NCBI GenBank assembly: GCA_965223415.1 | Contig: OZ245002.1 | Span: forward strand, 4,896,001 to 4,960,000 | From: Myxococcota bacterium | GTDB lineage: Bacteria > Myxococcota_A > UBA9160 > UBA6930 | Direction of reading: 5' to 3' | DNA: 64,000 nucleotides | Shown: one piece after another, positions 1 through 64,000 of the stretch | How positions within the stretch are numbered: position 1 is the stretch's first letter | How the letters are laid out: every line of letters begins with the position of its first letter | The notes under the pieces: model-generated | The model's database searches: none | What the model was told of the DNA's origin: nothing | What the model saw: only the letters and a program-made list of their open reading frames with translations | Program-made: the position numbers and the translations under genes

Positions 1-343
1 CCGCCAGGTCGAGCTCCGGCGCCATCAGGAGCGACATTCCCAGGTGGCAGTGCATGTCGATGGCCGGGGGGAACTCGTCCGCCACGCAGCGCAGGGTCCC
101 GGCCGCATCGACCTCGAACCAGGGGAGCTCAGCGAGGCCGCGGTAGCCCGGGTAGCGCTGCGGGCCGAACGGGCCTTGCCCCGAGGACGCCACCTCCCGG
201 GCCCATTTCTCGGCCAGGCTGGCGATGTCCGCGTCGGTGTAGCGGCCCGGCTCCGATCGGCCGCCACAGCCGTGCAGCAGGAAGCCCGCCGTGCCCGCGG
301 CCAGCAGTCCGAGGAAGGCTCTACGATCGATCGGGTGCGCCAC
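1..343 (-). CDS. Tat-exported lipoprotein, probable amidohydrolase family (partial, runs off the window)
   Basis: Manual translation from GTG at 343: MAHPIDRRAFLGLLAAG...LHGC (twin-Arg signal plus lipobox-like Cys), later IDMHCHLG (DxHxH metal motif); not in the ORF track. Confidence 0.6.
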   Translation of the reverse strand, partial: MAHPIDRRAFLGLLAAGTAGFLLHGCGGRSEPGRYTDADIASLAEKWAREVASSGQGPFGPQRYPGYRGLAELPWFEVDAAGTLRCVADEFPPAIDMHCHLGMSLLMAPELDLA

Positions 344-485
344 GGCCGGAACGATAGGGCATGGCGCGGGGCGGCTCTTGTCGGCCCCTACACCGGGGAA
401 GCGAGCGCCCCGTCGCAGAGCGATCGACCGCGCCTAGGCACTGGCCGCGGAGGGCGAGGTGCGCGCTCCCCCCGGTCGGATGGAC

Positions 486-1196
486 TCAGGACAGAAACCG
501 CGCGCGAACCGCGAAGGCGTACCAGCGCAGGTACGTCGGCAGCCATTTCATCAGCCGGAACCGGCTCTCACCGGCGGTGCGATCCCGCCAGGTCGCCGGC
601 ACCTCCTCGACTCGTCCGCCCCCGTAGTGTGCCTTCACGGCGAGCTCCATGCCGAGCGCGAAGCCCGCCTCGGTCTCGATCGGGGTCCGCGCGAGGAAAT
701 CGGCTCGGTACGCCTTGAAGCTGTTGGTCGGGTCGTGCGTCGGCAGGCCGCACAGGGCGTGCAGAGACACACCCGCCACCCGCGAGAGCAGCCCCTTCAG
801 CCGAGGCCCACCGATCTGACGGCCCCCGCGCATGTAGCGACTCGCGCACACGACGTCTGCGCCCGCCTCGGCACGCGCAACCATATCCTCGAGCCGGACC
901 AGATCGTCGGAAAGGTCGGCCATCGCGACGACAACCACCGGGGCCCGCGACGCCCGCATCCCGGCCTCGATCGCGTGGCGGACGCCGGGCCCCAGGTCGT
1001 TTCTGATGAAGCGAAGCGTCTCCGGACGCGCTTCCGCAGGCACCGCCCGGGCGACAGGCAGCGTCGTGTCGATCTCGTGGTCGTAGCAGAGCAGCACCTC
1101 CCCGGCGTCCGGGAGATGCTCCCGCAGCCGTCGCAGCGTCTCCTCGATGAGCTCTGCCTCGTTGAAGACTGGGATCACGACCGAGTAGCGGAGCAT
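486..1196 (-). CDS. Glycosyltransferase family 2 (DPM-synthase-like)
   Basis: YSVVIPVFNE start, MADLSDD, VVCASRY, HDPTNSFKAYR motifs. Confidence 0.9.
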   Translation of the reverse strand: MLRYSVVIPVFNEAELIEETLRRLREHLPDAGEVLLCYDHEIDTTLPVARAVPAEARPETLRFIRNDLGPGVRHAIEAGMRASRAPVVVVAMADLSDDLVRLEDMVARAEAGADVVCASRYMRGGRQIGGPRLKGLLSRVAGVSLHALCGLPTHDPTNSFKAYRADFLARTPIETEAGFALGMELAVKAHYGGGRVEEVPATWRDRTAGESRFRLMKWLPTYLRWYAFAVRARFLS

Positions 1197-1197
1197 C

Positions 1198-1944
1198 TCA
1201 GGGCTCCGCCGGTCGGCGCCCAGCGGTCACCACGAACGAGCCGAATACCCGCCCCGCACCGGAGAGGTGCATCGCGCGGTCGAGCGCATTGTAGACCCGC
1301 AGCACCGCGTTGAGACCGCCTGGTGCAACCTTCCGATACGGAATGCCGGCCTGCGCGTGCTGCATCACCGGCCCGAGGCCCGCATCCTCGAATGCGCGGC
1401 GAAGCTCTCCCGGCGTGAGCGGCCGCTCGTTCGGGCTCACGCCCTCGGCCCGGTAGAGCGGGCTCTTCGGATGCCGAAACAGCGCCATCGCGGGATGCAG
1501 CAGATTCGGATCGAACGCAAAGACCGCGCCTCCCGGCCGAAGCACGCGCCGGGCCTCCCGCAGTGCCAGAGCGAATTCGGGGATGTGGTGCAGCACGCTC
1601 GAGAACGCCACCGTATCCACGCTCGCCTTGGCGAACGGGAGAAGGCAGGCGTCCGTCCGAAGGTGGTCGTCTCCGGGAAAGCGCGCCTGCGCGTGCCGCA
1701 ACGCCGCGCCAGACAGGTCGATCGCCACCCTTCGCTCGAAACGCCCGGCATAGACGGGATGCGCGCTCCCCGTGCCACAGCCCACCTCGAGAAGCAGGTC
1801 CACCGGAACTTCACCGACGAGCTCCCCGAAACACCTGCGCAACGTGTTCCATCCCGTCGGCAGGAACGGGTCGAAGCCCCCTTCTGCTTCGATCAACCCG
1901 TCGAAGTAGTCGCGTTCGATCTCGGCGACGTCCGGGGGGGCCAC
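1198..1944 (-). CDS. Class I SAM-dependent methyltransferase
   Basis: LLEVGCGTG motif I, VLHH, RVLRPGG; start uncertain (GTG 1944 chosen, ORF extends to 1983). Confidence 0.85.
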   Translation of the reverse strand: MAPPDVAEIERDYFDGLIEAEGGFDPFLPTGWNTLRRCFGELVGEVPVDLLLEVGCGTGSAHPVYAGRFERRVAIDLSGAALRHAQARFPGDDHLRTDACLLPFAKASVDTVAFSSVLHHIPEFALALREARRVLRPGGAVFAFDPNLLHPAMALFRHPKSPLYRAEGVSPNERPLTPGELRRAFEDAGLGPVMQHAQAGIPYRKVAPGGLNAVLRVYNALDRAMHLSGAGRVFGSFVVTAGRRPAEP

Positions 1945-1946
1945 CG

Positions 1947-2978
1947 TCAGATCCGCCCCAGCCCGATCTCCTCGCGGACCCAAGGGATCACCTCGTCGAG
2001 GACCTGCTCGATCGGCGTGCTCGCCTCATAACCGAGGACGCTCTTTGCTTTCGACACGTCGGGAATGCGCCGCTGCACGTCGTGCGCGAAGGGCTCGTCG
2101 GAAACGGTCACGAACGCCGGCGCATCGGGGCCCTCGCCATGGACCTTGTGCCAGATCGCCTCGGCGAGCTCGAGCACCGTCGTCGGTACCGGCGTCGAGA
2201 GGTTGAAGTCCTCGTTCTTCGCACCGGGATGCGTGAGCGAGCCTACGATGCCCCTCGCCAGATCGCCGCCGTAGGTGTAGCAGCGAACCTGGCTGCCGTC
2301 GCCGAGGATGTGCAGCGGATCCTGCCCCTTCAGCACCTTCTGCACAAGATCGGGTACGACGTGGCTCATGGCCAGGCTGACGTTTCCGCTCGGAATCTCC
2401 CGCCCGCCGAGCGCGCGGCGCTCTCCGATACCGATGCAGTTGAAGGGACGCAGGATCGTGTACGGGAGGCCGTACTGCTCGAGCGCACCCTTCGCGAAGT
2501 ACTCCACTGCCAGCTTCTGGAAGCCGTAGGTCGAGAACGGCACCGGACACTCGTCCACGTGGCTCTCCGGCGTCGGGAAGACCCCTGCATTCTCGAAGAC
2601 CATGCTGCTCGAGAGAACCGTGATCTTCTGGAGCACCCCGTCCCGGTGGGCGGCGACCGCAGCATCGAAGGTCGAGGCGGTGATCCGCTCGTTCTCGGCG
2701 AGCAGATCATAGGCGTACTCGTGGAAGTAGGAGATGCCGCCGATCATCGCGGCGCCGGCGACGAGCTGGTCGCAGTCCATCGCGAGCTCGGTGAGCAGCG
2801 GCACGTCCTTGGCATCCCCGAGCACGAAGCGATAGCGGGGATGACCCTGGTAGCTCTTCTCGATCGGCCCGTACTTCGAGTGGTTGTCCACGCCCACCAC
2901 CTCGTGGCCCGCCTCGAGCAGCTCGTGGACCAGGTAGCCGGAGATGAAGCCAGCGGATCCCGTCACGAGCACCCTCAC
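1947..2978 (-). CDS. NAD-dependent epimerase/dehydratase
   Basis: VLVTGSAGFIS Rossmann motif, YGFQK (YxxxK), RPFN. Confidence 0.9.
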   Translation of the reverse strand: MRVLVTGSAGFISGYLVHELLEAGHEVVGVDNHSKYGPIEKSYQGHPRYRFVLGDAKDVPLLTELAMDCDQLVAGAAMIGGISYFHEYAYDLLAENERITASTFDAAVAAHRDGVLQKITVLSSSMVFENAGVFPTPESHVDECPVPFSTYGFQKLAVEYFAKGALEQYGLPYTILRPFNCIGIGERRALGGREIPSGNVSLAMSHVVPDLVQKVLKGQDPLHILGDGSQVRCYTYGGDLARGIVGSLTHPGAKNEDFNLSTPVPTTVLELAEAIWHKVHGEGPDAPAFVTVSDEPFAHDVQRRIPDVSKAKSVLGYEASTPIEQVLDEVIPWVREEIGLGRI

Positions 2979-4147
2979 CGGATACAGCCCCACACGTCGA
3001 CGACGAGCTTGTCTTCCGGGATCGCCAGGCCGCGATACTCAGCGTGGGGCGTGGCGACGAAGAGCACATCAGCCTCTTCCAGCACACGGGAGAGCGTCAC
3101 GAAGGTGGGATCGGCGACCAGTGGATCGTGGCAGAGAACGCGCCTCGACTCCATCGTGAGCAGCTTGCGCAGCTTGTAGCTGAGTGAGTCGCGGGGATCG
3201 TCCGAGCCGGCCTTGAACGCCATCCCCAGCACACCCGTCGTGGCCTCCCACAGGTCTCGCTCGCGTTTCGCGAGGCGAACGAGGTGTGCCGGAAGCCCCT
3301 CGTTCACGAGCATCGCGGCGTGGCCTAGCGCGAAGCGGTCCTGCGAGAAGGCCGCGAGCTGCATCGTATCCTTCACGAGGCACGGCCCGGCCGTCAGGCC
3401 CGCGCTCGGCATGTGCTCCATGCGTGGATAATCGGTCCGGCAGCCATCGAGGATGCGATCGAAATCGAGACCGTGCTCCGTCGCGATCATGTAGAACTGG
3501 TTGACCGTAGCGAACTCCACATAGCGCCAAGCGTTGGTCATGAGCTTGCAGAGCTCTGCCTCCATCGGCGCCATCTCGATCATGCGGTTCGTCAGACGCG
3601 AGAAGAGCAGGCGTACCATGTCCAGCGTGCCTTCGTCGAAGGCAGAGATGATCTGAGGCAGCTCGCGAAACTCACGGAGGCTATCGCCCTGCGCGACGCG
3701 CTCTGGACAGAACGCGACCCGGACGTCCAGACCGCGATCCCGCAGGTAGCGCTGGGTGTGCTCGCTGATTCCGGGATACACGGTGCTCCGCAGGACCAGC
3801 ACCTGGCCATCGCGCAGGTGCTCGACACAGCCGTCGATCGCGCGTCGCATCTCCGTGAGACCCGGGTTCAGGTGCTCGTCGACGGGGGTGCCGATCACAA
3901 CGATGATCACGTCGCACGCCGCGAGCCCTTCGGGATCGGAGCCCGCCGTCAGCGTTCCGGCCTTCAAGGTGCGCTGGAGCAGGGGTTTGGCGCCGTTCTC
4001 CAGGAATGGCATCTCGCCGGCCCGGATCACCTTGATGCGGTCGTCATCGATATCGTGGATGTAGGTGGGAAGACCGCTGTCCGCGAAGGCGAGCGCCAGG
4101 GGCAACCCCACGCGGCCGCCGCCCCCAATGATCCCGAGACGTGTCAA
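2975..4147 (-). CDS. Nucleotide-sugar (UDP-glucose/UDP-ManNAc) dehydrogenase
   Basis: GGGGRVGLP, RSTVYPG, FCPER, AGPCLVKD, GMAFK motifs. Confidence 0.9.
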   Translation of the reverse strand: MTRLGIIGGGGRVGLPLALAFADSGLPTYIHDIDDDRIKVIRAGEMPFLENGAKPLLQRTLKAGTLTAGSDPEGLAACDVIIVVIGTPVDEHLNPGLTEMRRAIDGCVEHLRDGQVLVLRSTVYPGISEHTQRYLRDRGLDVRVAFCPERVAQGDSLREFRELPQIISAFDEGTLDMVRLLFSRLTNRMIEMAPMEAELCKLMTNAWRYVEFATVNQFYMIATEHGLDFDRILDGCRTDYPRMEHMPSAGLTAGPCLVKDTMQLAAFSQDRFALGHAAMLVNEGLPAHLVRLAKRERDLWEATTGVLGMAFKAGSDDPRDSLSYKLRKLLTMESRRVLCHDPLVADPTFVTLSRVLEEADVLFVATPHAEYRGLAIPEDKLVVDVWGCIR

Positions 4148-4174
4148 GAGCGTGGTCCTCCGCCGCGCAACCGA

Positions 4175-6121
4175 TCAGAGTACCGCGAGGCCTGCGGGAT
4201 CGCAGGTCGGCCCGTCGTGAGGCATCGGCGGAGGCCGGACCTCGAGCTCGATGTCGAGCACGTCACCGATCCCGCCGGCCGAGGCTTTCACGGGCAGGAA
4301 CGCAACCCGCGTGACCGCGCTTCCAGGCCAACGCCCGGCGGATAGTGCGGCGGCGTCCTCAGCGGTCTCGAGCAGGGGACTGAGCAGAAACCCCGGCTCG
4401 CCCATTCCGGCCGGCAGCCGATAGGCGCGCGCCCGCGAGCGACCCACGCTCCTGACCTGGAGTCGGATGTCGGGACGTCGATGCAACACTCTGCGCACGG
4501 CGCCCCAAGGGGTCGTCCGGGTGCCCACACGAAGCCACACGAGGCAGCCGCGCAGCTCGCCGAGCGCGATCCCCGTACCGAGGTTCAGCGCGAGTGTCCG
4601 CGTGGCGAGCGGCTCGGCGGGCGTCACGCCCGCCCGGCGCTGCATCAGCCAGAAGCCGTTCTCGGTGAAGAGCGGTTCGTAGCGGTGCAGGACCTCCCAC
4701 CAGGCCAGCGCGTCCGCGAGCAGCGGCGGCCGACCGTCGATCGGCTGGAATCTCGTCATCAAGTAGGGAGGCGCTGAGGGGCGGCGGTACCAGGCCGCGT
4801 TCCGCTCCATCAGGCCGCTGGAGTATGCCGCGTAGCTCTGAAACACCGGCGGGTGCACGATCCGGAGCCCGTTCAATAGCGCTGCCCCCTGCAGGTTGCC
4901 CTGCACGACCACGGCGCTGGTCCCGACACGTGCGGCGATCCGCGGAAGCTGGACGCGCGCGCCAACCTCGGCTTGGCGCCGCTCAGCGGCGGCCTGCCAG
5001 GACGACGGGGACGCCACCGCCCCGACCACCCCGGCGACGCGCCGTGCTGGAGCTGAGGCGCCTGCGCGCCAGGTGAGAGGAGCCTCCGCGACCAGGGTCG
5101 ATGCACCGATCGCTGCGCATGCCACGAGGGCCGTAGCTGCGCCGCGCATCGCCGTGCGCGGCTCCGGGAACGCGATGCAAAGGGCTCCGGAGAGGAACGG
5201 AAGGGCCCCGAAGAAGAAGATCGCATGATCCTCTCGCGTGAAGCCGAACTTCCACCACTGGATCGTGAAGAGGCAGATGAGCCCGGCCATGAGGATCTGC
5301 CGGCCGGCCAGGGCGGGCCCGGCGGATCGCAGCGGAGCCAGCGCGATGATCTGGGCAACCGCAGCGATGGCCAGCGCTGCGAACGCGAACTCGAACACCC
5401 GGCGCGATACACCGGCGCCGCCCATCGCCTCATAGCCGGACGTGATCTCGACCATGCCGCGAACGAAGTCCGGGAACGCCCCCGGCGGCTGGCCTGCAAC
5501 GATCCAGAGGGCGGCCAGCGCGGCGCTGGCGCCCGCGATCGAGGCCACACTGGGCCACACCCGACGCCGACGGAAAGGAGCCACCGCGAGCCACCAAGCG
5601 AGGCAGATCGGACCCAGGACCAGAAAGGTCGTCTTCGTCAGAGCCAGCCCGAGTCCGAGCACGACGAGCGCCGTGCCCAGGACGAGGCTCGTCGCTCCCC
5701 CAACGCCCACGAGGGTCACGAGACCGAGGAGGAGCGCCGCCTGATTGCCGACATCGAACTGGGCGCCTGCATACACCACGCCCGCGGCGATGGCGATGCG
5801 CGGCACCCATCCCGGCGCCCGCAAGAACGCCACCGCCAGGATGCCGCTGACGAGGACCGCACGGGCAACACCGAACGCGACCTTCCACGGAAGCCACGTG
5901 GCGTCGTACAGGGGCGTGATCAAGTGGCCGTACGGGCCGTAGCTGAAAACGAGATCGCGTCCGAACGTGAGATCCGTGCTGGCGGCGTTCGCGAGGAGCC
6001 CCATCCACGACGGATCCAGCCGGGCTGTCAGCACATCCCCGGGAAACGAGAGGACGAACGGCAGGAACACCACGGCCACCGCGGCGCCGGTGCCCGCGCG
6101 TCTCGGCCACGGCTCCATCAT
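4175..6121 (-). CDS. Polytopic membrane protein, probably glycan-modification associated
   Basis: Many hydrophobic segments, LDPSW..FGRDLVFSYGPYG N-terminal motif, location in a glycan gene cluster. Confidence 0.65.
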   Translation of the reverse strand: MMEPWPRRAGTGAAVAVVFLPFVLSFPGDVLTARLDPSWMGLLANAASTDLTFGRDLVFSYGPYGHLITPLYDATWLPWKVAFGVARAVLVSGILAVAFLRAPGWVPRIAIAAGVVYAGAQFDVGNQAALLLGLVTLVGVGGATSLVLGTALVVLGLGLALTKTTFLVLGPICLAWWLAVAPFRRRRVWPSVASIAGASAALAALWIVAGQPPGAFPDFVRGMVEITSGYEAMGGAGVSRRVFEFAFAALAIAAVAQIIALAPLRSAGPALAGRQILMAGLICLFTIQWWKFGFTREDHAIFFFGALPFLSGALCIAFPEPRTAMRGAATALVACAAIGASTLVAEAPLTWRAGASAPARRVAGVVGAVASPSSWQAAAERRQAEVGARVQLPRIAARVGTSAVVVQGNLQGAALLNGLRIVHPPVFQSYAAYSSGLMERNAAWYRRPSAPPYLMTRFQPIDGRPPLLADALAWWEVLHRYEPLFTENGFWLMQRRAGVTPAEPLATRTLALNLGTGIALGELRGCLVWLRVGTRTTPWGAVRRVLHRRPDIRLQVRSVGRSRARAYRLPAGMGEPGFLLSPLLETAEDAAALSAGRWPGSAVTRVAFLPVKASAGGIGDVLDIELEVRPPPMPHDGPTCDPAGLAVL

Positions 6122-6262
6122 GCCGCCCTCCGGAAAGCACGGCTCACGATCTCCGCGACCATTCTGCGAGGCGCGAGCCCGCTGGCAGCGAACACGACTC
6201 TCACCCTCGAAAGGGCACGGGAGCGGGCTCCGAGGTTTTGGCGTTCGGCTAGACTCTCGACC

Positions 6263-7714
6263 ATGTCTTCGATGCGCTGGTGGCTCGCGGCGTCATGCCT
6301 TGCAATCACGCCCCTGCTCTCGACCCATCGTTCCACGGCGGCATCCGCAGAGCCGGAGCCGCCCAATGTCGTGCTGATCTCCATCGATAGCCTAAGGCTC
6401 GATCACCTCGGCGCCTATGGCTACACCCGCCCTACCAGTCCGACGATCGACCGCCTCGCCCGGGAGGGCGTGGTCTTCGAGCAGGCGATCTCGACTTCTT
6501 CCTGGACGCTGCCTTCCCATGTCTCGCTGCTCACGTCTCAGGACGTGTCGACCCACGGAGTGGACGAGCCTCACGACAAGCTCTCGGCGGGACTCCCTTT
6601 CCTGGCGGAGGCGATGCGAGCGGCCGGCTATGCCACGGCAGGCTTCTACAGCGTCGCCATGCTCGGCGCCGACTACGGTTTCGCTCGCGGGTTCGATCGC
6701 TACTACAACTGCACCAACCTCGTCAAGCCCGAGGACCACGCCCTGGAGGAATTCAAGAAGGCGTTCGCCCCCGGAAGCCCACAGAGGAAGCGGGCCGCCT
6801 TTCTCGACGTGAGCAGCCCACGAATCCATGAGAGCGTGGCGCATTGGTTCGGGCATGAGCGCAGCGAGCCCTTCTTCCTCTTCGTCCACTACTATGACGT
6901 CCACTGGGATTTCATCCCGCCGCCTCCCTACGACTCGATGTTTCGTGGGCTCCCCGCTCCGGCCACCGCCGGAAAGCGGCGATTGCTGCGCAACACCGGC
7001 TACCGCGCGAATCCATCCGTTCCGAGCATCGACGAGTTGATCGCTCTCTACGATGGAGAGATCCGTTGGACCGACGATTGGATCGGGAAGTTGATGGGGC
7101 TGCTACAGGACGAAGCGTTGCTGGCCAACACCCTCGTGGTCCTGACCTCGGACCACGGCGAGGAGTTCGGCGAACACGGCGCGATGTACCATGGCAACAA
7201 CCTCTTTGACGACTCGATTCGCGTTCCGCTCATCATGCGGCTTCCCGGCAAGTCCCGCGCCGGCCAGAGGGTCTCGCAGCAGGTCCGGTTGATCGACGTC
7301 GCCCCGACGATCCTCGACATCGCGGAAGTCGAGGCCGGCCCGGATCTTCAAGGAACGAGTCTCGTGCCCCTTCTCGAGGGGCGCGATCTGGCGCTCCCGC
7401 CAGCGCATGCCTCCCTCGTGAAGATCCCGTGGCACCGGAAGAACGTGCCCAGCGAATCCCTTCGCACCGAGGGTGCAAAGCTCATTCGAAACACCGAAAC
7501 GGGAGAGGTGCTCTTCTTCGACCTCCTGACGGATCGAGGAGAGCAGGCGGGGACCCAGATCCGCAAGCAAGGCGAGGTTCCGGCACAAGCCGAGGCGCTT
7601 CTGCACCTCCTGCGCTCCAGAGACGAATCGCCGCGGAACGATCGGGCGCACGAGAAGGTCGACATGAGCCCGGAAGTGCGCGAGCAGCTGCGCGCCCTTG
7701 GGTATGTGGAGTGA
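6263..7714 (+). CDS. Secreted sulfatase-like hydrolase/transferase (alkaline phosphatase superfamily)
   Basis: Signal peptide, PNVVLISIDSLRLDHLG, SWTLPSH, TSDHGEEF; true start lies within ORF 5225..7714. Confidence 0.85.
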   Translation: MSSMRWWLAASCLAITPLLSTHRSTAASAEPEPPNVVLISIDSLRLDHLGAYGYTRPTSPTIDRLAREGVVFEQAISTSSWTLPSHVSLLTSQDVSTHGVDEPHDKLSAGLPFLAEAMRAAGYATAGFYSVAMLGADYGFARGFDRYYNCTNLVKPEDHALEEFKKAFAPGSPQRKRAAFLDVSSPRIHESVAHWFGHERSEPFFLFVHYYDVHWDFIPPPPYDSMFRGLPAPATAGKRRLLRNTGYRANPSVPSIDELIALYDGEIRWTDDWIGKLMGLLQDEALLANTLVVLTSDHGEEFGEHGAMYHGNNLFDDSIRVPLIMRLPGKSRAGQRVSQQVRLIDVAPTILDIAEVEAGPDLQGTSLVPLLEGRDLALPPAHASLVKIPWHRKNVPSESLRTEGAKLIRNTETGEVLFFDLLTDRGEQAGTQIRKQGEVPAQAEALLHLLRSRDESPRNDRAHEKVDMSPEVREQLRALGYVE

Positions 7715-8055
7715 GCGTGGCGAGCCAACCGGCGCTCCCGACGCCCCGGGACTTCCGGCGACGTCCCGAGCGACGCGCCCGCTGGGGATCCCTTGCACAG
7801 AGCCCCCAGATCCCCGCATGTCCCACTCTCGCTCGAATCCGGTTGCGGTCACACCGATGGCCGTTCCGGATCGAGGAGCCCCGGGCCAGCCCTCAGGGCC
7901 AATCGCCGGAGCCACGAGAGTCACACTGCCGCCGACACCGAGGAGGAGCAGCGCGCCCGGTTCGGGGGTGAGGCTGAGTGCAAGGCTGACCTGCGTCCCG
8001 CCTAAGCCTCCCGGATCGGCTGGCCGAAACGGCAGGAACCGGGAGGGACACGGAC

Positions 8056-9465
8056 ATGTGGCGGCTGCGCGCGACGACGCGGATCGGATGGCTGGGGGCG
8101 CTGCTGCTGGCGCTGGCGACCGCCTCGGGAGCGGAGACGGACCCGGGCAGGGTCCTGCTGGTGCTCGACGCCTCCGGCAGCATGTGGGGCCAGATCGGCG
8201 GCGAGCCGAAGATCGGTATCGCGCGCGAGGTGGTGCGCGACCTGATGGAGGACTGGGACGAGAGCCTGGCCCTCGGTCTCAGCAGCTACGGGCACCGGCG
8301 CGAGGGCGACTGCGAGGACATCGAGCTGTTGATCCCGACCGCCGCCGGCAACGCCGCGGCGGTGGCCGAGCGGGTGGAGGCTCTGAGCCCGAAGGGGAAG
8401 ACGCCCCTCAGCGAGGCGGTGAAGCGTGCCGCCGAGCACCTCGCCTACACCGAGGATCCGGCGGTGGTCGTGCTGGTCAGCGACGGCGAGGAGACCTGCG
8501 GCGCCGATCCCTGCGCGGTGGCCGAGGCGCTCGAAGCCGCCGGCGCGGACTTCACCGCCCACGTGATCGGCTTCGACGTGGCCCTGGAGAAGCAGGCCGG
8601 ACTGCGCTGCCTCGCCGAGGCCACCGGCGGTGAGTTCCTGGCGGCTGCCGACGCGGGGGAGCTGCGTACTTCCCTGGGACGGGCCCTCGAGAAAGCGAAG
8701 GAAGGCGTCGGCCCCCCGCTCCACTTCCAGGCGTCGCTGGTGGAGGGCGGGCCCGCGCTCCGCAAGGAGGACCTGACCTGGATGGTCGCCTGGAGCGTCG
8801 CCCGCGACGACGGAGCCGGCGCACCGGCCAAGGCTCGCGACGCGAAGGTCGGCTTCGAGCTCGAGCCGGGTGCCTACACGGCGGAGCTCCAGTGGGACGT
8901 GGTGAGGCGCAGCCTTCCCTTCGACGTCGTGGAGGGAGAGCGTGCGACCCACACGATCGCGATGGAGGCGGGTGTCGTGAGCTTCGTCGCCGCCCTGACC
9001 GACGGCGGCCCCCGGATCACGGAGCCGCTCGGCTGGACCTTCTACGCGGCGAACCCTGACGGGAGCCTCGGCGAGAAGCTGGCCTACAAGAGCGGATCGA
9101 CGCGCTCCTTCGTCGTACCCGCGGGCTCGAACACGGTCGTGGCGAAGCTCGGCGACGCCGTGCGTCACTACTCCTTCTCGATCGAGGCGGGCGTCCGGGA
9201 CGAGCACGTCGTGTCGCTGCGAGCCGGCCGGGCCCGCTTTTCTGCCGTCGCGTCCGACGGCACGGGCCGACGCGGCTACAAGACCTGGACGATCCGCGCC
9301 GAGCCGGACGGACAGCGGGCCGGCTTCAAGGCCGACGAGAGCCCCACGTTCGTGCTCGCGGCCGGGCGTTATGTCGCCGAGCTCGGCTTCGACGGGCAGA
9401 AGATCACGCAGGTGTTCGAGGTGAAGCCCGGCGAGACGGGCGAGCACCAGCTCACGCTGCCCTAG
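8056..9465 (+). CDS. Secreted VWA (von Willebrand A) domain protein
   Basis: Signal peptide, VLDASGSM MIDAS motif, GKTPL, VSDGEETC. Confidence 0.85.
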   Translation: MWRLRATTRIGWLGALLLALATASGAETDPGRVLLVLDASGSMWGQIGGEPKIGIAREVVRDLMEDWDESLALGLSSYGHRREGDCEDIELLIPTAAGNAAAVAERVEALSPKGKTPLSEAVKRAAEHLAYTEDPAVVVLVSDGEETCGADPCAVAEALEAAGADFTAHVIGFDVALEKQAGLRCLAEATGGEFLAAADAGELRTSLGRALEKAKEGVGPPLHFQASLVEGGPALRKEDLTWMVAWSVARDDGAGAPAKARDAKVGFELEPGAYTAELQWDVVRRSLPFDVVEGERATHTIAMEAGVVSFVAALTDGGPRITEPLGWTFYAANPDGSLGEKLAYKSGSTRSFVVPAGSNTVVAKLGDAVRHYSFSIEAGVRDEHVVSLRAGRARFSAVASDGTGRRGYKTWTIRAEPDGQRAGFKADESPTFVLAAGRYVAELGFDGQKITQVFEVKPGETGEHQLTLP

Positions 9466-9469
9466 CAGG

Positions 9470-10264
9470 CTACTCGGCGTGAGGCTCGCACCCGGGCCGG
9501 TTGCAGCCGACCTGCATGCGGGACGCGAACTCGTTGCGGTAGCCGTCGAAGATGAAGCCCATCACGCGCAGGTCGCTCTCGTAGCGGGGCAGCACGGCGT
9601 GCTCGTACCAGAGGGCGATCTCGCGCTTCGCGAGGGCGTTGCCGATCAGGTCCCGCATGCGGTTGCTCTCGCGGATCGCGGTTCCGACGCCCGCCAGCGC
9701 GGAGGTGGTCGCGCTGATCGCGCCCACCACGGGGACGCATCGCGAGCCGTCCGCGAGCCAGCCGAGCAGCCGACCCGCGCCGATGGTCCCGCCCTTGTTG
9801 GCCGCCGCGCTCTGGAACTCGATCAAGGGGAGTTCGACGAGCTGGTCGATCTCGTACTCGTGCTCGTCGATCTCCCGACGGATGAAGGCGAGGTCGTCGA
9901 TCGCCTGCTGGTGCTCGGCCTCGAGCTGGCTGCGGATCTGCTGGAGGCTGCTCATGGCGTCGGCGTAGATCTGGCTGTCGCAGCGCTCGATCCCCTGCTT
10001 GACGATGTCGGCCGCGAAGAAGTAGCTCGACCAGAGCGCGTCGAGGCCGCCGAAGTTTCGGTCCGCCGCCGCGCCGGCCGCGTTGCCGCGCGTGCGGTTC
10101 CAGAAGCGGCCACCCCGGTCGCTGATCGTGACGCCGAGCGGGATGCCGCGGAACTCGGGGGCGATGGTGTAGCCGTCCATCCGGCCGGACTGATACCGCA
10201 GCGTCTCGGCGGACGCGGGGCCCGTCAAGAGCGCGTAGACGACGAGCAGGAGGGCCGCTCTCAT
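9470..10264 (-). CDS. Secreted hypothetical protein
   Basis: Signal peptide; 4-nt overlap with upstream ORF. Confidence 0.65.
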   Translation of the reverse strand: MRAALLLVVYALLTGPASAETLRYQSGRMDGYTIAPEFRGIPLGVTISDRGGRFWNRTRGNAAGAAADRNFGGLDALWSSYFFAADIVKQGIERCDSQIYADAMSSLQQIRSQLEAEHQQAIDDLAFIRREIDEHEYEIDQLVELPLIEFQSAAANKGGTIGAGRLLGWLADGSRCVPVVGAISATTSALAGVGTAIRESNRMRDLIGNALAKREIALWYEHAVLPRYESDLRVMGFIFDGYRNEFASRMQVGCNRPGCEPHAE

Positions 10265-11064
10265 TCCGCACAGGTCTCCGCGGCGGCGGCCAGCTCCAGT
10301 CGCTTGGCCTCGTGGAAGGCGCGCACCTGCTCCTCGACATAGGCGCGGTAGTCGGTCGCCTGGTAGGGCGGAGGCTCCTCGCAGGTCTCCTCCTCCTCCG
10401 CGAGGGCGATGCGCTCCTCGGCTTCCAGGGCGGAGAACAGCTCGAGACCCGCGTAGTGGCGGTGGAGTGCGTCCGCCTCCGAGCGCAGGGTGTCGACGAC
10501 GCGCTGGCGTTCCGCGGAGACGCGCCGGGTCTCGGCCTGGATCCGCTCGCGCTCCTCGCTCCCGGCGTCCCGGTAGCGCGCGTGGAGCGCCATCACCTGG
10601 GCCTGGAGCTGGCCCCGCTCCTGTGTGCGGCGGACCTGGCCCTCGAGGCCCTCCCGCATCGCGGCGTGCTCACGCTCGAGGGCCTGCATCCCCTGCTCCA
10701 GGTAGGCGATGTCCTCGGGGTCCGCGAAGCCCTGCCTCGTGAGCGCGGTGAGCGAGCGGCGGAGCCTCCCGCAGTGGGGCTCGACGAACGACTCCTTGAG
10801 CGCCTGCCAGCGAAGCCAGAGGCCATTCGTCCCCCAGTCCCTCGCGTACTTCTCGCCGACCTCGGCGGGGAGAACGGCGCGCAGCGTGGCCTCGGCGGCG
10901 GTCGGGCCGAAGCGCTCCTGGCAGCTGGCCACGAGGCCGTCGCAGGTGCGGATCAGCTCCCGGACCTGCGCGGTCCCCTCCTCCAGGGGCATCGGGTCCC
11001 GGGCGCCGGCGGGGGTGGCGCCCCACAGGCCGATCATCAGGCAGGCGAGAGCGCCACGCATCAT
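10261..11064 (-). CDS. Secreted coiled-coil hypothetical protein
   Basis: Signal peptide, helical charged sequence, overlaps next gene. Confidence 0.65.
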   Translation of the reverse strand: MMRGALACLMIGLWGATPAGARDPMPLEEGTAQVRELIRTCDGLVASCQERFGPTAAEATLRAVLPAEVGEKYARDWGTNGLWLRWQALKESFVEPHCGRLRRSLTALTRQGFADPEDIAYLEQGMQALEREHAAMREGLEGQVRRTQERGQLQAQVMALHARYRDAGSEERERIQAETRRVSAERQRVVDTLRSEADALHRHYAGLELFSALEAEERIALAEEEETCEEPPPYQATDYRAYVEEQVRAFHEAKRLELAAAAETCAE

Positions 11065-11208
11065 GAACGGCGCTGTCGGGAGGCCGGCGGAAATTCTTGA
11101 ATGGCCGCCGGCCTCCCGGTGCGGACCTACTCGTAAAGGATGCCCTTCTTTGCGGCCTGCTCGTGTCGCGGACGAAGTCCATCGACCAACGCTCGTTCGG
11201 GCCCAGGG

Positions 11209-12070
11209 ATGAACGCCTCCGCTTCGTAGCTCGCCTCCTCGAGGGCGAGAAGATGGCGCCGCTCTGCCGCGAGTTCGGGATCTCCCGGGTCACCGGGTAC
11301 TAGATCTACCAGCGCTACAAGGCTTGCGGCCTGGAAGGCCTCCAGGACCGATCCCGGCGCCCCGATCGCCACGCAACCAGCTCCCGTACCAGCTCGAGCG
11401 GGCGATCCTCGGGATCAAGAAGGAGCATACCTCCTGGCGCGCCGAAGATTCGCGACAAGCGGATCCGCGACTTCCCGATGATCAGGCCTCCGGCGGTGAG
11501 CACGGTGCATGCCGTGCTGGATCGCAACGGTCTCGTCAAGCGTCGCAGACGCGGTCGCCCGACGGCGATCCGCACCGACACCGGGGTTCCCTTCGCATCG
11601 CCCAACGCACTCGGTCTCTCGAAAGCTCTCCCTCTGGTGGCTCAAGCTCGGCATCCAGATCCAGCGCATCAAGCCGGGTTGCCCTCAGCAGAACGGACGG
11701 CACGAACGCATGCATCTCACGCTCAAGAAAGAAGCCACCAAGCCCGCGTCGTTCAACTTCCTGCAGCAGCAGGAGCGCTTCGACCGGTTCACGGGCGTCT
11801 ACAATCACGAGCGACCGCATCAGGCCCTGGGCGGTGCGTACCCCGGCGACCTCTATACATCTTTGCCGCGCGCCTACGAGCCACCCGACGAGCCGGAGTA
11901 CCCGTTCCACGACCGGTCCGTTCGGGTGACTCAGTGCGGCCGCATCTGCATGGGGCGACGCAAGATCAACCTCAGCACGGTCTTCCGAGCCGGCTCCGAA
12001 CCCCTTCGGGCCCCAGAAAGTGTCAACCATGTCCCCGGAATGATCTGTAAACCATGTGCCCGGAATGGAC
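11209..12070 (+). pseudogene. Degraded IS481-family transposase with terminal repeat
   Basis: DERLRFVARLLEGEKMAPLCREFGISRVTGY-stop, then frameshifted pieces (PQQNGRHERMH, YNHERPHQAL); repeated tgt-aaccatgt-cccgga end at ~12021-12065. Confidence 0.85.
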
Positions 12071-12081
12071 CCGCGAAAACC

Positions 12082-12126
12082 TGGCGCCCCCGGCACGACT
12101 CGAACGTGCGACACCCGGTTTAGGAA
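12082..12126 (-). tRNA. tRNA-Arg(CCU) 3' half only (att-site remnant)
   Basis: Reverse complement TTCCTAAACCGGGTGTCGCACGTTCGAGTCGTGCCGGGGGCGCCA: anticodon loop, T-arm and CCA end; 5' half absent. Confidence 0.8.
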
Positions 12127-12269
12127 GTGCCGGACCGTAGCCCTCCCACGCCGTTGGTTGCCCTACCCCGCAGCAGATTCCAGGATTGCTCGCGTTCAAT
12201 GCCATACCGAAGACGGCCGATGTTGTACCTCGCCGCCTTCCCATGGCCTTACTCGCGAGGACCTCGAGG

Positions 12270-12726
12270 ATGCCCGGCCGCAACAAGCTCAAGCTGACGA
12301 AGACCGCCGTCGAGACGCGCTGCCGCTTGCCGGAGGGGCGGCGCCAGGCCATCTACTGGGACACGGAGATCCCGGGCTTCGGGCTCCGGGTCGGTCAGAG
12401 GACCCGGACCTACATCCTCCAGCGGGACCTTCCGGGAGGCCGGACCCGGCGCGTGACGATCGGCCGCCACGGCGCCTGGACCGTTCAGCAGGCGCGGAAG
12501 AAGGCCCGCGAGCTGATCGCCCGCATCGACGAGGGCGAGGACCCCAACGCCACCCGGCGGGCCCGGGCGGCCCGGGGCGTCACACTCCGGCAGGCCCTGG
12601 ACATCCACCTGAGGCGGCTGGAGGCAAAGGATGCAAGCGAGCGAACGAAAGAGACCCTCCAGGACGAGGTCCCCCGCCACCTGGGCGACTGGCTGGACCG
12701 GCCCCTGATCGAAATCCGGCGACAGC
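12270..12726 (+). pseudogene. Tyrosine integrase N-terminus (arm-DNA-binding/DUF4102-type), truncated by IS21
   Basis: YWDTEIPGFGLRV...RRVTIGRHGAWTVQQARKKAREL..GEDP motif; no catalytic domain; reading frame runs into the IS end at 12727. Confidence 0.85.
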
Positions 12727-12861
12727 TGTCGAGGGACGTCATCTCTTGCGCGCTAAGAGGACGGCTAGTTTTGCGCACCCCCCTGGGTTGATGTTCGGTT
12801 CTTCCTTCTTCTCTTCCGCTCTCCGAAGGAGAGCACGGCCGTCAGGCCGCCCTCTGGGGCC

Positions 12862-13662
12862 TCAACGCTGGGCGCTTTGCCCCGCGGCCTGCTCGAGCTC
12901 GCGGAGCCGGTAGCTCCGCCCCGAGATGTTGAGCACCTGGCTGTGGTGGAGGAGGCGATCGAGGATGGCGGTGGCCAGCACCTCGTCGCCCGCCAGCACC
13001 TCGGGCCAGTCGGCGATGCCCTTGTTCGTGGTGATCAGGATCGAGCCCCTCCCATAGCGGTAGGAGACGAGCCGGAAGAAGAGGCTCGCCTCCTGGCGCG
13101 TCATGGGCTCGAAGCCGACCTCGTCGATGACGAGGAGCGCCACGTTCATGTGCTTGCGCCGCCGCAGCCGTTGCGGGCTGATCTCGGCGTCGCGCTTGAG
13201 GGCCGCCAGCAGGTCCTCGAGGCGATGGAAGGCCACGGAGAAGCCGTTCTCCACGGCCCGCACCCCCAGGGCCACCGCCAGGTGGGTCTTGCCCACTCCC
13301 GGCGGACCCTGGATCAGCAGACTCTCCTTGGCCCGGATCCACGCGCAGGTGCCCAGCGTCTCGATCCGGCTCCGCTCCACACTCGGCTGGAAGGCGAAGT
13401 CGAAGTTGCCGAGGGTCTGCCCCGTGGGAAGGCCCGAGAGACGGAGCGAGGTCTTCATCCTCCGCTCCTCGCGGTGCTGCAGCTCGGCCTCGAGCAGCAG
13501 GTCGAGGAAGCGGTGGGGCACGAGGTCGTCCTTGGTCGCTCGGGCCAGCTCCTCGCCGATGTGCTCGGCCGCGTGATGGAGGCCGAGGCGCACGAGCCGC
13601 TCGCGGGTCGGGTCGAGATCCACCTTGCCGCCCTTCTTGGGCACCGGGTTTCCCGCCGTCAT
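12862..13662 (-). CDS. istB: IS21 helper ATPase IstB
   Basis: GPPGVGKTHLA Walker A, LLVIDEVG, AILDRLLHH; ATGA overlap with istA. Confidence 0.95.
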   Translation of the reverse strand: MTAGNPVPKKGGKVDLDPTRERLVRLGLHHAAEHIGEELARATKDDLVPHRFLDLLLEAELQHREERRMKTSLRLSGLPTGQTLGNFDFAFQPSVERSRIETLGTCAWIRAKESLLIQGPPGVGKTHLAVALGVRAVENGFSVAFHRLEDLLAALKRDAEISPQRLRRRKHMNVALLVIDEVGFEPMTRQEASLFFRLVSYRYGRGSILITTNKGIADWPEVLAGDEVLATAILDRLLHHSQVLNISGRSYRLRELEQAAGQSAQR

Positions 13663-14945
13663 CGCGCCACCTCCGCCAGATCGGCATAGAGGTCGATCGG
13701 CCGCTGCTCCGGCTCCATCGCCCACAGCTCCTGGAGGCGTCGACCCATGCGCCCGAGCGGTACGGGCGCCTCCACCCCCTCCGTGCTCGGCCCCTCGTAG
13801 TGGCTCGGGTCCAGCAGCAGGCGGCTTCGCGTGTGGCGCGGGTGCGCGGCCACCACCGAGCCCTCGGCCCAGACCTGCACCTGCCGGGCGCAGCCGCGCA
13901 CCTCGACGCTCTGCTCGACGAAGCGGAAGGGGACGCTGTAGGTACGCCCCTCGAAGCGCACCGTGGCGTCGCGCCCGACACGTCGCATCACGGCCAGGTC
14001 GAAGGGCTCGGGAAGCCGCTCGGGCAGGGCCCCGAGATGGGGCTTCTCCGCCTCCCACGCCTGGAAGACCGTCGTGCCCGTCGCCGGGCACTGCCGCCGG
14101 TGGCTCGAGCGCGCCACCTGGCCGTCCGTCCACGCTTGCAGCGACTCCAGGCTCTCGTGCTCCCGCCGACGCGGATCGAAGCCCCGCCGGTGCCCCAGGA
14201 TCCGACGCTCCACCTTCCCCTTCTCCTGCGGCTGGCGGGGACGGGTGGCGTCCACGTGGAAGCGAAGGGCCCCGGCATAGCTCGCGTAAGCCGGGTTCAC
14301 CGTCCCCCATGGCCCCGCCCCCTTCGCCACCGCTGTCTTCACGTTGTCGACCCGCAGCACCGCCGGCACCCCGCCCAGCCGCTCGAAGGCCCGGTTGTGC
14401 ACGTCCAGCCACGCCAGCGTGTCCGCCCGCTCCGACCACACCACCGCTTCTCGCCGCGAGTGCGAGAGCACCAGGTGGAAGGCATGCAGGTCCACCTCCT
14501 GGCCCCCGATCCGCACGCCCGGAAACTCGCCCCAGTCCACCTGACCCTGCGCCCCGGGCGGTGTCTCCACCCGACGCCGGCTCCGCACCTTCGGTCTCGG
14601 GAACCGGGCCCGCACGTACCGCTGCACGCTCTTGGAGCTCCCCGTGTACCCGTGCTCCTCCACCAGGAACTCGTGAAGCTCCTGCAGGTTCACGCCACGG
14701 CCTCCCGAGCTCGCCTCCAGCCACTCCGCGATCACCTCGTGGACCGCCTCGGCCAGGAAGGGCTTCCCGCTCCGGCCGTCTCGCGCCCCCTCCGCCAGCC
14801 GCTTCAGCCGGTAGCGCACCGCGCTCTCCCGGATCCCCAGCTGGCGGGCGATCTCCCGGTTCGAGCACCCCCGCTCGTGCAGCACTTCGATCGTCATCAC
14901 TTCCTCCTGCCTCAGTCGCCGCTGCCCCACGCCCCCCTCCCTCAC
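13659..14945 (-). CDS. istA: IS21 transposase IstA
   Basis: HTH, ETPPGAQGQVDWG, VDNVKTAV, EKGKVER. Confidence 0.95.
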   Translation of the reverse strand: MREGGVGQRRLRQEEVMTIEVLHERGCSNREIARQLGIRESAVRYRLKRLAEGARDGRSGKPFLAEAVHEVIAEWLEASSGGRGVNLQELHEFLVEEHGYTGSSKSVQRYVRARFPRPKVRSRRRVETPPGAQGQVDWGEFPGVRIGGQEVDLHAFHLVLSHSRREAVVWSERADTLAWLDVHNRAFERLGGVPAVLRVDNVKTAVAKGAGPWGTVNPAYASYAGALRFHVDATRPRQPQEKGKVERRILGHRRGFDPRRREHESLESLQAWTDGQVARSSHRRQCPATGTTVFQAWEAEKPHLGALPERLPEPFDLAVMRRVGRDATVRFEGRTYSVPFRFVEQSVEVRGCARQVQVWAEGSVVAAHPRHTRSRLLLDPSHYEGPSTEGVEAPVPLGRMGRRLQELWAMEPEQRPIDLYADLAEVAR

Positions 14946-15028
14946 GGGGAACGTGCCGCGCAGCGGCTCAACAGGAGGTGCGCAAATCTACGTGTCCTCT
15001 TAGCCCTCGAATATCACGTCCTGCGACA

Positions 15029-15520
15029 ACGCTCGAAGCGCACGGCATCTCGGTCGTGCTCTCGGGTGGAGCCGTCGTCTCGATCTACTCCGATGCGGAG
15101 TACGTCTCGTACGATCTCGATTTCATTCCCACGGGCCTCGCACGGAAAGTCGACACCGCCATGGAATCCCTCGGCTTCAAGAAGACCCAGCGGCACTGGA
15201 CGCATCCAAAGAGCCGCTACTGAGTCGAGTTCCCACCCGGCCCGGTGGCGATCGGAGACGAAACGATCCGCAGCTTCGCCGAGCGCGAGACGCGAATGGG
15301 GACGCTGCGACTGCTGGCTCCGACCGAGTGCGTCATGGACCGGCTCGCCGGGTACTTCCACGATGCGGACACGCAGTGCCTCGAACAGGCGATCCAGGTC
15401 GCGACGCGGCATCCCGTCGATCTGAAGCGCATCGCGAGGTGGGCGCGCGCTGAGCGGCCTCATGGTGAGGAACGCTACCGGGAGTTCGAGCGGCGGCTAC
15501 GCGAGACCGCGGGTCGGTAG
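15029..15520 (+). pseudogene. 5'-truncated, nonsense-interrupted paralog of the nucleotidyltransferase-like gene at 28244-28795
   Basis: TLEAHGISVVLSGGAVVSIYSDAEYVSYDLDFIP nearly identical to the paralog; TGA at 15221-15223 where the paralog has TGG. Confidence 0.85.
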
Positions 15521-15599
15521 CCGCTCTGACTGGCAGGATTCGAACCCCCGACCCTTGTATCTACTCCACTCACCCGGATCTGGTTCAATAGGGTCAGAA

Positions 15600-15790
15600 C
15601 GGGTTTCGGGGGAGGGTCGCCGTCCCGACCCAGAGGCATGGTCCTCGTACCTGAGAGAGGCGCCCTCGCCCGATCTCGCAAGCTCGAACGGTATCCCGAG
15701 GCAGCGGTCTGCCGCTCGTCCTCGCATGCACAAGGAAGAGCACCGAGGTCGGCACCGAGGCTCCCGACGCTCCCGTTCGAGGAGGAAGAA
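15600..15790 (+). ncRNA. Predicted IS110 bridge RNA (also present in copies 2 and 3)
   Basis: Target loop CCCGACCC (15624-31) and ACCTGAG (15649-55); donor loop ACGGTATC (15688-95) and ACAAG (15730-34); each loop has an inner hairpin; boundaries approximate. Confidence 0.8.
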
Positions 15791-15794
15791 GGGG

Positions 15795-16970
15795 ATGCGC
15801 TTCGTTGGGATCGACATCGCCTCGGAAACGCACGTCGTCGCGATGGTGGGAGAAGACGGGGGCGTGCTGCTGAAGCCGGTCTCGTTCCGGGAGGAGGCGG
15901 CTGGCTACGCACTGCTGTGGGAGAAGCTGGGAGGCCCCGAGGACACGCTCGTAACGCTCGAGGCAACGGGGCACTACTGGAAGAACCTGTTCGCGGCGCT
16001 TGCGGCGAGGGGTTTTGCCGTGGCGTTGATCAACCCGCTGCGCAGTCGCCGGTTCGCACAAGAAGACTTGGAGCGGACGAAGACCGACGCAATCGATGCG
16101 CTCGGCCTGGCTCGCTTCGGAGCACAGAAGCGTCCGAGGGTGACTCGCCTTCCGGACGCGGCGACAGAAGAGCTTCGTGAGCTCGTCCGGCTCCGCGATC
16201 GTCTGGTTCAGGACTTCGGGGACTGCACCCGGCGGCTCCACCGCATGGTCGATCTGGGCTTCCCAGAGCTCAAACGGTACGTGAAGCACCTCGATAGCCA
16301 GCTGTCGACGGGGCTGCTGCGGGAGTACCCCACGGCAAGAGCCTTCCAGGAAGCCTCTGTGGGGCGCGTGGCAAAGCTTCGCTACGACGGTCGTCATCGT
16401 GTAGGCGATGCGCTCGCGAAGCAGCTCGTCGAGGCTGCGCAGAACTCGGTGGGCGCCCATCATGGCCCGGCCTACCAGGTGCAGGTGCGTTACCTGTGCG
16501 AAGACATGGACGTCTTGCGCAAGAGACTCGGCGACATCGACCGCGACATCGCGGATCAGCTATCCGCGCACGAGGTCGGAAGCTTGCTGACGACGATCGA
16601 TGGGATCGGGCCGACGACGGCAGCACGGCTCATCGCGGAGCTCGGTGACCCGGCCGACTTCGCCACGGCCGCAGCCCTCGCCGCCTACGTGGGCGTCGTT
16701 CCAGGCCTAAAGCAGTCGGGCAAGCGCCAAGGCAAACGCGGGAACCTCTCGCCAATCGGTCACGCGCGGCTACGTCGCGCACTGTGGATGCCGACGTTGG
16801 TCGCCGTTCGGAAGAACCCCTGGGTGCGGGCCCACTACGAGCGGCTGCGCGACAACGGCAAGCCCGCAAAGGTCGCGCTGATCGCCTCGACGAGGAAGCT
16901 GCTCATCGCGGTTCACGTCGTGGCGAGGACCCGCAAGCCCTTCGTTCCACAGCTAGAGACCAACCCATGA
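15795..16970 (+). CDS. IS110 recombinase/transposase
   Basis: FVGIDIAS, LEATGHYW, KTDAIDA (DEDD); GVVPGLKQSGK (catalytic Ser region). Confidence 0.95.
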   Translation: MRFVGIDIASETHVVAMVGEDGGVLLKPVSFREEAAGYALLWEKLGGPEDTLVTLEATGHYWKNLFAALAARGFAVALINPLRSRRFAQEDLERTKTDAIDALGLARFGAQKRPRVTRLPDAATEELRELVRLRDRLVQDFGDCTRRLHRMVDLGFPELKRYVKHLDSQLSTGLLREYPTARAFQEASVGRVAKLRYDGRHRVGDALAKQLVEAAQNSVGAHHGPAYQVQVRYLCEDMDVLRKRLGDIDRDIADQLSAHEVGSLLTTIDGIGPTTAARLIAELGDPADFATAAALAAYVGVVPGLKQSGKRQGKRGNLSPIGHARLRRALWMPTLVAVRKNPWVRAHYERLRDNGKPAKVALIASTRKLLIAVHVVARTRKPFVPQLETNP

Positions 16971-17605
16971 ACCGAGAAAACCGGGCCCAGCCCCTTGCTG
17001 AAGATCACGGTATCTCAGGTTCGAAGCCTGATGCTCGATGTCGAGCCACCGGACAGCGCACTTCGAAGAACCGCGTGCATCCAGGCGTCAAGGGTCCGAG
17101 ATCAGGCGCTCCGCGCAACAACCAAGCACGACCAAAGTGCGGAACCAAGCACCGCCAGAACGCGAATTCCTCAGCGAATCCGGCGGCTTCTGGCGGGGCG
17201 GACGGGACTCGAACCTACAACCTCCGGCTGTAAGTCCGCGGAAACGCAGGGGTCCGAAGAGGTGAAGCTTGTATCCCGTTGTATCCCAACCGGGGCACGC
17301 CGGGCCAGGTAGGGCGATGGGGCGGCGGCGGGTAGCCGCCATCCCTCGGGTCCGCGAGCGAGCCCCCTTGCCAGCGCCTCGACGTGAGCTAAATCGGCAT
17401 TGGATCGCACGCAGACATCCCGGGGTCGAGGCCAAGGCGGCGTAGCCCCGGCATGGCTCTTGCGCGCGCCTTGTTGAGGATGTCGCCCGGGTCCGGGTGA
17501 GCTTCGCGTCCCCGCACTGCGGGGGCACGCATCTCCATCTCTTCAGGGCGCCACCGGTCCGCGATCGCGGCGCCCTGTCCCCTCGGCCGGGCGACGTGGG
17601 CCGGC

Positions 17606-18886
17606 TTGCGCGTCTTCTCCGTCTCGCTCTCGCTGCTCGTCGCCGTCGGGCTCTCGCTCGCAGGCAACGGCCTCCTCGGTACGCTGTCGGCACTTCGCCT
17701 CGCCGACGCAGCCCTGCCCGACGAACTGACCGGCCTCGTCCTCGCGGCGTACTTCGCAGGCCTCATGGCCGGCACGCTCGGGCTCGGGAGGACAGTGGCT
17801 CGGGTCGGTCACATCCGGTCCTTCGCGGCCTTCACGGCACTCGCCGTGTTCGCGGCGCTCGCCCAGGGCCTCACCTCGCCGGGCATGCTCTGGCTTCCGC
17901 TTCGGGCGATGACCGGACTGTGCATGGCCGGGACCTACCTGACCGTCGAGTCCTGGCTCCACGCGGAGGCCGGCCCGGAGAGCCGCGGCCGTGTGCTGGC
18001 CGCCTATCTCGTCGCACTCTACCTGGGTACCGGGGCCGGTCAGCTCCTGCTGCCGCTCGCGCCTACCGAGACCCTCGACGCGTTCGCGCTGGCTGCCCTG
18101 CTGACGAGCCTCGCAGTGGTCCCGGTCTGTCTGACGCGCGTTTCTGCACCTCGCCTCGAGCAAGCGGCGACCAGGGCGACCTCCGGGCTCGTGCGCGACG
18201 CGCCCCTCGGGCTCGGCGGGGCCCTCGTCTCGGGATTCGTCGCGGGCACCATCTACGCGAACGCACCGCTCCTTGGGCGCGCGACCGGCATGGAGTCGAC
18301 CGACGTTGCCGGCCTGATGGCCGCCTTCTTCGCGGGCGGCCTCGCCGGACAATGGCCGCTCGGCCGGCTTTCGGACCGCATGGATCGTCGGCTCGTTCTC
18401 TTGGGGGCGATGTTGGGTCTCGCTGGGCTCTGCGCCGCGTTCCTCTTAGTGGCCGCCACGCCTTCCACCATCTGGTGGGCGCTCGCCTTCGCGTTCGGCG
18501 CCCTGGCCTTTGCCCTCTACCCGCTGGCCGTGGCGCACACCATCGACCGGGTGGGTGCGAATCACTCGCTCCCGGCAACGAGTCAGCTCCTGCTGGCTTC
18601 GTCGATCGGCGCGTTCTCGGCACCGGTGCTCGTCGGCGCGGCGAGCCCCTGGCTCGGTGCTTCCGCGTTCCTCCAGCTCGACGCGCTGCTTCTGGTCGGC
18701 TTCAGCCTCGCGGCCTCGCTGCGGATCCTCCGTGTCGATCCGGTCCGCCAGGGTCCGTTCCAGCCCATGGCGAGGACGACACAAGCGGCGCACGAGCTCG
18801 ATCCGCGCCACAGCGGTGACGCTTCATCCCCCGGGCACCAAGCCTCGGTTCCCGCTCGACCCGCGACGGTCGGAGACACCCCATGA
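17606..18886 (+). CDS. MFS transporter (YcaD-like)
   Basis: ~12 TM segments, RVGHIRSFA, ESWL, GRLSDRMDRR. Confidence 0.85.
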   Translation: MRVFSVSLSLLVAVGLSLAGNGLLGTLSALRLADAALPDELTGLVLAAYFAGLMAGTLGLGRTVARVGHIRSFAAFTALAVFAALAQGLTSPGMLWLPLRAMTGLCMAGTYLTVESWLHAEAGPESRGRVLAAYLVALYLGTGAGQLLLPLAPTETLDAFALAALLTSLAVVPVCLTRVSAPRLEQAATRATSGLVRDAPLGLGGALVSGFVAGTIYANAPLLGRATGMESTDVAGLMAAFFAGGLAGQWPLGRLSDRMDRRLVLLGAMLGLAGLCAAFLLVAATPSTIWWALAFAFGALAFALYPLAVAHTIDRVGANHSLPATSQLLLASSIGAFSAPVLVGAASPWLGASAFLQLDALLLVGFSLAASLRILRVDPVRQGPFQPMARTTQAAHELDPRHSGDASSPGHQASVPARPATVGDTP

Positions 18887-18944
18887 AGAACCGCCGGCCC
18901 GGCGACATCCCCCTCAGCCAGATTGCGAGCGCGAGGGCGGCAGC

Positions 18945-20132
18945 GTGAAGCTCGCCATCCTCTCGAGAGAACCGCGGAGCTACAGCACGCGCCGCCTGAA
19001 GGAAGCCGCGCGGGAGCGCGGCCATCGGGCCCGCGTACTCGATCCGACGCTGTTCTCGATCGAAGTCGCGAGCGGGAACCCACACCTCTACTACAGAGGG
19101 CGCGCGCTGGAGCGTTTCGACGCGGTGATCCCGCGTATCGGCGCCTCCATCACCTTCTTCGGAACGGCGGTCGTGCGTCAGTTCGAACAGATGGGCGTGT
19201 TCTGCGTGAACACGTCCACGGCCATCTCGACGTCGCGCGACAAGCTCCGGGCGCTCCAGATCCTGAGCCGGCACCACGTCGGCATCCCGAAGACGTCCTT
19301 CGTTCGCGAGAAGAACGCGATGCTCGAAACGGTGGAGCGGATGAAGGGCCCGCCGGTCATCGTGAAGTTGCTGGAAGGGAGTCAAGGTCTGGGTGTGATC
19401 CTCGCCGAGACGAAGAAGTCCGCGGAGGCGATCGTCGAAACGCTCCAGTTTGCGACGGGCAACAATGTCCTCATCCAGGAATTCGTGGCCGAGTCGCGCG
19501 GCCGCGACATCCGCGCCTTCGTTGTCGACGGCCGGGTCGTCGCGGCCATGCGGAGAACGGCGCAGGAGAGCGAGTTCCGGAGCAACGTCCATCGCGGCGG
19601 GCTGGCCGACGCGGTGGAGCTCGATCCTGTGTACGAGCGCACCGCCATCCACGCTGCCCAGATCCTCGGGCTCCGGGTCGCCGGCGTGGACATGCTCGAG
19701 GGCGCCGATGGCCCGATGCTGATGGAGGTGAACTCGTCGCCCGGCCTCGAGGGCATCGAAGGGGCGACTGGCGTCGACATCGCGGCGACCATTCTCGAGA
19801 TGATCGAAGATCAGGTGCTCTTCCCCGAGATCGACATCCGGCAGCGACTCACACTGCAGAGCGGGTACGGCGTGCTCGAGATCCCGATCGACCGCGGGTC
19901 CGAGCTGTGCGGGCGGACGATTCGCGAGTCCGGTCTGAAGGGTCGGGACGTCCTCGTCCTCCAGATCCAGCGTGGCAGCGTCACGATCCCCAACCCGAAG
20001 ACGAGCCGGGAGATCCTGGCTGGCGACGTGCTGCTCTGTTTCGGCAAGACGTTGACCCTCCGCACCCTGGCGCCGGCACCGCGACGTCGCAATCGGCGTC
20101 GCGGCTCGGCCGTGGGGGCCGCCGATGGCTGA
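18945..20132 (+). CDS. rimK: RimK-family alpha-L-glutamate ligase with C-terminal TrkA-C domain
   Basis: KLAILSR..YSTRRL, DAVIPRIGAS, FRSNVHRGG, EVNSSPGLEGIE. Confidence 0.85.
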   Translation: MKLAILSREPRSYSTRRLKEAARERGHRARVLDPTLFSIEVASGNPHLYYRGRALERFDAVIPRIGASITFFGTAVVRQFEQMGVFCVNTSTAISTSRDKLRALQILSRHHVGIPKTSFVREKNAMLETVERMKGPPVIVKLLEGSQGLGVILAETKKSAEAIVETLQFATGNNVLIQEFVAESRGRDIRAFVVDGRVVAAMRRTAQESEFRSNVHRGGLADAVELDPVYERTAIHAAQILGLRVAGVDMLEGADGPMLMEVNSSPGLEGIEGATGVDIAATILEMIEDQVLFPEIDIRQRLTLQSGYGVLEIPIDRGSELCGRTIRESGLKGRDVLVLQIQRGSVTIPNPKTSREILAGDVLLCFGKTLTLRTLAPAPRRRNRRRGSAVGAADG

Positions 20133-21156
20133 ATGCGTCGAGATCGCGGGAGAGACGATTCGGCGCGGGGAACGTCGGCGAATCCAGATCCCGCTGGCGC
20201 TGCGGCCGACACAGGCCGAGGTCTCGATGTCCGCGGAGGTCATCTGCGGGGCCCGGGACGGGCCGCAGCTCTTCGTGTGCGCCGGCATTCATGGGGACGA
20301 GATCAACGGGGTCGAGATCATCCGGCGCGTGTTGCGCCGCTCGTTCCGGGGGCTTCGGGGGACGCTCCTGGCGGTTCCGATCGTGAACGTCCACGGATTC
20401 GTGGCCCACAGCCGAACCCTGCCCGACCGGAGGGATCTGAACCGCGCCTTCCCGGGCTCGCCCCGAGGATCGCTCGCGGCGCGGCTTGCGCACCAGTTCA
20501 TGGAGAACGTGGTCAAGGCTTCGACGCATGGCATCGATCTCCACACGGCGGCGATCCACCGGGAGAACCTCCCGCAGATCCGCGCCTGCCTCGACGACTC
20601 CGAGACCGAAGAGCTCGCGCGAGCGTTCGGTACGCCCGTTCTGCTCAACTCCGACCTGCGCGACGGGTCGCTCCGCGAGGCGGGACAGGAGCACGGGGTT
20701 CCGGTCCTCGTCTACGAGGGCGGCGAGGCGCTGCGATACAACGAGGCCGCCATCCGCGCCGGCGTGCGCGGGGTGCTTCGCGTGATGCGCCAGCTCAGGA
20801 TGCTCCCGGATGCGGGCGATCGGGGTCGTATCATCGAGCCGTTCGTCGCCCGCAGCAGTGCCTGGGTACGTGCGCCCGAAAGCGGGCTGCTGCGGGTCCG
20901 CGCCAAGCTCGGTGCTCGCGTCAAGAAGGGGTTCGTCCTCGGCGTCATCTCCGACCCGCTGGGCACGGAGGATACGACCGTCAGCGCGAGCCGCGCCGGA
21001 ATCGTGGTGGGCCGCACGCGTCTTCCCGTCGTGAACGAGGGCGATGCACTCTTCCATGTCGCGAGCTTTGACGCGGTGCAATCCGTGGCGCGGGAGGTCG
21101 AGTCCTTCCACGATGAGCTGTTTGATTCCGGCGTTTCGCCCCCCATGGCGGACTGA
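20125..21156 (+). CDS. Succinylglutamate desuccinylase/aspartoacylase family (M14-like)
   Basis: GIHGDEING, DLNRAFPG, IDLHT. Confidence 0.9.
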   Translation: MAECVEIAGETIRRGERRRIQIPLALRPTQAEVSMSAEVICGARDGPQLFVCAGIHGDEINGVEIIRRVLRRSFRGLRGTLLAVPIVNVHGFVAHSRTLPDRRDLNRAFPGSPRGSLAARLAHQFMENVVKASTHGIDLHTAAIHRENLPQIRACLDDSETEELARAFGTPVLLNSDLRDGSLREAGQEHGVPVLVYEGGEALRYNEAAIRAGVRGVLRVMRQLRMLPDAGDRGRIIEPFVARSSAWVRAPESGLLRVRAKLGARVKKGFVLGVISDPLGTEDTTVSASRAGIVVGRTRLPVVNEGDALFHVASFDAVQSVAREVESFHDELFDSGVSPPMAD

Positions 21157-21170
21157 GAAGGAGCAGATCG

Positions 21171-22361
21171 ATGCGCGGTTGGATCCTCGACGGCAAGCCC
21201 GTCCCGGACCCCTCACTCGAAGGCTACGAAGTTCGTCGGTTCCTGGAGGTCGGCGAGAGAGTCGGCATCGATGTCGACCTGGTCACGCCCGAGCAGCTCG
21301 ATCTCGTGGTGACGAGCAGTGGCCGCCCGAGCATCGCGCGGAACGGCAGATCCGTTCCGCTCCCCGACTTCCTGCTTCCGCGCATGGGTGCTTACACGAC
21401 CTACTTCGGGCTTGCCGTGATCCGGCACCTGGAACGCCTGGGAGTGCTGACGGTCAACTCGGCCGAGAGCATCGACACCGTGAAGGACAAGCTCTTCACC
21501 CACCAGATCCTCGCTCAGAACGAGCTGCCGATCGCGCGAACGATGCTCGCCAAACATCCGCTCGACGTCGCCTTCGTGGAGAAAGAGATCGGATTCCCGG
21601 TCGTCGTGAAGACGATCACCGGATCCCAGGGGGCCGGTGTCTTCCTTTGCGAGGATCGTCACCACTTCGAGGATCTGATGGAGCTCGTTCTCGCCGCGCG
21701 CAGCAACGCGAACCTGATCCTCCAGGAGTACGTGGCCTCGAGTCGAGGGCGCGATCTCCGCGTGTTCACGGTCGGCGGCCGCGCCGTGGCCGCGATGGAA
21801 CGTTCTTCGCAGGACGGCTCGTTCAAGGCGAATGTCTCGAGGGGCGGACGGGCCACCGCCTACTCGTTGGACGCCGAGAGCGAGTGGCTGGCGCTCGAAG
21901 TCACGCGCTTGCTGGGTCTCGACGTGGCGGGGATCGATCTGCTCTTCGACGGCGACCACTACCTCGTCTGCGAGGCGAACTCGTCGCCCGGTTTCCGCGG
22001 TCTCGAGTCGTGCTGCGCCGTCAGCATCCCGCACGAGATCCTGCGCTTTGCTGCGCTCCGCCTCGGTCGCCACGACGTCGCCGACCGGCTCGAGGTGGAT
22101 CTCGCGGAGTCGTTCGGCGACCCGCCGGTCGGCGTTGCGAGCACATGGTCCAACGCGCACTGTGCGGTGAGCGCTAGCGGCACCAGCGACGCAGAGCGCG
22201 CGCTCGCCGAGGTGGGCGCGGTCAAGGGCCAGGGTGGCTGCATGGCGATCGATGGGCGGGGTCGCATCACGACGGTCCTGAACAGCCCGCAGATGGTGCG
22301 AGCATCGCTCGTCGAGGGCGAGCCCATGCGTCTCGGGATCTGGACGGATGACGATGCGTGA
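21171..22361 (+). CDS. Second RimK-family ATP-grasp ligase with C-terminal extension
   Basis: LPRMG, GSQGAGV, FKANVSRGG, CEANSSPGF. Confidence 0.85.
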   Translation: MRGWILDGKPVPDPSLEGYEVRRFLEVGERVGIDVDLVTPEQLDLVVTSSGRPSIARNGRSVPLPDFLLPRMGAYTTYFGLAVIRHLERLGVLTVNSAESIDTVKDKLFTHQILAQNELPIARTMLAKHPLDVAFVEKEIGFPVVVKTITGSQGAGVFLCEDRHHFEDLMELVLAARSNANLILQEYVASSRGRDLRVFTVGGRAVAAMERSSQDGSFKANVSRGGRATAYSLDAESEWLALEVTRLLGLDVAGIDLLFDGDHYLVCEANSSPGFRGLESCCAVSIPHEILRFAALRLGRHDVADRLEVDLAESFGDPPVGVASTWSNAHCAVSASGTSDAERALAEVGAVKGQGGCMAIDGRGRITTVLNSPQMVRASLVEGEPMRLGIWTDDDA

Positions 22362-22765
22362 CCACGACCTGCCTGGGCTGCCGCCCGGACTCACCCGCCG
22401 AACCCGACTTGGAGGCCGCCGTGGAAATCGCAAGAACTGGTGAGATCGTCCACATCATCGAGCGGCGCCTGTTCGTCGGTGATGTCCGCCGCCACTTCGT
22501 CGGAGAGGTCGAGGCGTGCGCCGACCGTGCGCTTCGGGTTCGTGGTTATCTCTTCGTCTATGACTCCTCCGAGAGCGCGTTCACGAAGAAGCCCGAGCTC
22601 CGCACTCGAATCTTCCCGCTCGACAATCGGCTGATCCTGAGCCTTTTGCCGCAGGGGACACACCTGGAACAGGTCCGATACGACCACGACGACGAGGGCA
22701 ACCTGTCCCTGGTCGACGGAGCCGACCTCGAGCTCGACATCAGCGAGTTCAGCTCCCGGGAGTAA
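22358..22765 (+). CDS. Hypothetical protein
   Basis: GTGA overlap with the upstream gene; plausible coding composition. Confidence 0.65.
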   Translation: MTTTCLGCRPDSPAEPDLEAAVEIARTGEIVHIIERRLFVGDVRRHFVGEVEACADRALRVRGYLFVYDSSESAFTKKPELRTRIFPLDNRLILSLLPQGTHLEQVRYDHDDEGNLSLVDGADLELDISEFSSRE

Positions 22766-22847
22766 CGGCCGCTCCGGAACCCCTCAGGCCGCGCGGGGCG
22801 TCCGTTGCACGGAGGCCTTCACCCCGCGTGCATGGAAACGGGGCACC

Positions 22848-23140
22848 ACCCCCAGGTTCGAAGCCTGGTGCTCAACCTCGCTCCGCGCGGACACGAGCGC
22901 GCGTGTCGGCGAAGCTGGAACCCGCTTGGTTCCCGGATGTATCCCGCGCGCGTCGCGGCTCGACAACCGCTGCTCGCGCGTGGACTTACGCGCGAAGCGT
23001 GCGGGTTCCGAGAAACCCGAAAAGCTGAATGAAATCAGCTTGATGGCGGGGCGGACGGGACTCGAACCTACAACCTCCGGCTGTAACCTCCCGGAAACAC
23101 AGGGGTCCGAAGAGATGAAGCTTGTATCCCGTTGTATCCC
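22848..23140 (-). repeat. Junction repeat J2
   Basis: acccccaggttcgaagcctggtgctc (22848-73); tRNA-Asp-like half 23044-23086; ttgtatcccgttgtatccc 23122-23140. Confidence 0.85.
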
Positions 23141-23258
23141 GACTTCGCCGGATCGCCATCGGGATGCTTGGCCACCGGCCTTCCGCCAGGACCGAGCCCG
23201 TGCGGAGCCGTGTGGCGCGCGCCTTGCCGTCATGACTGAATCCAACTATCGTACGTAC

Positions 23259-23486
23259 ATGACGAAGAGGCTGACGCGCTCTGGAAACAGCCTGGCCCTC
23301 GTGATCGATCGGCCTCTCCTGGAAGCGCTGGAAATCGACGCGGACACGGAGCTGGAGCTCTCCACCGATGGAGACGTCCTAGTCGTGACCCCGCTGCGCG
23401 ACCCCAAGCGGAGGCGTCGGGTCGCCGAGCTCGTTGCCGAAGCCCACGAGCAGTACGGCGGCGTGTTCCGACGCCTCGCCGAGTGA
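23259..23486 (+). CDS. AbrB/MazE-type antitoxin
   Basis: MTKRLTRSGNSLALVIDRPLLEAL swapped-hairpin motif; overlaps the toxin gene. Confidence 0.9.
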   Translation: MTKRLTRSGNSLALVIDRPLLEALEIDADTELELSTDGDVLVVTPLRDPKRRRRVAELVAEAHEQYGGVFRRLAE

Positions 23487-23875
23487 CCGACCCGCTCTTC
23501 CTGACCCTCGACGAGGTTCTGGCGATCCACGCCGATCAGATCCGGCGCTACGGCGGGCGGACTGGGCTGCGAGACATCGGCTTGCTGCAATCGGCGTTGG
23601 GCATGCCCGAGGCCACCTTCGAGGGCGAGTTCCTTCACGGGACGGTCTTCGAAATGGCCGCCGCCTACCTGTTCCACATCGCCCGCAACCACCCGTTCGT
23701 GGACGGCAACAAGCGAACAGCACTCATGTGCGCACTGGTGTTCCTCGGACTGAGCGGTTGGCGACTCGAGGCGGAGTCGGAGGCGCTCTACGAGCTGGTC
23801 GACGGCGTTGCCGCGGGGTCGATCGACAAGGCCGGGGTCGCGGTCTTCCTGCGCCAGAACTCCGTCAGCCGCTAG
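23483..23875 (+). CDS. doc: Doc/Fic family toxin
   Basis: HPFVDGNKRTA Fic motif. Confidence 0.9.
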   Translation: MTDPLFLTLDEVLAIHADQIRRYGGRTGLRDIGLLQSALGMPEATFEGEFLHGTVFEMAAAYLFHIARNHPFVDGNKRTALMCALVFLGLSGWRLEAESEALYELVDGVAAGSIDKAGVAVFLRQNSVSR

Positions 23876-23917
23876 TCGGGCCCAGCGCACGGGTGATTCG
23901 CTTGCCCCAACGCAGGC

Positions 23918-24190
23918 GACTCGAACCCCCGACCCCCCGGTTCGAAGCCTGATGCTCAACCCCGTGCGGCGAGTCGCGTGGATGCAGGCGTCAGGAGTCC
24001 GAGATCAGGCGCTCGCCGCGACAACCAAACGCAACCAAAGGCCGGAACCAAGCACCGCCAGAATGCGAATTCCCCTGCGAATCCGGCTACTTCTGGCGGG
24101 GCGGACGGGACTCGAACCTACAACCTCCGGCTGTAACTCCGCGGAAACGCAGGGGTCCAGGGAGCTGAAGCTGGTATCCCGTTGTATCCC
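23918..24190 (-). repeat. Junction repeat J3 (most complete uninterrupted copy)
   Basis: gactcgaacccccgaccccccggttcgaagcctgatgctc; accaa repeats; tRNA-Asp-like half 24094-24136; gtatccc x2. Confidence 0.9.
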
Positions 24191-24241
24191 GACCTCCGAT
24201 CGCGCTCCGACATCTGATAGCCAATTGGCTATTATTCGAGC

Positions 24242-24568
24242 ATGTCGATCGCGAGCATCGTCCGCGAGGCCCGCCGCCGCGCGGGCCTCACCCAGGCCGC
24301 GTTGGCGGAGAAGGCGGGCGTTCCCAAGTCCACCGTCGGCCGGATCGAGTCTGGGGCGCGAACACCTTCGGTGGAGCTCGTGGAGCGACTCGTCGAGGCG
24401 GCTGGTCTGGAGGTCACGATTGCCCTGTCGGAACCCGATCCCGGCACCGACTCGATGTTCGAACGCACGCTGCGCCGCACCCCTGCAGAGCGGCTCGCCG
24501 ATGCGACGCGAGTCGCGCGCTTCGTCTTGCGCGGCAAGCGCCAGATCGCGGCCGCTTCCGATGGCTAG
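24242..24568 (+). CDS. XRE-family HTH protein (putative antitoxin)
   Basis: ARRRAGLTQAALAEKAGVPKSTVGRIESG. Confidence 0.9.
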   Translation: MSIASIVREARRRAGLTQAALAEKAGVPKSTVGRIESGARTPSVELVERLVEAAGLEVTIALSEPDPGTDSMFERTLRRTPAERLADATRVARFVLRGKRQIAAASDG

Positions 24569-25076
24569 CGCCGACTTCGACCCGGAGAGAATGCTCTCCG
24601 CTCTGGCCGCGGAAGGCGTGCAGTTCGTGCTGATCGGTGGGATGGGGGCCATCCTGCACGGCGACGTCGGCGTCACCGTCGATCTGGACGTGGTCCCCGA
24701 CCGCGACGCCGCGAACCTCCAACGTCTCGCGCGAGCTCTCCGGACACTTGGAGCGCGCATCCGAACCGAGGGCGAGCCGGAGGGACTGGCCTTCGACTGC
24801 TCGGCACAGTTCTTCGCCAACCTGTCACCCGACTCGATCGTGAACATGACCACGGAGGCGGGCGATCTGGACGTCACGTTCTGCCCGAGCGGAACCCAAG
24901 GCTTCAAGGACCTTCGGCGCGATGCGATCGAGATCGAAGCGGCGAAGCGCCTCCACATCCTGGTCGCATCACTCGGAGACATCATCCGCTCGAAGGAAGC
25001 CGCCGGCCGCGACAAGGACCGCCTCGCCCTTCCCCGCCTTCGCAGGCTGCTGGACCGCCTCGGCGAGAGCGAGTAG
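24561..25076 (+). CDS. Nucleotidyltransferase-fold protein (putative toxin)
   Basis: VLIGGMGAILHG..TVDLD (GG...DxD), KEAAGRDKD. Confidence 0.8.
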   Translation: MASADFDPERMLSALAAEGVQFVLIGGMGAILHGDVGVTVDLDVVPDRDAANLQRLARALRTLGARIRTEGEPEGLAFDCSAQFFANLSPDSIVNMTTEAGDLDVTFCPSGTQGFKDLRRDAIEIEAAKRLHILVASLGDIIRSKEAAGRDKDRLALPRLRRLLDRLGESE

Positions 25077-25104
25077 CCGCGACCTGGGACTCGAACCCCC
25101 AACC

Positions 25105-26566
25105 CTTGTATCTACTCCACTCACCCGGATCTGGTTCAATAGGGTCAGAACGGGTTTCGGGGGAGGGTCGCCGTCCCGACCCAGAGGCATGGTCCTCGTA
25201 CCTGAGAGAGGCGCCCTCGCCCGATCTCGCAAGCTCGAACGGTATCCCGAGGCAGCGGTCTGCCGCTCGTCCTCGCATGCACAAGGAAGAGCACCGAGGT
25301 CGGCACCGAGGCTCCCGACGCTCCCGTTCGAGGAGGAAGAAGGGGATGCGCTTCGTTGGGATCGACATCGCCTCGGAAACGCACGTCGTCGCGATGGTGG
25401 GAGAAGACGGGGGCGTGCTGCTGAAGCCGGTCTCGTTCCGGGAGGAGGCGGCTGGCTACGCACTGCTGTGGGAGAAGCTGGGAGGCCCCGAGGACACGCT
25501 CGTAACGCTCGAGGCAACGGGGCACTACTGGAAGAACCTGTTCGCGGCGCTTGCGGCGAGGGGTTTTGCCGTGGCGTTGATCAACCCGCTGCGCAGTCGC
25601 CGGTTCGCACAAGAAGACTTGGAGCGGACGAAGACCGACGCAATCGATGCGCTCGGCCTGGCTCGCTTCGGAGCACAGAAGCGTCCGAGGGTGACTCGCC
25701 TTCCGGACGCGGCGACAGAAGAGCTTCGTGAGCTCGTCCGGCTCCGCGATCGTCTGGTTCAGGACTTCGGGGACTGCACCCGGCGGCTCCACCGCATGGT
25801 CGATCTGGGCTTCCCAGAGCTCAAACGGTACGTGAAGCACCTCGATAGCCAGCTGTCGACGGGGCTGCTGCGGGAGTACCCCACGGCAAGAGCCTTCCAG
25901 GAAGCCTCTGTGGGGCGCGTGGCAAAGCTTCGCTACGACGGTCGTCATCGTGTAGGCGATGCGCTCGCGAAGCAGCTCGTCGAGGCTGCGCAGAACTCGG
26001 TGGGCGCCCATCATGGCCCGGCCTACCAGGTGCAGGTGCGTTACCTGTGCGAAGACATGGACGTCTTGCGCAAGAGACTCGGCGACATCGACCGCGACAT
26101 CGCGGATCAGCTATCCGCGCACGAGGTCGGAAGCTTGCTGACGACGATCGATGGGATCGGGCCGACGACGGCAGCACGGCTCATCGCGGAGCTCGGTGAC
26201 CCGGCCGACTTCGCCACGGCCGCAGCCCTCGCCGCCTACGTGGGCGTCGTTCCAGGCCTAAAGCAGTCGGGCAAGCGCCAAGGCAAACGCGGGAACCTCT
26301 CGCCAATCGGTCACGCGCGGCTACGTCGCGCACTGTGGATGCCGACGTTGGTCGCCGTTCGGAAGAACCCCTGGGTGCGGGCCCACTACGAGCGGCTGCG
26401 CGACAACGGCAAGCCCGCAAAGGTCGCGCTGATCGCCTCGACGAGGAAGCTGCTCATCGCGGTTCACGTCGTGGCGAGGACCCGCAAGCCCTTCGTTCCA
26501 CAGCTAGAGACCAACCCATGAACCGAGAAAACCGGGCCCAGCCCCTTGCTGAAGATCACGGTATCT
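25105..26566 (+). mobile_element. IS110-family element copy 2
   Basis: Same sequence as copy 1; CT cores at 25105-06 and 26565-66. Confidence 0.95.
25346..26521 (+). CDS. IS110 recombinase/transposase
   Basis: Protein identical to copy 1. Confidence 0.95.
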   Translation: MRFVGIDIASETHVVAMVGEDGGVLLKPVSFREEAAGYALLWEKLGGPEDTLVTLEATGHYWKNLFAALAARGFAVALINPLRSRRFAQEDLERTKTDAIDALGLARFGAQKRPRVTRLPDAATEELRELVRLRDRLVQDFGDCTRRLHRMVDLGFPELKRYVKHLDSQLSTGLLREYPTARAFQEASVGRVAKLRYDGRHRVGDALAKQLVEAAQNSVGAHHGPAYQVQVRYLCEDMDVLRKRLGDIDRDIADQLSAHEVGSLLTTIDGIGPTTAARLIAELGDPADFATAAALAAYVGVVPGLKQSGKRQGKRGNLSPIGHARLRRALWMPTLVAVRKNPWVRAHYERLRDNGKPAKVALIASTRKLLIAVHVVARTRKPFVPQLETNP

Positions 26567-26887
26567 CAGGTTCGAAGCCTGGTGCACAAGCCGGTTCAGA
26601 GAGGCTCGCGGATGCAGGCGTCAGGGGTCCGAGATCAGGCGCTCGCCGCGACAACCGAGCGCGACCAAAGAGCGGAACAAACCGCTGCCAGAGCGCGAAG
26701 CGAAAAGCTGAATGAAATCAGCTAGACGGCGGGGCGGACGGGCTCGAACGCGCGGAGCCCGGCGATAAGGGCCCGGAATCGTGAGGGTTTTCCTCGCCGG
26801 TGCTCAAGCTGTGCTCAAGGAAGCCTCGGAGGCCAGGCCGGCGGGATCGTGTTGTTGGAGTACGGTCCTGACGATATGGTTACCCGT

Positions 26888-27133
26888 ATGAAGACGACAG
26901 TCGAGATTCCGGATCCGCTGGCCGACGAAGCCAAGGCCGTCGCGCAGCGCGACAAGACCACGCTTCGCGAGCTCATCGAGACGGGACTTCGACTGGTGCT
27001 TCGAGAGCGACGGCGCAAGACCCGCTTTCGCCTTTGCGACGCCAGCTTCCGAGGACGCGGGCTTCAGCCGGAGTACCAGGACGAAGACTGGCAGCGGATT
27101 CGAAACGCTGCCTACAAGGGCCGCGGCGGTTGA
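26888..27133 (+). CDS. VapB-like RHH antitoxin (DUF2191-like)
   Basis: MKTTVEIPDPL..AKAVA..TTLRELIETGLR. Confidence 0.85.
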   Translation: MKTTVEIPDPLADEAKAVAQRDKTTLRELIETGLRLVLRERRRKTRFRLCDASFRGRGLQPEYQDEDWQRIRNAAYKGRGG

Positions 27134-27564
27134 TCGCCGTCGACACGAATCTCCTCGTCTACGCCCACCGCGCAGAATCCGATTGGCACGGTCGAGCTGC
27201 GGCATGCGTTCGCGAGCTCGCAGACGCGAGAGCGCCGTGGGCCATCCCGTGGCCATGCATCCACGAGTTCCTCGCCATCGCGACCCATCCCAGGATCTGG
27301 GACCCGCCCTCGCCCACGGAGGCGGCGCTCGACCAGGTCGAAGCCTGGATCGAATCGCCCGGGCTGGTCTTGCTCGCGGAGGGCGCGGATCACTGGAGCG
27401 AGCTTCGCGGCCTGGTCGAGGCCAGTCGCATCGTGGGGCCGCGGGTCCACGACGCGCGCATCGCAGCTCTTTGCCGCGCGCATGGCGTACGCGAACTATG
27501 GACAGCGGACCGCGACTTCAGCCGGTTCTCGAGCCTCGTCACGGTGAACCCGCTGACTCGCTAG
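27130..27564 (+). CDS. vapC: VapC/PIN-domain toxin
   Basis: IAVDTNLLVYA, HDARIAAL, TADRDF. Confidence 0.9.
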   Translation: MIAVDTNLLVYAHRAESDWHGRAAACVRELADARAPWAIPWPCIHEFLAIATHPRIWDPPSPTEAALDQVEAWIESPGLVLLAEGADHWSELRGLVEASRIVGPRVHDARIAALCRAHGVRELWTADRDFSRFSSLVTVNPLTR

Positions 27565-27589
27565 CCGGGGCATCGCACGCTGCAACAGG

Positions 27590-27796
27590 CGATCCCCAAC
27601 CCTCGGGGTTGGAGCCCAACCAGGCGCTCGTGGCGACAACCGAGCACGACCAAAGCGCGGAACCAAGCGCCGCCAGAACGCGAATTCCTCAGCGAATCCG
27701 GCGGCTCGTGGCGGGTCGGACGGGACTCGAACCTACAACCCCCGGCCGTAACCCCTCGGAAACGCAAGGGTTCGTAGGACTGCAGCTTGTATCCCG
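27590..27796 (-). repeat. Junction repeat J5 (degenerate Arg half, conserved spacer and Asp-like half)
   Basis: caggcgctc..acaaccgagcacgaccaaagcgcggaaccaag..; tggcgggtcggacgggactcgaacctacaacc 27709-51. Confidence 0.85.
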
Positions 27797-27840
27797 CCAT
27801 CGCCCCGCCCTCCCTGGGCCTTGCGCCCGGGCTTGGGCCA

Positions 27841-27882
27841 ATAACCCAAGAATAAGGTTATAAAACCTATTATTTGGGTTAT
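27841..27882. promoter_or_regulatory. AT-rich inverted repeat, likely promoter/operator of the downstream pair
   Basis: ATAACCCAA...TTGGGTTAT with inner AATAAGGTT/AACCTATT arms. Confidence 0.7.
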
Positions 27883-27914
27883 ACTTCACGCCGGAATCGA
27901 CGGGTGGACCCAGC

Positions 27915-28247
27915 ATGCTCGAAGGCATCTTCGGAAACGCCAGCGCGGAAAAGGTCCTCCTCTATCTGGAGCAGTACGAGGAAGGGTACGCGACGGCGAT
28001 GGCTCGAACTTTCGACGACCTCTCGCTGAACATGGCCCAGCGGCAGCTCGAGCGGTTCGAGCGGGCCGGTGCGCTTGTGAGCTCACTCCGAGGCCGAACC
28101 CGCCTCTACACATGGAATCCTCGCTACCCGTTTCGCCGGGAGCTGCGGGCCCTGCTTCGCAAGGCCCTCGACCAACTGCCCGCCTCCGAGCGGAAGCGCT
28201 ACTTCACCGAGCGCAGACGGCCGCGCCGTGCGGGCAAGCCACTGTGA
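27915..28247 (+). CDS. Winged-HTH protein (putative antitoxin/regulator)
   Basis: EKVLLYL..YATAMARTF..AQRQLERFERAG..GRTRLY. Confidence 0.8.
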   Translation: MLEGIFGNASAEKVLLYLEQYEEGYATAMARTFDDLSLNMAQRQLERFERAGALVSSLRGRTRLYTWNPRYPFRRELRALLRKALDQLPASERKRYFTERRRPRRAGKPL

Positions 28248-28795
28248 ACGCGCAGCATCGGATCGACGAGGACACCTCCCTCGAGGAGGTCGCCGCTCTC
28301 GTCTGCACGACCCTCGAGGCGCACGGCATCTCGGTCGTGCTCTCCGGCGGCGCCGTCGTCTCGATCTACTCCGACGCCGAATACGTCTCCTACGACCTGG
28401 ACTTCATCCCGATCGGACTCGCTCGGAAAGTCGATGGCGCCATGGAGTCACTCGGCTTCGAGAAGCGGCAGCGCCACTGGACGCATCACCGAAGCCGGTA
28501 CTGGGTCGAGTTCCCTCCCGGCCCCGTCGCCATCGGGGAAGAGACGATTCGCAGCTTTGCGGAACGCGAGACCCGGGCAGGGACCCTGCGCCTCCTCGCT
28601 CCGACCGAGTGCGTGATGGATCGGCTGGCCTGGTATTTCCATGACGCGGACACGCAGTGCCTCGAGCAGGCGGTTCGTGTTGCGACGCTCCAGCCGGTGG
28701 ACCTGAAGCGCATCGAACGGTGGGCGCGCGGCGAAGGGCCTCGTGGCGAGGAGCGATTTCGGGAGTTCGAGCGGAGGCTGCACGAGAAGAAATGA
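28244..28795 (+). CDS. Nucleotidyltransferase-fold protein (putative toxin)
   Basis: VLSGGAVVSIYS..SYDLDF; GTGA overlap with the wHTH gene. Confidence 0.75.
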   Translation: MNAQHRIDEDTSLEEVAALVCTTLEAHGISVVLSGGAVVSIYSDAEYVSYDLDFIPIGLARKVDGAMESLGFEKRQRHWTHHRSRYWVEFPPGPVAIGEETIRSFAERETRAGTLRLLAPTECVMDRLAWYFHDADTQCLEQAVRVATLQPVDLKRIERWARGEGPRGEERFREFERRLHEKK

Positions 28796-28816
28796 CGCGG
28801 ACTTGCGCGTCGTCGC

Positions 28817-29047
28817 GGTGCAGGGGGGTGCAATAGGGTGCAGGGAGGTGTCGTTTCGACGGCACCGAACCGCGGGACGGCACCATACAGAGCGCGAACG
28901 GGTAGGTTCCGGACCTGCCCGAGCGGGATTCGAACCCCCGACCCCCAGGTTCGAAGCCTGAACGGACCCGTAGGAAATCCAAATGGTTGCGCGATTCCGA
29001 GCGGGAATGAACGGGAATACGCGGGAATACGGGCACAAAATGGTCAC
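28817..29047 (-). repeat. Junction repeat J6 (GGTG x4, tRNA-Arg(UCG) half, GGGAAT x3)
   Basis: gggattcgaacccccgacccccaggttcgaagcctg 28925-60; flanking repeats phased at 10 bp. Confidence 0.85.
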
Positions 29048-29209
29048 GCGAGAGAGAGCGTTCCGGGACCTTACTCGATGACCCTTTTGCGCGGCGACTC
29101 GGCGTGAGTCACGCCTCGGAGCGAGAGTCCTGGCCGATGATTCACGGGTGCCGCACGGCGAAGAAGGCGAGGCCCGGCCGAGCAGTAAGTAAGGCGTTGG
29201 TACGGTCCC

Positions 29210-29674
29210 CTATCCGTCCCGGGACTTCGAACGCACTTGCTCGAAGGCCTTCTTGATATGTGGCGAACTGTCCGCGCGAACCTGCGGAACGCCTTCCTGC
29301 AGTTGTATCCAGCCCGGGAGATGGTCCTCGACCCCGAAATAGAACGAAGGGGACTCGATCTCGAGCGGCTCATCCAGCGTGCCGATAAAGATGCTCTCGA
29401 GGTTGCTCATGTCCCCGGTCGCATAGCTGTGCCCGATGTGCGTCCCACACTCCGGACAGAAGTGCCTCTCGAGAATTGGTGAGGTCATGAACCGGGCCGG
29501 TTCCCCCTTCGTGAACCGGAAGCTGTCGAGATCGAAGAAGGCGCCCGTTCCTGCAGCCATCCCCGTCCAACGCTGGCACATCCGGCAATGGCACATGCCG
29601 GTCGTGACGGGCGATTCCGTCGATTCATATCGGATCGCCCCACAGTAACAGCCCCCGGAGAATGTTCTGGGCAT
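29210..29674 (-). CDS. GFA/CENP-V family Zn protein
   Basis: GGCYCGAIRY, CHCRMCQR, FCPECG. Confidence 0.9.
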   Translation of the reverse strand: MPRTFSGGCYCGAIRYESTESPVTTGMCHCRMCQRWTGMAAGTGAFFDLDSFRFTKGEPARFMTSPILERHFCPECGTHIGHSYATGDMSNLESIFIGTLDEPLEIESPSFYFGVEDHLPGWIQLQEGVPQVRADSSPHIKKAFEQVRSKSRDG

Positions 29675-29862
29675 GGCTCTCCCCGATGCGACGTCTATTC
29701 GTAAGTCCTCGTCCATTGTCGCCTCTGCACCGGCAGCCTGTCCACCGGGGTTGCTTCTCACGCACTGATGGTTCGGACGAGGCCTTCCTCGGCGTGCGGA
29801 GATGAGTCACCGCGGGCGGGTGCCGAATCCCTTCGGACCTCGGTGACGGGTTGGTCATCGCT

Positions 29863-30522
29863 TCAGGAGCTTGGTCCCTCCTCGTAGTCGAGCGCATCGC
29901 GCGCCCGCTCGGCGATCGCTTCGTACACCGAGCGCGCCCAGGCCTCCTTCTCGTCATCGAGCTCGATGGTCTCCCAGTCTGAGACCGCCGCCTGGGCCCA
30001 CTCCCCCCACTCGCCGAGCGCGGTCGCCAAACGCGCGACCAGCTCGGCCACGAGCGCCGCCGTGTGGATCCGCTCGGGCACCGCGAAACCGTCTTCCAGC
30101 AGCGCCTCGGTCCCCGCGACGGCCTGGTGCAGCCACTCGGACCGACGTTGCCGCCCGCGCGCGAGCGTCTCGCGAAGCTGTTCGATGTCGCTGGCGGTCG
30201 CGTAGGCAATCTTGAGCGCGAACTCGAGTTCGAACGAGGCGGGGGGCGCCGGAACCGAGAGCCAGTGCGCGAGAGCGCGACGGCCGGCCGGCGTGATGCG
30301 ATACACGGTGCGCTCGCGTGCTCCCGAGCGCTCCTTGCGGCTCTTCGCGTAGCCCGCTGCCTCGAGGTCCTTGGGCGCCTGATAGATCTTGCTCTCGGCT
30401 CGCGGCCAGACGAAGCGGAGATTGCTGCTGGTCTTCATGTGGCGCGCGAGCTCGTAGGCGGACCAGGGGCGCGCGGCGAGCAGGCCGAGGATCGCGTAGG
30501 CGTTCGGACTCAGGTCGGGCAT
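29863..30522 (-). CDS. PadR-family transcriptional regulator
   Basis: YAILGLLA.RPWSAYEL, SKIYQ..LE..GY, YRITPAGRRAL. Confidence 0.9.
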   Translation of the reverse strand: MPDLSPNAYAILGLLAARPWSAYELARHMKTSSNLRFVWPRAESKIYQAPKDLEAAGYAKSRKERSGARERTVYRITPAGRRALAHWLSVPAPPASFELEFALKIAYATASDIEQLRETLARGRQRRSEWLHQAVAGTEALLEDGFAVPERIHTAALVAELVARLATALGEWGEWAQAAVSDWETIELDDEKEAWARSVYEAIAERARDALDYEEGPSS

Positions 30523-30532
30523 CGCAGAAATA

Positions 30533-30575
30533 TACTCCCTTAGGGAGTAATCTGTGTATACTCCCAATGGAAGCA
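30533..30575. promoter_or_regulatory. Palindromic operator(s) in a divergent promoter
   Basis: TACTCCCT-T-AGGGAGTA perfect palindrome at 30533-49 plus an imperfect second copy. Confidence 0.7.
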
Positions 30576-30606
30576 GATCTTCCAGCCCTCCGAGGAGGCG
30601 ACTGCG

Positions 30607-32070
30607 ATGACGAGCCCCGAGTCGATGATCCCGCCCGCCGTGGGCGATTATGAGGTCGACCGCCAGCGCCATTGCGCAGCGATGGGCGCGGGTCTTGGCG
30701 AGGAGGTCGCCCGGCTCGGTGCCGGCCCGGTCGAGATCGCCCGGATCCGGGACGAGCGCCTGCGCGGCCTGCTGGCCCACGCCCGCACTCACTCGCCGTG
30801 GCATCGCGAGCGCCTCGCCGGGCTCGAGGTCGACCGTATCTCTGCGGCCGACGTGAGCGCGCTGCCCTCCATGACGAAGGCCGACCTCATGGAGTACTGG
30901 GACGAGATCGTCTGCGACCCGCAGCTCGACCTGAAGCAGGTCGAGGCCCACATCGAACGCATCGCACACGACGGTCCGTCTTACCTGCACGACCGGTACC
31001 ACGCGCTCGCGACGGGCGGGTCGACGGGCAGGCGGGCCGTCGTCGTCTGGGACTTCGACGGCTTCAGGATCACCGGAACACGCTCGCCGGCGTGGAGCCT
31101 GTCGTGTAGCGTGCACCTGGGTCTGCCGACATCGTTGCCGATCGTCGCCTGCATCGTCGCGTCCAAGGGCGCGACACACCTCGGCGGCGCGGTGAACGCC
31201 TGCTTCTCCAACCCCGAGAGGGCAACCTACGTCTCGGTCGCCGCGTCCCAGCCGATGGAAGAGATCGTCCGGATCCTCGAGGAGGCGCAGCCGGTCGTCC
31301 TCAGCGGCTACGCGTCGACGCTGCAGCAGCTCGCGGAGCTGAAGCTCGCCGGTCGCCTCGATATCGCGCCGGCCCAGGTTGTCCAGGGAGGCGAGCCCTT
31401 CCTTCCCGAGGCGCGCGCCGCGGTCGACGCCGGCTTCGGATGTCCCGTACGCGACCAATGGGGAGCGTCGGAGATCGGCTGGGGCGGCTCGTCGTTCCCC
31501 GGGACGGAAGGCATCGTGCTCTGCGAGGATCTCGTGACCGTCGAGCCTGTCGATGGCGACGGGCGCCCTGTCGGCCTCGGTGAGCCGGCCGCGAAGCTGT
31601 TCGTCACCAACCTCGTCAACCGCGTGCTGCCGGTCATCCGCTACGAGATCAGCGACGAAGCGACGATGGTCGCCCCCGATCCCGACTGCCCCTGGACGGG
31701 GCATCGCCTCCTCGCGATTGAGGGCCGACGGGACGACGTGTTCACGTACGGCGATCGCACGGTCCATCCCCACGCGTTTCGCAGCGTGCTCACGACCCAC
31801 GGAGCCATCGCCGAGTACCAGGTGCGACAGACCGAGCACGGAGCCGATGTCGACGTCGTCGGAGCCGCACCCGGCGCGTGTGATGCGCTCGAAGGGTCGA
31901 TCGCGGGCGCGCTCGCCCGCGCGGGCCTCGACTCGCCCCTCGTCCGCGTCACGCCGGTCGAGTCGATCCCACGCCAGCCGAATAGCCACAAGCTGAGGCG
32001 CTTCGTTCCGCTCTCCCGACCGAACGCCTCCGGGGCGCCAGACAGTCGTTCTCGGAGAGACTGCGGATGA
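30607..32070 (+). CDS. Phenylacetate-CoA ligase family (adenylate-forming) protein
   Basis: ATGGSTG P-loop, WGASE, IRYEISD, GRRDD. Confidence 0.85.
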   Translation: MTSPESMIPPAVGDYEVDRQRHCAAMGAGLGEEVARLGAGPVEIARIRDERLRGLLAHARTHSPWHRERLAGLEVDRISAADVSALPSMTKADLMEYWDEIVCDPQLDLKQVEAHIERIAHDGPSYLHDRYHALATGGSTGRRAVVVWDFDGFRITGTRSPAWSLSCSVHLGLPTSLPIVACIVASKGATHLGGAVNACFSNPERATYVSVAASQPMEEIVRILEEAQPVVLSGYASTLQQLAELKLAGRLDIAPAQVVQGGEPFLPEARAAVDAGFGCPVRDQWGASEIGWGGSSFPGTEGIVLCEDLVTVEPVDGDGRPVGLGEPAAKLFVTNLVNRVLPVIRYEISDEATMVAPDPDCPWTGHRLLAIEGRRDDVFTYGDRTVHPHAFRSVLTTHGAIAEYQVRQTEHGADVDVVGAAPGACDALEGSIAGALARAGLDSPLVRVTPVESIPRQPNSHKLRRFVPLSRPNASGAPDSRSRRDCG

Positions 32071-32987
32071 CGGACACGACCACAGCCCTCGCCGAGCACC
32101 TCTTCTACCCCGTCTTCGTGTACGGGCGGGGCATCCTCATCTTCTGGCTCTGCGTTGCGTTCGGCGCCGACAACCCGCAGCTGTTGCCACTGCTGATGCT
32201 GGCCTTCCTGATCGGCAGCCTCGCGATCCTGGCCGTTGCAGAGCGCCTGCTTCCCTACCGGACCGACTGGCTCGAATCCGGCGACCCACAGATCTGGAAC
32301 GACGTGGGCCACTCGTTCGTCTACCTGGTGGTGGGGACGCGTCTCGGCCAGATCCTCGTGCTCTCCACCGCCATCGCGCTCGTGGGCAGCGCCGAGGCGC
32401 GGCTCTGGACGGGCGTGTGGCCCGACGCCTGGCCGCTCGGCGCCCAGATCGCGCTCGTGATCGTCCTAGGCGACGTGCTCGAGTACGGGTACCACCGGCT
32501 CTCGCATACCCTCTCGTGGATGTGGCCGATCCACGTGCTGCACCACACGCCGGACCGCATCCACGCGCTCAAGACGTACCGGCACCACTGGCTCTACTCG
32601 CTGCTACGAAGCCTCTTCGTGGGCCTGCCCCTCATGCTCGCGGGCGCACCACTGGGCATGCTGGTCTGGCCCGCAGTGGCGATCTCCATCGTCGGGTCGA
32701 TCTCACACGCCAACGTCCGTCTTAGGATGAGCCCCTTCTGGTACCGCGTGCTCAACACGCCGGAGCTCCACCGTATCCACCACTCCGTCGATCCCGCGCA
32801 CCACAACGCCAACTACTGCTTTGTGCTGCCGATCTGGGACCTCCTCTTCGGCACCTTCGTCGCACCCGAGCAGACGACGGTCCGTACTACCGGTCTCACC
32901 GACGATCCCGTTCCCAACGGCTTCCTGCGCCAGCTCGCCCTGCCACTGACCCTTCGACGCGAGAATACCTCCGAGATAGATCACTAG
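32067..32987 (+). CDS. Sterol desaturase/fatty acid hydroxylase family
   Basis: YHRLSH, HVLHH, HRIHH His boxes. Confidence 0.9.
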   Translation: MTDTTTALAEHLFYPVFVYGRGILIFWLCVAFGADNPQLLPLLMLAFLIGSLAILAVAERLLPYRTDWLESGDPQIWNDVGHSFVYLVVGTRLGQILVLSTAIALVGSAEARLWTGVWPDAWPLGAQIALVIVLGDVLEYGYHRLSHTLSWMWPIHVLHHTPDRIHALKTYRHHWLYSLLRSLFVGLPLMLAGAPLGMLVWPAVAISIVGSISHANVRLRMSPFWYRVLNTPELHRIHHSVDPAHHNANYCFVLPIWDLLFGTFVAPEQTTVRTTGLTDDPVPNGFLRQLALPLTLRRENTSEIDH

Positions 32988-33079
32988 GGCGGCGTGGGGT
33001 CGTACTCCATGAGGTGGCGCGTGCGTGCTCGGTGTGTGCGGACTCACTGGCACGCCGGGAGGGATTCGAACCCCCGACC

Positions 33080-34541
33080 CTTGTATCTACTCCACTCACC
33101 CGGATCTGGTTCAATAGGGTCAGAACGGGTTTCGGGGGAGGGTCGCCGTCCCGACCCAGAGGCATGGTCCTCGTACCTGAGAGAGGCGCCCTCGCCCGAT
33201 CTCGCAAGCTCGAACGGTATCCCGAGGCAGCGGTCTGCCGCTCGTCCTCGCATGCACAAGGAAGAGCACCGAGGTCGGCACCGAGGCTCCCGACGCTCCC
33301 GTTCGAGGAGGAAGAAGGGGATGCGCTTCGTTGGGATCGACATCGCCTCGGAAACGCACGTCGTCGCGATGGTGGGAGAAGACGGGGGCGTGCTGCTGAA
33401 GCCGGTCTCGTTCCGGGAGGAGGCGGCTGGCTACGCACTGCTGTGGGAGAAGCTGGGAGGCCCCGAGGACACGCTCGTAACGCTCGAGGCAACGGGGCAC
33501 TACTGGAAGAACCTGTTCGCGGCGCTTGCGGCGAGGGGTTTTGCCGTGGCGTTGATCAACCCGCTGCGCAGTCGCCGGTTCGCACAAGAAGACTTGGAGC
33601 GGACGAAGACCGACGCAATCGATGCGCTCGGCCTGGCTCGCTTCGGAGCACAGAAGCGTCCGAGGGTGACTCGCCTTCCGGACGCGGCGACAGAAGAGCT
33701 TCGTGAGCTCGTCCGGCTCCGCGATCGTCTGGTTCAGGACTTCGGGGACTGCACCCGGCGGCTCCACCGCATGGTCGATCTGGGCTTCCCAGAGCTCAAA
33801 CGGTACGTGAAGCACCTCGATAGCCAGCTGTCGACGGGGCTGCTGCGGGAGTACCCCACGGCAAGAGCCTTCCAGGAAGCCTCTGTGGGGCGCGTGGCAA
33901 AGCTTCGCTACGACGGTCGTCATCGTGTAGGCGATGCGCTCGCGAAGCAGCTCGTCGAGGCTGCGCAGAACTCGGTGGGCGCCCATCATGGCCCGGCCTA
34001 CCAGGTGCAGGTGCGTTACCTGTGCGAAGACATGGACGTCTTGCGCAAGAGACTCGGCGACATCGACCGCGACATCGCGGATCAGCTATCCGCGCACGAG
34101 GTCGGAAGCTTGCTGACGACGATCGATGGGATCGGGCCGACGACGGCAGCACGGCTCATCGCGGAGCTCGGTGACCCGGCCGACTTCGCCACGGCCGCAG
34201 CCCTCGCCGCCTACGTGGGCGTCGTTCCAGGCCTAAAGCAGTCGGGCAAGCGCCAAGGCAAACGCGGGAACCTCTCGCCAATCGGTCACGCGCGGCTACG
34301 TCGCGCACTGTGGATGCCGACGTTGGTCGCCGTTCGGAAGAACCCCTGGGTGCGGGCCCACTACGAGCGGCTGCGCGACAACGGCAAGCCCGCAAAGGTC
34401 GCGCTGATCGCCTCGACGAGGAAGCTGCTCATCGCGGTTCACGTCGTGGCGAGGACCCGCAAGCCCTTCGTTCCACAGCTAGAGACCAACCCATGAACCG
34501 AGAAAACCGGGCCCAGCCCCTTGCTGAAGATCACGGTATCT
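33080..34541 (+). mobile_element. IS110-family element copy 3
   Basis: Same sequence as copy 1; CT cores at 33080-81 and 34540-41. Confidence 0.95.
33321..34496 (+). CDS. IS110 recombinase/transposase
   Basis: Protein identical to copy 1. Confidence 0.95.
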   Translation: MRFVGIDIASETHVVAMVGEDGGVLLKPVSFREEAAGYALLWEKLGGPEDTLVTLEATGHYWKNLFAALAARGFAVALINPLRSRRFAQEDLERTKTDAIDALGLARFGAQKRPRVTRLPDAATEELRELVRLRDRLVQDFGDCTRRLHRMVDLGFPELKRYVKHLDSQLSTGLLREYPTARAFQEASVGRVAKLRYDGRHRVGDALAKQLVEAAQNSVGAHHGPAYQVQVRYLCEDMDVLRKRLGDIDRDIADQLSAHEVGSLLTTIDGIGPTTAARLIAELGDPADFATAAALAAYVGVVPGLKQSGKRQGKRGNLSPIGHARLRRALWMPTLVAVRKNPWVRAHYERLRDNGKPAKVALIASTRKLLIAVHVVARTRKPFVPQLETNP

Positions 34542-34688
34542 CAGGTTCGAAGCCTGGGGCTAAATCGAGACGGAGCAGGTAGTTGGCCGGCTGCGATCGG
34601 GAATGCTCGGGAATCTACGGGAATGCGGGCACGATCTGGTCACAACCCGAGTGAGATCGATCTGGCGCACAGGATGGGCCAACGATCT

Positions 34689-35144
34689 TCAGTGCTTGTG
34701 TTGATGCTCGTGAGAATCCTCTTCTCCGAAGGTCGCGACAAGTCCGCTGATCACGTCAGCGCGGTCATCATCCGAAAGCCGTGCGCCCGGATGTAGCGGT
34801 AGATAGAACCAAGGTGGCATCTCGCCGTCCCGGACGAGCTCCCCGGCCTTGTCTCCGTGGTTCTCCTTCTCTCCCCACTCGGAGACGTTGAAGTGCGAAC
34901 GGCCTTCTTCGACGTCCCATTGGACTAGCCAGGAGGACGGCGCTACGAGGCTGTACCACGGCCACTCAGTCTCGTTGCTGTGGCAATCCTTGCACGCTCG
35001 AAAGAAGAGCTCTCGCGTGCGAGGCCGGTCCCAAGCTGGCTCTCGAATGATCTCCGGATTCGATCGATCGCGCCCGTACGGAACGACCTGAACGACCAGC
35101 AGGAGACCGGCGATCAGCGAGAGGGAGAATCGGATCTTCCGCAT
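34689..35144 (-). CDS. Heme-binding domain (Haem_bd) cytochrome c
   Basis: ACKDCHSNET.WPWY, GEMPPWFY. Confidence 0.9.
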   Translation of the reverse strand: MRKIRFSLSLIAGLLLVVQVVPYGRDRSNPEIIREPAWDRPRTRELFFRACKDCHSNETEWPWYSLVAPSSWLVQWDVEEGRSHFNVSEWGEKENHGDKAGELVRDGEMPPWFYLPLHPGARLSDDDRADVISGLVATFGEEDSHEHQHKH

Positions 35145-35210
35145 GGATGCTCCTCGGTCCGACGATAGAGGACCGAACGCCACTCCGGCAGTGACCGGTG
35201 GCCTCAGGGG

Positions 35211-35486
35211 TCAGGCCCGTCGCGTGAAGGGCTCGAAGAACGACAGCAGTCGATGCTTCACGACGACGAGCACGACGAAGACCAGCACCTCCTCGATGAA
35301 GAACTGCATGCCGGAGATGAAGCCGGCCAGGACCAGCCCAAGAAGGGTCACCGAGACCCACACGAAATCCTGAACCTGGTCGCAACAGATGTCGCAGACC
35401 GGGAGTCGAAAGAGTCGCACGCCGGTGCTCATACGGCAGAAGAGACAGCGCCAAGAGAGTTGGTCGGAATCCGTAATGGCTCGCAC
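35211..35486 (-). CDS. Small Cys-motif membrane protein
   Basis: CLFC..CDIC followed by two TM segments; start uncertain. Confidence 0.45.
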   Translation of the reverse strand: MRAITDSDQLSWRCLFCRMSTGVRLFRLPVCDICCDQVQDFVWVSVTLLGLVLAGFISGMQFFIEEVLVFVVLVVVKHRLLSFFEPFTRRA

Positions 35487-35686
35487 CTCGGAATGGGAAC
35501 GCCTGCGGCGGGAGAGTGACGACCCGCCGGGTTCCGCTGTCGATACCCGCGCGACGCTCGCCAGGTCAAGGCCGGAGAGCCTCGATCCGGCACTTCGTTC
35601 CGTTGTACCTCGGTGGACGTCTGAAAACCGGCCAAAGGTGGACGTCTCAAAGGCGGCCAAAGGGCCGCGCCCAGGACAGAGGGGTT

Positions 35687-36448
35687 CTACCGCGCCGGGG
35701 CCTCCTTCGGCAAGGCGGTGGTCTTCTTGGTGCGCCAGCTGCGGGGTCCGCACTTGAGCAGGTGGCCGTGGTGGAGGAGGCGGTCGAGCATGGCGGTGAC
35801 GGCTGCCGTGTCGCCGAGGAGCCGGCCCCAGTCGTCGACGGGTCGGTTCGAGGTGACGAGGGTGCTGGTGCGCTCGTAGCGGCGCATGATCAGCTCGAGG
35901 AGGTCCTCGGCGGCCGTGGTGGGGAGCTTGCGCATGCCGAGGTCGTCGAGGATGAGCAGCGGCACGCTCGCGATCTCGGCCAGGTACTCCTTGCGGGTGC
36001 CGTCGAGGGTCGCATCAGCGAGTTCCTCGAGGAGGACGTGGACCTCGCGGTAGGCGACGCGATGGCCCTGGTGGATGACGGCGAGGCCGATCGCCTGGGC
36101 GAGATGGCTCTTGCCCGTGCCCGGCGGGCCGAGGAAGACAGCGTCCTCGGCTTGCTCGAGGAAGCGGCCCGTGGCGAGCTCGAAGACCAGGGCGCGATCG
36201 ATCTTCGTATTGAAGCGGAAGTCGAAGCCGTTGAGGGTCCGGTTGGCGTCGCGGAAGCGGGCCTGCTTGATGCGCCGGGCCAGCAGTCGGTCCTGCCGGC
36301 GCTCGAGCTCGTCCTGGACGAGCGCCGAGAGCAGGTCGATGGCCGCCCACTCGCCCTTCTGGGCTTCGAGGAGCCGCATCTCCAGATGCTCGGCCATGCC
36401 CGAGAGCCGGAGCTTGCGCAGTGCGGGATCGAGTTCAGTCAGATTCAC
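35687..36448 (-). CDS. istB: IS21 helper ATPase IstB
   Basis: GPPGTGKSHLA, LILDDLG, AMLDRLLHH. Confidence 0.95.
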   Translation of the reverse strand: MNLTELDPALRKLRLSGMAEHLEMRLLEAQKGEWAAIDLLSALVQDELERRQDRLLARRIKQARFRDANRTLNGFDFRFNTKIDRALVFELATGRFLEQAEDAVFLGPPGTGKSHLAQAIGLAVIHQGHRVAYREVHVLLEELADATLDGTRKEYLAEIASVPLLILDDLGMRKLPTTAAEDLLELIMRRYERTSTLVTSNRPVDDWGRLLGDTAAVTAMLDRLLHHGHLLKCGPRSWRTKKTTALPKEAPAR

Positions 36449-38024
36449 GAGAGGTCTCCTCGGTGCGGCGATCGATGAGATCGCGGTAGTGGGTGAGCTG
36501 GCGGATGAGCGGGTCCACCTGCTTGAGCGAGAGCGGCAGCTCGGGCTGACGCTCCAGGTAGCGCTTGACGAACGCGTAGGTGGGCAGCTCGAGGGCCAGG
36601 GCGGTGGCGCAGGCATCGTCGACGCGAGGGATGCCGTGGCGCTTGCACAGGGAGAGCACGCCCAGGATGCGACGCACCCCGGGCTCGCCGTCCAGGCGAT
36701 GGATCGCCTCACACACCTCGCCCACGTGGACGCCGGCGCGCCGGGCCCGCGCGAGCAGCTGGAGGGTCGTGGCCGGCGTCCGCTTCGGGCGGTCCTCCTC
36801 CCGCATCCTGCGGCGCCCCCGCCTCTGGCGGACGTGCTCGCGCAGCAGCTCCCCCGTCTGCAGATCGAGCATCCGCACCCGCAGCCCGTCCCATTGGACG
36901 GCCACCCGCCGCCCCAGCCAGCCCGGCGGCGCGTGGTAGTAGGCCCCCTCCACCTCGATGGCCCCGTCGAGGTGCACCGTGCGCTCGCCGTGCTGGTAGT
37001 AGCGGAAGGGCTCGATGGGAAGCCCGAGCAGGTGCGGCTTCTCCTCTTCGTACATCGCCGCCACCTGGCGCTTGGTCGTGCCGTGGATGCGGGTGTCGGC
37101 CCATCGGCGCTCCCAGCGGTCGAGGTAGGCCTGGGCCTGCTCGAGCGACTCGAAGCGCATCCCGCGGACCTTCTGCTGCGCGTGGCGCACCCCGGACTCG
37201 ACCTTCCCCTTGCGATCGGGGTGGCGCACCCGGCACGGAAGCGCCGTCACGCCGTAGTGGGCGAGCACATCGCGGTAGAGGGGGTTGAGCGCGGGGTCGT
37301 AGACGTCGGGCTTGAGAACGCCCTCCTTGAGGTTGTCGAGGACGACGGTGCGCGGTGCACCGCCCAGCCGGCGGAAGGCCTTCTCGTGCAGCTCCGACCA
37401 GACCTGGCTGCTCGACTTCCACACGAGCAGCCGAACGCACTTGCGGCTGTAGCCCAGGGTGAAGACGAACAGCCTCGTGCGCCGGTACTTCCCCGACCCG
37501 GGATGCCGCACCATCGGCCCGTCGCCGTAGTCGACCTGGCCCTCTTCTCCCGGTGCCGTCTCGATCACCGGGTGCGCCTCGCGCGGCGCCGCGGCTCGCT
37601 GCTTCGCCACGAAGCGCTTCACACTCGCATAGCTGAAGGCGAAGCCGTGGTCATCGACTAGGTCCTGCCAGATCGCCATCGCCGTCCGGCCCTGGCGCAC
37701 GCCCGCCTCGATCCACTCGCGGTAGGGCTCGCAGGCGCTGGCCTGGGGGCTCCGGCCCGGCATCGGCGGCCAGGCCGGATCGGTGGACGCCTCTTTGGCC
37801 GCTTTTGCCGGGGCCTTCGAGTCGGTGGACGCCTCTATGGCCGGGTTTGGGGCCCCGTGCCCCCAGCGACCAGGAGATCGCACCGCGATCCCCGCGGCCC
37901 GGAGGTAACGGCTCGCCGTCTCCCGGCGCACGCCCGTCGCCTCCTCGATCCGCCGAAGCGACCAGCCGAGGCGGCCAAGTGCCAGAATCTGCTCGCGTTT
38001 CTCGTTGCCCAGAAGGTTCGCCAT
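36435..38024 (-). CDS. istA: IS21 transposase IstA
   Basis: ETAPGEEGQVDYG, LDNLKEGV, RKGKVESGV. Confidence 0.95.
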   Translation of the reverse strand: MANLLGNEKREQILALGRLGWSLRRIEEATGVRRETASRYLRAAGIAVRSPGRWGHGAPNPAIEASTDSKAPAKAAKEASTDPAWPPMPGRSPQASACEPYREWIEAGVRQGRTAMAIWQDLVDDHGFAFSYASVKRFVAKQRAAAPREAHPVIETAPGEEGQVDYGDGPMVRHPGSGKYRRTRLFVFTLGYSRKCVRLLVWKSSSQVWSELHEKAFRRLGGAPRTVVLDNLKEGVLKPDVYDPALNPLYRDVLAHYGVTALPCRVRHPDRKGKVESGVRHAQQKVRGMRFESLEQAQAYLDRWERRWADTRIHGTTKRQVAAMYEEEKPHLLGLPIEPFRYYQHGERTVHLDGAIEVEGAYYHAPPGWLGRRVAVQWDGLRVRMLDLQTGELLREHVRQRRGRRRMREEDRPKRTPATTLQLLARARRAGVHVGEVCEAIHRLDGEPGVRRILGVLSLCKRHGIPRVDDACATALALELPTYAFVKRYLERQPELPLSLKQVDPLIRQLTHYRDLIDRRTEETSRESD

Positions 38025-38225
38025 GGCGGCGGGGGATCGCAGGTCCCTCGCCGTCGTCAACGTCCTGGGCGTCAGCCCCTATGGCCGCTTTTCAGACGTC
38101 CTTCTATGGCCGGTTTTGGGTGTCCACCGAGGGAGAGAGTCGAGGCGGGCGACGATCCCTTCGCGGTCGTCGAGGTCGAGGACGGGAGGCTCGGGCTGGG
38201 ACATGGCTCAGGAGTTCGCGGTGCG

Positions 38226-38752
38226 GAGCTTCCGGCGATTCGGGAGCGACCCTAGGCCCCGCTCGATAGTCTCAGTTCGGAGTTGCCTCTGCCAGCTGAG
38301 GAGGCGTCTGCGATGGAGACGCGCTCGGATGATGCGCAGCTGGGGTCCTTTCTGAACCTTCTCTTTGCCGCGGACTCGGCGGTTCTCGCTTTCTTCCTGT
38401 TCACGAGACCGGGGAACATGCTTCCTGCGAAGCTACCCTTCACGTTGGGGCCGGTGCTCCCCCTCAAACACCAGGCTGCTGCCTTGGCGGTCTGCGCCGC
38501 GGTTGCTCTGATCCTCCGGGCACTGACTCTCTTTCCCGGGCGCCACGAGCGACTCCGAGCCAGCGAGCGCTGGATTGCCGTTGTGGTCTTGGCCGTGAGC
38601 CTGGTCGCGATGGGCACGGGTGGCGTAGCCATTGCAGGTGATCCGTCGCTCCTTCCTGGAGGCTGACTCCGCGCGGAACGGCAGACCAGGCCGGCGAGCT
38701 TCCGGGCCTTCCGGAGCGACCCTAGGCCCTCGGTCGAGGTTCTCAGTTCGGA
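38226..38752. repeat. Pair of ~56-bp imperfect direct repeats (38226-38281, 38696-38752)
   Basis: gagcttccgg..ggagcgaccctaggccc..tcga..tctcagttcgga occurs twice. Confidence 0.75.
38313..38666 (+). CDS. Small membrane protein
   Basis: GAGGAGG RBS, three hydrophobic segments. Confidence 0.55.
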   Translation: METRSDDAQLGSFLNLLFAADSAVLAFFLFTRPGNMLPAKLPFTLGPVLPLKHQAAALAVCAAVALILRALTLFPGRHERLRASERWIAVVVLAVSLVAMGTGGVAIAGDPSLLPGG

Positions 38753-38821
38753 ACCAGCATTGCCAGGCGGGCAAAAGCGCGGAGCGTCCCGAGGGACCTC
38801 TGGACGAGTGGAGGACCAGTC

Positions 38822-39535
38822 CTAGCCGGAGGCTGCCCGGACGCCGTGGTGACGGTAGGCAGGGTACTTGAAGAGCGGCTCAAGCTTGCCCGCCGCACGG
38901 CCTTCTTCCTCCGTTGGGAAGCCCTCACATCCGATCCTCACCGTACAGACAAAGAAGGTCGCCGCCCCGCCTTCGAAGTGCCACACGGCGCCCTGGACGG
39001 TCAGTAGTTCTCCGCTTCGGCCTACGGCCAGCTGAACGATCGGACGCTCCGCTCCATCGACGACCTCAAGGAATCGGCCATCAGAGTTGATGTCGTATCC
39101 GAGCCCGGGCAGGAGATAGAGGGCTGAGTCCTGCACGAACGCGATCGTCGCACCTCCTTCGTTGACCAGCTTGCCGGACAGTGTCGCGCCCCGGCCACGA
39201 AGTACCACTGCAAGCCCTGGCAGAACTGGGAAGGTCCCTTCTGAGATCCGGATGCTGCTCTTCCCCACCGAGATCGTATCAACGTTGGCGCCCGCGATTT
39301 CGTGACCGAACGCAGTCGCGTACGCGATCCTTGCGCTGGTGTCATGAGAACGTTCTTCGAAGAACAGGCTCGCCCCGATGGTGACTGCGACTCCTATGAG
39401 AAGCGTGGCGATTGGGAGGCCCCAGTCATGGCCGCGTGGGTAGTGGAAGAAGCAGAAGCGCGACCTTGGGAGCGGGCGCTTCGAACACGGTTTGCGCTTC
39501 CGCGTTACAGCCCGGCAGTAGTCATCGGAACTCAT
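38822..39535 (-). CDS. Hypothetical protein with N-terminal Cys/His cluster and one TM segment
   Basis: CRAVTRKRKPC..RFCFFH, then a hydrophobic helix. Confidence 0.65.
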   Translation of the reverse strand: MSSDDYCRAVTRKRKPCSKRPLPRSRFCFFHYPRGHDWGLPIATLLIGVAVTIGASLFFEERSHDTSARIAYATAFGHEIAGANVDTISVGKSSIRISEGTFPVLPGLAVVLRGRGATLSGKLVNEGGATIAFVQDSALYLLPGLGYDINSDGRFLEVVDGAERPIVQLAVGRSGELLTVQGAVWHFEGGAATFFVCTVRIGCEGFPTEEEGRAAGKLEPLFKYPAYRHHGVRAASG

Positions 39536-39579
39536 TGGGACTTGAACATGGTTACATCTTCCGTCCTGCGAATAGCTCG

Positions 39580-40239
39580 CTACGTCGAGCGGCTCGCATT
39601 CGCAGGAGGCGGGTAGCTCGCGCCGCCGGCGCTTCGATGCGTGCTAAGGAACTTCAGCGCACGCTCAAGCGTTCCGAAGCAAGGTAGCGCCGCACCACGG
39701 ACAGTGTTGAAGTCGATCATCCTCGTCATCGGTAGCTGGTCCAGGGTGGGCTTGTACGAACGACCGGCGGGAAAGTGTCGTGAGAGCCATCCCTTCGCGC
39801 CGCGGATCGCCTGAGGGTCATCGGGTGGGAGAGCGTCTTCGACGAGCCCTGGGCGCTCTTGACCGGACGAGCCAACAAGAGGGCGGCCTGCCATCTCTGC
39901 GACACATGGCAGGAAGAGCACCTCGTACTCGCGGTGGAGGAGGACAACTGCGACCGGAAAGGAGAGCCCGAGGCCGGCTGTCCATGACGCTACGAGAGGG
40001 CCGATCTCTGCCGGGCACCCGTCGTCTTCGTCGTGGAGAATCAGCAGCGCGTCCGCGTTTTTCTTCGTCGCTACGACTCGACACCCCCGCTCGATGCTCT
40101 CCTTCAGGGTGATCTTGGACCAACGCATCGGGTTGGACCATGGCATGTAGGGAAGGCCGAGATCAGCCCACAAGCGGCTGAGTAGGTTGCCGACTGCCTC
40201 GACCTCACCGCGTCCTTCAACTAGCACGTAGCCGGGCAT
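39580..40239 (-). CDS. DUF4276-like (TOPRIM-related) protein
   Basis: VLVEGRGE, ILHDEDDGCP, REYEVLFL, YKPTLDQ. Confidence 0.75.
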   Translation of the reverse strand: MPGYVLVEGRGEVEAVGNLLSRLWADLGLPYMPWSNPMRWSKITLKESIERGCRVVATKKNADALLILHDEDDGCPAEIGPLVASWTAGLGLSFPVAVVLLHREYEVLFLPCVAEMAGRPLVGSSGQERPGLVEDALPPDDPQAIRGAKGWLSRHFPAGRSYKPTLDQLPMTRMIDFNTVRGAALPCFGTLERALKFLSTHRSAGGASYPPPANASRST

Positions 40240-40256
40240 GGGTCTTCTTGCGCCGT

Positions 40257-41390
40257 TCAGTCCTGCGGAAAGCCCAGTTCTTGCTGGAAGCCTTCGACCC
40301 GAAGAACTTCGCCGAGGGTCATCAGCCCCGCGGTGACTGCCTGTCGCTGTGACTCCTGCATTGGGGCGATCGTGGTCTCACTTCCGCGGCGAGCAACGAC
40401 TCGAACGTGGTCGGCATCGAAGCGGTCGAGGAGGTCTGGGCTGTGCGTAGTCACGACAATCTGGCTGTAGTTGGATGCCTCAGCGATGTAGTCATAGATC
40501 AACGGGAGGGCACCTGGATGGACGGTGAGTTCCGGCTCCTCGATGCCGATAAGCGCGGGGCGTGGCTCCTGCTTCAGCGCAGTGATGATTCCTGCGACGC
40601 GGAGCGTCCCGTCGGATTCCTGCGCAGCGTCTAGCCACTTCAGCTTCTTCTTGAGGCCGGCACGGTGGTGGTGTTTGAATGTGACAGTGAGATACCCACC
40701 CGCCTGCTGGACTTTGATGTCCTCCACGTCGCCAGCGAGCTTGTTGAGTGCCTCGACTAGGTCGGGCTTCCAGTCACCCTGTTTCATGTCTTTGAGAATC
40801 GACACCCAGTTCGAGCCGTGCTGGTCCATCGGACGCGTCGCATCGTAGACGTGTGGCGTCCGAAGGGTGTCGGGGAAGATCGAGTAGACCGCGATGCTCC
40901 TGAGAACACGGGCGAGCGGTGCGAAACGTGTGTCCCCGGCGACGAGAGGGAGCACGAGACTCATCGGGTCAACTTCAGGGCGCAGATCGCTAGGCATATC
41001 TCGCCATTCCTGCTCAACGCGATGAATCCGGTGGGACCCACTCTCCCCGGTTACCGAGGCGACCTCGGACTTGACGCGATAGTCCTCGGTTCGGTCGCCC
41101 CCCAACGTGAACTGGTAGATGCCCGAGAACGAGGTGTTCTTGATCGTCAGCTGCACATTGAGGTCGAAGGGGGCACCAGAGCTGAACCGTCGGACCCTTC
41201 CGATGCCGCCGCGGCGGCTGATGGCTCCCTCAAGGCCGATCTGCACGCACTCGGAGACGAAACGGAGGAGGTCAACCGCGTTGCTCTTTCCAGAGCCATT
41301 GGGTCCAACGAGCGCCGTCAGGTTGTCCAGCTTCAGCCGAACGTCTCGCCCGAGGCTTCGGAAGTTGGATGCGCGGAGTTCCGTGATCAC
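40257..41390 (-). CDS. ABC/AAA_21-type ATPase
   Basis: NFRSLG, GPNGSGKSN, ESDGTLR, IEEPE, VTTHSP. Confidence 0.9.
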   Translation of the reverse strand: MITELRASNFRSLGRDVRLKLDNLTALVGPNGSGKSNAVDLLRFVSECVQIGLEGAISRRGGIGRVRRFSSGAPFDLNVQLTIKNTSFSGIYQFTLGGDRTEDYRVKSEVASVTGESGSHRIHRVEQEWRDMPSDLRPEVDPMSLVLPLVAGDTRFAPLARVLRSIAVYSIFPDTLRTPHVYDATRPMDQHGSNWVSILKDMKQGDWKPDLVEALNKLAGDVEDIKVQQAGGYLTVTFKHHHRAGLKKKLKWLDAAQESDGTLRVAGIITALKQEPRPALIGIEEPELTVHPGALPLIYDYIAEASNYSQIVVTTHSPDLLDRFDADHVRVVARRGSETTIAPMQESQRQAVTAGLMTLGEVLRVEGFQQELGFPQD

Positions 41391-41637
41391 CTGGTTCGGT
41401 CCAGAAGCGGCGCCCCACAATAGCCGGATTCCCCGGGGGACGCTCAAGCGGCCCACGGCAGCCGCAGTCGCGTCCCGAAGCGGTCCCCGCTACCACGTCC
41501 GCTCCCCGGGGGCCAGGGCTCCCGGTCATGGGGGCACCGCAGCCGCGCGGCCCTCTCCTTGGCTTTCCCGCGACCGAGAATCGTCTCAACCCGGCTCGTG
41601 CGGGCTGCCGATAAGGGGGCGAGGAGGTGGCGCGACC

Positions 41638-42108
41638 GTGGGGACGACGACTCGGCGATGGCTTGCCCAGCTGGCGGTGTGCCTTCTCTTCGCAGTGGCC
41701 CCGGCTTCGGCTGAAGACGAGGCGCTATGCGAAGGCAAGAACCCCCAGCACTGCAACGACGGCACCAACCAGGAGAAGAGCTGGGAGGAGGGTGCGCCGC
41801 CGGCCGCTTCCGAGAGCCCCACTGCGCCCTCCGATGGCGAGGTCGCGGTCGAGAAGTCCGAGGAACGCTGCGCGGGGAGGAACCCGCTCCACTGTGGCGG
41901 TCTGAGCGTGAAATCCCGCGACGAGGACGAGGTGGCGACCGACATGCCGCCCGGTGCGTGCGAGGGCCGGAACCCGAAGTTCTGCCAGGAGGTCGAGCCC
42001 GAGCCGGAGGTCGAAGAGGAGCCGCGAGAGCGCGAACGCTCGAACCCCAACAGCCGAAACCCCAACCGGAATCCCAACCGGAGGTCTCGGAAGGGCGGAG
42101 GAGACTAG
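41638..42108 (+). CDS. Secreted acidic protein with three CxGxNPxxC repeats
   Basis: Signal peptide; CEGKNPQHC, CAGRNPLHC, CEGRNPKFC. Confidence 0.65.
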   Translation: MGTTTRRWLAQLAVCLLFAVAPASAEDEALCEGKNPQHCNDGTNQEKSWEEGAPPAASESPTAPSDGEVAVEKSEERCAGRNPLHCGGLSVKSRDEDEVATDMPPGACEGRNPKFCQEVEPEPEVEEEPRERERSNPNSRNPNRNPNRRSRKGGGD

Positions 42109-42662
42109 GCCTCCCGCTGCGGCTCGGGGGGCTGGCCGGGTCGGATGCCGCGGTAGGTGAGCACGCCCGAAGCCGGATCCGTGCTGGCGCCCTGGATTCG
42201 CGGCAGGACGGCCGTCGCATACTCCCGAAACGCCTCGTCGTCGGCGAGCTGCTCGAGACGTCGGCCGATCGTCGGGAAGGTGCCGAAGGAAGCGGAGATC
42301 TGGACGATCTCCTCCCGGTAGACCTCGTCGTTCACGCTCTTCGCGCCCTGGAAGCCGCGCCAGAGGCCGAAGAGGAGCTCGTTCATCAGCTGGACGAAGC
42401 GCTCCGCGTCGGTGTCGTCCAGCGGCTCTCCAGCGCAGCCCCTATGCCAGATCGCCGTGAGGTCCGGCTGCTCGACGAGCAGGGTCCGCCAGCGCGACAG
42501 GTCCTTGAAGTTGCGATCGGCGACCGCACGTCGCGCGGTGCGGCTGTTCTCGTCCAGGGCCCGGGTGTTCTGACGCAGCTGCGCCAGCAGGAAGATGAGG
42601 GTGACGACGACGGCGGCCGCGCCGACGACTTCACCGATCGCGCCGATCGCTTCCCAGCTCAT
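42105..42662 (-). CDS. Hypothetical membrane-anchored protein
   Basis: MSWEAIGAIGEVVGAAAVVVTLIFL..QLRQNT N-terminus. Confidence 0.75.
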   Translation of the reverse strand: MSWEAIGAIGEVVGAAAVVVTLIFLLAQLRQNTRALDENSRTARRAVADRNFKDLSRWRTLLVEQPDLTAIWHRGCAGEPLDDTDAERFVQLMNELLFGLWRGFQGAKSVNDEVYREEIVQISASFGTFPTIGRRLEQLADDEAFREYATAVLPRIQGASTDPASGVLTYRGIRPGQPPEPQREA

Positions 42663-42734
42663 GAGGGTTCCTTCAGCAAGGGTTCTGCGAGCTCGCGGGG
42701 AGCCTAGGCCATCGAGCCGGGTGGCTCCGGGAGC

Positions 42735-45068
42735 TCACGATTTCGGGTGGGCGATCGCCCGGGCCAGCGGCGCCAGGACGAACGAGAGCGCCACGCCGAC
42801 GCCCGTCGTCACGCCGATGGCGCGCAGCGCCGGATGGGAGGAGAGCGCGAGGGTGCCGAACACGAAGACCGTCGTGAGGCACGAGAGCAGCAGGCTCAGC
42901 AACGTGGCCTCCAGGCCGGGACGGTCCCGCGCGTCCACCACGAAGATGCCGTAGTCCACGCCCATGCCCATCACGAGGAGCAGGCTGATCGCGTGGAGGA
43001 GGTTCGCCTCCTGCCCCAGCAGGCCCAGCCCGCCGAGCAGCAGCACAGCCGTGGCCACCGAGGGGAGGAGCGCGGCAACGGTCGGGCGCCAGCGGCGGTA
43101 GCGCGCCGCCAGCAGCAGGACGACGAGGCCGGAGCCCACGGCCATCTGCCGCAGCGTCGTGGCCCGGAACTCGCCGAACAGGTCGTCGATGAGGGCGGTC
43201 TGGTCGAAGAGGCGGGCGCCGGGCACCTCGGCCACCGCCGCCGCCACGCGACCCTCCTGCCGCACGCCGCGCAGGTAGGTGATCAGGGCCAGGTCGTCGC
43301 CGACCGGTGCGACGAGGGAGTCGACGAGGGGGGCCAGGGGCGAGGCCTGCAGGCCGTCCAGGGTGAGGGGCGCGGGGGGTGGTGCGGCGAGGGTCTCGAG
43401 GAAGGGCGCGACGGCGCCAGCGCGGAAACCCTCGGCGACGAAGGCCGCCTCGATGCGCGCACCCAGCTCCGGATCCCCGCGCACGGCGGCCTGGCTCTGG
43501 CGCTGCAGCTCCGCCGGCCACAAGAGGGCGTGGAGCGAGCGGATGCCGTCGAGCGCGCCGTGGCCGACGGCCTCTTCGAGGCGCTCGGACAGCTTGCGGT
43601 TGCGCTCCAGGGCCGTCGCCTCGTCGCCGGCGCGCAGCAGGACCAGGCGGCTCGTATCGAACTGGGAGAGGCGTTCGCGCACACGCCGGTCCTCCGCCAC
43701 GAGCTGCGGGTCGAGCTGGGAGAGGCCGCGGAGATCGTTGCTCCAGTGCAGGCGGGGGAGGCCCATCGCTGCCACCGCCAGGCAGGCCACCAGCACGAGC
43801 AGGCTCGCCGGGCGTCGCGCGGCCAGGCGCTCGGCGCCGCGGGCCAGGCGCCCGGCCAGGCGCTCGGCGGCCGGTGCCGGCCGCTCCGGCCCGAGCAGGA
43901 CGGGGAGCACGCCGAGGGTGACGGCCAGGGCGACCGCCACCCCGATCATCGCGATGAGCCCCATCTCGCGGAAGCCCGGGAAGTCCGTGAGCGCGAGGCC
44001 GGCGAAGCTGGCGATGGTGGTGAAGGCGCCCAGGGCGAGGGTCGGGCGGAGCGCCCGCCGGGTGGCGGCCGGGGTCGTGCCCGGTGGCGCGAAGGCGTGG
44101 TGGTTCACCAGGTGGATCGCGTAGTCGATGGCGACGCCGGTCAGGCTGGTGCCGAACGCGAGAGTGAGGACGTCGAGATCCCCGAGCAGGACGATCCCCG
44201 CGCAGACGGCGACGAGCATGCCGAGGAGCGGGGGAAGGAAGGCCAGACCCAGGAGTCGCGGGGCTCGGAGCAGCCCGACGAAGAGGAGCCCCAGCCCGGC
44301 CACCGAGACGAGCGCGATCCGCAGGGCATCACCGCGGATGGTGCGCTCGATGCGCACCGCGAAGCGGTTGATGCCGCTCGCCTCGAGGACGAGATCGTCG
44401 CCGGAATGCGCCAGGCGAAGCGCCGCGAAGGCGTCGCCGATCGCGGCGACGAGCGGGGCCTGGCGGGCGGTGTCGAAGGCCGGTGGCCGGGTCTGGACGA
44501 GGAGCAAGGCGTGGCGGCCGTCCGGGGACACGAACTGCCCCGCCTCCACCCGCAAGCCCGGGTCGGTTCCGCGCACGCGCGCCAGGATGCGCTCGAAGCC
44601 GCCCAGGGGATCGCGGGCGACGAGCCCCGCCCAGGCCGATCCGCCCGGAGCCGCGAGTCGAGCCCGGGCCGATCGGGCGGCTGCGCGCAGGGCGGCGTCG
44701 GCAGTGAGCGCGTCGATCTCCTCGGGCGTCTCGGCCAGGAAGCCCAGGCGATGGTGAAAGTACGTCGCGTGAAGCGCGGCCGGGAGCTCCGGGTCCGGCG
44801 TCACCCGGGCCCAGGCGATCTCCGGATGGGCTCGCAGGCGCTCCGCCAGCTCGCGGGCCGCCGCGCGGGCGCGAGCCGGACGGCGTGCGCCCACGCTCAG
44901 GACCATGCCCCGCGTGGGCGCGGAAGCGGCCAGGGCGCGCACGAGGGCGCCCTCCCCTGCGGCCTGCTCGGGCAGGAAGTGGGTCACGTCCGTGCGCAAG
45001 CCGAGCTGGCTCGTCGCGAAGGCCAGCAGCACGGCCGCCACCGCGAAGACCGCCAGCCAGGCCCTCAC
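42735..45068 (-). CDS. MMPL/RND-family exporter
   Basis: Two TM halves with GVAIDY and GMGVDY motifs. Confidence 0.9.
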   Translation of the reverse strand: MRAWLAVFAVAAVLLAFATSQLGLRTDVTHFLPEQAAGEGALVRALAASAPTRGMVLSVGARRPARARAAARELAERLRAHPEIAWARVTPDPELPAALHATYFHHRLGFLAETPEEIDALTADAALRAAARSARARLAAPGGSAWAGLVARDPLGGFERILARVRGTDPGLRVEAGQFVSPDGRHALLLVQTRPPAFDTARQAPLVAAIGDAFAALRLAHSGDDLVLEASGINRFAVRIERTIRGDALRIALVSVAGLGLLFVGLLRAPRLLGLAFLPPLLGMLVAVCAGIVLLGDLDVLTLAFGTSLTGVAIDYAIHLVNHHAFAPPGTTPAATRRALRPTLALGAFTTIASFAGLALTDFPGFREMGLIAMIGVAVALAVTLGVLPVLLGPERPAPAAERLAGRLARGAERLAARRPASLLVLVACLAVAAMGLPRLHWSNDLRGLSQLDPQLVAEDRRVRERLSQFDTSRLVLLRAGDEATALERNRKLSERLEEAVGHGALDGIRSLHALLWPAELQRQSQAAVRGDPELGARIEAAFVAEGFRAGAVAPFLETLAAPPPAPLTLDGLQASPLAPLVDSLVAPVGDDLALITYLRGVRQEGRVAAAVAEVPGARLFDQTALIDDLFGEFRATTLRQMAVGSGLVVLLLAARYRRWRPTVAALLPSVATAVLLLGGLGLLGQEANLLHAISLLLVMGMGVDYGIFVVDARDRPGLEATLLSLLLSCLTTVFVFGTLALSSHPALRAIGVTTGVGVALSFVLAPLARAIAHPKS

Positions 45069-45703
45069 GGCGACGGGTCGGCGCCGAAGAACCGGGCCCG
45101 CTCCTCGGCGGAGAGGGGACGATCGGTCTCGAGCCCGTGCAGGCGGGTGATCGCGTGGCCGCCGCCGGGCTCCTGGAGCTCGAGGGACACGAGTCCCGTG
45201 CCCCGTCCCCGCAGCGCGAGGCGCTCGACGAAGCGACGGGCACCGGCCGAGCGCGGCACCAGGGCGAGCACCCAGCTGCCGTCCCGGGCCTGGAAATCGA
45301 GCTCGTAGCGCTCGCGGAGGGTGGCGAGGTCTCCGGCGAAGATGGCGCGCAGCTCCTCGGCTACGCGACGTGCCGCCGGCTCGGTGAGGTCTCCCGGGCC
45401 CGCCTGGCCCTCGACCCGCAGCTCGTCCCCGTCGAGCACCAGGCGCGTGGCGCTCGGCGTCTCGGTGGTGCGGGCGAAGCGGTCCGGCGGCACCACGGCG
45501 ATGTGTCCGTGGGACTCGATCGGCTCGGCGAGGAGCGGCAGGGTGCGCACCTCGACGAAGCCGGTGCGCAGGCCCGGGCTCCCGGCCAGGCGATCCATCA
45601 GCGCGTCGAGGCTGGGCTCGGCGGCGGCGCTGCTGGCCGCCGCGAGGGTCGCGGCGGCCAGCACGCCGGCGATGCGGCGCCTAGCCACCGGCCCGCGCCT
45701 CAT
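45065..45703 (-). CDS. LolA-like lipid/lipoprotein carrier
   Basis: Signal peptide, F.E.R..PLL..P..S.G, LALVPR. Confidence 0.75.
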   Translation of the reverse strand: MRRGPVARRRIAGVLAAATLAAASSAAAEPSLDALMDRLAGSPGLRTGFVEVRTLPLLAEPIESHGHIAVVPPDRFARTTETPSATRLVLDGDELRVEGQAGPGDLTEPAARRVAEELRAIFAGDLATLRERYELDFQARDGSWVLALVPRSAGARRFVERLALRGRGTGLVSLELQEPGGGHAITRLHGLETDRPLSAEERARFFGADPSP

Positions 45704-46307
45704 CCTCGGGCGGCGGCCGGAACAGCCGGCGGAAGAGCGGCTCCACGGGCGTGCCCGCATAGCGCCCGAAGCGCCAGGCCCGCACGACGAACTCGGCGGC
45801 GAACAGGAGCCCGATCAGCAGGTAGGACACGAGGCCCGTGTAGAGGGTCCAGAGCCAGGTCGGCCCGACCCAGGCGAGCCGGGCGCAGACGGCACCGTTG
45901 GTGAGGAAGAAGACGCACCAGATCCCGGTCACGCTGCGGCAGTAGCGAACCTCGTCCGGGGGCAGATCCGGGACCTGCATGCGCGCGAAGGTCTCGACGA
46001 GCGGCGGCCCGGTGACGAGGGTGCGGGCGAAGGCCACGAGCAGGGCCAGGTTCACCACGACCGGCACCAGCAGGAGCGCGTGCTCGTCGTTGGCCGCGAC
46101 GGTGAACGCCAGCGCGGCCGCCACCAGGAGGGCCGGCGCGAGCAGGCGGCGAAGGTCCTCGGCTCGGGGGGCCCGGGCCCGCGCGAGCCCGCGCAGCAGG
46201 AGGAGCCCGGCGATGCCCAGCGCCACCCAGCGGGCCTCCAGCAGCCGAAGGCCGGCGAAGACGAGGAACGGGTAGCCGACGCCCAGCGCCACCTGGAGCG
46301 CCTTCAT
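45681..46307 (-). CDS. COG4648-like membrane protein
   Basis: YPFLVF, PPLVETFAR, YCRSVT..W..FF..NG, WTLYTG..SY. Confidence 0.8.
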   Translation of the reverse strand: MKALQVALGVGYPFLVFAGLRLLEARWVALGIAGLLLLRGLARARAPRAEDLRRLLAPALLVAAALAFTVAANDEHALLLVPVVVNLALLVAFARTLVTGPPLVETFARMQVPDLPPDEVRYCRSVTGIWCVFFLTNGAVCARLAWVGPTWLWTLYTGLVSYLLIGLLFAAEFVVRAWRFGRYAGTPVEPLFRRLFRPPPEDEARAGG

Positions 46308-47023
46308 TGCCGGAACCCGAGATGGCGCGCGATCGTCTCGAGCACGAGCCGCGCGTGCAGGGCCGAGATCCGCAGGTTGTCGCGCAGCATCTGGAAGTGG
46401 GAGACGCCGCCCTCTTCCGTCGTCAGGTAGCGGACCCGCGTCGGCAGGTTCACGACCGGGACGCCCCGCCAGACCATGCGGACCGGAAGCTCCTGGTCGA
46501 ACTGCATGCGGTTGCCGCGGGCGCGCGCGGCCAGTGCCGCCTCCGCCGGGTAGACGCGGAAGCCGCACTGGGGATCGGCGATCACCCGCCCCCCGGTCTC
46601 CAGGTCCACCCAGAACCGGCTGATCTGGCGGCCGATCGCGCGGCCCCGGGGCTGGGTGCGGTCGAAGACCGGCTGGCCGAGCACCAGCGCCTCGGGGTGC
46701 GCCCGCGCGGCCTCGAGAAAGCGCGGCAGATCGTCGATGCGGTGCTGCCCGTCCGCGTCGATCTGGATCGCGTGGCTGAAGCCCCGGCGCCGCGCGACGG
46801 CCAGGCCCTCCTTCACGGCGGCGCCCTTCCCGCCGTTCGTCGGGCGCCTGTGGATCGTCGCGAGCTCGGCCAGGGCCTGGACCGCGGCTCGTCCCTCCGC
46901 GCCGCTGCCGTCGTCCACCACGATCACGTCGTCCAGGTGCTTGCGGATCTCGCGCACGACCGTCCCGACGGTGCGGGGGTTGTCGAAGGTCGGGACGAGT
47001 GCGCAGAAGCGGGGCGACGTCAT
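46304..47023 (-). CDS. Glycosyltransferase family 2
   Basis: VVDDGS, GGKGAA, QIDADGQH, QCGFRVYP. Confidence 0.9.
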   Translation of the reverse strand: MTSPRFCALVPTFDNPRTVGTVVREIRKHLDDVIVVDDGSGAEGRAAVQALAELATIHRRPTNGGKGAAVKEGLAVARRRGFSHAIQIDADGQHRIDDLPRFLEAARAHPEALVLGQPVFDRTQPRGRAIGRQISRFWVDLETGGRVIADPQCGFRVYPAEAALAARARGNRMQFDQELPVRMVWRGVPVVNLPTRVRYLTTEEGGVSHFQMLRDNLRISALHARLVLETIARHLGFRQ

Positions 47024-47024
47024 G

Positions 47025-48254
47025 TCAGCCGTCGCGTCGGAAGACCAGGGAGGTGTTCACGCCGCCGAAGGCGAAGTTGTTGCTCACCGCCACCGTCACC
47101 TCCGCCTCCCGCGGCTCGTCGCGCACATAGTCGAGGGACGCGCAGCGCGGGTCGGGCGACGCCAGGTTCAGGTTCGGCGCCAACCAGCCCTCCCGCATCA
47201 TCCCGATCGTGAGCCAGGCCTCGATGGAGCCGCAGGCGCCCAGCGCGTGGCCCAGGTGCCCCTTGAGCGTGCTCACCGGCACCCGGTCCCCGAAGACGGC
47301 CGCGGTCGCCTGGCTCTCGGCGATGTCGCCCACCTCGGTGGCGGTCCCGTGGGCGTTCACGTAGTCGACGGCCTCGGCCGGGAGCCCGGCGCTCGCCAGG
47401 CCCATGCGCATGACCGTCTCCATGCCCTCGGCGTCCGGGTTCGTGATGTGGCGCCCGTCGCAGTTGGTGGCGAAGCCCAGCACCTCGGCGTGGATCGTGG
47501 CGCCCCGCGACAGGGCGTGCTCGCGCTCCTCCAGCACGAAGGTCGCGGCGCCCTCGGAGCACACGAGCCCGTCCCGGTCCACGTCGAAGGGGCGCGGGGT
47601 GGCCTCAGGCGCATCGTTGCGGGTCGAGGCGGCGAACAGGATGTCGAAGACCGCCGCGTCGATCAGCCCGAGCTCCTCGGCGCCGCCGGCCACCATGATC
47701 TTCTGGTGGCCGTGCTTCACCGCCTCGTAGCCATAGCCGATGCCCTGACTGCCCGAGGTGCAGGCGGAGCACGTGGGCACGACCCGGCCGCGCAGCTGGA
47801 AGAACTGGGCCAGGTTGGCGGCGCAGGTGTGGCTCATGAAGCGGATGTACTCGTTGGCCCCGATCCCGCTCAGGCTCTGGCGCCGGTAGAAGCGCTCGGC
47901 CCAGGCGTCGAGGGCGCCGGGGCTCCCGGCGGTGGACCCGTAGGCCACGCCGGTCGTGCCGTCGGAGAGCTCCGCGCCGCCCAGGAGCCCGGCGTCCTCG
48001 AGGGCGGCCTCGGTGGCGCGGACGGCCATGGCCGAATCCCGCCCCATGGTGCGGGTCTTCTTGCGCGGCCAGCTCCGCGGCGTCTCGAAGCCCGGCACCG
48101 GGGCCCCGAGGCGCGTCTTGAGCCCGCCCATGAAGCCCCATTCGTCGAGCACCCGCGTGCCGCTGCGCCCGGCCAGGAGGCCGTCGCGTACGGTCTTCCA
48201 CTCCTGCCCGAGGGAGCAGAGCCCGCCCATTCCGGTGATCACGACGCGGTTCAT
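47025..48254 (-). CDS. Beta-ketoacyl-ACP synthase (FabF-like)
   Basis: SACTSG, NAHGTAT, KGHLGHALGA, NNFAFGG. Confidence 0.92.
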   Translation of the reverse strand: MNRVVITGMGGLCSLGQEWKTVRDGLLAGRSGTRVLDEWGFMGGLKTRLGAPVPGFETPRSWPRKKTRTMGRDSAMAVRATEAALEDAGLLGGAELSDGTTGVAYGSTAGSPGALDAWAERFYRRQSLSGIGANEYIRFMSHTCAANLAQFFQLRGRVVPTCSACTSGSQGIGYGYEAVKHGHQKIMVAGGAEELGLIDAAVFDILFAASTRNDAPEATPRPFDVDRDGLVCSEGAATFVLEEREHALSRGATIHAEVLGFATNCDGRHITNPDAEGMETVMRMGLASAGLPAEAVDYVNAHGTATEVGDIAESQATAAVFGDRVPVSTLKGHLGHALGACGSIEAWLTIGMMREGWLAPNLNLASPDPRCASLDYVRDEPREAEVTVAVSNNFAFGGVNTSLVFRRDG

Positions 48255-49195
48255 GCCCGCGAGGCCTCCCCCCAGTAGTCGTAGAAGTTGAACCACTGGC
48301 GCGGAGCCAGCTTGCAGTAGTGCTCGAGACGACGAGCATAGAGCTGCGCCATCGCGTGGGCCCGGGCCTCTCGCTCGTTTCGCGGCGCGCGCGCCCCGCC
48401 CGGGGCGAGGGGCTCCGCGTGGATGTCGTAGTGCCGCCCCTTCCCGCGCAGGCCGACGACCAGCACCGCCGGACAGCCGAGGACCAGGGGCAGCAGGAAG
48501 GGACCCTCGGGCAGGGCGACCTTGCCGCCCAGGAGCTCCACCTCGCACACCCGGCCGCGATCCCCCGGCTCCACCCGGTCGGCCAGGATGGCGACGAGCT
48601 CGCCCCGGTCGATGCACGCCTTGATCTCGAAGCTCGTCCGCGCGGAGTCGGGATCGGCGCTGATGACGCGGAGCTCCGCGTCCGGTGAGAGCTCCCGGAA
48701 GATCTCGTTGATCTTCGGCGCATGGCGTGTGTACATGAGGACATTCACCGGCACGCGGTCGCGGGAGGAGAGCACGCGGAGCGCGTCGAAGCTCCCCAGG
48801 TGGGCGCCGAGGACGATCGCGCCCTTCCCCTCTACGAGGTGGGGCTCGAAGTGCTCCCGGCCGTGGAAGCGGAAGCCGAACGCGTGGGCCGATCCGCCCC
48901 ACAGGGCCACCCGGTCCGCGATCGAGGTGGCGAAGGCCCAGTAGTGCAGGAAGCACTGCCACAGGCCCGGCTTCCACGAGGGCGTCGGTGAGATGTGCGC
49001 CGCCACCCGGGCCAGGAAGGCCCGGGAGGCGGCGCGGCCCTTCCCATCGGTGACGAAGAAGTAGGCGACCACGCCCACCACGAGTGGAAGGCTCACGAGC
49101 CGCCCGAGGGTGCGCACGCTCCGCACGGTCAGGCGAAGGCCCCACATGGAGCCGCGTTCCTGGACCCGGCTCCAATGGCCGGTGGGCTCGCCCAT
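48251..49195 (-). CDS. LpxL-like acyltransferase
   Basis: HWS..QERGS, AHLGSFD, ILADR, QWFNFYDYW. Confidence 0.85.
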   Translation of the reverse strand: MGEPTGHWSRVQERGSMWGLRLTVRSVRTLGRLVSLPLVVGVVAYFFVTDGKGRAASRAFLARVAAHISPTPSWKPGLWQCFLHYWAFATSIADRVALWGGSAHAFGFRFHGREHFEPHLVEGKGAIVLGAHLGSFDALRVLSSRDRVPVNVLMYTRHAPKINEIFRELSPDAELRVISADPDSARTSFEIKACIDRGELVAILADRVEPGDRGRVCEVELLGGKVALPEGPFLLPLVLGCPAVLVVGLRGKGRHYDIHAEPLAPGGARAPRNEREARAHAMAQLYARRLEHYCKLAPRQWFNFYDYWGEASRA

Positions 49196-49465
49196 CTATC
49201 CGGCGGTCCGCCCGCACCGCCCGTGGATGAGATCGACCACGTCCTGCAGGGTCCGCAGAGCGGCGAGGTCCTCGGTCTCGAACTGGAAGCCGATCTCCTC
49301 CTCCACCGAGACCGCCAGGTCCACGGCGTCGATGCTGTCCATGTCGAGGTCCTCGAAGCCGGAGGTCAGCTGGATCTCGTCCTCGTGGAGGTCGAACTCC
49401 CGCACCATGATGCGCCGGAGCATGGCGAAGATCTCGTCGGGGCGGGTCGGCGCGCCGTCACCCAC
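49196..49465 (-). CDS. Acyl carrier protein
   Basis: DLDMDSIDAVDL phosphopantetheine site. Confidence 0.9.
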   Translation of the reverse strand: MGDGAPTRPDEIFAMLRRIMVREFDLHEDEIQLTSGFEDLDMDSIDAVDLAVSVEEEIGFQFETEDLAALRTLQDVVDLIHGRCGRTAG

Positions 49466-50249
49466 GCGGCAGCTCCAGCTTCTTCTCGAAGTGCTCGCGA
49501 TACACGGCGGTCAGTCTCCGGGAGGCCCGCCCCCGGCTCTCCCCGTTCGCCGGCGGGGCCGGCGAGAGCGCCGGCGTGGGGATGGGCTCCCCGACGTCGA
49601 GGACGAATTGCATGCGGCTCTCGGGGACATCATACCAGGGCTGCCCGCGCATCAGCCCGCGGGGCTCGCAGCGGATGGTCACCGGCCGGGCCGCCACCCC
49701 CGTGGCCAGGGCGATGTGCGCCGCGCCGCGCTGGAAGCGGCCGAGGCCGTCGCGCGGCGACCGGGTGCCCTCGGGAAACAGCAGGACCGTGCGCCCGGCC
49801 CGAACCCGCGCGGAGCAGGCCTCGAGGGTGGCTTCGCCGGTGTCGTTCGGCACGTAGCCCGCGCCGCGGACCGTGCCCCCCGTGAACGGGTTCGACCAGT
49901 GGGAGCGCTTCACGACCACGTCCGCCTGGGGCATGTGGGCCACCAGCAGCACGTAGTCGATCAGCGTGGGATGGTTCGCGATGACCAGCTGCCCCCCCTC
50001 CCCGGCCAGGCGCTCCGGGTGCCGGACCTCCACCGCGATCACGCCGACCGCCTCCATGAAGGCAGAGAACCACCGGAAGGAGCGGTAGATGAGCCACTGC
50101 ATGCGGCGCTCCCGAAGGTCACGCTCGCCGCCCCGGAGCTGGAGCACCGGATAGGCCAGCACGCCCAGGAGCATCGAGCCCACGCCGAACAGCGCGAACG
50201 AGGTGCCCGTTCCGAGGACGCGCTTCCAGCGATCGAACGTCTTCCCCAA
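49458..50249 (-). CDS. PlsC-family acyltransferase
   Basis: NHPTLID, FPEGTRS. Confidence 0.9.
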   Translation of the reverse strand: MGKTFDRWKRVLGTGTSFALFGVGSMLLGVLAYPVLQLRGGERDLRERRMQWLIYRSFRWFSAFMEAVGVIAVEVRHPERLAGEGGQLVIANHPTLIDYVLLVAHMPQADVVVKRSHWSNPFTGGTVRGAGYVPNDTGEATLEACSARVRAGRTVLLFPEGTRSPRDGLGRFQRGAAHIALATGVAARPVTIRCEPRGLMRGQPWYDVPESRMQFVLDVGEPIPTPALSPAPPANGESRGRASRRLTAVYREHFEKKLELPRG

Positions 50250-50426
50250 GAGCTCCGACCCGCTCGGGCACTCTTCCGGGCCCGGCGGCGCAGTGTAGCG
50301 GCTCCCGCCGGCGAGCCATCCATCGCCCGGCCGTCCCGCGGGGACGAGGCGGGGCTGTGAAGCACTTCATACGCCTCACCGTCCCCGCCGGCGGATCCTG
50401 CCGAGGCGGAGCCACGGGGAGGCGGC

Positions 50427-51707
50427 ATGTACCGACGGGACTCGGGATTGCGGCGGCACTCGGGCACGGACCCGGGATGCCAGGTCATCGTCAAGCTCAA
50501 GCGCACGCGACAGGCGCGGCGGGTCCTGCACGCCGCTGCGGCGGACGGCCGGATGCCCCGCACCCGCGGCGTCCTGGACCGATTGCTCTCGGGCCGTCGG
50601 ATCGTTGCCATGGAATCCGTGTTCGGGGCGGTCAAGGACCGGAGTCTGGCCGGCTTCCGACGGCTGGCCGTCGAGGCCGAGCGCGAGGTGGAGGCCGAGC
50701 TCGCGGGCCTCTCGATCCTGTCGACGCGATCCCGGCGGGACGCCGCTCGCGTCTGTGACGAGCTGGGGAAGGACCCGCTGGTCGGGCGCGCTTACGTCGC
50801 GCCGGAGCGCTTCCTGCTCACGGCGCGCCGCTCCCGCTCGCAGGACCCGATGGCGAACCGGCAGTGGGGCCTCCGCGCGATCCAGCTCTTCCAGGCGGAG
50901 CAGCTGGCCTCGTTCCCCGACGCCCGGGACGTGACGGTGGCGGTGATCGACTCTGGAGTCGACTCGTCCCACCCGGACCTGGCCGGGATCTTCGCGGAGG
51001 AGAAGAGCTTCACGTCACGACGGAAGAGGGACACCTCCGGCCACGGCACCCACGTGTGCGGGATCATCGGGGCCGTTCGCAACAATCGGCGCGGCATTCG
51101 GGGGATCAACCAGACCCGCAGCATCATGTCCCTGAAGGCACTCGAGCCCTACGAGCCCCTCGGCTACTACCGTGCCCTGCGGCATGCCACCGACGAGGGC
51201 GCGAGGGTCCTGAACCTGAGCCTCGGCGGGAGTCACGATCCGACCGAGGAGGACCTCGTCCGGCGCGCGATGCGGAGGGGCGTCGTGGTGGTCGCGGCGA
51301 TGGGCAACGACAAGCTGGAAGGCAATCCCAAGAGCTACCCGGGAGCGATCGGCGGGGTCGTCGCGGTGGGGGCGACCGACGAGATCGACCGGATCGCGGA
51401 CTTCAGCCAGACCGGATCCCACATCGACCTGGTGGCGCCGGGCGTGAACGTCCTCAGCACGGTGCCGACCTACCGCACCACCGACGCGGACGGCACCGAC
51501 TACGAGGCGTGGCCGGGCACCTCGATGGCGGCTCCCTTCGTCTCGGCGGCGGCTGCCCTGGTGCTGGCGCGGCGCCCCACCCTCAGCGTGGCGGGGGTAC
51601 GTCGGGCGCTCGTCCGCGGAGCCCAAAAGGTCTCTGGGCAGCGCGGGTTCAATACCACCTACGGGCACGGTCGGCTGAATGTCCGCACCACGTTGCAGCG
51701 GCTGTGA
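50427..51707 (+). CDS. S8 subtilase-family serine protease
   Basis: VIDSG, HGTHVCG, GTSMAAP catalytic triad; no signal peptide. Confidence 0.92.
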   Translation: MYRRDSGLRRHSGTDPGCQVIVKLKRTRQARRVLHAAAADGRMPRTRGVLDRLLSGRRIVAMESVFGAVKDRSLAGFRRLAVEAEREVEAELAGLSILSTRSRRDAARVCDELGKDPLVGRAYVAPERFLLTARRSRSQDPMANRQWGLRAIQLFQAEQLASFPDARDVTVAVIDSGVDSSHPDLAGIFAEEKSFTSRRKRDTSGHGTHVCGIIGAVRNNRRGIRGINQTRSIMSLKALEPYEPLGYYRALRHATDEGARVLNLSLGGSHDPTEEDLVRRAMRRGVVVVAAMGNDKLEGNPKSYPGAIGGVVAVGATDEIDRIADFSQTGSHIDLVAPGVNVLSTVPTYRTTDADGTDYEAWPGTSMAAPFVSAAAALVLARRPTLSVAGVRRALVRGAQKVSGQRGFNTTYGHGRLNVRTTLQRL

Positions 51708-51739
51708 AACCGGCATGGGGTGCAGGCTAGGCTCTCGTC

Positions 51740-51994
51740 ATGGGCGGCAAGACGCTGGTCATCGTCAAGCTCCGCGAGGCGGCTTCCCTGAAGGACGGCT
51801 GCGCTCGCGTTCGGAAGCTGGCCGGAGACGAAGCGGCGTCCGTCGAGGCGGTCTTCCCCGGGGACGAGGAGCAGAGGCTCTTCGCCGTCACGCTCCGGGA
51901 TGCATCGAGCGCCCCGGACGTCCTCGACGCCCTCGAGGGCCAGGTAGACGTCGAGTACGCGCACACCACGCCAGAACGACGTCCCGCGCGCTAG
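51740..51994 (+). CDS. Small protein, possibly an inhibitor-I9/prodomain-like fold
   Basis: LVIVKLR...VEYAH pattern; lies between protease and nuclease. Confidence 0.55.
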   Translation: MGGKTLVIVKLREAASLKDGCARVRKLAGDEAASVEAVFPGDEEQRLFAVTLRDASSAPDVLDALEGQVDVEYAHTTPERRPAR

Positions 51995-52082
51995 TTGCCC
52001 GGAGCACGAGCGCCCGCGCCCTTCCCCGTCCTGCGCTCCGCGCCCCTGCGGGCCGGGCGGAGCCCTAACCCAGGAGGAGACC

Positions 52083-52943
52083 ATGCCCTACGACCCGAGC
52101 TTCATCGCCGACTGTCGGATTCCGCTGCCGGAGCTCGGCGACCGCGTCCGGCCAACGGTCTTCGGCGGCGGCGTGGCGGTGGACCACACGCGCTTCTCGA
52201 TCCTCTTCAACCAGGACCGGGGCTTCGCCGTCGCGACGGCCCACAACATCGACGGGGGCCGGATCATCCCGGAAGGGAGGATCCCGCGCCGCGACCGCTT
52301 CCGTTTCGACCCCGACGTTCCCAACCACCTCCAGGTGGACGATCGCCGGGGGTACTCGGGGCGCCACAATCTCTGGGACCGGGGGCACCTGGTCCGGCGC
52401 CGCGCGCTCCACTGGGGCCCGCTCGCAACGGCCCGGCGGGCGGACAACGAGAGCTTCTTCTGGACGAACATCTCCCCCCAGCACCGGCGCCTCCACCACA
52501 GTGCGTGGGGGCGGATCGAGGACTGGATCCTCGGCGTGGCGGAGGACGAGGACAAGCGGGTCTGCGTCTTCACCGGGCCCGTGTTCACGGCCGAGGATCC
52601 GGAGATCGTGAACCGCCGGGGCGAGGAGCCCGTTCGCATTCCGGCCGGCTTCTGGAAGATCGTCGCCCTGAAGCACCGTCGCCGGCTCCGCGGGGCCTCG
52701 TTCCTCGTGTGGCAGCGCGACTTCGACCGCGATCGGCCGCTCACCTTCGATCCGGTGCTGGAGCAGGTCCGCTTGACCACGGTGGAGTACCTGACTGGTC
52801 TGTCGTTCACGTCACTGCGGCGCTCGGATCCGCTCCGGTTCGGCGCGAGCTTCGAGCGGGTGCGGGGGCAGCGCCGGGTGCGCGTCGGCTCCGCCCGGGT
52901 CCGCCCGGCCGCAGTCACCTGCGCCGAGGACATCGTGCTCTGA
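52083..52943 (+). CDS. DNA/RNA non-specific endonuclease (NucA/EndoG type)
   Basis: WDRGHL, TNISPQ, FTGPVF, IPAGFWKI; AGGAG RBS. Confidence 0.92.
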   Translation: MPYDPSFIADCRIPLPELGDRVRPTVFGGGVAVDHTRFSILFNQDRGFAVATAHNIDGGRIIPEGRIPRRDRFRFDPDVPNHLQVDDRRGYSGRHNLWDRGHLVRRRALHWGPLATARRADNESFFWTNISPQHRRLHHSAWGRIEDWILGVAEDEDKRVCVFTGPVFTAEDPEIVNRRGEEPVRIPAGFWKIVALKHRRRLRGASFLVWQRDFDRDRPLTFDPVLEQVRLTTVEYLTGLSFTSLRRSDPLRFGASFERVRGQRRVRVGSARVRPAAVTCAEDIVL

Positions 52944-53107
52944 TGCCCGGCCGTCGGAGCATCGTGTTGCTCTCGGCGGCACGGGCAACCGCGCAGCCAG
53001 GCTGAATTGGCGGCTCTACTCCACGGGCAACCGATCGGACCATCCCGCGGTAGCCTCTTCGGGCGCCATCCGCCGGCGCCGAACGAGCGCGCCCCGGAGC
53101 GAGGACC

Positions 53108-54613
53108 ATGTCACGCCGCCGCACCCTGATCGCCGTCGCGGCCGTCGCTCTGTTCGGCGGTGGATGCTTCATCGTGGTTCGGGTGCTCGAGGCCGTCATG
53201 CGCGACCCCTTCGCCCCGGTCTACGAGGAGCACTGCACCGAGTGCCATGGCGAGGATCTCCAGGGCACCCCGCTCGGGGTCCCGCTGGTTGGCCGGGAGC
53301 TGCTTCACGGAGAATCGGCGGAGGCCATTGCGGCGAGCATCGCCCAGGGCTTCCCGCTGGCGGGCATGCCGGCCTTTGGGGAGGCCCTGGACGAGGGGAG
53401 GATCCGGGGGCTTTCGATCCTGATCGCGGAGAAACGCGCCCACTACGGCCGCGCCGACTTCAAGGTCGATGCGCCGCTGGTCATGCCGGAGGGCCCGGTC
53501 CCGAGCGAGGAGCACGCCTTCCGGCTCGAGACCGTCGCCAATGGCCTCGACCCCCTGCCCTTCTCCATCGCGCCGCTCCCGGACGGAGGCTTCCTCCTCA
53601 CGGAGAAGATGCGCGGCCTTCGCATCGTCTCCGCGGACGGCGTGCAGTCGGCGCTCGTTCAGGGGACGCCGCCGGCTCACGAGGGTGGCTTCGAGCTGCT
53701 CCAGCTGGTCTACGGCAACGGCTGGATGCTCGACGTGGCGATCCACCCGGCCTACGAGACCAACGGCTGGGTCTACCTGCACTTCGGAGATCGCTGCGCC
53801 GAGTGCGATACCTCGATGAACAAGCTCATCCGTGGGCGTATCCGGGAGGGCCGCTGGGTCGACGAGGAGACGATCTGGAGCGCCGCCGAGGAGACCTACA
53901 CGCGTACCCCGGACATGGGCGCGGGCGGGAGGATCTGCTTCGACGACCGGGGCCACGTCTTCCTGAGTGTCGGGATCAAGGGCACCTCGAACTACCACGG
54001 AATCCAGGACCTGGGCCTGCCGTACGGGAAGATCCACCGCGTCCACGAGGACGGCCGGGTTCCCGCGGACAATCCGTTCGCGAACGATCCGGACGCCCTT
54101 CCCAGCATCTGGACCTACGGCCACCGGAGCCCGCAGGGTCTGGAGTTCGACCCGAGCACGGGTCGCCTGTGGTCGACGGAGATGGGCCCCCGCGGCGGCG
54201 ACGAGCTCAACCTGCTCCGGCCGGGGCGGAACTACGGCTGGCCCCTCACGTCGAAGGGGGTCGACTACGACGGGACGCCCGTCGAGTACGGCAAGGATCT
54301 TGGGATCGCCGTGGATCTCGCGACGATCGAGCAGCCGGTGGTCGACCTGACGCCTTCGCCGGCGGTCTCGAGCTTCGCGTTCTACCGGGGCGAGGCGTTC
54401 CCCGGCTGGCGGGGCCATGCCCTCGTGGGGACGCTCAAGGCCACGGAGCTGTATCGCTGGGTGCTGGACGGGGACCGGGTGGTCCACAGAGAGACGCTGC
54501 TCTCGGGCTTGGCGCGCATTCGCGACGTGGAGATCGGGCCCGATGGGCTTCCGTACCTGCTGCTCGAGCACGCCTCCGGCGGGCGGGTCGTGCGGCTCGT
54601 GCCCGCCGACTGA
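53108..54613 (+). CDS. Cytochrome c-fused PQQ-dependent glucose/sorbosone dehydrogenase
   Basis: CTECH, YGHRSPQGL, GPRGGDELN, NYGWP. Confidence 0.9.
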   Translation: MSRRRTLIAVAAVALFGGGCFIVVRVLEAVMRDPFAPVYEEHCTECHGEDLQGTPLGVPLVGRELLHGESAEAIAASIAQGFPLAGMPAFGEALDEGRIRGLSILIAEKRAHYGRADFKVDAPLVMPEGPVPSEEHAFRLETVANGLDPLPFSIAPLPDGGFLLTEKMRGLRIVSADGVQSALVQGTPPAHEGGFELLQLVYGNGWMLDVAIHPAYETNGWVYLHFGDRCAECDTSMNKLIRGRIREGRWVDEETIWSAAEETYTRTPDMGAGGRICFDDRGHVFLSVGIKGTSNYHGIQDLGLPYGKIHRVHEDGRVPADNPFANDPDALPSIWTYGHRSPQGLEFDPSTGRLWSTEMGPRGGDELNLLRPGRNYGWPLTSKGVDYDGTPVEYGKDLGIAVDLATIEQPVVDLTPSPAVSSFAFYRGEAFPGWRGHALVGTLKATELYRWVLDGDRVVHRETLLSGLARIRDVEIGPDGLPYLLLEHASGGRVVRLVPAD

Positions 54614-54642
54614 GGCCTCGGCGCCCGCGGTATGCTGCCAGG

Positions 54643-55101
54643 ATGCCCATGAGCCTCGAAGAGCTGTCGGACCGGCTGGAGATCGACGACCTCCTGACCC
54701 GCTACGCCACCGGCGTGGACCGCAAGGACTGGGACCTGTGGGAGTCCTGCTTCACGGCAGACGCGCGGATCGACTACACCGCCTTCGGTGGCATCTGCGG
54801 GGGGGTCGCGGAGGTGCGCGCCTGGCTGGAGAAGACCATGGCGATGTTCCCGATGAGCCAGCACATGATCCTGAACAAGGAGATCGCGATCAGCGGGGAC
54901 ACGGCCACGAGCCGCGCCGGCTTCTACAATCCCATGTCGCTCCCGATCGAGGACGGCGAGAACCGGCTCCTCTTCTTCGAAGGCGGCTACTACTGCGACC
55001 GGCTCGTGCGCACCGAGGACGGCTGGAAGATCCGCGAGCGGATCGAGGAGTTCGGCTACTCGACCCGCCTCAACCCCCAGCTCAAGCCCAAGACCCGATG
55101 A
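54643..55101 (+). CDS. SnoaL-like (NTF2) protein
   Basis: DRLEIDDLLTRYA..VDRKDW, GYYCDRLVRTEDGWKI. Confidence 0.85.
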   Translation: MPMSLEELSDRLEIDDLLTRYATGVDRKDWDLWESCFTADARIDYTAFGGICGGVAEVRAWLEKTMAMFPMSQHMILNKEIAISGDTATSRAGFYNPMSLPIEDGENRLLFFEGGYYCDRLVRTEDGWKIRERIEEFGYSTRLNPQLKPKTR

Positions 55102-56114
55102 CCGACCACCCGATCTACCACGACGACGACGCGGACCTGGCCGAACTCGAGGGCGAAACCGTGGCCGTGATCGGCTATGGCAACCAGGGCCGCTCGCAGG
55201 CACTGAACCTGCGCGACGGCGGGCTCCCGGTAGTGATCGGCAACCGGGACGACGAGGCGGCGGCGAAGGCGCGGGCGGACGGCTTCGACGTGCTCTCCGT
55301 CGGCGAGGCGGCGGCGCGAGCCCGGGCGGTGCTGGTGCTGATCCCCGACGAGGTCATGGCCGCGGTCTGCGCGGAGGAGATCGCCCCCGGTCTCGAGGCC
55401 GGCGACCTGCTGGACTTCGCCAGTGGATACAACGTGGCCTTCGGCCTGATCGAGCCCGCGCGGGATCTGGACGTGGTGATGATCGCCCCGCGCATGATCG
55501 GCGTCGGCGTCCGCGACCGGTTCGTGGCCGGCGAGGGCTTTCCCAGCTTCGTCGGCGTCCACCAGGACGCGACCGGGCGCGCCCGCCAGCGCATGCTGGC
55601 CCTTGCCAAGGCGATGGGGTCGACTCGCGCGGGCTGCATCGAGATGTCCCTGGCCGACGAGGCGGCTCTCGACCTGTTCACCGAGCAGGGCTTCGGGCCC
55701 GCCTTCGGGCGCGTGATGATGAGCGCCGTCGAGACCCTGGTAGAGGCCGGCTATCCGCCCGAGGCGGTGCTGCTCGAGCTCTACCTCTCCGGGGAGCTGG
55801 CCTACACCTTCGAGAAGATCCGCGAGGTGGGCATGATGCGGCAGATGGACTTCCACTCCCGCACCAGCCAGTACGGCAGCATCACCCGCGGCGCCCGCTA
55901 CCTCGACCTCGGTCCGGCCCTCCAGGAGAAGATGCGCGAGACCCTGGAGGAGATCCGCTCCGGGGCCTTCGCCAAGGAGTGGAGCGAGGCCCAGGAGCAG
56001 GCCGCCGAGATCTTCGAGAAGGTGAAGGCCGCCCGCGACCAGATGCCCATGGCCCAATGGGAGCAGGCCGCCCGCCGCGCCTTCCGCATGGATGGAGAAA
56101 CGGAGCCAGAGTGA
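55098..56114 (+). CDS. ilvC: Ketol-acid reductoisomerase
   Basis: VIGYGNQG, LNLRD, LIPDE, DLFTEQ, EEIRSGAFAKEW. Confidence 0.85.
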   Translation: MTDHPIYHDDDADLAELEGETVAVIGYGNQGRSQALNLRDGGLPVVIGNRDDEAAAKARADGFDVLSVGEAAARARAVLVLIPDEVMAAVCAEEIAPGLEAGDLLDFASGYNVAFGLIEPARDLDVVMIAPRMIGVGVRDRFVAGEGFPSFVGVHQDATGRARQRMLALAKAMGSTRAGCIEMSLADEAALDLFTEQGFGPAFGRVMMSAVETLVEAGYPPEAVLLELYLSGELAYTFEKIREVGMMRQMDFHSRTSQYGSITRGARYLDLGPALQEKMRETLEEIRSGAFAKEWSEAQEQAAEIFEKVKAARDQMPMAQWEQAARRAFRMDGETEPE

Positions 56115-56118
56115 ATTC

Positions 56119-56859
56119 TCAACTCTGGCCCCGTTTCTTCACTGCGAGGCGGGCGGTGGCGAGGTCGTCGGGGGTGCCGACGTCGATCCACAGGCCTTCG
56201 GCGCGGACGGCGCGGAGCTGGCCGGCGGCGCACCACCACTCGGCAAGGTGGCCCAGGTTGTCCGGCGCGCCGCCCGACGCGAGGTAGGCGGCGACGTCGG
56301 GCAGGTGGGCGCGGGGGATGCCGTAGAGGGCGGTCACCGCGAGGCTGGACGGCGGGTTCGGGTCCTTCTCGACCAGGGCGGCGACCCGTCCGTCCGGGGC
56401 CAGGCGCACGCTTGCGTAGCGGCGCACCCGTGCGGCACTCCCGACGTCGAAGGTCACGACCGTGGGGGCGACGCGGCTCCCGGCGGCCAAGGGCGCGAGT
56501 TCGAAGTCGAACACGTTGTCGGCGGCCAGGACCAGCAGGTCCTCGTCGGGCGACGCCTCGGCGAGATACGCCGCCAGGTCCACCACGGCCCCGCGACGAT
56601 CGCCCAGCCGCGCCACGCCGTTGCCGAGCACGCGAAGCGGGGCGCGTCCGCGTCTCGCTTCCGCCCACCGGGCGAGCGCCGGGCGGCTCGCCTCGTTCGC
56701 CAGCACGTCGACGGCGCGGACCTCGGCCAGCGCCTCGGCCGCGTCGGCGGCCCAGTCGATGGCGCGACGTCCGCCCAGGGGAAGCAGCGCCTTCGCATGC
56801 CCCCGCTCGCCGGCACCCAGACGGGTGCCCCAGCCCGCCGCCAGCAGCAGCGCGCGCAC
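56119..56859 (-). CDS. Sugar-phosphate nucleotidyltransferase
   Basis: LLAAGWGTRL, KALLP, VEKDP, WIDVGT. Confidence 0.85.
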   Translation of the reverse strand: MRALLLAAGWGTRLGAGERGHAKALLPLGGRRAIDWAADAAEALAEVRAVDVLANEASRPALARWAEARRGRAPLRVLGNGVARLGDRRGAVVDLAAYLAEASPDEDLLVLAADNVFDFELAPLAAGSRVAPTVVTFDVGSAARVRRYASVRLAPDGRVAALVEKDPNPPSSLAVTALYGIPRAHLPDVAAYLASGGAPDNLGHLAEWWCAAGQLRAVRAEGLWIDVGTPDDLATARLAVKKRGQS

Positions 56860-56871
56860 CGCCGCCCGCCG

Positions 56872-57831
56872 CTAGCTGCCGGAGCTCCCGCCGCCGTTCG
56901 GCCGCCGGGCGCCGTCCCCGCTTCCGTCGCGCCCGATCCCGGTGGCCAAGGCGATCACCGACGCGATGTCCGAGAGGTTCGAAGGCACGACGAAGGTGTT
57001 GCCCTCCTTCGCCAGGTTCCCGAACTCCGCCACGTACTGCTCCGCGATGCGCAGCTGCATGGCCTCGCCGCCGCCCTGGGCGCTGAGCGCCGCCGCCACC
57101 GCGCGCAGGCCTTCGGCGGTGGCCCGGGCCACGGCCAGGATCGCCTCCGCCTCGCCCTCGGCCTCGTTGATCTGCCTCTGCCGCGCGGCCTCGGACTCCT
57201 TGATCACCTTCTGCTTGTCGCCCTCGGCCTGGTTGATCGCCGCATCGCGGGAGCCCTCGGATTCGAGCACCACGGCCCGCTTCTCCCGCTCGGCGCGCAT
57301 CTGCTTCTCCATGGCCGAGAGCACGTCGTGGGGCGGGTTGATGTTCTTGATCTCGTAGCGCAGCACCTTCACGCCCCACGGGTCCGAGGCCATGTCGAGC
57401 TCGGAAACGACCGAGGCATTCATCTGTGCGCGCTCCTCGAAGGTGCGGTCGAGGTCGATCTTGCCGACCTCGCTGCGCAGGGTGGTCTGGGCCAGCTGGG
57501 AGATCGCGAAGACGTAGTTGCCGATGCCGTAGGAGGCCCGCCGCGCGTCCAGCACCTGCAGGTAGAGGACGCCGTCCACGCCCACCTGGACGTTGTCCTT
57601 GGTGATGCAGATCTGCTCCTGGATATCGATCGCTCGCTCCTTCAGCGAGTGCTTGTAGGCCACCCGATCGACGAAGGGCATGAGAATGTGGAAGCCGGCC
57701 TGCAGGGTGTCTGAGTACTTGCCCAGCCGCTCCACCACATAGGCACTCTGCTGGGGCACGACCACCGCCGTCTTGGCCAGGACGAACAGGACCAGGGCGG
57801 CCAACACGCCGACACCGATGAGCGTCTCCAT
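56872..57831 (-). CDS. SPFH/stomatin (QmcA-like) protein
   Basis: VVERLGKY, ITKDNV, QMRAEREKRA. Confidence 0.92.
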   Translation of the reverse strand: METLIGVGVLAALVLFVLAKTAVVVPQQSAYVVERLGKYSDTLQAGFHILMPFVDRVAYKHSLKERAIDIQEQICITKDNVQVGVDGVLYLQVLDARRASYGIGNYVFAISQLAQTTLRSEVGKIDLDRTFEERAQMNASVVSELDMASDPWGVKVLRYEIKNINPPHDVLSAMEKQMRAEREKRAVVLESEGSRDAAINQAEGDKQKVIKESEAARQRQINEAEGEAEAILAVARATAEGLRAVAAALSAQGGGEAMQLRIAEQYVAEFGNLAKEGNTFVVPSNLSDIASVIALATGIGRDGSGDGARRPNGGGSSGS

Positions 57832-57850
57832 GCGAATCTCCTTCCGTGGA

Positions 57851-58288
57851 TCAGGTGCGCGGAGCGCGGACGCGAAGAACGACTCCGTCGACGCCGTCGA
57901 CCTGGGCGACGGCCTGGGGCGGGAGCTCCTGGGTTCCCTCGTTGCGTGCGCGCCAGGTCGAGCCGCGCAGCTCCACCTGGCCCATGCCGCCCGGCGCGAT
58001 GGCCGCGCCGACGACCCGGGCTCGCTCTCCGAGAAGCTCCGGCGCCAGGTCCTGGGTCCCGGCCATCAGGCGCTCGTAGGCGGGACCCCGCACGAACACC
58101 GCCAGGAGGACCGAGAGACCGGCGAAGACGAGCCATTGGACCCAGATGGGGGCGTCGACGCCGAACAGCCCGAGCAGCGACGTGCCGAAGGCGGCGGCGC
58201 CGATCACGGCGAGCCAGAAGTCGGCGCTCACGCCGAGCTCCGCCGCGAGCAGTGCCGCGCCGACCACCATCCAACCCCACCAGGGCAC
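57851..58288 (-). CDS. NfeD-family protein
   Basis: TM N-terminus, GQVELRGSTWRA; adjacent to the SPFH gene. Confidence 0.88.
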   Translation of the reverse strand: MPWWGWMVVGAALLAAELGVSADFWLAVIGAAAFGTSLLGLFGVDAPIWVQWLVFAGLSVLLAVFVRGPAYERLMAGTQDLAPELLGERARVVGAAIAPGGMGQVELRGSTWRARNEGTQELPPQAVAQVDGVDGVVLRVRAPRT

Positions 58289-58384
58289 GTCGACCCTCCC
58301 TCTGGTCCGCGCCAGTCAGTCTAGGAAGTGTTCGGACGAACGGGGGGCCCGCTGGAGGAACGGCGGGCCTGCTACCCTGCCCTC

Positions 58385-59143
58385 GTGTCGTTGGGGGGAA
58401 GCGCCCGCACGCGAGGAGGGTTCGCGGTCTGCTGCGCGCTCCTGCTCGGTGTGGTCCCGGCCGCCGGCGAGAGCGCGGCTCGGCTCCTTCCCGAGCCCGG
58501 TGAGGAAGCGTGGGTCCCGCTCACCTTCCCGAGCATCGACCGCCACACCCGCTACGAGGTGGCGCGGCCCGAGGACCTGCCGGGCCGCCGCGCCTTCCGA
58601 AGCCGTGCCGATTGCTCCGCCTCGGCGATGGTCCTGCGCCTCGACGGCGTCGACCTCGCGCGCACGCCGCGCCTCTCCTGGCGCTGGCGCATCGACGAGC
58701 CCATGGACCTCCCCGGCGAGGAGACCCGGGCCGGCGACGACTTCGCTGCCCGCGTCTACATGATGTTCCGCTTCGAGCCCGAGCACGCGGGCATGATGCG
58801 GCGTGCCCAGCAGGGCCTGGGTCGGGCGCTCTACGACGAGGAGCTGCCGGGGGTCGCGCTCAGCTTCGTGTGGGCCAGCCGGCTCTCGGCCGGGCGTCGC
58901 TGGCGCAACCCCTTCGCCGAGGATTCCGCCATGCTGGCCCTGCGCTCCGGCCGCGCACCCGACGATCGCTGGGTGCGTGAGGACGTCGACCTGGACGCCG
59001 AGCACCGGCGCGCCTTCGGTCGCGCGCCCGGCGTCCCCGCGGCCCTCGCGGTGATGACCGACAGCGACGGCAGCTGCAGCCGAGCGGGCGCCGGCTTCGC
59101 CGATTTCCGTCTGCTTCCCGCCCGCGAGGAGGCCACGCCGTGA
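58385..59143 (+). CDS. DUF3047 domain protein
   Basis: LSWRWRI, DDFAARVY, AVMTDSD; start uncertain. Confidence 0.8.
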   Translation: MSLGGSARTRGGFAVCCALLLGVVPAAGESAARLLPEPGEEAWVPLTFPSIDRHTRYEVARPEDLPGRRAFRSRADCSASAMVLRLDGVDLARTPRLSWRWRIDEPMDLPGEETRAGDDFAARVYMMFRFEPEHAGMMRRAQQGLGRALYDEELPGVALSFVWASRLSAGRRWRNPFAEDSAMLALRSGRAPDDRWVREDVDLDAEHRRAFGRAPGVPAALAVMTDSDGSCSRAGAGFADFRLLPAREEATP

Positions 59144-60555
59144 GCGGTCTCGTGGCGGAGGGCTGGATCGACGACCTCTGGGAGCGGTCCATCGTCCCAG
59201 CCCTCGAGAGCTACATCCGCATTCCCAACAAGTCGCCGCTCTTCGACGCCGACTGGCGGGCCCACGGGCACATGGATCGGGCGGTGGCCGAGGTGGCGGC
59301 GTGGTGCCGGAGCCGCCAGGTCCCCGGGCTCAGCATCGAGGTGATCGAAGACCCGGAGCGCACGCCGCTGCTGCTGATGGAGGTCCCGGGCCGCGGCGAG
59401 GACACGGTGCTCCTCTACGGCCACCTGGACAAGCAGCCGGAGATGACCGGCTGGGAGGACGGCCTCGGCCCGTGGGCGCCGGTGCGGCGCGGCGATTGCC
59501 TCTACGGCCGGGGCGGCGCAGACGACGGCTATGCGGCCTTCGCCTCCCTGGCGGCGCTGGAGCTCCTGGCCCGGGAAGGCGTCCCCCACGCCCGCTGCGT
59601 GCTGCTCATCGAGTGCTGCGAGGAGAGCGGCAGTCCGGATCTGCCCCACCACGTGCGGCGGCTGCTTCCCCGGATCGGCCAGCCTTCGCTGGTGGTGTGT
59701 CTCGACTCCGGCTGCGGGAACTACGACCAGCTCTGGGGAACGACCTCCCGGCGCGGCATGGTCACCGGCGAGCTCACGGTCGAAGTGCTGCGCGAGGGTG
59801 TGCACTCGGGGGATGCGGGCGGGATCGTGCCCTCGAGCTTCCGCCTGCTGCGCCAGCTGCTTTCGCGGCTCGAAGAGGAGGAGACCGGACGCATCCGGCC
59901 GAAGGAGCTGAACCCGCCGATCCCCGAAGACCGACGGTCCCAGGCGCGCCGGGTGGCCGACGAGATCGGCAACGCCGTGTGCTCGCGCTTCCCCTTCGTC
60001 GACGACACCCGCCCGATGGCCGGAGATCCGGTGGAGGCGATCCTGAACCGGACCTGGCGGCCCGCGCTGGCGGTCACAGGGCTGGGCGGAGCGCCGGCCC
60101 CCGGCGACGCGGGCAACGTCCTGCGCCCGGCGACGACCGCGAAGCTCTCCCTGCGGCTGCCGCCAACGGTGGACGGCGAGGCGGCCACGGCCCAGGTGAA
60201 AGCGCTCCTCGAAGCCGATCCCCCGAGCGGCGCCGCCGTCCACTTCGAGCCGGAGCCCGCGGCCACGGGCTGGGACGCTCCGCCCATCGCCGCCTGGCTC
60301 GAGCGCGCGGTCGAGGACGCCTCCCAGGGCACTTTCGGCCGCCCCGCCCTCTTCATGGGCGAGGGCGGCACGATCCCGTTCATGGCCATGCTGGGCGATC
60401 TCTTCCCGGGCGCCCAGTTCCTGATCACCGGCGTGCTCGGCCCCGGCTCGAACGCCCACGGCCCGAACGAGTTCCTGCACCTCCCCACGGCCAAGCAGCT
60501 CACCGTCGCCGTCGCCCGCATCCTCGCGGACCATGAGACAAGGGGACGTTCCTGA
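59140..60555 (+). CDS. M20/M25/M40 metallopeptidase
   Basis: YGHLDKQP, GRGGADDG, EESGS, NAHGPNE. Confidence 0.92.
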   Translation: MSGLVAEGWIDDLWERSIVPALESYIRIPNKSPLFDADWRAHGHMDRAVAEVAAWCRSRQVPGLSIEVIEDPERTPLLLMEVPGRGEDTVLLYGHLDKQPEMTGWEDGLGPWAPVRRGDCLYGRGGADDGYAAFASLAALELLAREGVPHARCVLLIECCEESGSPDLPHHVRRLLPRIGQPSLVVCLDSGCGNYDQLWGTTSRRGMVTGELTVEVLREGVHSGDAGGIVPSSFRLLRQLLSRLEEEETGRIRPKELNPPIPEDRRSQARRVADEIGNAVCSRFPFVDDTRPMAGDPVEAILNRTWRPALAVTGLGGAPAPGDAGNVLRPATTAKLSLRLPPTVDGEAATAQVKALLEADPPSGAAVHFEPEPAATGWDAPPIAAWLERAVEDASQGTFGRPALFMGEGGTIPFMAMLGDLFPGAQFLITGVLGPGSNAHGPNEFLHLPTAKQLTVAVARILADHETRGRS

Positions 60556-60613
60556 TCGTCTCACGGCAGCGCACCGCATGCGTGAGACAGAAAAGAACGT
60601 CCCCTTGTCTCAC

Positions 60614-61486
60614 TCAGAGCTTCTGGAGGATGTCGTGGGCGAAGCGGTGGATTCCGTCGATCTTGTCTTCGAGGGAGGCGGGATCGGCGCCGTAGAAGAC
60701 CCAGGGCATCGTGGTCAGGTGGGTGACGCCTGCGTCGTGCAGGCGCCGGTAGCCGTCGAGATCGGCCGTGTCGCTGCAGGAAGCCACGATGTCGAAGGGC
60801 CGGCTGGCACGGGGGCCTTTGGCGCGCAGCTCGGCGAGGGTGGTGACGAGCTCGGAGAGCTCGGAGGTCGTGTGGAGGTCGGAGATCCAGCCGTCGCCGC
60901 GGGTCGCTGCGCGCCGCAGGGCCGGCTTCGAGAAGCCGCCGATGTAGATGGGCACCGGCGCCTCGGGGACCGGGCTCATCTCGAGGCGCGGGAAGTCGTA
61001 GAGCTCGCCGTGGTGCTCGACCCAGCCGCCCTGCCAGAGCGTGCGCAGCACGTCGATCATCTCGTCCATGCGGCGGCCGCGGGCGGCGAAGGGCTGCTCC
61101 ATCAGGGCGAACTCCTCCGCCATCCAGCCGGCCCCGGCGCCCAGGGCGATGCGCCCGCCGGAGAGAACGGCGGCGGTTCCAATGGCCTTCGCGACCAGGA
61201 ACGGGTTGCGCATGGGCAGGACGAAGATGCTGGTGATGACGCGCAGCCGCTCGGTCACCGCCGTGAGCGCCCCGGCCGTGACCCAGGGATCCGGCCAGTC
61301 CGTGAAGGGCTCCCAGCGCGGTTGGCCGTCCGGCGTGTACGGGTACGGCGTCTCGAGCTTCTCCGGATGGATCACGTGGTCCGAGAGGGCGACGGCGTCG
61401 AAGCCCGCCTGGTCCGCCGCACGGGCGAGGGGCGCCAGATGGGCCGGCGGCTGGAAGGCCAGCGAGATCACGAAGCGTAGGGGCAT
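60614..61486 (-). CDS. LLM-class (F420-dependent-type) oxidoreductase
   Basis: SDHV, DPWV, LSGGRIALGAGAGW..EEF. Confidence 0.9.
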   Translation of the reverse strand: MPLRFVISLAFQPPAHLAPLARAADQAGFDAVALSDHVIHPEKLETPYPYTPDGQPRWEPFTDWPDPWVTAGALTAVTERLRVITSIFVLPMRNPFLVAKAIGTAAVLSGGRIALGAGAGWMAEEFALMEQPFAARGRRMDEMIDVLRTLWQGGWVEHHGELYDFPRLEMSPVPEAPVPIYIGGFSKPALRRAATRGDGWISDLHTTSELSELVTTLAELRAKGPRASRPFDIVASCSDTADLDGYRRLHDAGVTHLTTMPWVFYGADPASLEDKIDGIHRFAHDILQKL

Positions 61487-61564
61487 GGATCCTCCGGTGG
61501 AGCCGGAGTCTGCCTCGGTCCGGCGTCACCGCAAGCTGGAGTACGCTGGGCCGAGGAGGCAGCC

Positions 61565-62413
61565 ATGACCCGCACCCTCACGACCCTGCTCGATGGTCTG
61601 GTCTTTCCGGAAGGCCCGCGCTGGCACGACGGCCGGCTCTGGTTCTCGGACATGCACGCCCGCGCTGTCCTCACCGTCACCCCGGACGGCAAGACCGAGA
61701 AGGTGCTGCGGGTCGAGGAGCGCCCTTCGGGCCTGGGCTGGCTGCCGGACGGACGGCTCCTGGTCGTCTCGATGCACGATCGCCGCCTGCTCCGCCGCGA
61801 GGCCGACGGCCGCCTGGTGGAGCACGCGAACCTCTACGACCTCGCCCGCTACCACTGCAACGACATGGTCGTGGACGCCCGCGGCCACGCCTTCGTCGGG
61901 AACTTCGGCTTCGACCTCGATGCCGGCGACACGCCCGTCCCCACGGAGCTGCTGCGGGTCGACCCGGACGGCTCGGTGCACGTCGCCGCCGAGGAGATGC
62001 GTTTCCCCAACGGTGCGGTCGTCACGCCGGATGGCAGTACGCTCATCGTCGGCGAGTCCTTTGGCGGGTGCCTCACCGCCTTCGACCTGGCGCCGGACGG
62101 AAGCCTGGCGGAGCGCCGGGTCTGGGCCCAGCTCCAGGGCGCCGTGCCCGACGGCATTTGCCTCGACGCCGAGGGCGCTGTGTGGGTCGCTTCGCCGGTG
62201 TCGAACGAGGTGCTGCGGGTGCGCGAGGGAGGCGAAGTCGCCGAGCGCATTCCGACGGATCAGATGGCCATCGCCTGCATGCTCGGGGGCGACGACCGCC
62301 GCACCCTCTTCGTCCTCACCTCGAAGAGCACGAACCCGGAGGAGTGCGAGACGGCGCGGGCCGCGAAGATCCTCACCTGCCCGGTCGACGTGCCCGGAGC
62401 CGGCCTGCCCTAG
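61565..62413 (+). CDS. SMP-30/gluconolactonase family
   Basis: FPEGPRW, CNDM, FPNG, PDGICLD. Confidence 0.92.
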   Translation: MTRTLTTLLDGLVFPEGPRWHDGRLWFSDMHARAVLTVTPDGKTEKVLRVEERPSGLGWLPDGRLLVVSMHDRRLLRREADGRLVEHANLYDLARYHCNDMVVDARGHAFVGNFGFDLDAGDTPVPTELLRVDPDGSVHVAAEEMRFPNGAVVTPDGSTLIVGESFGGCLTAFDLAPDGSLAERRVWAQLQGAVPDGICLDAEGAVWVASPVSNEVLRVREGGEVAERIPTDQMAIACMLGGDDRRTLFVLTSKSTNPEECETARAAKILTCPVDVPGAGLP

Positions 62414-62928
62414 TAGTCGAGGACGACGTGGCAGTCCACGTCGAGCTTGTCGCGGCCGGCCAGGGCCTGGAGCTCGATCAGGAAGGCGCAGCCCACGACC
62501 TCCCCGCCGCACTTGCGCACCAGCTCCACCGCAGCGGCGGCGGTGCCGCCCGTGGCAATCAGGTCGTCGACGATCAGGACGCGCTGGCCCGGCTCCACCG
62601 TGTCGACGTGCATCTCCACCGTGTCGCTGCCGTACTCGAGCTCGTAGCTCGCCGAGTGGCTCTGCCAGGGGAGCTTGCCCGCCTTGCGCACCAGCCCGAA
62701 GCCCGCGTCCAGGGCGAGGGCGACCGGGGTGCCCAGGATGAAGCCTCGGGACTCGATGCCCAGCACTCGATCCACGCGCTGATCGCGGAAGGGAGCCATC
62801 AGCGCGTCGAGGGCGGCCCGCAGGCCGGCCGGGTCCAGCAGGAGGGGCGTGACGTCCCGGAAGAGGATGCCCTCCTTGGGGAAGTCGGGGACGTCCCGAA
62901 TCAGCGCGCGCAGTTGATCGGCAGTCAT
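62410..62928 (-). CDS. apt: Adenine phosphoribosyltransferase
   Basis: PDFPKEGILFRD, IESRGF, VDDLIATGGT. Confidence 0.95.
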   Translation of the reverse strand: MTADQLRALIRDVPDFPKEGILFRDVTPLLLDPAGLRAALDALMAPFRDQRVDRVLGIESRGFILGTPVALALDAGFGLVRKAGKLPWQSHSASYELEYGSDTVEMHVDTVEPGQRVLIVDDLIATGGTAAAAVELVRKCGGEVVGCAFLIELQALAGRDKLDVDCHVVLDY

Positions 62929-63000
62929 GGCTCCAGCACCGCATCGGTCTCCGCGCCGAAATGCCTGAGGTGGATTCGGAGCTCGCACCGGGACGTTCGT

Positions 63001-63690
63001 TCAGGGCAAGAAGAGTAGCGGGTCCTGGGCGATCTCGTCCCGGCGGATCTCGAAGTGGAGGTGGGGGCCGGTCGCGTTGCCGGAGGTCCCGACCTCGCCG
63101 ACGACCGCGCCCTTGTCGACGAAGCCCCCCCGCCCGACCCGGTTGCGGCGGTGATGGGCGTAGACGCTGGCATACGCGGGCGAGTGTCGGATGACGACGA
63201 CGTTGCCGTAGCCGCCCATGCGCCCGCTGAAGACGACCCGGCCCGCCTCGGCGGCGCGCACCAACGAGCCGCGGGAGGCGGCGATGTCCAGGCCTTCGTG
63301 GAGGCGCCGGCCGCGGGGTCCGTAGCTGGAGGTGATGCGCCCGCGCACCGGCCAGGCGAACTGCAGCCCGCCTGCGGCCAGGGCGTCGGCCTCCGCCCGC
63401 GGGCGCGACTGGAAGGGCGGCCGCAGGGCTCGGACCGGCCGCGGCCCCCGGGCGCCGGGGATCCACAACCGCGTTCCGACCGGCATGTCCCGGACGTTCG
63501 GGATGTCGTTCGCCTCGACGATCGCCGACACGGACACGCGATAGTGCCGGGCGATCCGGAACAGGTTCTCGCCGCCCTGCACCGTGTGCACCAGGCCCTC
63601 GCCGCGATGGGCACAGGCCGAGCCCAGCCCCACCAGCAGGAGGAGAGCCACCAGCACCGGGCACAGTCTCGTGCGCGTCAGGCGGCCCAT
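63001..63690 (-). CDS. LysM/M23 peptidase lipoprotein (NlpD-like)
   Basis: Lipobox, LysM, HEGLDI, GPHLHFEIR; downstream of pcm. Confidence 0.9.
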   Translation of the reverse strand: MGRLTRTRLCPVLVALLLLVGLGSACAHRGEGLVHTVQGGENLFRIARHYRVSVSAIVEANDIPNVRDMPVGTRLWIPGARGPRPVRALRPPFQSRPRAEADALAAGGLQFAWPVRGRITSSYGPRGRRLHEGLDIAASRGSLVRAAEAGRVVFSGRMGGYGNVVVIRHSPAYASVYAHHRRNRVGRGGFVDKGAVVGEVGTSGNATGPHLHFEIRRDEIAQDPLLFLP

Positions 63691-64000
63691 CCGTGATCGC
63701 CTACCAGGTCCACGAAGCGACAGGGGCCGAGGCTCTCCCGTCGCAGCTCGTCGGCGGGAGTGCGGCGCACGCGCACGAGCTCCTGGCGTCCCCGGTCACC
63801 GAAGGGGCCGACGAGTCGTCCGCCCGGCCCGAGCTGGGCCAGCAGGGGCTCGGGGATCTCGGGCCCTCCGGCGGTCACCACGATGGCGTCGAAGGGCGCC
63901 TCGGCGGGACGCCCGCGGGTCCCGTCGCCGAGGTGCACCACCACGTTGGTGACGCCGAGGACGTCGAGGGCCGAGCGAGCCCGATTGGCCAGGCCGGGCA
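63678..64000 (-). CDS. pcm: Protein-L-isoaspartate O-methyltransferase (3' part)
   Basis: GDGTRG...APFDAIVVTAG, QLGPGGRLV, CRFVDLVG. Confidence 0.9.
   Translation of the reverse strand, partial: PGLANRARSALDVLGVTNVVVHLGDGTRGRPAEAPFDAIVVTAGGPEIPEPLLAQLGPGGRLVGPFGDRGRQELVRVRRTPADELRRESLGPCRFVDLVGDHGWAA

Follow-up and report, generated by a model that had tools for sequence, protein, structure and literature searches.

A tRNA-bounded, integrase-free module array in a Myxococcota genome, probably a displaced part of a stack grown at tRNA-Asp(GTC)

The window, a stretch of 64,000 nucleotides from a Myxococcota genome (G000), contains an array of small gene modules separated by pieces of two tRNA genes. 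This array is probably a displaced part of a stack of att-bounded, integrase-less modules that grew at tRNA-Asp(GTC) by CIME-like tandem accretion and was reshuffled by visiting integrases. Rather than an integron, it resembles a two-site variant, without integrases, of genomic island stacks already known. Seven junctions (J1 to J7) had been described in an earlier note made from the sequence, and all of them are present and co-oriented, with the tRNA sense on the minus strand. The sites are tRNA-derived and not attC, as that note held: a search for attC boxes (RYYYAAC ... GTTRRRY) in the seven junctions, both strands, found 0 pairs in 14 scans. The cargo cassettes are likewise without recombinase, yet J1, J4 and J7 each contain an identical 1461-bp IS110. 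An Rfam scan of 5000-45000 gave no match, and ARAGORN found no real tRNA in the window.

Junctions J1 to J5 do not share the single architecture once proposed for them; only J1 and J3 are complete. All junction features lie on the minus strand. J1 begins with the T-arm side of a tRNA-Arg(TCG) piece (15533-15554), and its Arg anticodon arm, the putative crossover core, lies at 17016-17038 together with the D-stem remnant GAGCA (attB-like side). The conserved spacer S follows at 17039-17190, where a threefold repeat, some 43-70 bases away from the Asp end, is the probable attL-side arm. The tRNA-Asp(GTC) 3' end, from T loop to CCA, and the D1 arm dyad (GGGATACA twice, at 17270-17288) occupy 17191-17288. 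J3 (23918-24190) comprises an Arg piece (23918-23959), spacer S, an Asp end (24094-24117) and a D1 dyad (24173-24190). In J2 (22848-23140) only the anticodon arm with GAGCA is left of the Arg piece (22848-22875), the spacer is different and holds a degenerate D1-type arm near 22938, and the Asp end (23044-23067) and D1 dyad (23123-23140) follow. J4 (25087-26819) consists of an Arg T arm (25087-25105), IS110 copy 2 (25106-26566), an Arg anticodon arm (26567-26589), a chimeric spacer, an Asp end with a 1-base deletion (26727-26749) and a different repeat, the D2 dyad (TTGAGCAC twice, 26800-26819). J5 (27590-27795) has a degenerate Arg piece, a shortened spacer S, an Asp end (27709-27732) and one half of a D1 dyad.

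J6 and J7, previously grouped with the others, both lack an Asp piece. The left part of J6 (28790-28890) is an attR-type arm with GTGCCG repeats at 28860 and 28878 and a deleted core, and it resembles the arm of an island with an intact Arg integrase at G000:1217093-1218292. Its right part (28919-29047) carries Arg anticodon and T arms and a second Arg arm type, ATTCCC three times (29003-29028). J7 (33048-34643) combines a full Arg 3' half with CCA (33048-33080), IS110 copy 3 (33081-34541), an anticodon arm and again three ATTCCC (34599-34624). The description of the Arg piece as a 3' half thus holds for J7 only; elsewhere it is mostly anticodon arm and T arm, with five D-stem bases on the spacer side. 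The junction sequence is accounted for by tRNA pieces and arm repeats. Identity to tRNA-Asp begins at the T loop and identity to tRNA-Arg at the anticodon stem, and T loop and anticodon are the two crossover subsites named in the cited part of the Islander work (PMC4383910).

The cargo blocks agree with their first description when compared with Pfam and NCBIfam, except that both "NTase" labels are weak: the gene at 24561-25076 has only a sub-threshold match to DUF6036, and the one at 28244-28795 matches no family in either collection. Six blocks lie on the plus strand, namely the 3' part of the NTase-like gene that partners a wHTH gene, with an in-frame stop (15029-15520); genes for an MFS transporter, RimK-TrkA_C, AstE/AspA, RimK and a hypothetical protein (17606-22765), a unit with D1-type arms at both ends (J2-J1); an AbrB/MazE-like antitoxin and Doc/Fic toxin (23260-23875); an XRE regulator and the putative nucleotidyltransferase with DUF6036 below cut-off (24242-25076); a VapB-like antitoxin and VapC (PIN) toxin (26888-27564); and a wHTH gene with an NTase-like gene, a presumed toxin-antitoxin (TA) pair (27915-28795). 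They are followed by GFA, PadR, CoA-ligase-like and fatty acid hydroxylase/desaturase genes (29210-32987, strand mixed or unspecified) and by a haem-binding protein gene on the minus strand (34689-35144). The other end of the haem-protein unit was not found, and a second IS21 type follows at about 35610-38131. Transfer genes are absent from the window cargo.

As judged from sequence, the junctions are tyrosine-integrase att sites. Their "phased repeats" are read as arm-type sites because the same motifs adjoin intact tRNA-Asp and tRNA-Arg integrases in relatives or in G000. The D2 dyad stands at +44/45 behind an intact tRNA-Asp with an integrase in G043, G015, G004 and G068, and the G043 island has it on either side; the D1 dyad has the equivalent place in G001 (integrases by Pfam PF00589). 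The distance from dyad to T loop is 56 bases in 42 of 43 D1 sites. Reading frames of both the Asp and the Arg integrases run antisense through the tRNA. Intact integrases, which the earlier note had suggested seeking, were found beside tRNA-Asp in relatives and, for the Arg type, in G000; the search of G000 for close relatives of the Asp integrases found none, i.e. the cognate Asp enzymes are absent there. In five array-bearing relatives no integrase comes nearer to the D1 integrase than 45%, so the visiting enzyme is absent from most carriers, which speaks against the main reading. It is a further point against that reading that among 60 integrase loci no cognate integrase was found for spacer S or the ATTCCC arm; nor did S adjoin an integrase in any of 30 loci of the Asp family, 30 of the Arg family, 9 metagenome loci and 20 further regions. 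Searches for J3 in plasmids, for the D1 site in phages or viral contigs, and for the D1 integrase among 50,697 phage records and in viral contigs gave no match.

Neither the window array nor a second array in G000 (5.39-5.45 Mb) contains a tyrosine recombinase gene. Across relatives, 41 Asp-bounded units were scored, and 39 of them are without any integrase trace, which bears out the view of the modules as integrase-less; D1 and S served as queries for retrieving the loci, and unit and site counts are therefore biased toward these types. A few units of relatives (L115, L123, L111) retain pieces of an integrase gene. No unit was identified with conjugation-gene remnants that would prove ICE/IME decay, a point against the main reading, as is the lack of any integrase trace in the 39 units.

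Allowing up to two mismatches, the genome has 12 copies of the 24 bases that end tRNA-Asp: one in the tRNA-Asp gene, seven in the second array and four in the window, where the J4 Asp end with its deletion is a fifth copy. Three shuffled genomes gave 0, 0 and 0 Asp ends, and 0 D1 dyads as well. The junctions are limited to two genomic places, the window array and the second array at the intact tRNA-Asp, with every near-exact Asp end (12) and Arg core (13) of both arrays on one and the same strand. This distribution, not scattered over the genome, argues against a MITE/REP-like repeat amplified in G000. Such a repeat, or an array created by misassembly, is hardly credible also in view of the closest matches, which lie in another genome for six of seven S copies and six of nine D1 arms, of the same kind of array in independent assemblies, and of modules whose sequence is found with 0 differences in long contigs from two samples. 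What speaks for an artefact is that the position of the window piece depends on a join through a 2.3-kb repeat and that run contigs break at junctions; the position and order of this piece are accordingly not read-supported. In run X12, of which 66% was read, the window is without cover at 29.3-33 kb, a gap that carries no weight at this share.

The array had been taken to start at 15029, but this is not a true start, as an IS21-family element (IS21a, 12727-15028, genes on the minus strand) cut the array there. The right flank of IS21a equals the 5-bp target duplication of the IS21 copy at G000:5431082-5433383, and the wHTH gene and the 5' part of the gene at 15029-15520 are found at G000:5430682-5431081. 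Window 15029 and G000:5431081 thus fit together both in the flanks of IS21 and in the gene of which each holds one half. The second array is anchored at the intact tRNA-Asp gene, 0.5 Mb away, and the split gene links the window piece to it. By the evidence of these matching ends, the window array is not free-standing and represents the broken-off half of a larger tRNA-Asp stack, with a gene split by an IS21 copy. A search for the 5' portion of the gene at G000:5433383, which would mark where the displaced piece broke off at its other end, found nothing, and this counts against the reading. A truncated Arm-DNA-bind_3 integrase gene (12270-12726) was considered as the integrase of the array and rejected; it sits across the IS21 break, beside a tRNA-Arg(CCT)-like piece, and is therefore a neighbour by rearrangement.

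A conserved spacer couples the Asp site to a tRNA-Arg landing pad that is used by a second module class and by IS110. Where an Arg core lies no more than 235 bases from an Asp end, it retains GAGCA in 17 of 18 cases (one as GTGCA); of the 16 other Arg cores, 0 do. At J4 the XRE-NTase module is "empty", while at G000:5416897 and 5391930 it adjoins other Arg arms; the AbrB-Doc module, "empty" at J3, is connected with an Arg-type unit in L065, L102 and L032. IS110 copy 1 (15555-17015, plus strand, transposase 15795-16970) is inserted in the J1 Arg piece. Its transposase has the domains PF01548 and PF02371 (DEDD and Tnp) and scores 254 bits with NF033542, the RNA-guided transposase family (cut-off 140). 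Four target- or donor-matching motifs stand in bridge-RNA order at its left end (15624, 15649, 15688, 15730), where the fold is no better than that of shuffles (z -0.52). When spacer S was tested as the tail of an integrase gene, its frame was open in J1, J3 and J5, but there was no catalytic tyrosine at the integrase-family position.

Spacer S also bears on the proposal that single cassettes move in trans. Units of about 1 kb, "Asp core - S - Arg pad - TA - arm - Asp core", would be excised as circles by a visiting integrase and reinserted alone, with S as the attL arm. Nine of the 41 units measure 0.84-1.19 kb, a D1 arm closes 15 of the 21 units that start with S, one S repeat matches the D1 site, when reversed, at 7 of 9 bases, the conservation of S between families is about 80%, and S directly follows the intact tRNA-Asp in G000 and G005; the scarcity of integrase traces fits as well. 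Against this stand the S repeats, whose orientation is opposite to that of the arm dyads in the Asp integrase family and which were in no case seen upstream of an Asp core, and the small number of units with the same dyad at both ends (7/41); in the window, J3-J2 is an S/D1 unit and J5-J4 an S/D2 unit. The joints listed from contigs of four runs, in which rare variants are dropped, include no excision joint and none beyond those that the second array explains; the best-supported clean joints (22869-28824, 23068-26751 and 25081-28935) all match existing second-array junctions. Cis capture accounts for the same layouts, and close relatives of the Asp integrases are lacking in G000. Movement of single cassettes in trans, as the earlier note proposed it, is unlikely.

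Cassette order and content both differ between genomes, as a comparison proposed with the first description has now shown. Toxin-antitoxin modules reappear elsewhere beside different neighbours, and homology frequently stops at the cores. AbrB-Doc homology in L102 and L065 extends from 23039/23044 (Asp end) to 23952/23951 (Arg anticodon arm). Half of 12 module alignments begin within 5 bases of an Asp end; three span genes only, and for two the Arg end is unscorable. TA proteins of G000 and G043, a different family, are 83-99% identical, against a core-gene median of 60% (14 genes, one core region). Breakpoints near shared sequence would likewise be expected if the sites were fossils of old islands and present shuffling came from homologous recombination between repeated junctions and IS copies. 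Stretches of up to 220 bases, 77-89% identical, are common to junction copies, the array holds three identical IS110, and exchanged flanks are seen in many IS21 copies. However, junctions with unlike arms share only about 25 (Asp) or 35 (Arg) bases and yet exchange modules. The constant arm distance of 56 bases and the sharp division of Arg cores by GAGCA indicate that site-specific recombination has been selected for. The fossil explanation is very improbable.

Accretion at tRNA-Asp, the preferred reading, can be put together as follows. Each Asp junction is a hybrid site, from arm dyad through the tRNA-Asp T loop and CCA to the next arm, as results from successive entries of elements at one tRNA end; its dyads are identical in motif to those flanking intact tRNA-Asp tyrosine integrases of relatives. 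Spacer S, the commonest left end, brings a tRNA-Arg piece with an attB-like 5' side, which would serve as a built-in landing pad; Arg-type modules occupy it in some copies and leave it free in others, and IS110 also uses it. Visiting integrase-bearing elements could integrate at the hybrid sites and leave with neighbouring modules or delete them, thereby reshuffling and spreading modules mainly by cis capture, as in CIMEs. Toxin-antitoxin pairs beside an arm may persist because their loss is penalised. In the assembly, an IS21-linked rearrangement has carried the part in the window about 0.5 Mb from the tRNA.

A further reading, possible though doubtful, takes the array as a two-tier gene-capture system without a recombinase of its own. 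TA-held, non-autonomous elements of about 1 kb would dock at tRNA-Asp, each with a decoy tRNA-Arg attB, and two visiting integrase families would move single units in trans, as on an integron-like platform of phage-type att sites. If this is true, every new unit adds a landing pad for the second module class, and the decoy attB is a harmless sink for IS110 guided to tRNA-Arg sequence.

Arrays of this kind are missed by both types of finder, since island finders need an integrase and integron finders need attC. If modules are shuffled as the breakpoints suggest, the arrays provide a route for TA and metabolic genes between families of uncultured bacteria. Candidate enzyme-site pairs can now be named, for D1 with the G001 integrase at L117:3883-5262, for D2 with an integrase at L023:13256-14476 or in L116, and for the Arg sites with the resident Arg integrase, and decayed islands in cis can therefore be tested against cassettes in trans. 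The two-tRNA pad is the special part of the present array, and no description of a two-tRNA junction was found in the literature searched.

Works by Pavlovic (2004) and Bellanger (2011) reportedly deal with CIMEs or tandem accretion. The statement that the architecture has not been described is too strong, as the cited passages present CIMEs and microCIMEs as integrase-less, att-bounded elements stacked at a target gene (PMC5704250, PMC7563491). In streptococci, according to these passages, CIMEs keep their att sites, lack integrase and transfer genes and are stacked at the target gene 3' end; they measure 1.2-13 kb, gene-less microCIMEs 130-220 bp, chimeric attI sites occur, and the integrase-bearing element lies nearest the target (PMC5704250, PMC7563491). 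The present units are similarly att-bounded and without integrase or transfer genes, spacer S has the microCIME size given there, and G043 has its integrase-bearing element in the corresponding place. The second array starts at the intact tRNA-Asp, and the window piece is linked to it through the split gene. In contrast, the streptococcal composites of those passages hold two or three elements, whereas 12 Asp fragments and 13 Arg cores of one former stack are present here. Here a conserved landing pad interleaves two tRNA targets, different families contain the same 1-kb TA modules, and an ICE/IME parent is not visible.

tRNA islands were compared through the cited portions of work on Islander (PMC4383910), Prochlorococcus tycheposon islands (bioRxiv 10.1101/2020.12.28.424599) and Dehalococcoides ssrA islands (PMC3146451). 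In these portions, displaced tRNA 3' fragments mark island ends, and newcomers push older elements off, leaving partial tRNAs. The tRNA gene and displaced co-oriented 3' fragment of Islander-type islands are present here, but their own tyrosine integrase within the interval is absent. Islander, as cited, accepts only islands of 2 kb or more that have an integrase each; the present units would be rejected, and only four tandems of three or more are listed in that portion (PMC4383910). Unlike eroded remnants, the integrase-less units here keep exact arm geometry. A dif site has XerC and XerD binding sites on both sides of a 6-bp spacer. Acinetobacter pdif modules, in the cited account, are also recombinase-free and often TA modules, with two kinds of site, a tyrosine recombinase encoded elsewhere and a site-targeting IS; however, they use host XerC/D, plasmids and short arm-less sites, whereas the present sites are chromosomal, tRNA-derived and have integrase arm sites (PMC13141974).

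The likeness to integrons lies in a co-oriented array of small TA-rich modules with no recombinase per module. Integrons and CALIN have such modules at attC sites, with IntI and attI. An IntI-like gene, so labelled from its sequence, lies 2.8 Mb off at G000:2062336-2063328, with no junction similarity within 2.050-2.085 Mb; unlike integron cassettes, the modules here carry their own divergent genes and regulators. Myxophage Mx8 has attB in tRNA-Asp genes. According to the cited passage, its att site lies inside the integrase coding sequence, as it does in the Asp and Arg integrases here (PMC6070905).

The window lies within one 5.83-Mb contig (71% G+C) of its host genome, designated G000, at G000:4896001-4960000. 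An earlier note placed seven junctions (J1-J7) between cargo modules of the window, and all were found at the positions claimed for them, with their tRNA pieces on the minus strand. The single architecture proposed for J1-J5 is fully present in J1 and J3 only; J2, J4 and J5 show variants of it. A tRNA-Asp piece is absent from J6 and J7, and an identical IS110 lies inside each of J1, J4 and J7. The last 24 bases of tRNA-Asp(GTC) occur 12 times in G000 at ≤2 mismatches, all on the same strand (the tRNA gene, seven fragments at 5.39-5.45 Mb and four in the window), and J4 is a fifth Asp copy of the window carrying a one-base deletion. Matches to the tRNA-Arg(TCG) anticodon arm number 20: six in the window, seven in a second array, three at the tRNA-Arg locus and four elsewhere. 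Three shuffled genomes gave 0, 0 and 0 Asp matches, 2, 0 and 0 Arg matches and none of the direct-repeat dyads termed D1, which together with D2 dyads stand beside the Asp pieces. A toxin-antitoxin (TA) or TA-like gene lies beside the arm at 10 of the 12 Asp fragments of G000, a count that includes three with weak or no family match and one lone HTH gene.

The Asp pieces match their tRNA from the T loop on and the Arg pieces theirs from the anticodon stem on; T loop and anticodon are crossover subsites listed for tRNA islands (PMC4383910). Across 30 loci of one tyrosine-integrase family, the tRNA-Asp members have a short direct-repeat pair ~42-46 bases past CCA, each integrase having a motif of its own. 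The D2 motif TGAGCAC, as in J4, is found behind the tRNA-Asp CCA end in four relatives (G043, G015, G004 and G068) and stands at either end of the G043 island, and the D1 motif GGGATACA, as in J1-J3 and J5, occupies the same place in G001. Upstream of the core, the distance from D1 dyad end to T loop is 56 bases in 42 of 43 distinct sites. From this positioning and established tyrosine-integrase biology, we infer that the junction repeats serve as arm-type binding sites. In J6, the left part has lost its core and aligns with attR of a 40-kb island in the intact tRNA-Arg gene, and the integrase of that island has an open frame with the usual catalytic residues. J6 and J7 also have an ATTCCC triple, which is another type of Arg arm.

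Several other features surround these sites. The Arg integrase frame (G000:1217093-1218292, on to 1216112) runs antisense through the whole tRNA with no stop and into the next gene, with a stop-to-stop length of 726 codons. A small stack of its own stands at the intact tRNA-Arg(TCG) (G000:1217012-1269516), in which the 40-kb integrase island is followed by integrase-less genes reaching a third Arg core at 1265315. A gene at G000:1267852 has 84% identity to a gene behind an Arg core in the G043 tRNA-Asp array. Arg arms of the GTGCCG type occur at G000:1070455 and 1075726 with no tRNA core, distant from both arrays. Window 12080-12726 holds a tRNA-Arg(CCT)-like 3' fragment and, behind it, an Arm-DNA-bind_3 integrase that IS21 has cut down to its 5' part. 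The tRNA fragment resembles tRNA-Arg(GCG) in its T arm, and the tRNA-Arg(CCT) gene itself lies on the opposite strand, at a distance of 147 kb.

Behind the Asp end, the conserved spacer S has a triple repeat at the distance usual for arms, and its far end is a tRNA-Arg piece, the pad. The D-stem sequence GAGCA is present on the 5' side of 17 of the 18 Arg cores lying ≤235 bases from an Asp end (one as GTGCA) and of 0 of the 16 other Arg cores; by this split, S-linked cores look like attB and the others like attR. The pad exists filled and empty. The XRE-NTase module adjoins an S-type pad at J4 and an ATTCCC arm with an AAA-DUF4143 gene at G000:5416897, while its last bases adjoin a third arm at G000:5391930. 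AbrB-Doc adjoins an S pad at J3 and an Arg-type unit at three loci outside the window (L065, L102 and L032). At G000:5419351-5419420 and 5449809-5449878 and at L030:1435-1504, where a complete Arg 3' half comes after S, ARAGORN predicts a tRNA-Arg of 70 bases, its D arm shortened and its acceptor stem poor. The pad may have originated as a whole tRNA gene.

Among 60 relatives, J3 matches extend beyond the tRNA part in three genomes of the same genus (G001, G004 and G005), three of the same family (G022, G025 and G027) and four of other families (G043, G058, G046 and G052); most other matches are tRNA genes only. Nineteen contigs or regions contain 41 units between consecutive Asp cores. Because these loci were retrieved with D1 and S queries, the proportions are biased: 2 of the 41 units have an integrase match, 9 are <1.5 kb, 21 have S at the start (the chimeric spacer of J4 included) and 7 have the same dyad at both ends. 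Cassette order, which the note had proposed to compare between strains, differs: in tRNA sense, G000 has VapBC, XRE-NTase and AbrB-Doc, and G043 has AbrB-Doc and then VapBC. Six of 12 module alignments begin ≤5 bases from the Asp end, three comprise genes only and three run past the boundary, with S in both copies; two AbrB-Doc alignments also stop within the Arg anticodon arm. Between G000 and G043, identity of TA proteins is 83-99%, against a median of 60% for 14 genes of one core region. Similarity of S copies is 0.81 within G000 versus 0.80 between genomes, D1 copies are only somewhat closer within G000 (0.83 versus 0.75), and the nearest match lies outside G000 for 6 of 7 S copies and 6 of 9 D1 copies. 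The junction copies were brought in with modules and not multiplied inside G000. Records with a D1 site are mostly titled as Myxococcota or 'delta proteobacterium' bins, with some from other phyla. The D1 site and XRE-NTase module occur among L045, L047, L058, L059 and L071, titled Acidobacteria, Thermoleophilia and Gemmatimonadota. Such other-phylum records reflect either wider spread or wrong labels.

The cassettes were said to encode no recombinase, and indeed none of the ten tyrosine recombinase matches in G000 is in either array, yet J1, J4 and J7 hold IS110. G000 has no recombinase >40% identical to the D1 or D2 integrase, and five array-bearing relatives have no integrase closer than 45% to the D1 integrase, which makes the Asp enzymes visitors. 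The resident Arg integrase could act on its own arm type, but no attL arm matching it was recognised in the window. The best-supported model, which we consider probable, is repeated site-specific integration with capture, deletion and re-delivery of integrase-less modules. Elements would integrate again and again, both at the end of tRNA-Asp and at the tRNA-Arg pad carried with S, and visiting elements would capture, delete and re-deliver neighbouring integrase-less modules. The arms at the two ends of a unit are often unlike, and this suits capture in cis, together with internal exchange at the Arg pad, more than it suits free cassettes moved in trans. The latter explanation is rather unlikely given this frequent mismatch, even though the S-Arg-TA-arm unit is small, clean and repeated, and it would gain especially if the S triple can be recognised by a D1 integrase. 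Homologous recombination alone is less probable still, as it leaves exchange at 25-35-base cores and the fixed arm spacing unexplained. In contigs from four runs, the module sequences were confirmed for two samples, and every well-supported joint was one already present in the second array.

The window array appears to be half of a larger array. The second array extends from the intact tRNA-Asp gene (G000:5456702-5456778) down to ~5.38 Mb, with junction parts as in the window and TA modules paralogous to those of the window. Directly after the IS21 at window 12727-15028 comes the 3' part of an NTase-like gene, and an identical, same-orientation IS21 at G000:5431082 has a wHTH gene and the matching 5' part in front of it. 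On the intact paralogue (window 27915-28795) the pieces are complementary, covering positions 1 to ~400 and ~390 to 873. It is this continuation of the gene across the IS21 pair that ties the window to the second array, and not the same five bases found at both flanks of the pair, a single match among 21 x 19 flank pairs that could be chance. For at least five more IS21 ends the partner lies at a distant copy, so G000 has been rearranged at IS21 elements or mis-joined there; a second break of the displaced piece was looked for in G000 and not found. For 21 left ends of one IS21 type (IS21a) and nine copies of another (IS21b) in G000, the target-duplication partner of a flank is often at a distant copy; the swapped flanks reflect either repeated IS-linked rearrangement or mis-joins. 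IS21a often sits inside other IS elements.

All five IS110 copies in G000 lie in tRNA fragments, at one and the same position of an Arg-like site, and none is in the intact tRNA gene. The left end (window 15555-15794 and four other copies, one at G000:2539268) has guide-like motifs for a target inside tRNA-Arg(TCG), in the order left target, right target, own right end and own left end; a bridge-RNA layout with this motif order has been described (PMC11208160). The fold of the left end is not significant. The right-target motif implies a CT core, while at this place the IS-free Arg cores whose run is intact have CC. Depth in two runs points to 6-8 IS110 copies versus 5 in the assembly. An IS481-like element or remnant starts a few bases past the CCA end of a tRNA-Arg piece in three places (window ~11100-12075, G000:1256850 and G000:5419339), which suggests a second IS targeting att sites. 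Right of the array, a low-GC stretch carries an AAA ATPase (AAA_21) and DUF4276 pair (window 39580-41456), a possible defence module, and island-like composition stops near window 42 kb.

As the earlier note held, the array is not an attC-type integron, and it fails tests for an integron. An IntI-like integrase gene at G000:2062336-2063328 is followed by an IS-riddled region, and no attC box pair near it passed a simple fold filter. Searches of mostly open-access literature turned up neither an Asp-spacer-Arg junction nor an equally long two-target stack. What is new comprises candidate integrases matched to three arm types, an attB-like signature in the pad, the finding that modules are bounded at cores, displacement by IS21 and an IS110 with guide-like motifs for the pad. 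The array is real and well patterned, and on present evidence it consists of tandem att-bounded islands and is not a new class. The window array has the structure of CIMEs, att-bounded elements without an integrase; the stack works like CIMEs in tandem accretion (PMC5704250, PMC7563491) and has a functional likeness to the dif modules of Acinetobacter (PMC13141974).

Follow-up and report, generated by a model that had tools for sequence, protein, structure and literature searches.

Small integrase-less islets, probably accreted in tandem at tRNA-derived att-type sites and later invaded by an IS110-family element

How did a series of compact gene blocks without an integrase come to lie between repeats of tRNA type? 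In the 64-kb window (the whole stretch of DNA that was analysed), such blocks are separated between 15.5 and 34.6 kb by seven co-oriented junctions, J1-J7. The junctions combine a core resembling tRNA-Arg(UCG), the 3′ end of a tRNA-Asp, or both, with phased arm repeats. A preliminary description took them for an undescribed, integron-like cassette system. We consider it moderately probable that the region arose as small islets accumulated in tandem at tRNA att sites, and that these now lack an integrase (CIME-like). The junctions are listed here, with Arg core pieces and Asp-type 3′ ends placed by motif search.

15530..17291, minus strand: J1, Arg core (15537-15554 and 17017-17030) split by IS110 copy 1, canonical spacer, Asp 3′ end 17191-17233
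22848..23143, minus strand: J2, truncated Arg anticodon-arm piece 22848-22880 (motif match 22854-22867), Asp 3′ end at 23044, two arm repeats
23918..24194, minus strand: J3, unbroken Arg core 23918-23951, canonical spacer, Asp 3′ end at 24094, two arm repeats
25088..26820, minus strand: J4, Arg core (25088-25105 and 26568-26581) split by IS110 copy 2, canonical spacer, terminator-type hairpin 26706-26723
27590..27809, minus strand: J5, truncated spacer from 27621, Asp 3′ end at 27709 (1 mismatch), single arm repeat
28927..29047, minus strand: J6, unbroken Arg core 28927-28960 and three CGGGAAT arm repeats, without an Asp part
33041..34643, minus strand: J7, Arg core (33063-33080 and 34543-34556) split by IS110 copy 3, three CGGGAAT arm repeats at about 34590-34630

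That seven co-oriented repeat junctions split compact cargo blocks, as first described, is borne out by match numbers far above shuffle expectation, all on the minus strand. Three Arg-core searches matched at 2, 6 and 6 places, where shuffled sequence would give 0.00, 0.02 and 0.05, and the Asp 3′-end search gave 4 against 0.00; a fifth, degenerate Asp copy at about 26727-26750 (J4), missed by that search, was recognised by reading the sequence. All nine window matches to the T-loop motif GGTTCGARTC lie on the minus strand at 15.5-33.1 kb (0.46 expected in the 64-kb window). An improbable alternative takes the junction module for a non-autonomous, tRNA-derived repeat (MITE/REP-like) that is dispersed through intergenic regions genome-wide and serves mainly as a landing pad for IS110, the cassette look being coincidental. 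All repeats are indeed intergenic, three IS copies lie inside the repeat, and IS110/IS1111 elements typically target repeats such as REP or attC, according to the available text of PMC11208160 and PMC11187229. However, all copies in the window fall within one 19-kb stretch and none in the other ~45 kb, their phased repeats are of arm type and not terminal inverted ones, and target duplications were not observed.

The junctions are not uniform. A common architecture had been proposed for J1 to J5; the full layout of Arg core, spacer, Asp core and two GGGATACAA repeats is found only in J1, where the arm repeats reach 17290, and in J3, the most complete junction, while J2, J4 and J5 deviate. J2 has a 130-nt spacer unrelated to the canonical one and a terminator-type hairpin flank, the degenerate Asp end of J4 is accompanied by other arm repeats (CTTGAGCAC twice, at about 26800-26820), and J5 has no Arg piece. 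The third arm type, three CGGGAAT repeats in 11-nt phase, belongs to J6 and J7, both with an Arg core only. This makes at least three types of att site: the Asp core occurs with GGGATACAA or with CTTGAGCAC arms, and the Arg core with CGGGAAT arms. Arms and flanks are mixed around the Asp core: hairpin with GGGATACAA (J2), hairpin with CTTGAGCAC (J4), canonical flank with GGGATACAA (J1, J3, J5). Different P-arm and P′-flank types around the same cores are expected if the cores are crossover points. The hairpin flank of J2 and J4 resembles the flank after an intact tRNA-Asp gene in another genome (locus L067); a host-type flank occurring twice is not predicted by a single series of insertions and tells against simple accretion. 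In J1, J3 and J4 the Asp core, spacer and Arg core move jointly as one ~290-bp unit, for which the accretion reading gives no reason.

No intact tRNA gene was found in the 64-kb window, also by Rfam searches, so the array is not anchored here. The sequence 3′ of the Arg core is unlike in every copy and acceptor-like only at J7, where the core runs (minus strand) into a tRNA-like T-stem, acceptor strand and CCA at 33041-33062; most Arg-type sites therefore could not have restored a tRNA gene. An assembly artefact or segmental duplication, by which a collapsed or chimeric assembly or a recent tandem duplication of one unit produced the pattern, is very unlikely. Near-identical IS110 copies (99.8-100%) could mislead a short-read assembler, but the junction modules have diverged from one another (77-93% identity), each has unique flanks and different cargo, the sole paralogous cargo pair is only 81% identical, and the same module is present in independent assemblies.

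Comparison with other genomes rests on 3 informative loci among 118 fetched; the output of one genome-collection scan was saturated by real tRNA genes. At L067, an intact tRNA-Asp(GTC) gene is followed by two different integrase-less blocks, each ending in an arm-repeat and Asp-core module with 86-93% identity to the window copies. The same Asp-type module thus bounds different cargo elsewhere, in an array that begins at an intact tRNA-Asp. No integrase was found among 14 scanned ORFs inside the L067 array, and no cognate intact one in 20 kb of L067. Over 38 nt, the Asp part of J3 shares 92% identity with the intact gene (its positions 40-77). In the alignment, all copies with GGGATACAA arms depart from that gene immediately 5′ of the T loop, reading GTTGTAGG (in one case GTTGTAGC) in place of GTTGCGGG, and match it from T loop to CCA bar single-base differences. 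The exception is L010, whose CCA end diverges, and the degenerate J4 copy differs all along the aligned T-loop-to-CCA stretch. As these substitutions are absent from the intact gene, the copies derive from the element (attP) and not from the host gene, and the pattern is as expected of attP-derived copies with a crossover in the last ~25 nt. The reading of the junctions as tRNA-derived att-type sites with arm-type repeats is supported, and copies that directly follow an intact tRNA-Asp and carry attP-type substitutions argue further against a MITE/REP-like repeat. On the arm side, homology ends at the first GGGATACAA repeat in J1, J2, J3 and the L067c copy, with unlike cargo beyond; between L095 and L010 it continues beyond the arm repeat.

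The cargo consists mostly of toxin-antitoxin-type pairs, which favours retention.

15021..15520, plus strand: NTase-like pseudogene remnant, 5′-truncated, in-frame TGA at 15221-15223, paralogue of 28244-28795
17497..22765, plus strand: MFS transporter (NCBIfam), RimK-type ATP-grasp, desuccinylase/aspartoacylase-type, second RimK-type and hypothetical proteins (Pfam)
23232..23875, plus strand: MazE/AbrB-type antitoxin and Doc toxin (Pfam Fic/DOC 7.2e-22, MazE_antitoxin; NCBIfam DOC_P1 6.5e-17)
24242..25076, plus strand: XRE-family HTH (Pfam HTH_3 4.1e-15) and NTase-like protein (24561-25076; weak DUF6036 match, 3.1e-4, below gathering score)
26876..27564, plus strand: VapB-like antitoxin (VapB_antitoxin 2.2e-3, weak) and VapC (PIN) toxin (NCBIfam VapC family 7e-25; Pfam PIN 3e-11)
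27915..28795, plus strand: wHTH protein and NTase-like protein (28244-28795, its start overlapping the preceding stop as GTGA); weak Pfam matches, HTH_20 0.009 and DUF2204 0.11
29213..32987, mixed strands: GFA (minus), PadR (minus), CoA-ligase-like (plus) and fatty-acid hydroxylase/OlsE-like (plus) proteins (Pfam, NCBIfam)
34692..35183, minus strand: haem-binding-domain protein (Pfam Haem_bd 1.6e-33), last block before the second IS21 element

Profile searches agree with the cargo identities first given, the NTase-like calls being weak. The block called an NTase remnant is one by comparison with its paralogue (81.1% identity over 486 nt with 28303-28787), is cut by IS21 and holds a TGA where the paralogue has TGG. 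An Arg core follows each of these two 81%-identical cassettes, and the sequence past the core differs. Atlas neighbours of the wHTH/NTase-like pair include DUF2204, DUF6036 and AbiEii clusters, a lead only. No tyrosine or serine recombinase family was found in the cargo among 113 ORFs of at least 60 aa passing a GC3 filter (6000-42700), a family scan restricted to ORFs that passed. The claim that the cassettes lack a recombinase stands for the cargo; J1, J4 and J7 do encode an IS110 recombinase, and a truncated integrase lies at the array edge.

Between a cargo stop and the next core there are 12-132 nt (at J5, 57 nt up to the truncated spacer), and between an arm repeat and the nearest cargo end about 50-300 nt, with sharp module edges. 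Such packing resembles dedicated cassettes more than islands left by random decay, and bears on a less probable alternative, namely a dedicated integron-like platform of mini-cassettes that were never larger elements. Each would come with a full attP-like module, comprising arm repeats, a tRNA-derived core and a P′ flank, and a trans-acting P4-type integrase, chromosomal or element-encoded, would excise circles and reinsert them at the tRNA gene or any internal core. Besides the compactness of all seven units, the sharp arm-side boundary with unrelated cargo beyond it in copies from four genomes, the conservation of the ~190-bp module across genomes at 82-93%, the integrase-less two-block array directly at the intact tRNA-Asp of L067, the mixing of arm and flank types, and related cassettes adjoining different partners fit this possibility. 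Yet a cognate intact integrase was found neither in the window nor in 20 kb of L067, att-bounded units without integrase could equally be leftovers, since toxin-antitoxin genes tend to escape deletion, and the idea overlaps the known concept of cis-mobilizable elements (PMC3146451, as far as its available text goes).

J1, J4 and J7 (1.6-1.75 kb) are ordinary junctions whose length is due to a near-identical 1460-bp IS110-family element encoding a DEDD recombinase, whose insertion point falls on the same Arg-core base in all three. The element bodies and predicted guides are listed below.

15556-17013: IS110 body in J1, flanked by CT at 15554-15555 and 17014-17015
25107-26564: IS110 body in J4
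33082-34539: IS110 body in J7
33150-33157, 33175-33181, 33214-33221 and 33256-33260: predicted bridge-RNA guides, IS left end (J7 copy)

The 5′ non-coding end holds bridge-RNA-like guides matching the Arg core, their order being as described for the IS110 group; the guide architecture follows the available parts of PMC11208160 and PMC11187229. None of 5000 dinucleotide shuffles gave an ordered LTG and RTG pair, and none all three long guides; the second core base is mismatched in both predicted left guides. As in the RNA-guided elements covered there, the element has DEDD and Transposase_20 domains, a long 5′ non-coding end, CT on both sides, no inverted repeats, that guide order and a repeated target entered at the same base. 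Here, in contrast, the target is a tRNA-derived att core and the guide RNA is predicted.

The array edges hold IS21 elements and, at 12.1-12.75 kb, a tRNA fragment and integrase stub missed by the preliminary description.

12082..12135, minus strand: tRNA-Arg(CCU)-like 3′ part, anticodon loop to CCA, the CCU anticodon assigned by reading the sequence
12186..12751, plus strand: truncated P4-type tyrosine integrase, N-terminal arm-binding part only (Pfam Arm-DNA-bind_3 3.7e-15)
12752..15004, minus strand: IS21-family element (Pfam rve and Mu-transpos_C_2; IstA 13662-14945)
35615..38117, minus strand: second, unrelated IS21-family element (Pfam IstB 35690-36712, IstA 36438-38060), with terminal inverted repeats

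This third tRNA fragment occurs only once in the window (1 match, 0 expected) and has a T-loop motif match at 12097, and two direct repeats, CATTCCGGG[C/G]ACATGGTT, lie just past it at about 12020-12070. Pfam found no catalytic domain in the stub, which has weak tblastn matches to phage integrases. The left IS21 element, with 31-nt terminal inverted repeats (12752-12782 and 14974-15004, 84% complementary) and an IstB-sized ORF (12842-13981) below IstA that lay outside the profile scan, cuts the stub at 12752 and parts it from the array; the second forms the right boundary.

Under the accretion reading, small integrative islets would have inserted successively by tyrosine-integrase site-specific recombination into 3′ segments of tRNA-Asp and tRNA-Arg(UCG), each insertion leaving a recombinant att site of element arm repeats, tRNA-derived core and the next flank. 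IS110 may later have entered three of the five Arg cores spanning its insertion point, its own bridge/seek RNA matching the core, and the IS21 elements would have cut both edges, severing the array from its integrase and any intact tRNA gene. We infer integrase catalysis, the succession of events and any mobility at the present day. The units now lack an integrase and so would be fixed scars, or movable only by one supplied in trans (CIME-like).

Accretion of this kind is a known mode of island pile-up, so the preliminary view that the architecture is not a described one does not stand: tandem islands with partial tRNA/tmRNA repeats, some without an integration module, are published (PMC3146451; 10.1101/2020.12.28.424599; available text of each). 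Here the units are unusually small and were later invaded three times by an RNA-guided insertion sequence. In Dehalococcoides, 15 ssrA islands without integration modules are discussed as cis-mobilizable elements in the text available of PMC3146451; as here, units are delimited by direct repeats in one orientation that copy the 3′ part of a small-RNA gene, with extra conserved sequence beside the repeat, several units without an integration module, and cargo that varies between units and genomes. The present units differ from those islands in being far smaller (0.6-5.3 kb, four being single toxin-antitoxin-type pairs), in interleaving two tRNA cores, fused into a ~290-bp module in three junctions, in the absence of the intact target gene from the window, and in a likely integrase of tyrosine (P4) type, the Dehalococcoides one being a serine recombinase (PMC3146451). 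Tycheposons of Prochlorococcus islands likewise integrate at tRNA genes, with neighbours parted only by a partial tRNA, and with degenerated remnants and extra partial tRNAs scattered in the island; what defines them is an integrase of their own and, as a rule, a replication module, neither of which is present here (10.1101/2020.12.28.424599, as far as its available text goes). The lineage here is also different, Myxococcota-like and high-GC. Streptococcus thermophilus CIMEs are a further case of tandem tRNA/tmRNA islands with integrase-less cis-mobilizable members.

With integrons the array shares compact, mostly co-oriented, toxin-antitoxin-rich cassettes, a recombination-site-like repeat bounding each, and invasion, targeted to the recombination site, by an IS with a DEDD transposase; ISKpn4 and ISPst6 (IS1111 family) target attC, according to the available text of PMC11187229. 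Unlike integrons, it has no IntI, attI or attC, and its repeats are tRNA fragments with arm-type repeats, a hallmark of lambda/P4-type att sites. The cassettes also bring regulators of their own, and hence probably promoters too.

The array of cargo blocks parted by seven co-oriented junctions (J1–J7) is, on the best-supported interpretation, the product of small integrative islets accreted at tRNA-derived att sites, with recombinant att scars left behind. The preliminary description of tRNA-type repeats between cargo blocks was correct in that the repeats are real and exceed chance. A 34-nt core resembling tRNA-Arg(UCG) (the Arg core) was found, whole or as two halves, in six places (2, 6 and 6 matches vs. 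0.00, 0.02 and 0.05 expected), a 25-nt tRNA-Asp-type 3′ end (the Asp core) is present in 4 copies vs. 0.00 expected with a fifth, degenerate copy read in J4, and the T-loop motif GGTTCGARTC, which occurs nine times in the window (0.46 expected), is confined to the minus strand of the 15.5–33.1 kb stretch. The units in the window are bounded by these co-oriented direct repeats of the tRNA 3′ part, that is, by att-type sites. A real tRNA-Asp shares 92% identity with the Asp piece across 38 nt (tRNA positions 40–77). In minus-strand orientation the Arg piece reads as three parts of a tRNA, namely the anticodon stem-loop (UCG), the variable region and the T arm; the anticodon was assigned by reading the sequence, the fetched loci contain no tRNA-Arg(UCG), and it is the T arm alone that matched real tRNAs. 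The Arg core (23918–23951, 28927–28960) is also an imperfect inverted repeat with ~10-nt arms and an 11–12-nt centre, since TTCGAA occurs in its anticodon loop, which holds the UCG, as well as in its T loop. When six junction pieces were folded as single strands, z-scores ran from +0.11 to −0.72, with one at −3.10, and stems reached 7–9 bp at most.

The uniformity claimed for J1–J5 and the account of the long junctions did not hold. The full layout is seen in J1 and J3 alone. In J2 the Arg piece is truncated, the spacer is unrelated and a terminator-type hairpin adjoins the Asp end, J4 has a hairpin, a degenerate Asp end and different arm repeats (the phased direct repeats beside the cores; here CTTGAGCAC twice), J5 lacks the Arg piece, and J6 and J7 consist of the Arg core alone with three CGGGAAT repeats in 11-nt phase. 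In J1, J3 and J4 a single unit of ~290 bp comprises the Asp core, the spacer and the Arg core. Around the Asp core, two flank types and two arm types occur in three combinations. An Arg core follows both members of a pair of NTase-like cassettes (81% identical), but their partners beyond that core differ, being the spacer and Asp module in J1 and the CGGGAAT arms in J6. As read from sequence, these mixed flank and arm combinations and changed cassette partners are signs that the Asp and Arg cores may have served as crossover points. Misassembly is unlikely because the junction modules have diverged (77–93% identical to one another) and their flanks are unique. It is likewise unlikely, on the evidence from the window and from the related locus L067 described below, that the module is a dispersed MITE- or REP-like repeat, given that within the window all copies belong to one array and no inverted-repeat ends were seen. 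In the phage set, J3 matched only a Microbacterium phage, over 35 nt, and J3, J6 and the whole 20-kb array had no match among plasmids; within these two sets the array thus corresponds to no known att region of a plasmid or myxophage.

Related loci were sought by scanning genome_contigs with a 19-nt pattern from the Asp repeat, which is a genuine tRNA T-arm segment in Melainabacteria and other lineages. At least 118 stretches matched, and among the matches listed only three loci (L067, L095 and L010) carry the repeat. Flanking DNA covered 80 of the loci; L095 falls outside these and is represented by 619 nt of a 213-kb contig. The comparative base is thus thin, at three loci. In L067, an intact tRNA-Asp(GTC) gene (4447–4523) is followed by an acyltransferase block, a module of arm repeats and Asp core, an epimerase/Maf block, a further module, this one with the canonical flank, and finally ordinary metabolic genes. 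The L067 array has 14 filtered ORFs, none of which encodes an integrase; for the locus overall, the scan took in 31 of 56 filtered ORFs, leaving aside short ORFs nested in flanking genes and those beyond ~17.6 kb. The Asp modules of L067 and L095 contain no Arg core. The Spirochaetales label of the L067 bin may be unreliable because of its 71% G+C. The L095 bin is labelled Myxococcota and that of L010 Thermoleophilia/‘Acidobacteriota_20’, apparently from the same study. These two loci may carry the same neighboring element, because their mutual homology extends beyond the arm repeat. A chromosomal locus shared by L010 and L067 was considered and is not claimed; the acyl-CoA dehydrogenases by the terminal repeat are just 27% identical.

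Alignment of the module copies with the intact tRNA-Asp gene points to the origin of the repeats. All copies with the GGGATACAA arm have GTTGTAGG (once GTTGTAGC) where the intact gene reads GTTGCGGG, and they agree with the gene from the T loop to CCA, single-base differences aside; in the alignment, L010 departs from this at CCA, and the degenerate copy in J4 does so throughout. This substitution pattern therefore argues that the repeats came from the element (attP side) and not from the host gene, and that crossover took place within the final ~25 nt. Homology on the arm side ends at the first GGGATACAA repeat in J1, J2, J3 and the L067 copy L067c, and ~85 nt after CCA are common to J1, J3, J5, L067c and L095. 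Because the sequence behind the intact L067 tRNA-Asp gene resembles the hairpin flank of J2 and J4, this flank may lie on the host side. At the middle junction of L067 (6713–6790), further GGGATACAAG and GGGATATGG repeats occur downstream of the Asp core, so that arm-type repeats flank this core on both sides.

Most of the cargo labels first given were clear on re-analysis, namely Doc, VapC, XRE, MFS, two RimK proteins, desuccinylase, GFA, PadR, fatty-acid hydroxylase and a haem-binding protein, but the two NTases are weak (DUF6036 at 3e-4 and DUF2204 at 0.11, plus Atlas neighbors) and these putative identities are best treated as leads. The largest block (17606–22762) is a coherent set of MFS, RimK, desuccinylase/aspartoacylase, RimK and a hypothetical protein, which suggests that it may make and trim a small peptide or a poly-amino-acid tail. 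The claim that no cassette encodes a recombinase stands for the cargo itself, in which no tyrosine or serine recombinase was found among the ORFs scanned, but J1, J4 and J7 carry an IS110 recombinase. Across 6000–42700, none of the 113 scanned ORFs, which are those passing a GC3 filter (for scale, 13–37 kb holds 155 ORFs of at least 60 aa), yielded a recombinase catalytic domain in the cargo; an Arm-DNA-bind_3 stub alone was found. This stub and the other features of the array edges are as follows.

Features at the edges of the array (window coordinates)
12082–12135, minus strand: tRNA-Arg(CCU)-like fragment, a third tRNA piece, at the left array edge
12186–12751: truncated P4-type integrase stub (Arm-DNA-bind_3), of which the arm-binding N-terminus alone remains
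12752–15004: left IS21 element, with 31-nt inverted repeats
35615–38117: second IS21 element, closing the right side of the array

The tRNA-Arg(CCU)-like fragment and the start of the truncated integrase are separated by 50 nt, and the left IS21 interrupts both the integrase and the first cargo gene. Directly left of the fragment, 11097–12120 holds remnants of another insertion sequence (pieces of HTH_28 and of an rve_3 integrase core), and the left edge has thus undergone more than one rearrangement.

The IS110 element is a 1.46-kb unit present in J1, J4 and J7 at 99.8–100% identity by self-comparison. Its protein matches DEDD_Tnp_IS110 and Transposase_20 (Pfam, 5.8e-36 and 1.8e-27) and, above the cut-off, the NCBIfam model ‘IS110 family RNA-guided transposase’ (1.5e-75). 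In each of the three junctions it interrupts the Arg core at the identical base, with CT on either side, and without it these are ordinary junctions. The insertion point falls in the 11–12-nt centre of the inverted repeat of the Arg core. According to two reports, the long left non-coding end of IS110-group elements encodes an RNA with four guides, in which the left-target guide equals the top strand of the left flank plus core, the right-target guide is complementary to the core plus right flank, and an analogous pair matches the IS ends (PMC11208160, PMC11187229); this guide order is confirmed for the IS110 group in PMC11187229. A search of the 240-nt left end gave the following candidates.

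Predicted guides in the left end of the IS110 element (window coordinates)
33150–33157: left-target guide, 8 nt
33175–33181: right-target guide, 7 nt
33214–33221: left-donor guide, 8 nt
33256–33260: right-donor guide, 5 nt

The predicted guides stand in the order of the IS110 group, with a small hairpin separating each pair. Among 5000 dinucleotide shuffles, single guides recurred 99, 61 and 32 times, the ordered target pair never, and all three long guides never. An unordered k-mer comparison was not significant by itself, and the ordered-guide test was used instead. Both left guides mismatch at the second core base, where empty sites read CC and the IS flanks CT. For the left end, Rfam gave no matching family and one chance-level match, and the minimum-free-energy fold is not distinctive (z = −1.09). 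From its sequence, the non-coding end of this IS110 encodes a predicted RNA with guides for both target flanks and both IS ends. The predicted guides match the Arg core, which explains why three of the five Arg cores spanning the insertion point are occupied. According to PMC11187229, the IS1111-family elements ISKpn4 and ISPst6 target attC sites, a parallel to the IS110 found here on a tRNA-derived att core.

Comparison with known systems places the array closest to tandem islands and cis-mobilizable elements (CIMEs) at tRNA sites. Integrons have an IntI-type tyrosine recombinase with attI and Pc beside the array, whereas no recombinase catalytic domain was found here among the 113 ORFs; their cassettes end in attC imperfect palindromes, whereas the present junctions align to tRNA-Asp or read as a tRNA anticodon and T arm. 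Tycheposons encode their own site-specific integrase, usually with a replication module, unlike the units here. In tandem tRNA-site islands and CIMEs, as here, co-oriented repeats of the tRNA 3′ part bound units that keep both att sites but encode neither integrase nor transfer functions, which holds for the window units and likewise for L067 (14 filtered array ORFs). Such islands have an intact tRNA gene at the proximal end; this target gene is absent from the window (ARAGORN, Rfam) and present in L067. Background to such islands includes work on CIMEs in Streptococcus and the Williams survey of tRNA sublocations. Among the tandem ssrA islands of Dehalococcoides, 15 lack integration modules and are discussed as possible cis-mobilizable elements mobilized by accretion (PMC3146451). 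Of the earlier interpretation as an integron-like, trans-shuffled array, the tRNA-derived att-type units without integrase are retained, but the novelty of the architecture is not, given such precedents (PMC3146451). Under accretion, small integrative islets would insert one by one at tRNA-derived att sites, each insertion would leave a recombinant att scar, and the units, now without integrase, would later be invaded by IS110 and cut by IS21.

Some features fit accretion poorly. The units are very compact with sharp module edges, most Arg-type sites lack a tRNA-like 3′ continuation, the host-type flank is present twice, and Asp core, spacer and Arg core are joined in J1, J3 and J4. On these grounds some weight is given to a reading that we consider rather improbable, namely that some Myxococcota-like bacteria have a dedicated, trans-mobilized cassette platform, integron-like but built from classical att parts. 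Each integrase-less mini-cassette would then carry a portable ~190–290-bp attP-like module of phased arm repeats and tRNA-Asp core, in this genome together with a tRNA-Arg core. Cassettes would be inserted, excised and rearranged at the tRNA gene or at internal cores by a P4-type integrase encoded in trans, and the RNA-guided IS110 would be specialized on the core, as some IS1111-family elements are on attC.

If the units are only scars, the array is a clear but ordinary case of island growth at tRNA sites, made more instructive by an RNA-guided IS110 with predicted guides for a tRNA-derived att core. If the units can still be moved in trans, the locus would show that single-operon cassettes can be captured and reshuffled integron-style by classical integrase/att systems, with toxin–antitoxin and defence-type genes as the main cargo here, and excision between J2 and J3 with a candidate integrase would provide a testable model. 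In both cases the junction module can serve as a marker with which to find the autonomous parent element in related genomes.

The G+C content of the window ranges over 61–77% in 1-kb windows, and the array belongs to a lower-GC (about 61–70%), insertion-sequence-rich stretch at ~11–42 kb. ARAGORN called no tRNA gene in the window except for one odd ‘tRNA-???’ with a two-base anticodon (27085–27169, minus strand), which sits within the vapB/vapC coding region and was rejected as a false positive. Rfam gave no match at gathering score in the window and none at E ≤ 1 in 11–43 kb. Promoter and terminator scans showed no excess over shuffles, the hairpin after the J4 Asp end being the sole noteworthy item. 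A 57-nt direct repeat (84% identity; 38226–38281 and 38696–38752), unrelated to the tRNA-type repeats, flanks a small ORF (38283–38663) that looks hydrophobic from its DNA. The same low-GC stretch also contains, at 39583–41456 on the minus strand, an AAA_21 ATPase (399 aa) and a DUF4276 protein (219 aa) that match the PADLOC candidate defence pair HEC-01A (3e-94) and HEC-01B (2e-32).

Follow-up and report, generated by a model that had tools for sequence, protein, structure and literature searches.

The stretch of DNA analysed here (the window, 64 kb in length) carries three copies of an IS110-family element, all on the + strand, at 15554-17015, 25105-26566 and 33080-34541, and a self-BLAST of the window finds no others. 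Each measures 1,462 bp with the dinucleotide CT at both ends. The second copy shows 0 differences from the first over this length, and the third is byte-identical to it, with the identity reaching into the target repeat by a further 18 nt on the left and 15 nt on the right. All three contain an intact gene for a 391-aa recombinase (15795-16970, 25346-26521 and 33321-34496, + strand) whose product matches the Pfam domains DEDD_Tnp_IS110 (PF01548, E=5.8e-36, profile positions 1-155 of 155) and Transposase_20 (PF02371, E=1.8e-27, profile positions 2-87 of 87), bearing out the family assignment made in a preliminary description of this DNA. The gene is preceded by 241 nt of non-coding DNA and followed by 45 nt. 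No terminal or subterminal inverted repeats were found, the left end and the reverse-complemented right end sharing at most 16 of 40 positions. This domain pair, the upstream non-coding region without inverted repeats, the two-loop bridge RNA predicted below and the CT at the junctions place the element in the IS110 subgroup. A near-mode comparison of the IS DNA with plasmids gave no match.

The boundaries of the three copies are uniform. On the left they read CCC(G/A)ACC|CT-TGTATC and on the right GGTAT-CT|CAGGTTCGAAGCCTG, so that a CT core stands at six of six IS junctions, and taking out the element with one CT restores ACC-CT-CAGGTTCG. This reading upholds the earlier proposals that a common ACC-CT site can be reconstituted at the three occupied junctions (J1, J4 and J7), that the insertions share one base and one orientation, and that J4 departs by one mismatch, a G>A change giving CCCAACC. 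That one repeat was hit three times at the homologous base rules out chance. The CT seen at occupied sites is partly derived from the IS itself; all three left junctions consist of the target-left sequence followed by CT, which under a top-strand-first model would be the target's own core.

The target belongs to a tRNA-Arg(UCG)-like repeat of about 35 bp that recurs at seven cassette boundaries within 19 kb, three of them filled and four empty. The filled copies are split by the IS into left and right halves, at 15537-15553 and 17016-17031 (J1), 25088-25104 and 26567-26582 (J4), and 33063-33079 and 34542-34557 (J7, which holds IS copy 3). The 17-nt left half of J4 differs from those of J1 and J7 at two bases. 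As had been described, the empty copies J2 (22844-22868, core at 22851-2), J3 (23918-23952, core at 23935-6) and J6 (28927-28961, core at 28944-5) have a CC core, while J5 (27595-27608, core at 27602-3) keeps CT beside a diverged right arm. J6 is the same as the reconstituted J1 over 35 nt except for T>C in the core. A further empty CT site lies beyond the array, on the - strand at 53961-53974, with two mismatches to the 14-nt target.

Judged by its letters, the target-bearing segment comes from the middle of a tRNA-Arg(UCG), comprising anticodon arm, variable loop and T arm in - strand sense; at J1 the left half resembles T loop, T stem and variable loop, again with the tRNA sense on the - strand. 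In the unaltered window ARAGORN calls no tRNA-Arg. Once the IS is removed in script from J1, it reports a 72-nt tRNA-Arg(tcg) with poor stems (two acceptor positions without a partner, a D stem of 3 bp and a weakly paired T stem). The left flank of J7, read on the - strand, passes from a T stem through an acceptor-like stretch of 7 nt and a G to CCA, and annotated phage tRNA genes match a 51-mer spanning J6 with 80-87% identity, tRNA-Arg accounting for 8 of the best 25 matches. An Rfam scan of 13000-37000 (E<=1) returned no match for either the tRNA-like pieces or the bridge RNA. We read the junction repeats as tRNA-derived and probably non-functional as tRNA genes; the genuine tRNA-Arg(UCG) gene, named in the preliminary description as a would-be target, lies outside the window. 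The repeat also forms an anticodon-stem-like hairpin that starts at the core T and may add to target specificity. An undefined ARAGORN call ('tRNA-?') at 27085-27169 falls inside an antitoxin/PIN coding region and was taken as a false positive.

Within the 241-nt left end of the element we predict a bridge RNA core at 15608-15765 (+ strand) with two internal loops, one for target and one for donor binding. The fold of the single sequence was no better than that of shuffles (z=-0.82) and is uninformative at this G+C, so the RNA was judged by alignment-based tests. RNAalifold on 41 sequences gave 42 pairs, 20 of them with compensatory change; 97.2% of cells were paired, against 38.0-47.8% when the partners were slid, and none of 500 shuffles matched the observed values. 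In the target loop, the left guide CCCGACCCA (15624-15632) pairs at eight of nine positions with the left target extended by the first core base; its last base is an A, unpaired opposite the core T, where most relatives read CU. The right guide ACCUGAG (15649-15655) matches at seven of seven positions as the reverse complement of CT+CAGGT, so that the left side specified by the loop is CCCGACC+C and the right side CT+CAGGT. In the donor loop, the left guide ACGGUAUCC (15688-15696) matches the IS right end ACGGTATCT, and the right guide AU..ACAAG (15726-15734) pairs discontiguously with CTTGTAT at the IS left end; all four guides lie on the + strand. The donor-binding loop would thus specify the element's own joined ends, ACGGTAT-CT-TGTAT. 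No sigma-70-like promoter was found across the joined ends made in script or the integrated left junctions (up to two mismatches per hexamer, spacing 16-18 nt).

Comparison with relatives supports these assignments. A scan of genome contigs with the recombinase yielded 80 loci with recombinase relatives of 54-71% identity (maximum 71%); closer protein relatives, at 86-99% identity, lie on short contigs. The variable base of the left donor agrees with its guide in 41 of 41 sequences, as does the seventh base of the right donor (T or A, against guide AU or UU). Across 40 relatives, the right target guide matches the flanks at RT3, RT4 and RT5 in 37, 36 and 32 cases (shuffled means 16.5, 14.2 and 18.7), and in 37 of the 40 the base following ACAAG forms a pair with the final base of the left target, compared with 27.4 after shuffling. 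Covariation of the left guide is weaker, with seven or more of nine positions matching in 15 of the 40. The target guides and target site of the window element had no true match among the 80 relative loci (926,077 bases); 11 loose regular-expression matches proved to be unrelated sequences. ARAGORN, run on 60 of the 80 loci, provided no tRNA-Arg(UCG) for comparison.

These guides allow each copy of the repeat to be scored. The occupied sites have no hard mismatch, J4 (CCCAACC) showing only a G:T wobble with the left guide. The empty sites J2, J3, J5 and J6 have three, two, one and one, respectively: J2 (CACCACC CC CAGGT) adds two left-arm mismatches to that in the core, J3 (CCCGACC CC CCGGT) adds one in the right arm, J6 (CCCGACC CC CAGGT) has the core change alone, and J5 (CCCAACC CT CGGGG) has a hard mismatch at RT5 with wobbles at LT4 and RT2. 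The element would then have inserted wherever a copy pairs free of hard mismatches (at J1 and J7 and, with its one wobble, J4), and copies with one to three would have been left empty. The preliminary description had proposed that occupancy tracks the CT core. This stands in so far as the core T is one component, J6 differing by T>C alone; as a complete account it falls short, since J2, J3 and J5 carry other mismatches and the split itself (occupied, three CT and no CC; empty, one CT and three CC) gives a one-sided Fisher p of 0.114 with n=7. The effect of the core is isolated only at J6. The better statement, on our reading of these seven sites in one window, is that occupancy appears to track how well the site as a whole is complementary to the bridge RNA, the core T contributing one part. 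On the other side, J5 is empty despite its CT, and its sole hard mismatch falls at RT5, the guide position under the least constraint (32 of 40 relatives match there). Either RT2, which is A in 40 of 40 relatives and G here, has a role apart from pairing, or chance accounts for part of the occupancy.

The role given to the core T agrees with what has been described for IS621. In that element the T of the core scarcely varies, a main-chain amide reads it, the top strands are cut 3' of it, and the left guide naturally contains a G:T wobble (PMC11208158); CT core pairing is strongly preferred (PMC11208160), and non-CT cores are described as less efficient even with guides altered to match (PMC11208160, PMC11208158). 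By analogy with this biochemistry and structure, T>C at J6, J2 and J3 would remove the pair with guide A, would remove the base that the recombinase reads directly, and would leave the target with a core unlike the CT of the donor. The claim that a CC core should disfavour insertion is supported by the guide A opposite the T as well as by the near-invariance and protein reading of that base in IS621; and since the published core T is read by guide and protein alike, the escape of CC sites is expected rather than new. As described (PMC11208160, PMC11208158), IS621 and the IS110 subgroup share with the window element both protein domains, the upstream non-coding region, an RNA with two internal loops that each hold a left and a right guide, a CT core at both junctions, discontiguous right-donor pairing, a handshake base pairing with the last left-target base, and tolerance of a G:T wobble in the left guide. 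The differences are a right target guide of 7 nt as against four bases in the IS621 accounts, an A instead of U at the left guide's second core base, and a target that is a tRNA-derived repeat in an element known here from its sequence. The likeness to IS621 is judged from these descriptions, and the nearest relatives compared were the loci with 54-71% identity. Taken as a whole, we consider it likely that the element encodes a bridge-RNA-guided DEDD/serine recombinase of the IS110 subgroup, active or recently active, whose guides account for the pattern of occupancy.

Three other accounts of the pattern deserve weighing. The occupied sites could reflect history and small numbers, the IS also using CC sites, contributing the T itself and simply having not yet hit the empty copies. 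The p value of 0.114 and the empty CT site at J5 are compatible with this, as is the necessary presence of donor-derived CT on at least one side of every occupied junction; among 40 relative loci, too, targets are left empty nearby (one perfect site at L013, three near-perfect tandem sites at L001). We nonetheless regard it as unlikely, because all six junction cores are CT, the guide A faces the core T, the left-junction top strand carries the target core in the IS621 model (PMC11208158), and the T is described as nearly invariant in the family, with lower efficiency of non-CT cores even when guides are matched (PMC11208160, PMC11208158). Alternatively, the copies may not be independent and may stem from duplication, gene conversion, recombination of IS-bearing junctions, or an assembly or polishing artefact. 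Their complete identity fits such an origin, and so does the identity of J1 and J7 over 18 nt on the left and 15 nt on the right; moreover, the pairing of left with right flanks rests on one assembled sequence. Yet the identity ends exactly at the short target repeat, with unique cassette DNA beyond it on both sides, the J4 flank is two bases off J1 and J7 in its left half, and a junction bearing the IS would not gain extra copies of it by site-specific recombination, all of which makes non-independence highly improbable.

An account on which the bridge recombinase brought in or shuffles the cassettes, through half-sites and pairs of IS copies, would make the junction repeats products or substrates of the IS and not att sites of another recombinase. 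It draws on the bracketing of cargo by three direct IS copies and on the 8-mer CTTGTATC, which has the sequence of the IS left end (the right-donor half-site) and is found at six places in the window where 0.28 would be expected; three of these lie in junction modules (17268, 23121 and 27786, on the IS strand). For expanded IS110 loci, partial circles have been described along with donor matches on one side of internal boundaries (preprint 10.64898/2026.08.14.744561); their direct copies with cargo between them, lack of target immunity and donor half-site-like motif within the locus also recall the window. But the three module copies of the 8-mer belong to one repeat family and count as one independent occurrence, and the right boundaries of the cassettes carry target-left sequence without a left-donor match, so that the cargo is bounded by intact target-type repeats and not by the two-sided donor half-matches described in that preprint. 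A truncated P4-type integrase gene at 12186-12791 and repeats spaced at 10 bp beside J6 and J7 point instead to a tyrosine-recombinase origin, and we think this expanded-locus account very unlikely.

Arrays of integrase-less islets, known from cis-mobilisable element accretion and from tycheposon islands, are arranged in tandem with tRNA-fragment repeats between the islets and an integrase gene at one end. The window resembles them in its toxin-antitoxin and small-operon cassettes lying between partial tRNAs and in an integrase gene at one end; it differs in that its repeat is the tRNA middle, from the D-stem side to the T loop, and not the 3' end, and in that the integrase is truncated. That gene, which adjoins the array, encodes a 201-aa N-terminal fragment with the arm-binding domain, the sole integrase signal found, and no intact integrase was detected. 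In the alignment, direct repeats with a 10-bp spacing lie on the right side of J6 and J7, and a second block resembling a tRNA 3' end sits about 175 nt from the repeat in the same junction module. A distant-mode search of plasmids with the module at 23900-24200 gave no match. Searching for the R''/R'-type attC signature found none within 150 nt of the four empty junctions; with neither an integron-type integrase nor an attC signature found, the array is not classed as an integron cassette array. Two flanking IS21-type elements were considered as a composite transposon and rejected, sharing only a 45-nt match.

The comparison with IS1111-attC elements drawn in the preliminary description is fair as an analogy. 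ISKpn4, ISPst6 and their relatives are likewise site-specific insertion sequences with a DEDD transposase found repeatedly in short repeats that separate cassettes; they differ in belonging to the other subgroup, with a downstream non-coding region and subterminal inverted repeats of 11-13 bp, neither of which the window IS has, and in targeting true attC, whereas the window junctions lack the attC signature and an integron integrase (PMC11187229, as described there). ISPa11, ISPpu9 and ISPpu10 are reported in multiple identical copies at one position of a short, hairpin-forming intergenic repeat (PMC11187229, PMC12288879, preprint 10.64898/2026.03.19.712850). The repeat in the window differs in being tRNA-derived and tied to cassette boundaries and not a genome-wide REP. 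Nine of our 40 relatives share one repeat-like left flank ending GCGGCG|CT|CAT or similar. Among the papers listed by one literature search, none dealt with IS110 elements targeting tRNA genes, a result that does not show the case to be unpublished.

The preliminary description also took the junctions for att sites that offer the IS a safe haven, both of which are conjectural, and suggested that the IS copies may lock the cassettes in place. Identical direct copies more likely destabilise the array, for direct repeats spaced 9,551 and 7,975 bp apart are substrates for deletion and for partial circles. It is conceivable, if rather unlikely, that the tRNA-Arg-like repeats are the recombination sites of an undescribed, integron-like tRNA-fragment cassette system whose P4-type integrase is now truncated, that the IS110 bridge RNA was retargeted to exactly those sites, and that the three direct copies act as a second, RNA-guided engine excising and moving cassettes as partial circles.

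Overall, the IS110 element in the window is an ordinary, tidy case of known IS110 behaviour with a new target, and leaves the general picture of IS110 target choice unchanged. For a bridge recombinase the locus is a natural allelic series on a small scale, seven copies of one repeat within 19 kb spanning zero to three guide mismatches, and it supplies ready-made targets: the pair J1 and J6 for the core T, J4 for the G:T wobble and J5 for RT2 and RT5. It adds a new natural guide and target pair from a genome of 69% G+C, and the tRNA-fragment cassette array that hosts the element may be a more original feature than the IS110 pattern itself.

We identified three copies of an IS110-family element, all on the + strand and all contained in 15554-34541 (15554-17015, 25105-26566 and 33080-34541), with no difference among them at any of their 1,462 positions. 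Self-BLAST of the window returned no fourth copy. Each copy starts with CT-TGTATC and ends with GGTAT-CT; its left and right flanks read ...GA(T/C)TCGAACCCCC(G/A)ACC and CAGGTTCGAAGCCTG..., respectively. These copies fill J1, J4 and J7 of the seven junctions (J1-J7) at which a ~35-bp tRNA-Arg(UCG)-like repeat separates gene cassettes. Excision of the element with one CT reconstitutes ACC-CT-CAGGTTCG at the filled junctions, J4 differing by one G>A mismatch in the left arm. The preliminary description of the sites, with insertion at one base and in one orientation, is therefore correct in every particular that could be checked. The open reading frame at 15795-16970 (391 aa) contains full-length matches to both Pfam domains of the IS110 family, and is accompanied by 241 nt of non-coding DNA upstream and 45 nt downstream. 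The ends show no inverted repeats (best 16/40 identities). A long upstream non-coding part and ends without inverted repeats are described for the IS110 subgroup (PMC11187229). This is an additional IS110 bridge-recombinase element, and its tRNA-derived target is new.

The guide RNA of this element can be read from its relatives. Searching species-representative genomes with the IS protein yielded 135 confirmed relatives. We retained the top 80, which show 54-71% identity and come predominantly from metagenome-assembled Myxococcota, Burkholderiales, Casimicrobiaceae and Acetobacteraceae; nearer protein relatives exist, with 86-99% identity. Forty of these 80 loci were used, having both ends (CTTGTA[TA][CG] ... 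GG[TAC]ATCT) and flanks of at least 9 and at least 6 nt, while the other 40 were left out through a missing end motif or a contig edge. The left ends of the 40 relatives and of the window element aligned well, and RNAalifold predicted 42 pairs, 20 with compensatory changes. In the predicted structure 97.2% of cells are paired, versus 38.0-47.8% with partners slid by 1-3 columns, and none of 500 shuffles matched any of five observed structure measures. The predicted fold contains two hairpin-closed internal loops, the same architecture as that published for the IS621 bridge RNA.

Covariation with the flanks assigns the guides within this fold (LT and RT numbers denote left- and right-target positions next to the core, the dinucleotide at the insertion point). 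The 3'-side block of loop 1 is the reverse complement of the right flank at RT3, RT4 and RT5 in 37, 36 and 32 of 40 relatives, against 16.5, 14.2 and 18.7 for shuffled pairings; the lack of variation at RT1, RT2 and the core in the relatives makes these positions uninformative for covariation. In loop 2, the base 3' of a conserved ACAAG pairs with the last left-target base in 37/40 (27.4 shuffled), a pairing equivalent to the published 'handshake' of IS621. The donor guides agree in all 41 sequences: the left matches the variable base of the right end, and the right (AU or UU, two bases skipped, ACAAG) tracks the seventh base of the left end. For the left target guide the signal is noisier: at least 7 of 9 positions match in 15/40 relatives when the better of two registers is taken. 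A scan for a sigma-70-like promoter across the joined IS ends found none.

For the window element this places the left target guide at 15624-15632 (CCCGACCCA), the right target guide at 15649-15655 (ACCUGAG), the left donor guide at 15688-15696 (ACGGUAUCC) and the right donor guide at 15726-15734 (AUGCACAAG). Within 15608-15632, its left target guide (CGACCC) is complementary to a conserved stem strand immediately upstream, GGGUCG, and the minimum-energy fold modelled from the single sequence consequently pairs the two, leaving the guide closed. At the reconstituted site the left target guide matches 8 of 9 positions and the right target guide 7 of 7. The sole unmatched guide base is the last of the left guide, an A opposite the position of the core T (U in most relatives); on the RNA side, core T is therefore read by the A at 15654 in the right guide only.

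Occupancy of the seven junctions follows complementarity to this bridge RNA, core included, and all seven sites fit. Counting as hard those mismatches that form neither a pair nor a G:T wobble, the occupied J1 and J7 have no hard mismatches and no wobbles, and the occupied J4 has a single G:T wobble in the left arm with no hard mismatch. Every empty site carries at least one hard mismatch. J6 (core CC at 28944-5, left arm CCCGACC, right arm CAGGT) has one, core T>C; J3 (CC at 23935-6, CCCGACC, CCGGT) has two, at the core and RT2; and J2 (CC at 22851-2, CACCACC, CAGGT) has three, two in the left arm and one in the core, all three sites being free of wobbles. J5 (CT at 27602-3, CCCAACC, CGGGG) has one hard mismatch, at RT5, and two wobbles, at LT4 and RT2.

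The alternative put forward in the preliminary description was that occupancy follows the CT core, CC variants escaping insertion. Six of the seven sites fit this view, and J6, identical to reconstituted J1 over 35 nt save for the core base, is the sole junction that isolates the core; however, the core is confounded with other mismatches at two sites, and J5 has CT yet is empty. Taken by itself, the split does not show much (filled, 3 CT and 0 CC; empty, 1 CT and 3 CC; one-sided Fisher p = 0.114), and the CT at filled sites is partly supplied by the IS. J5 also bears on the complementarity reading. Its left arm is that tolerated at J4 and its one hard mismatch lies at RT5, the least constrained right-target position, and still no IS fills it; at RT2 it has G, and 40/40 relatives have A. 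Either RT2 counts beyond pairing, or some usable sites go unfilled. Among the 40 relatives' loci, good targets left empty nearby comprised one perfect site (locus L013) and three near-perfect tandem sites (locus L001), the latter being extra copies spaced 60 bp apart downstream of its IS. In the window, a scan with the 14-nt reconstituted target gave 26 matches when up to 3 mismatches were allowed (14.6 expected). At up to 2 mismatches only J6 (1), J3 (2) and one unrelated site remained, the last being empty with a CT core and 2 mismatches (53961-53974, - strand).

The published account of IS621 bears directly on the core. RNA pairing with both strands of a CT core is described as strongly preferred, and non-CT cores as less efficient even with both guide loops altered to match (PMC11208160). 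Furthermore, the second core base, T, is reported as almost invariant and as making contact with a RuvC-domain main-chain amide, a G:T pair occurs naturally in the left guide, and top strands are cut 3' of the core T and exchanged first (PMC11208158). By extension from IS621, a CC site would lose a guide pair, a protein contact and the match to the donor core, and the change at J4 would be of a tolerated type. Under a top-strand-first scheme, the target's own core would lie on the top strand of the left junction. All three left junctions read CT, which favours a CT core in the targets before the IS inserted, barring overwriting by repair. The IS621 core rules thus predict that CC variants escape and, on this analogy, their escape is a confirmation of known rules and not a discovery. 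The preliminary observation stands; its interpretation is only partly supported.

Read on the - strand, the target repeat corresponds to three parts of a tRNA-Arg: its anticodon arm, with anticodon UCG, its variable loop and its T arm. A 51-mer spanning J6 matched annotated phage tRNA genes at 80-87% identity, with tRNA-Arg in 8 of the best 25 rows. ARAGORN found no tRNA-Arg gene in the window as assembled, and an Rfam scan of 13000-37000 gave no match for the repeat. With the IS copies removed in silico, ARAGORN called J1 as a 72-nt tRNA-Arg(tcg) in which two acceptor positions are unpaired, the D stem has 3 bp and the T stem is weak. The left flank of J7 runs on into an acceptor-like 7-mer, G and CCA. 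A functional tRNA-Arg gene is not evident. A separate 85-nt ARAGORN call, 'tRNA-?(SeC|Leu)' with a two-base anticodon at 27085-27169 (-), lies within VapB/PIN coding sequence and is probably a false positive.

The cassettes between the repeats are small and mostly co-oriented. They comprise an MFS/RimK/AstE-like/RimK operon; MazE-like/Doc, Xre/DUF6036, VapB/PIN and HTH/nucleotidyltransferase-like pairs, the second gene of the last being 81% identical to 15021-15506; and a mixed-strand cassette with GFA, PadR and fatty-acid hydroxylase genes. J1, J3, J4 (truncated) and J5 are each followed on the right by a conserved module that spans up to ~280 nt (17016-17291, 23935-24196, 26567-26749 and 27604-27809; also 23018-23146). 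Its copies share 83-93% identity, have no Rfam match and contain a ~130-nt spacer and a block that reads on the - strand like the 3' part of a second tRNA, from T loop to CCA end, in which the T stem does not pair. The 8-mer CTTGTATC, with which the IS itself opens as its right-donor half-site, occurs six times in the window against 0.28 expected, including three modules (17268-17275, 23121-23128 and 27786-27793, same strand as the IS), although these count as one event because all belong to one repeat family; the J3 module has CTGGTATC instead. The module copies could be relics of a related IS end, or half-match sites. Right of J6 and J7 (~28990-29035 and ~34585-34630) stand three direct repeats of CGGGAAT, spaced at 10 bp, and then CGGGCA, and the modules carry GGGATACAA twice on the - strand; both look like candidate arm-type sites for an integrase or excisionase.

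A P4-type integrase ORF at 12186-12791 (+, 201 aa) retains the N-terminal arm-binding domain only and is probably truncated. It adjoins an rve/Mu-transposase-C transposase (13659-14945, -), and the first cassette (15021-15506) is also shortened on the transposase side. From its sequence, the array resembles a decayed island associated with a tRNA and assembled through repeated site-specific integration events. No attC signature was found within 150 nt of the four empty junctions, nor any integron integrase, and no related array was obtained by searching plasmids with the junction module or the relatives' loci for the same site. Just right of the array lies an IS21-type pair (IstA-like, 541 aa, and IstB-like, 341 aa; 35687-38060, -) bounded by ~70-nt inverted repeats of 80% identity (35608-35677 / 38062-38132). 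A neighbouring pair at 39580-41456 (-), an AAA_21/AAA_15 ATPase (399 aa) and a DUF4276 protein (219 aa), belongs to the same island and is a candidate for a defence module.

The element had further been proposed to use the junctions as safe havens and to lock cassettes in place. Gene disruption is avoided because insertion is into a non-coding repeat. Sparing genes in this way is usual for the family: nine of the 40 relatives (L001, L002, L016, L019, L028, L029, L063, L066 and L073), from different metagenome-assembled genomes, share a G+C-rich repeat-like left flank (...GCGGCG|CT|CAT or similar), and attC-targeting and REP-targeting relatives have been described (PMC11187229). Disabling of att sites by the IS is plausible only if the junctions are att sites. 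The identical 1.46-kb direct repeats lie 9,551 and 7,975 bp apart and would offer substrates for homologous deletion, and IS110-driven partial circles from half-matching boundaries are described in a 2026 preprint (10.64898/2026.08.14.744561); such substrates would count against a cassette lock. The interest of the element is modest, and the value of the locus is mainly that of a natural test set for the guide and core rules of bridge recombinases.
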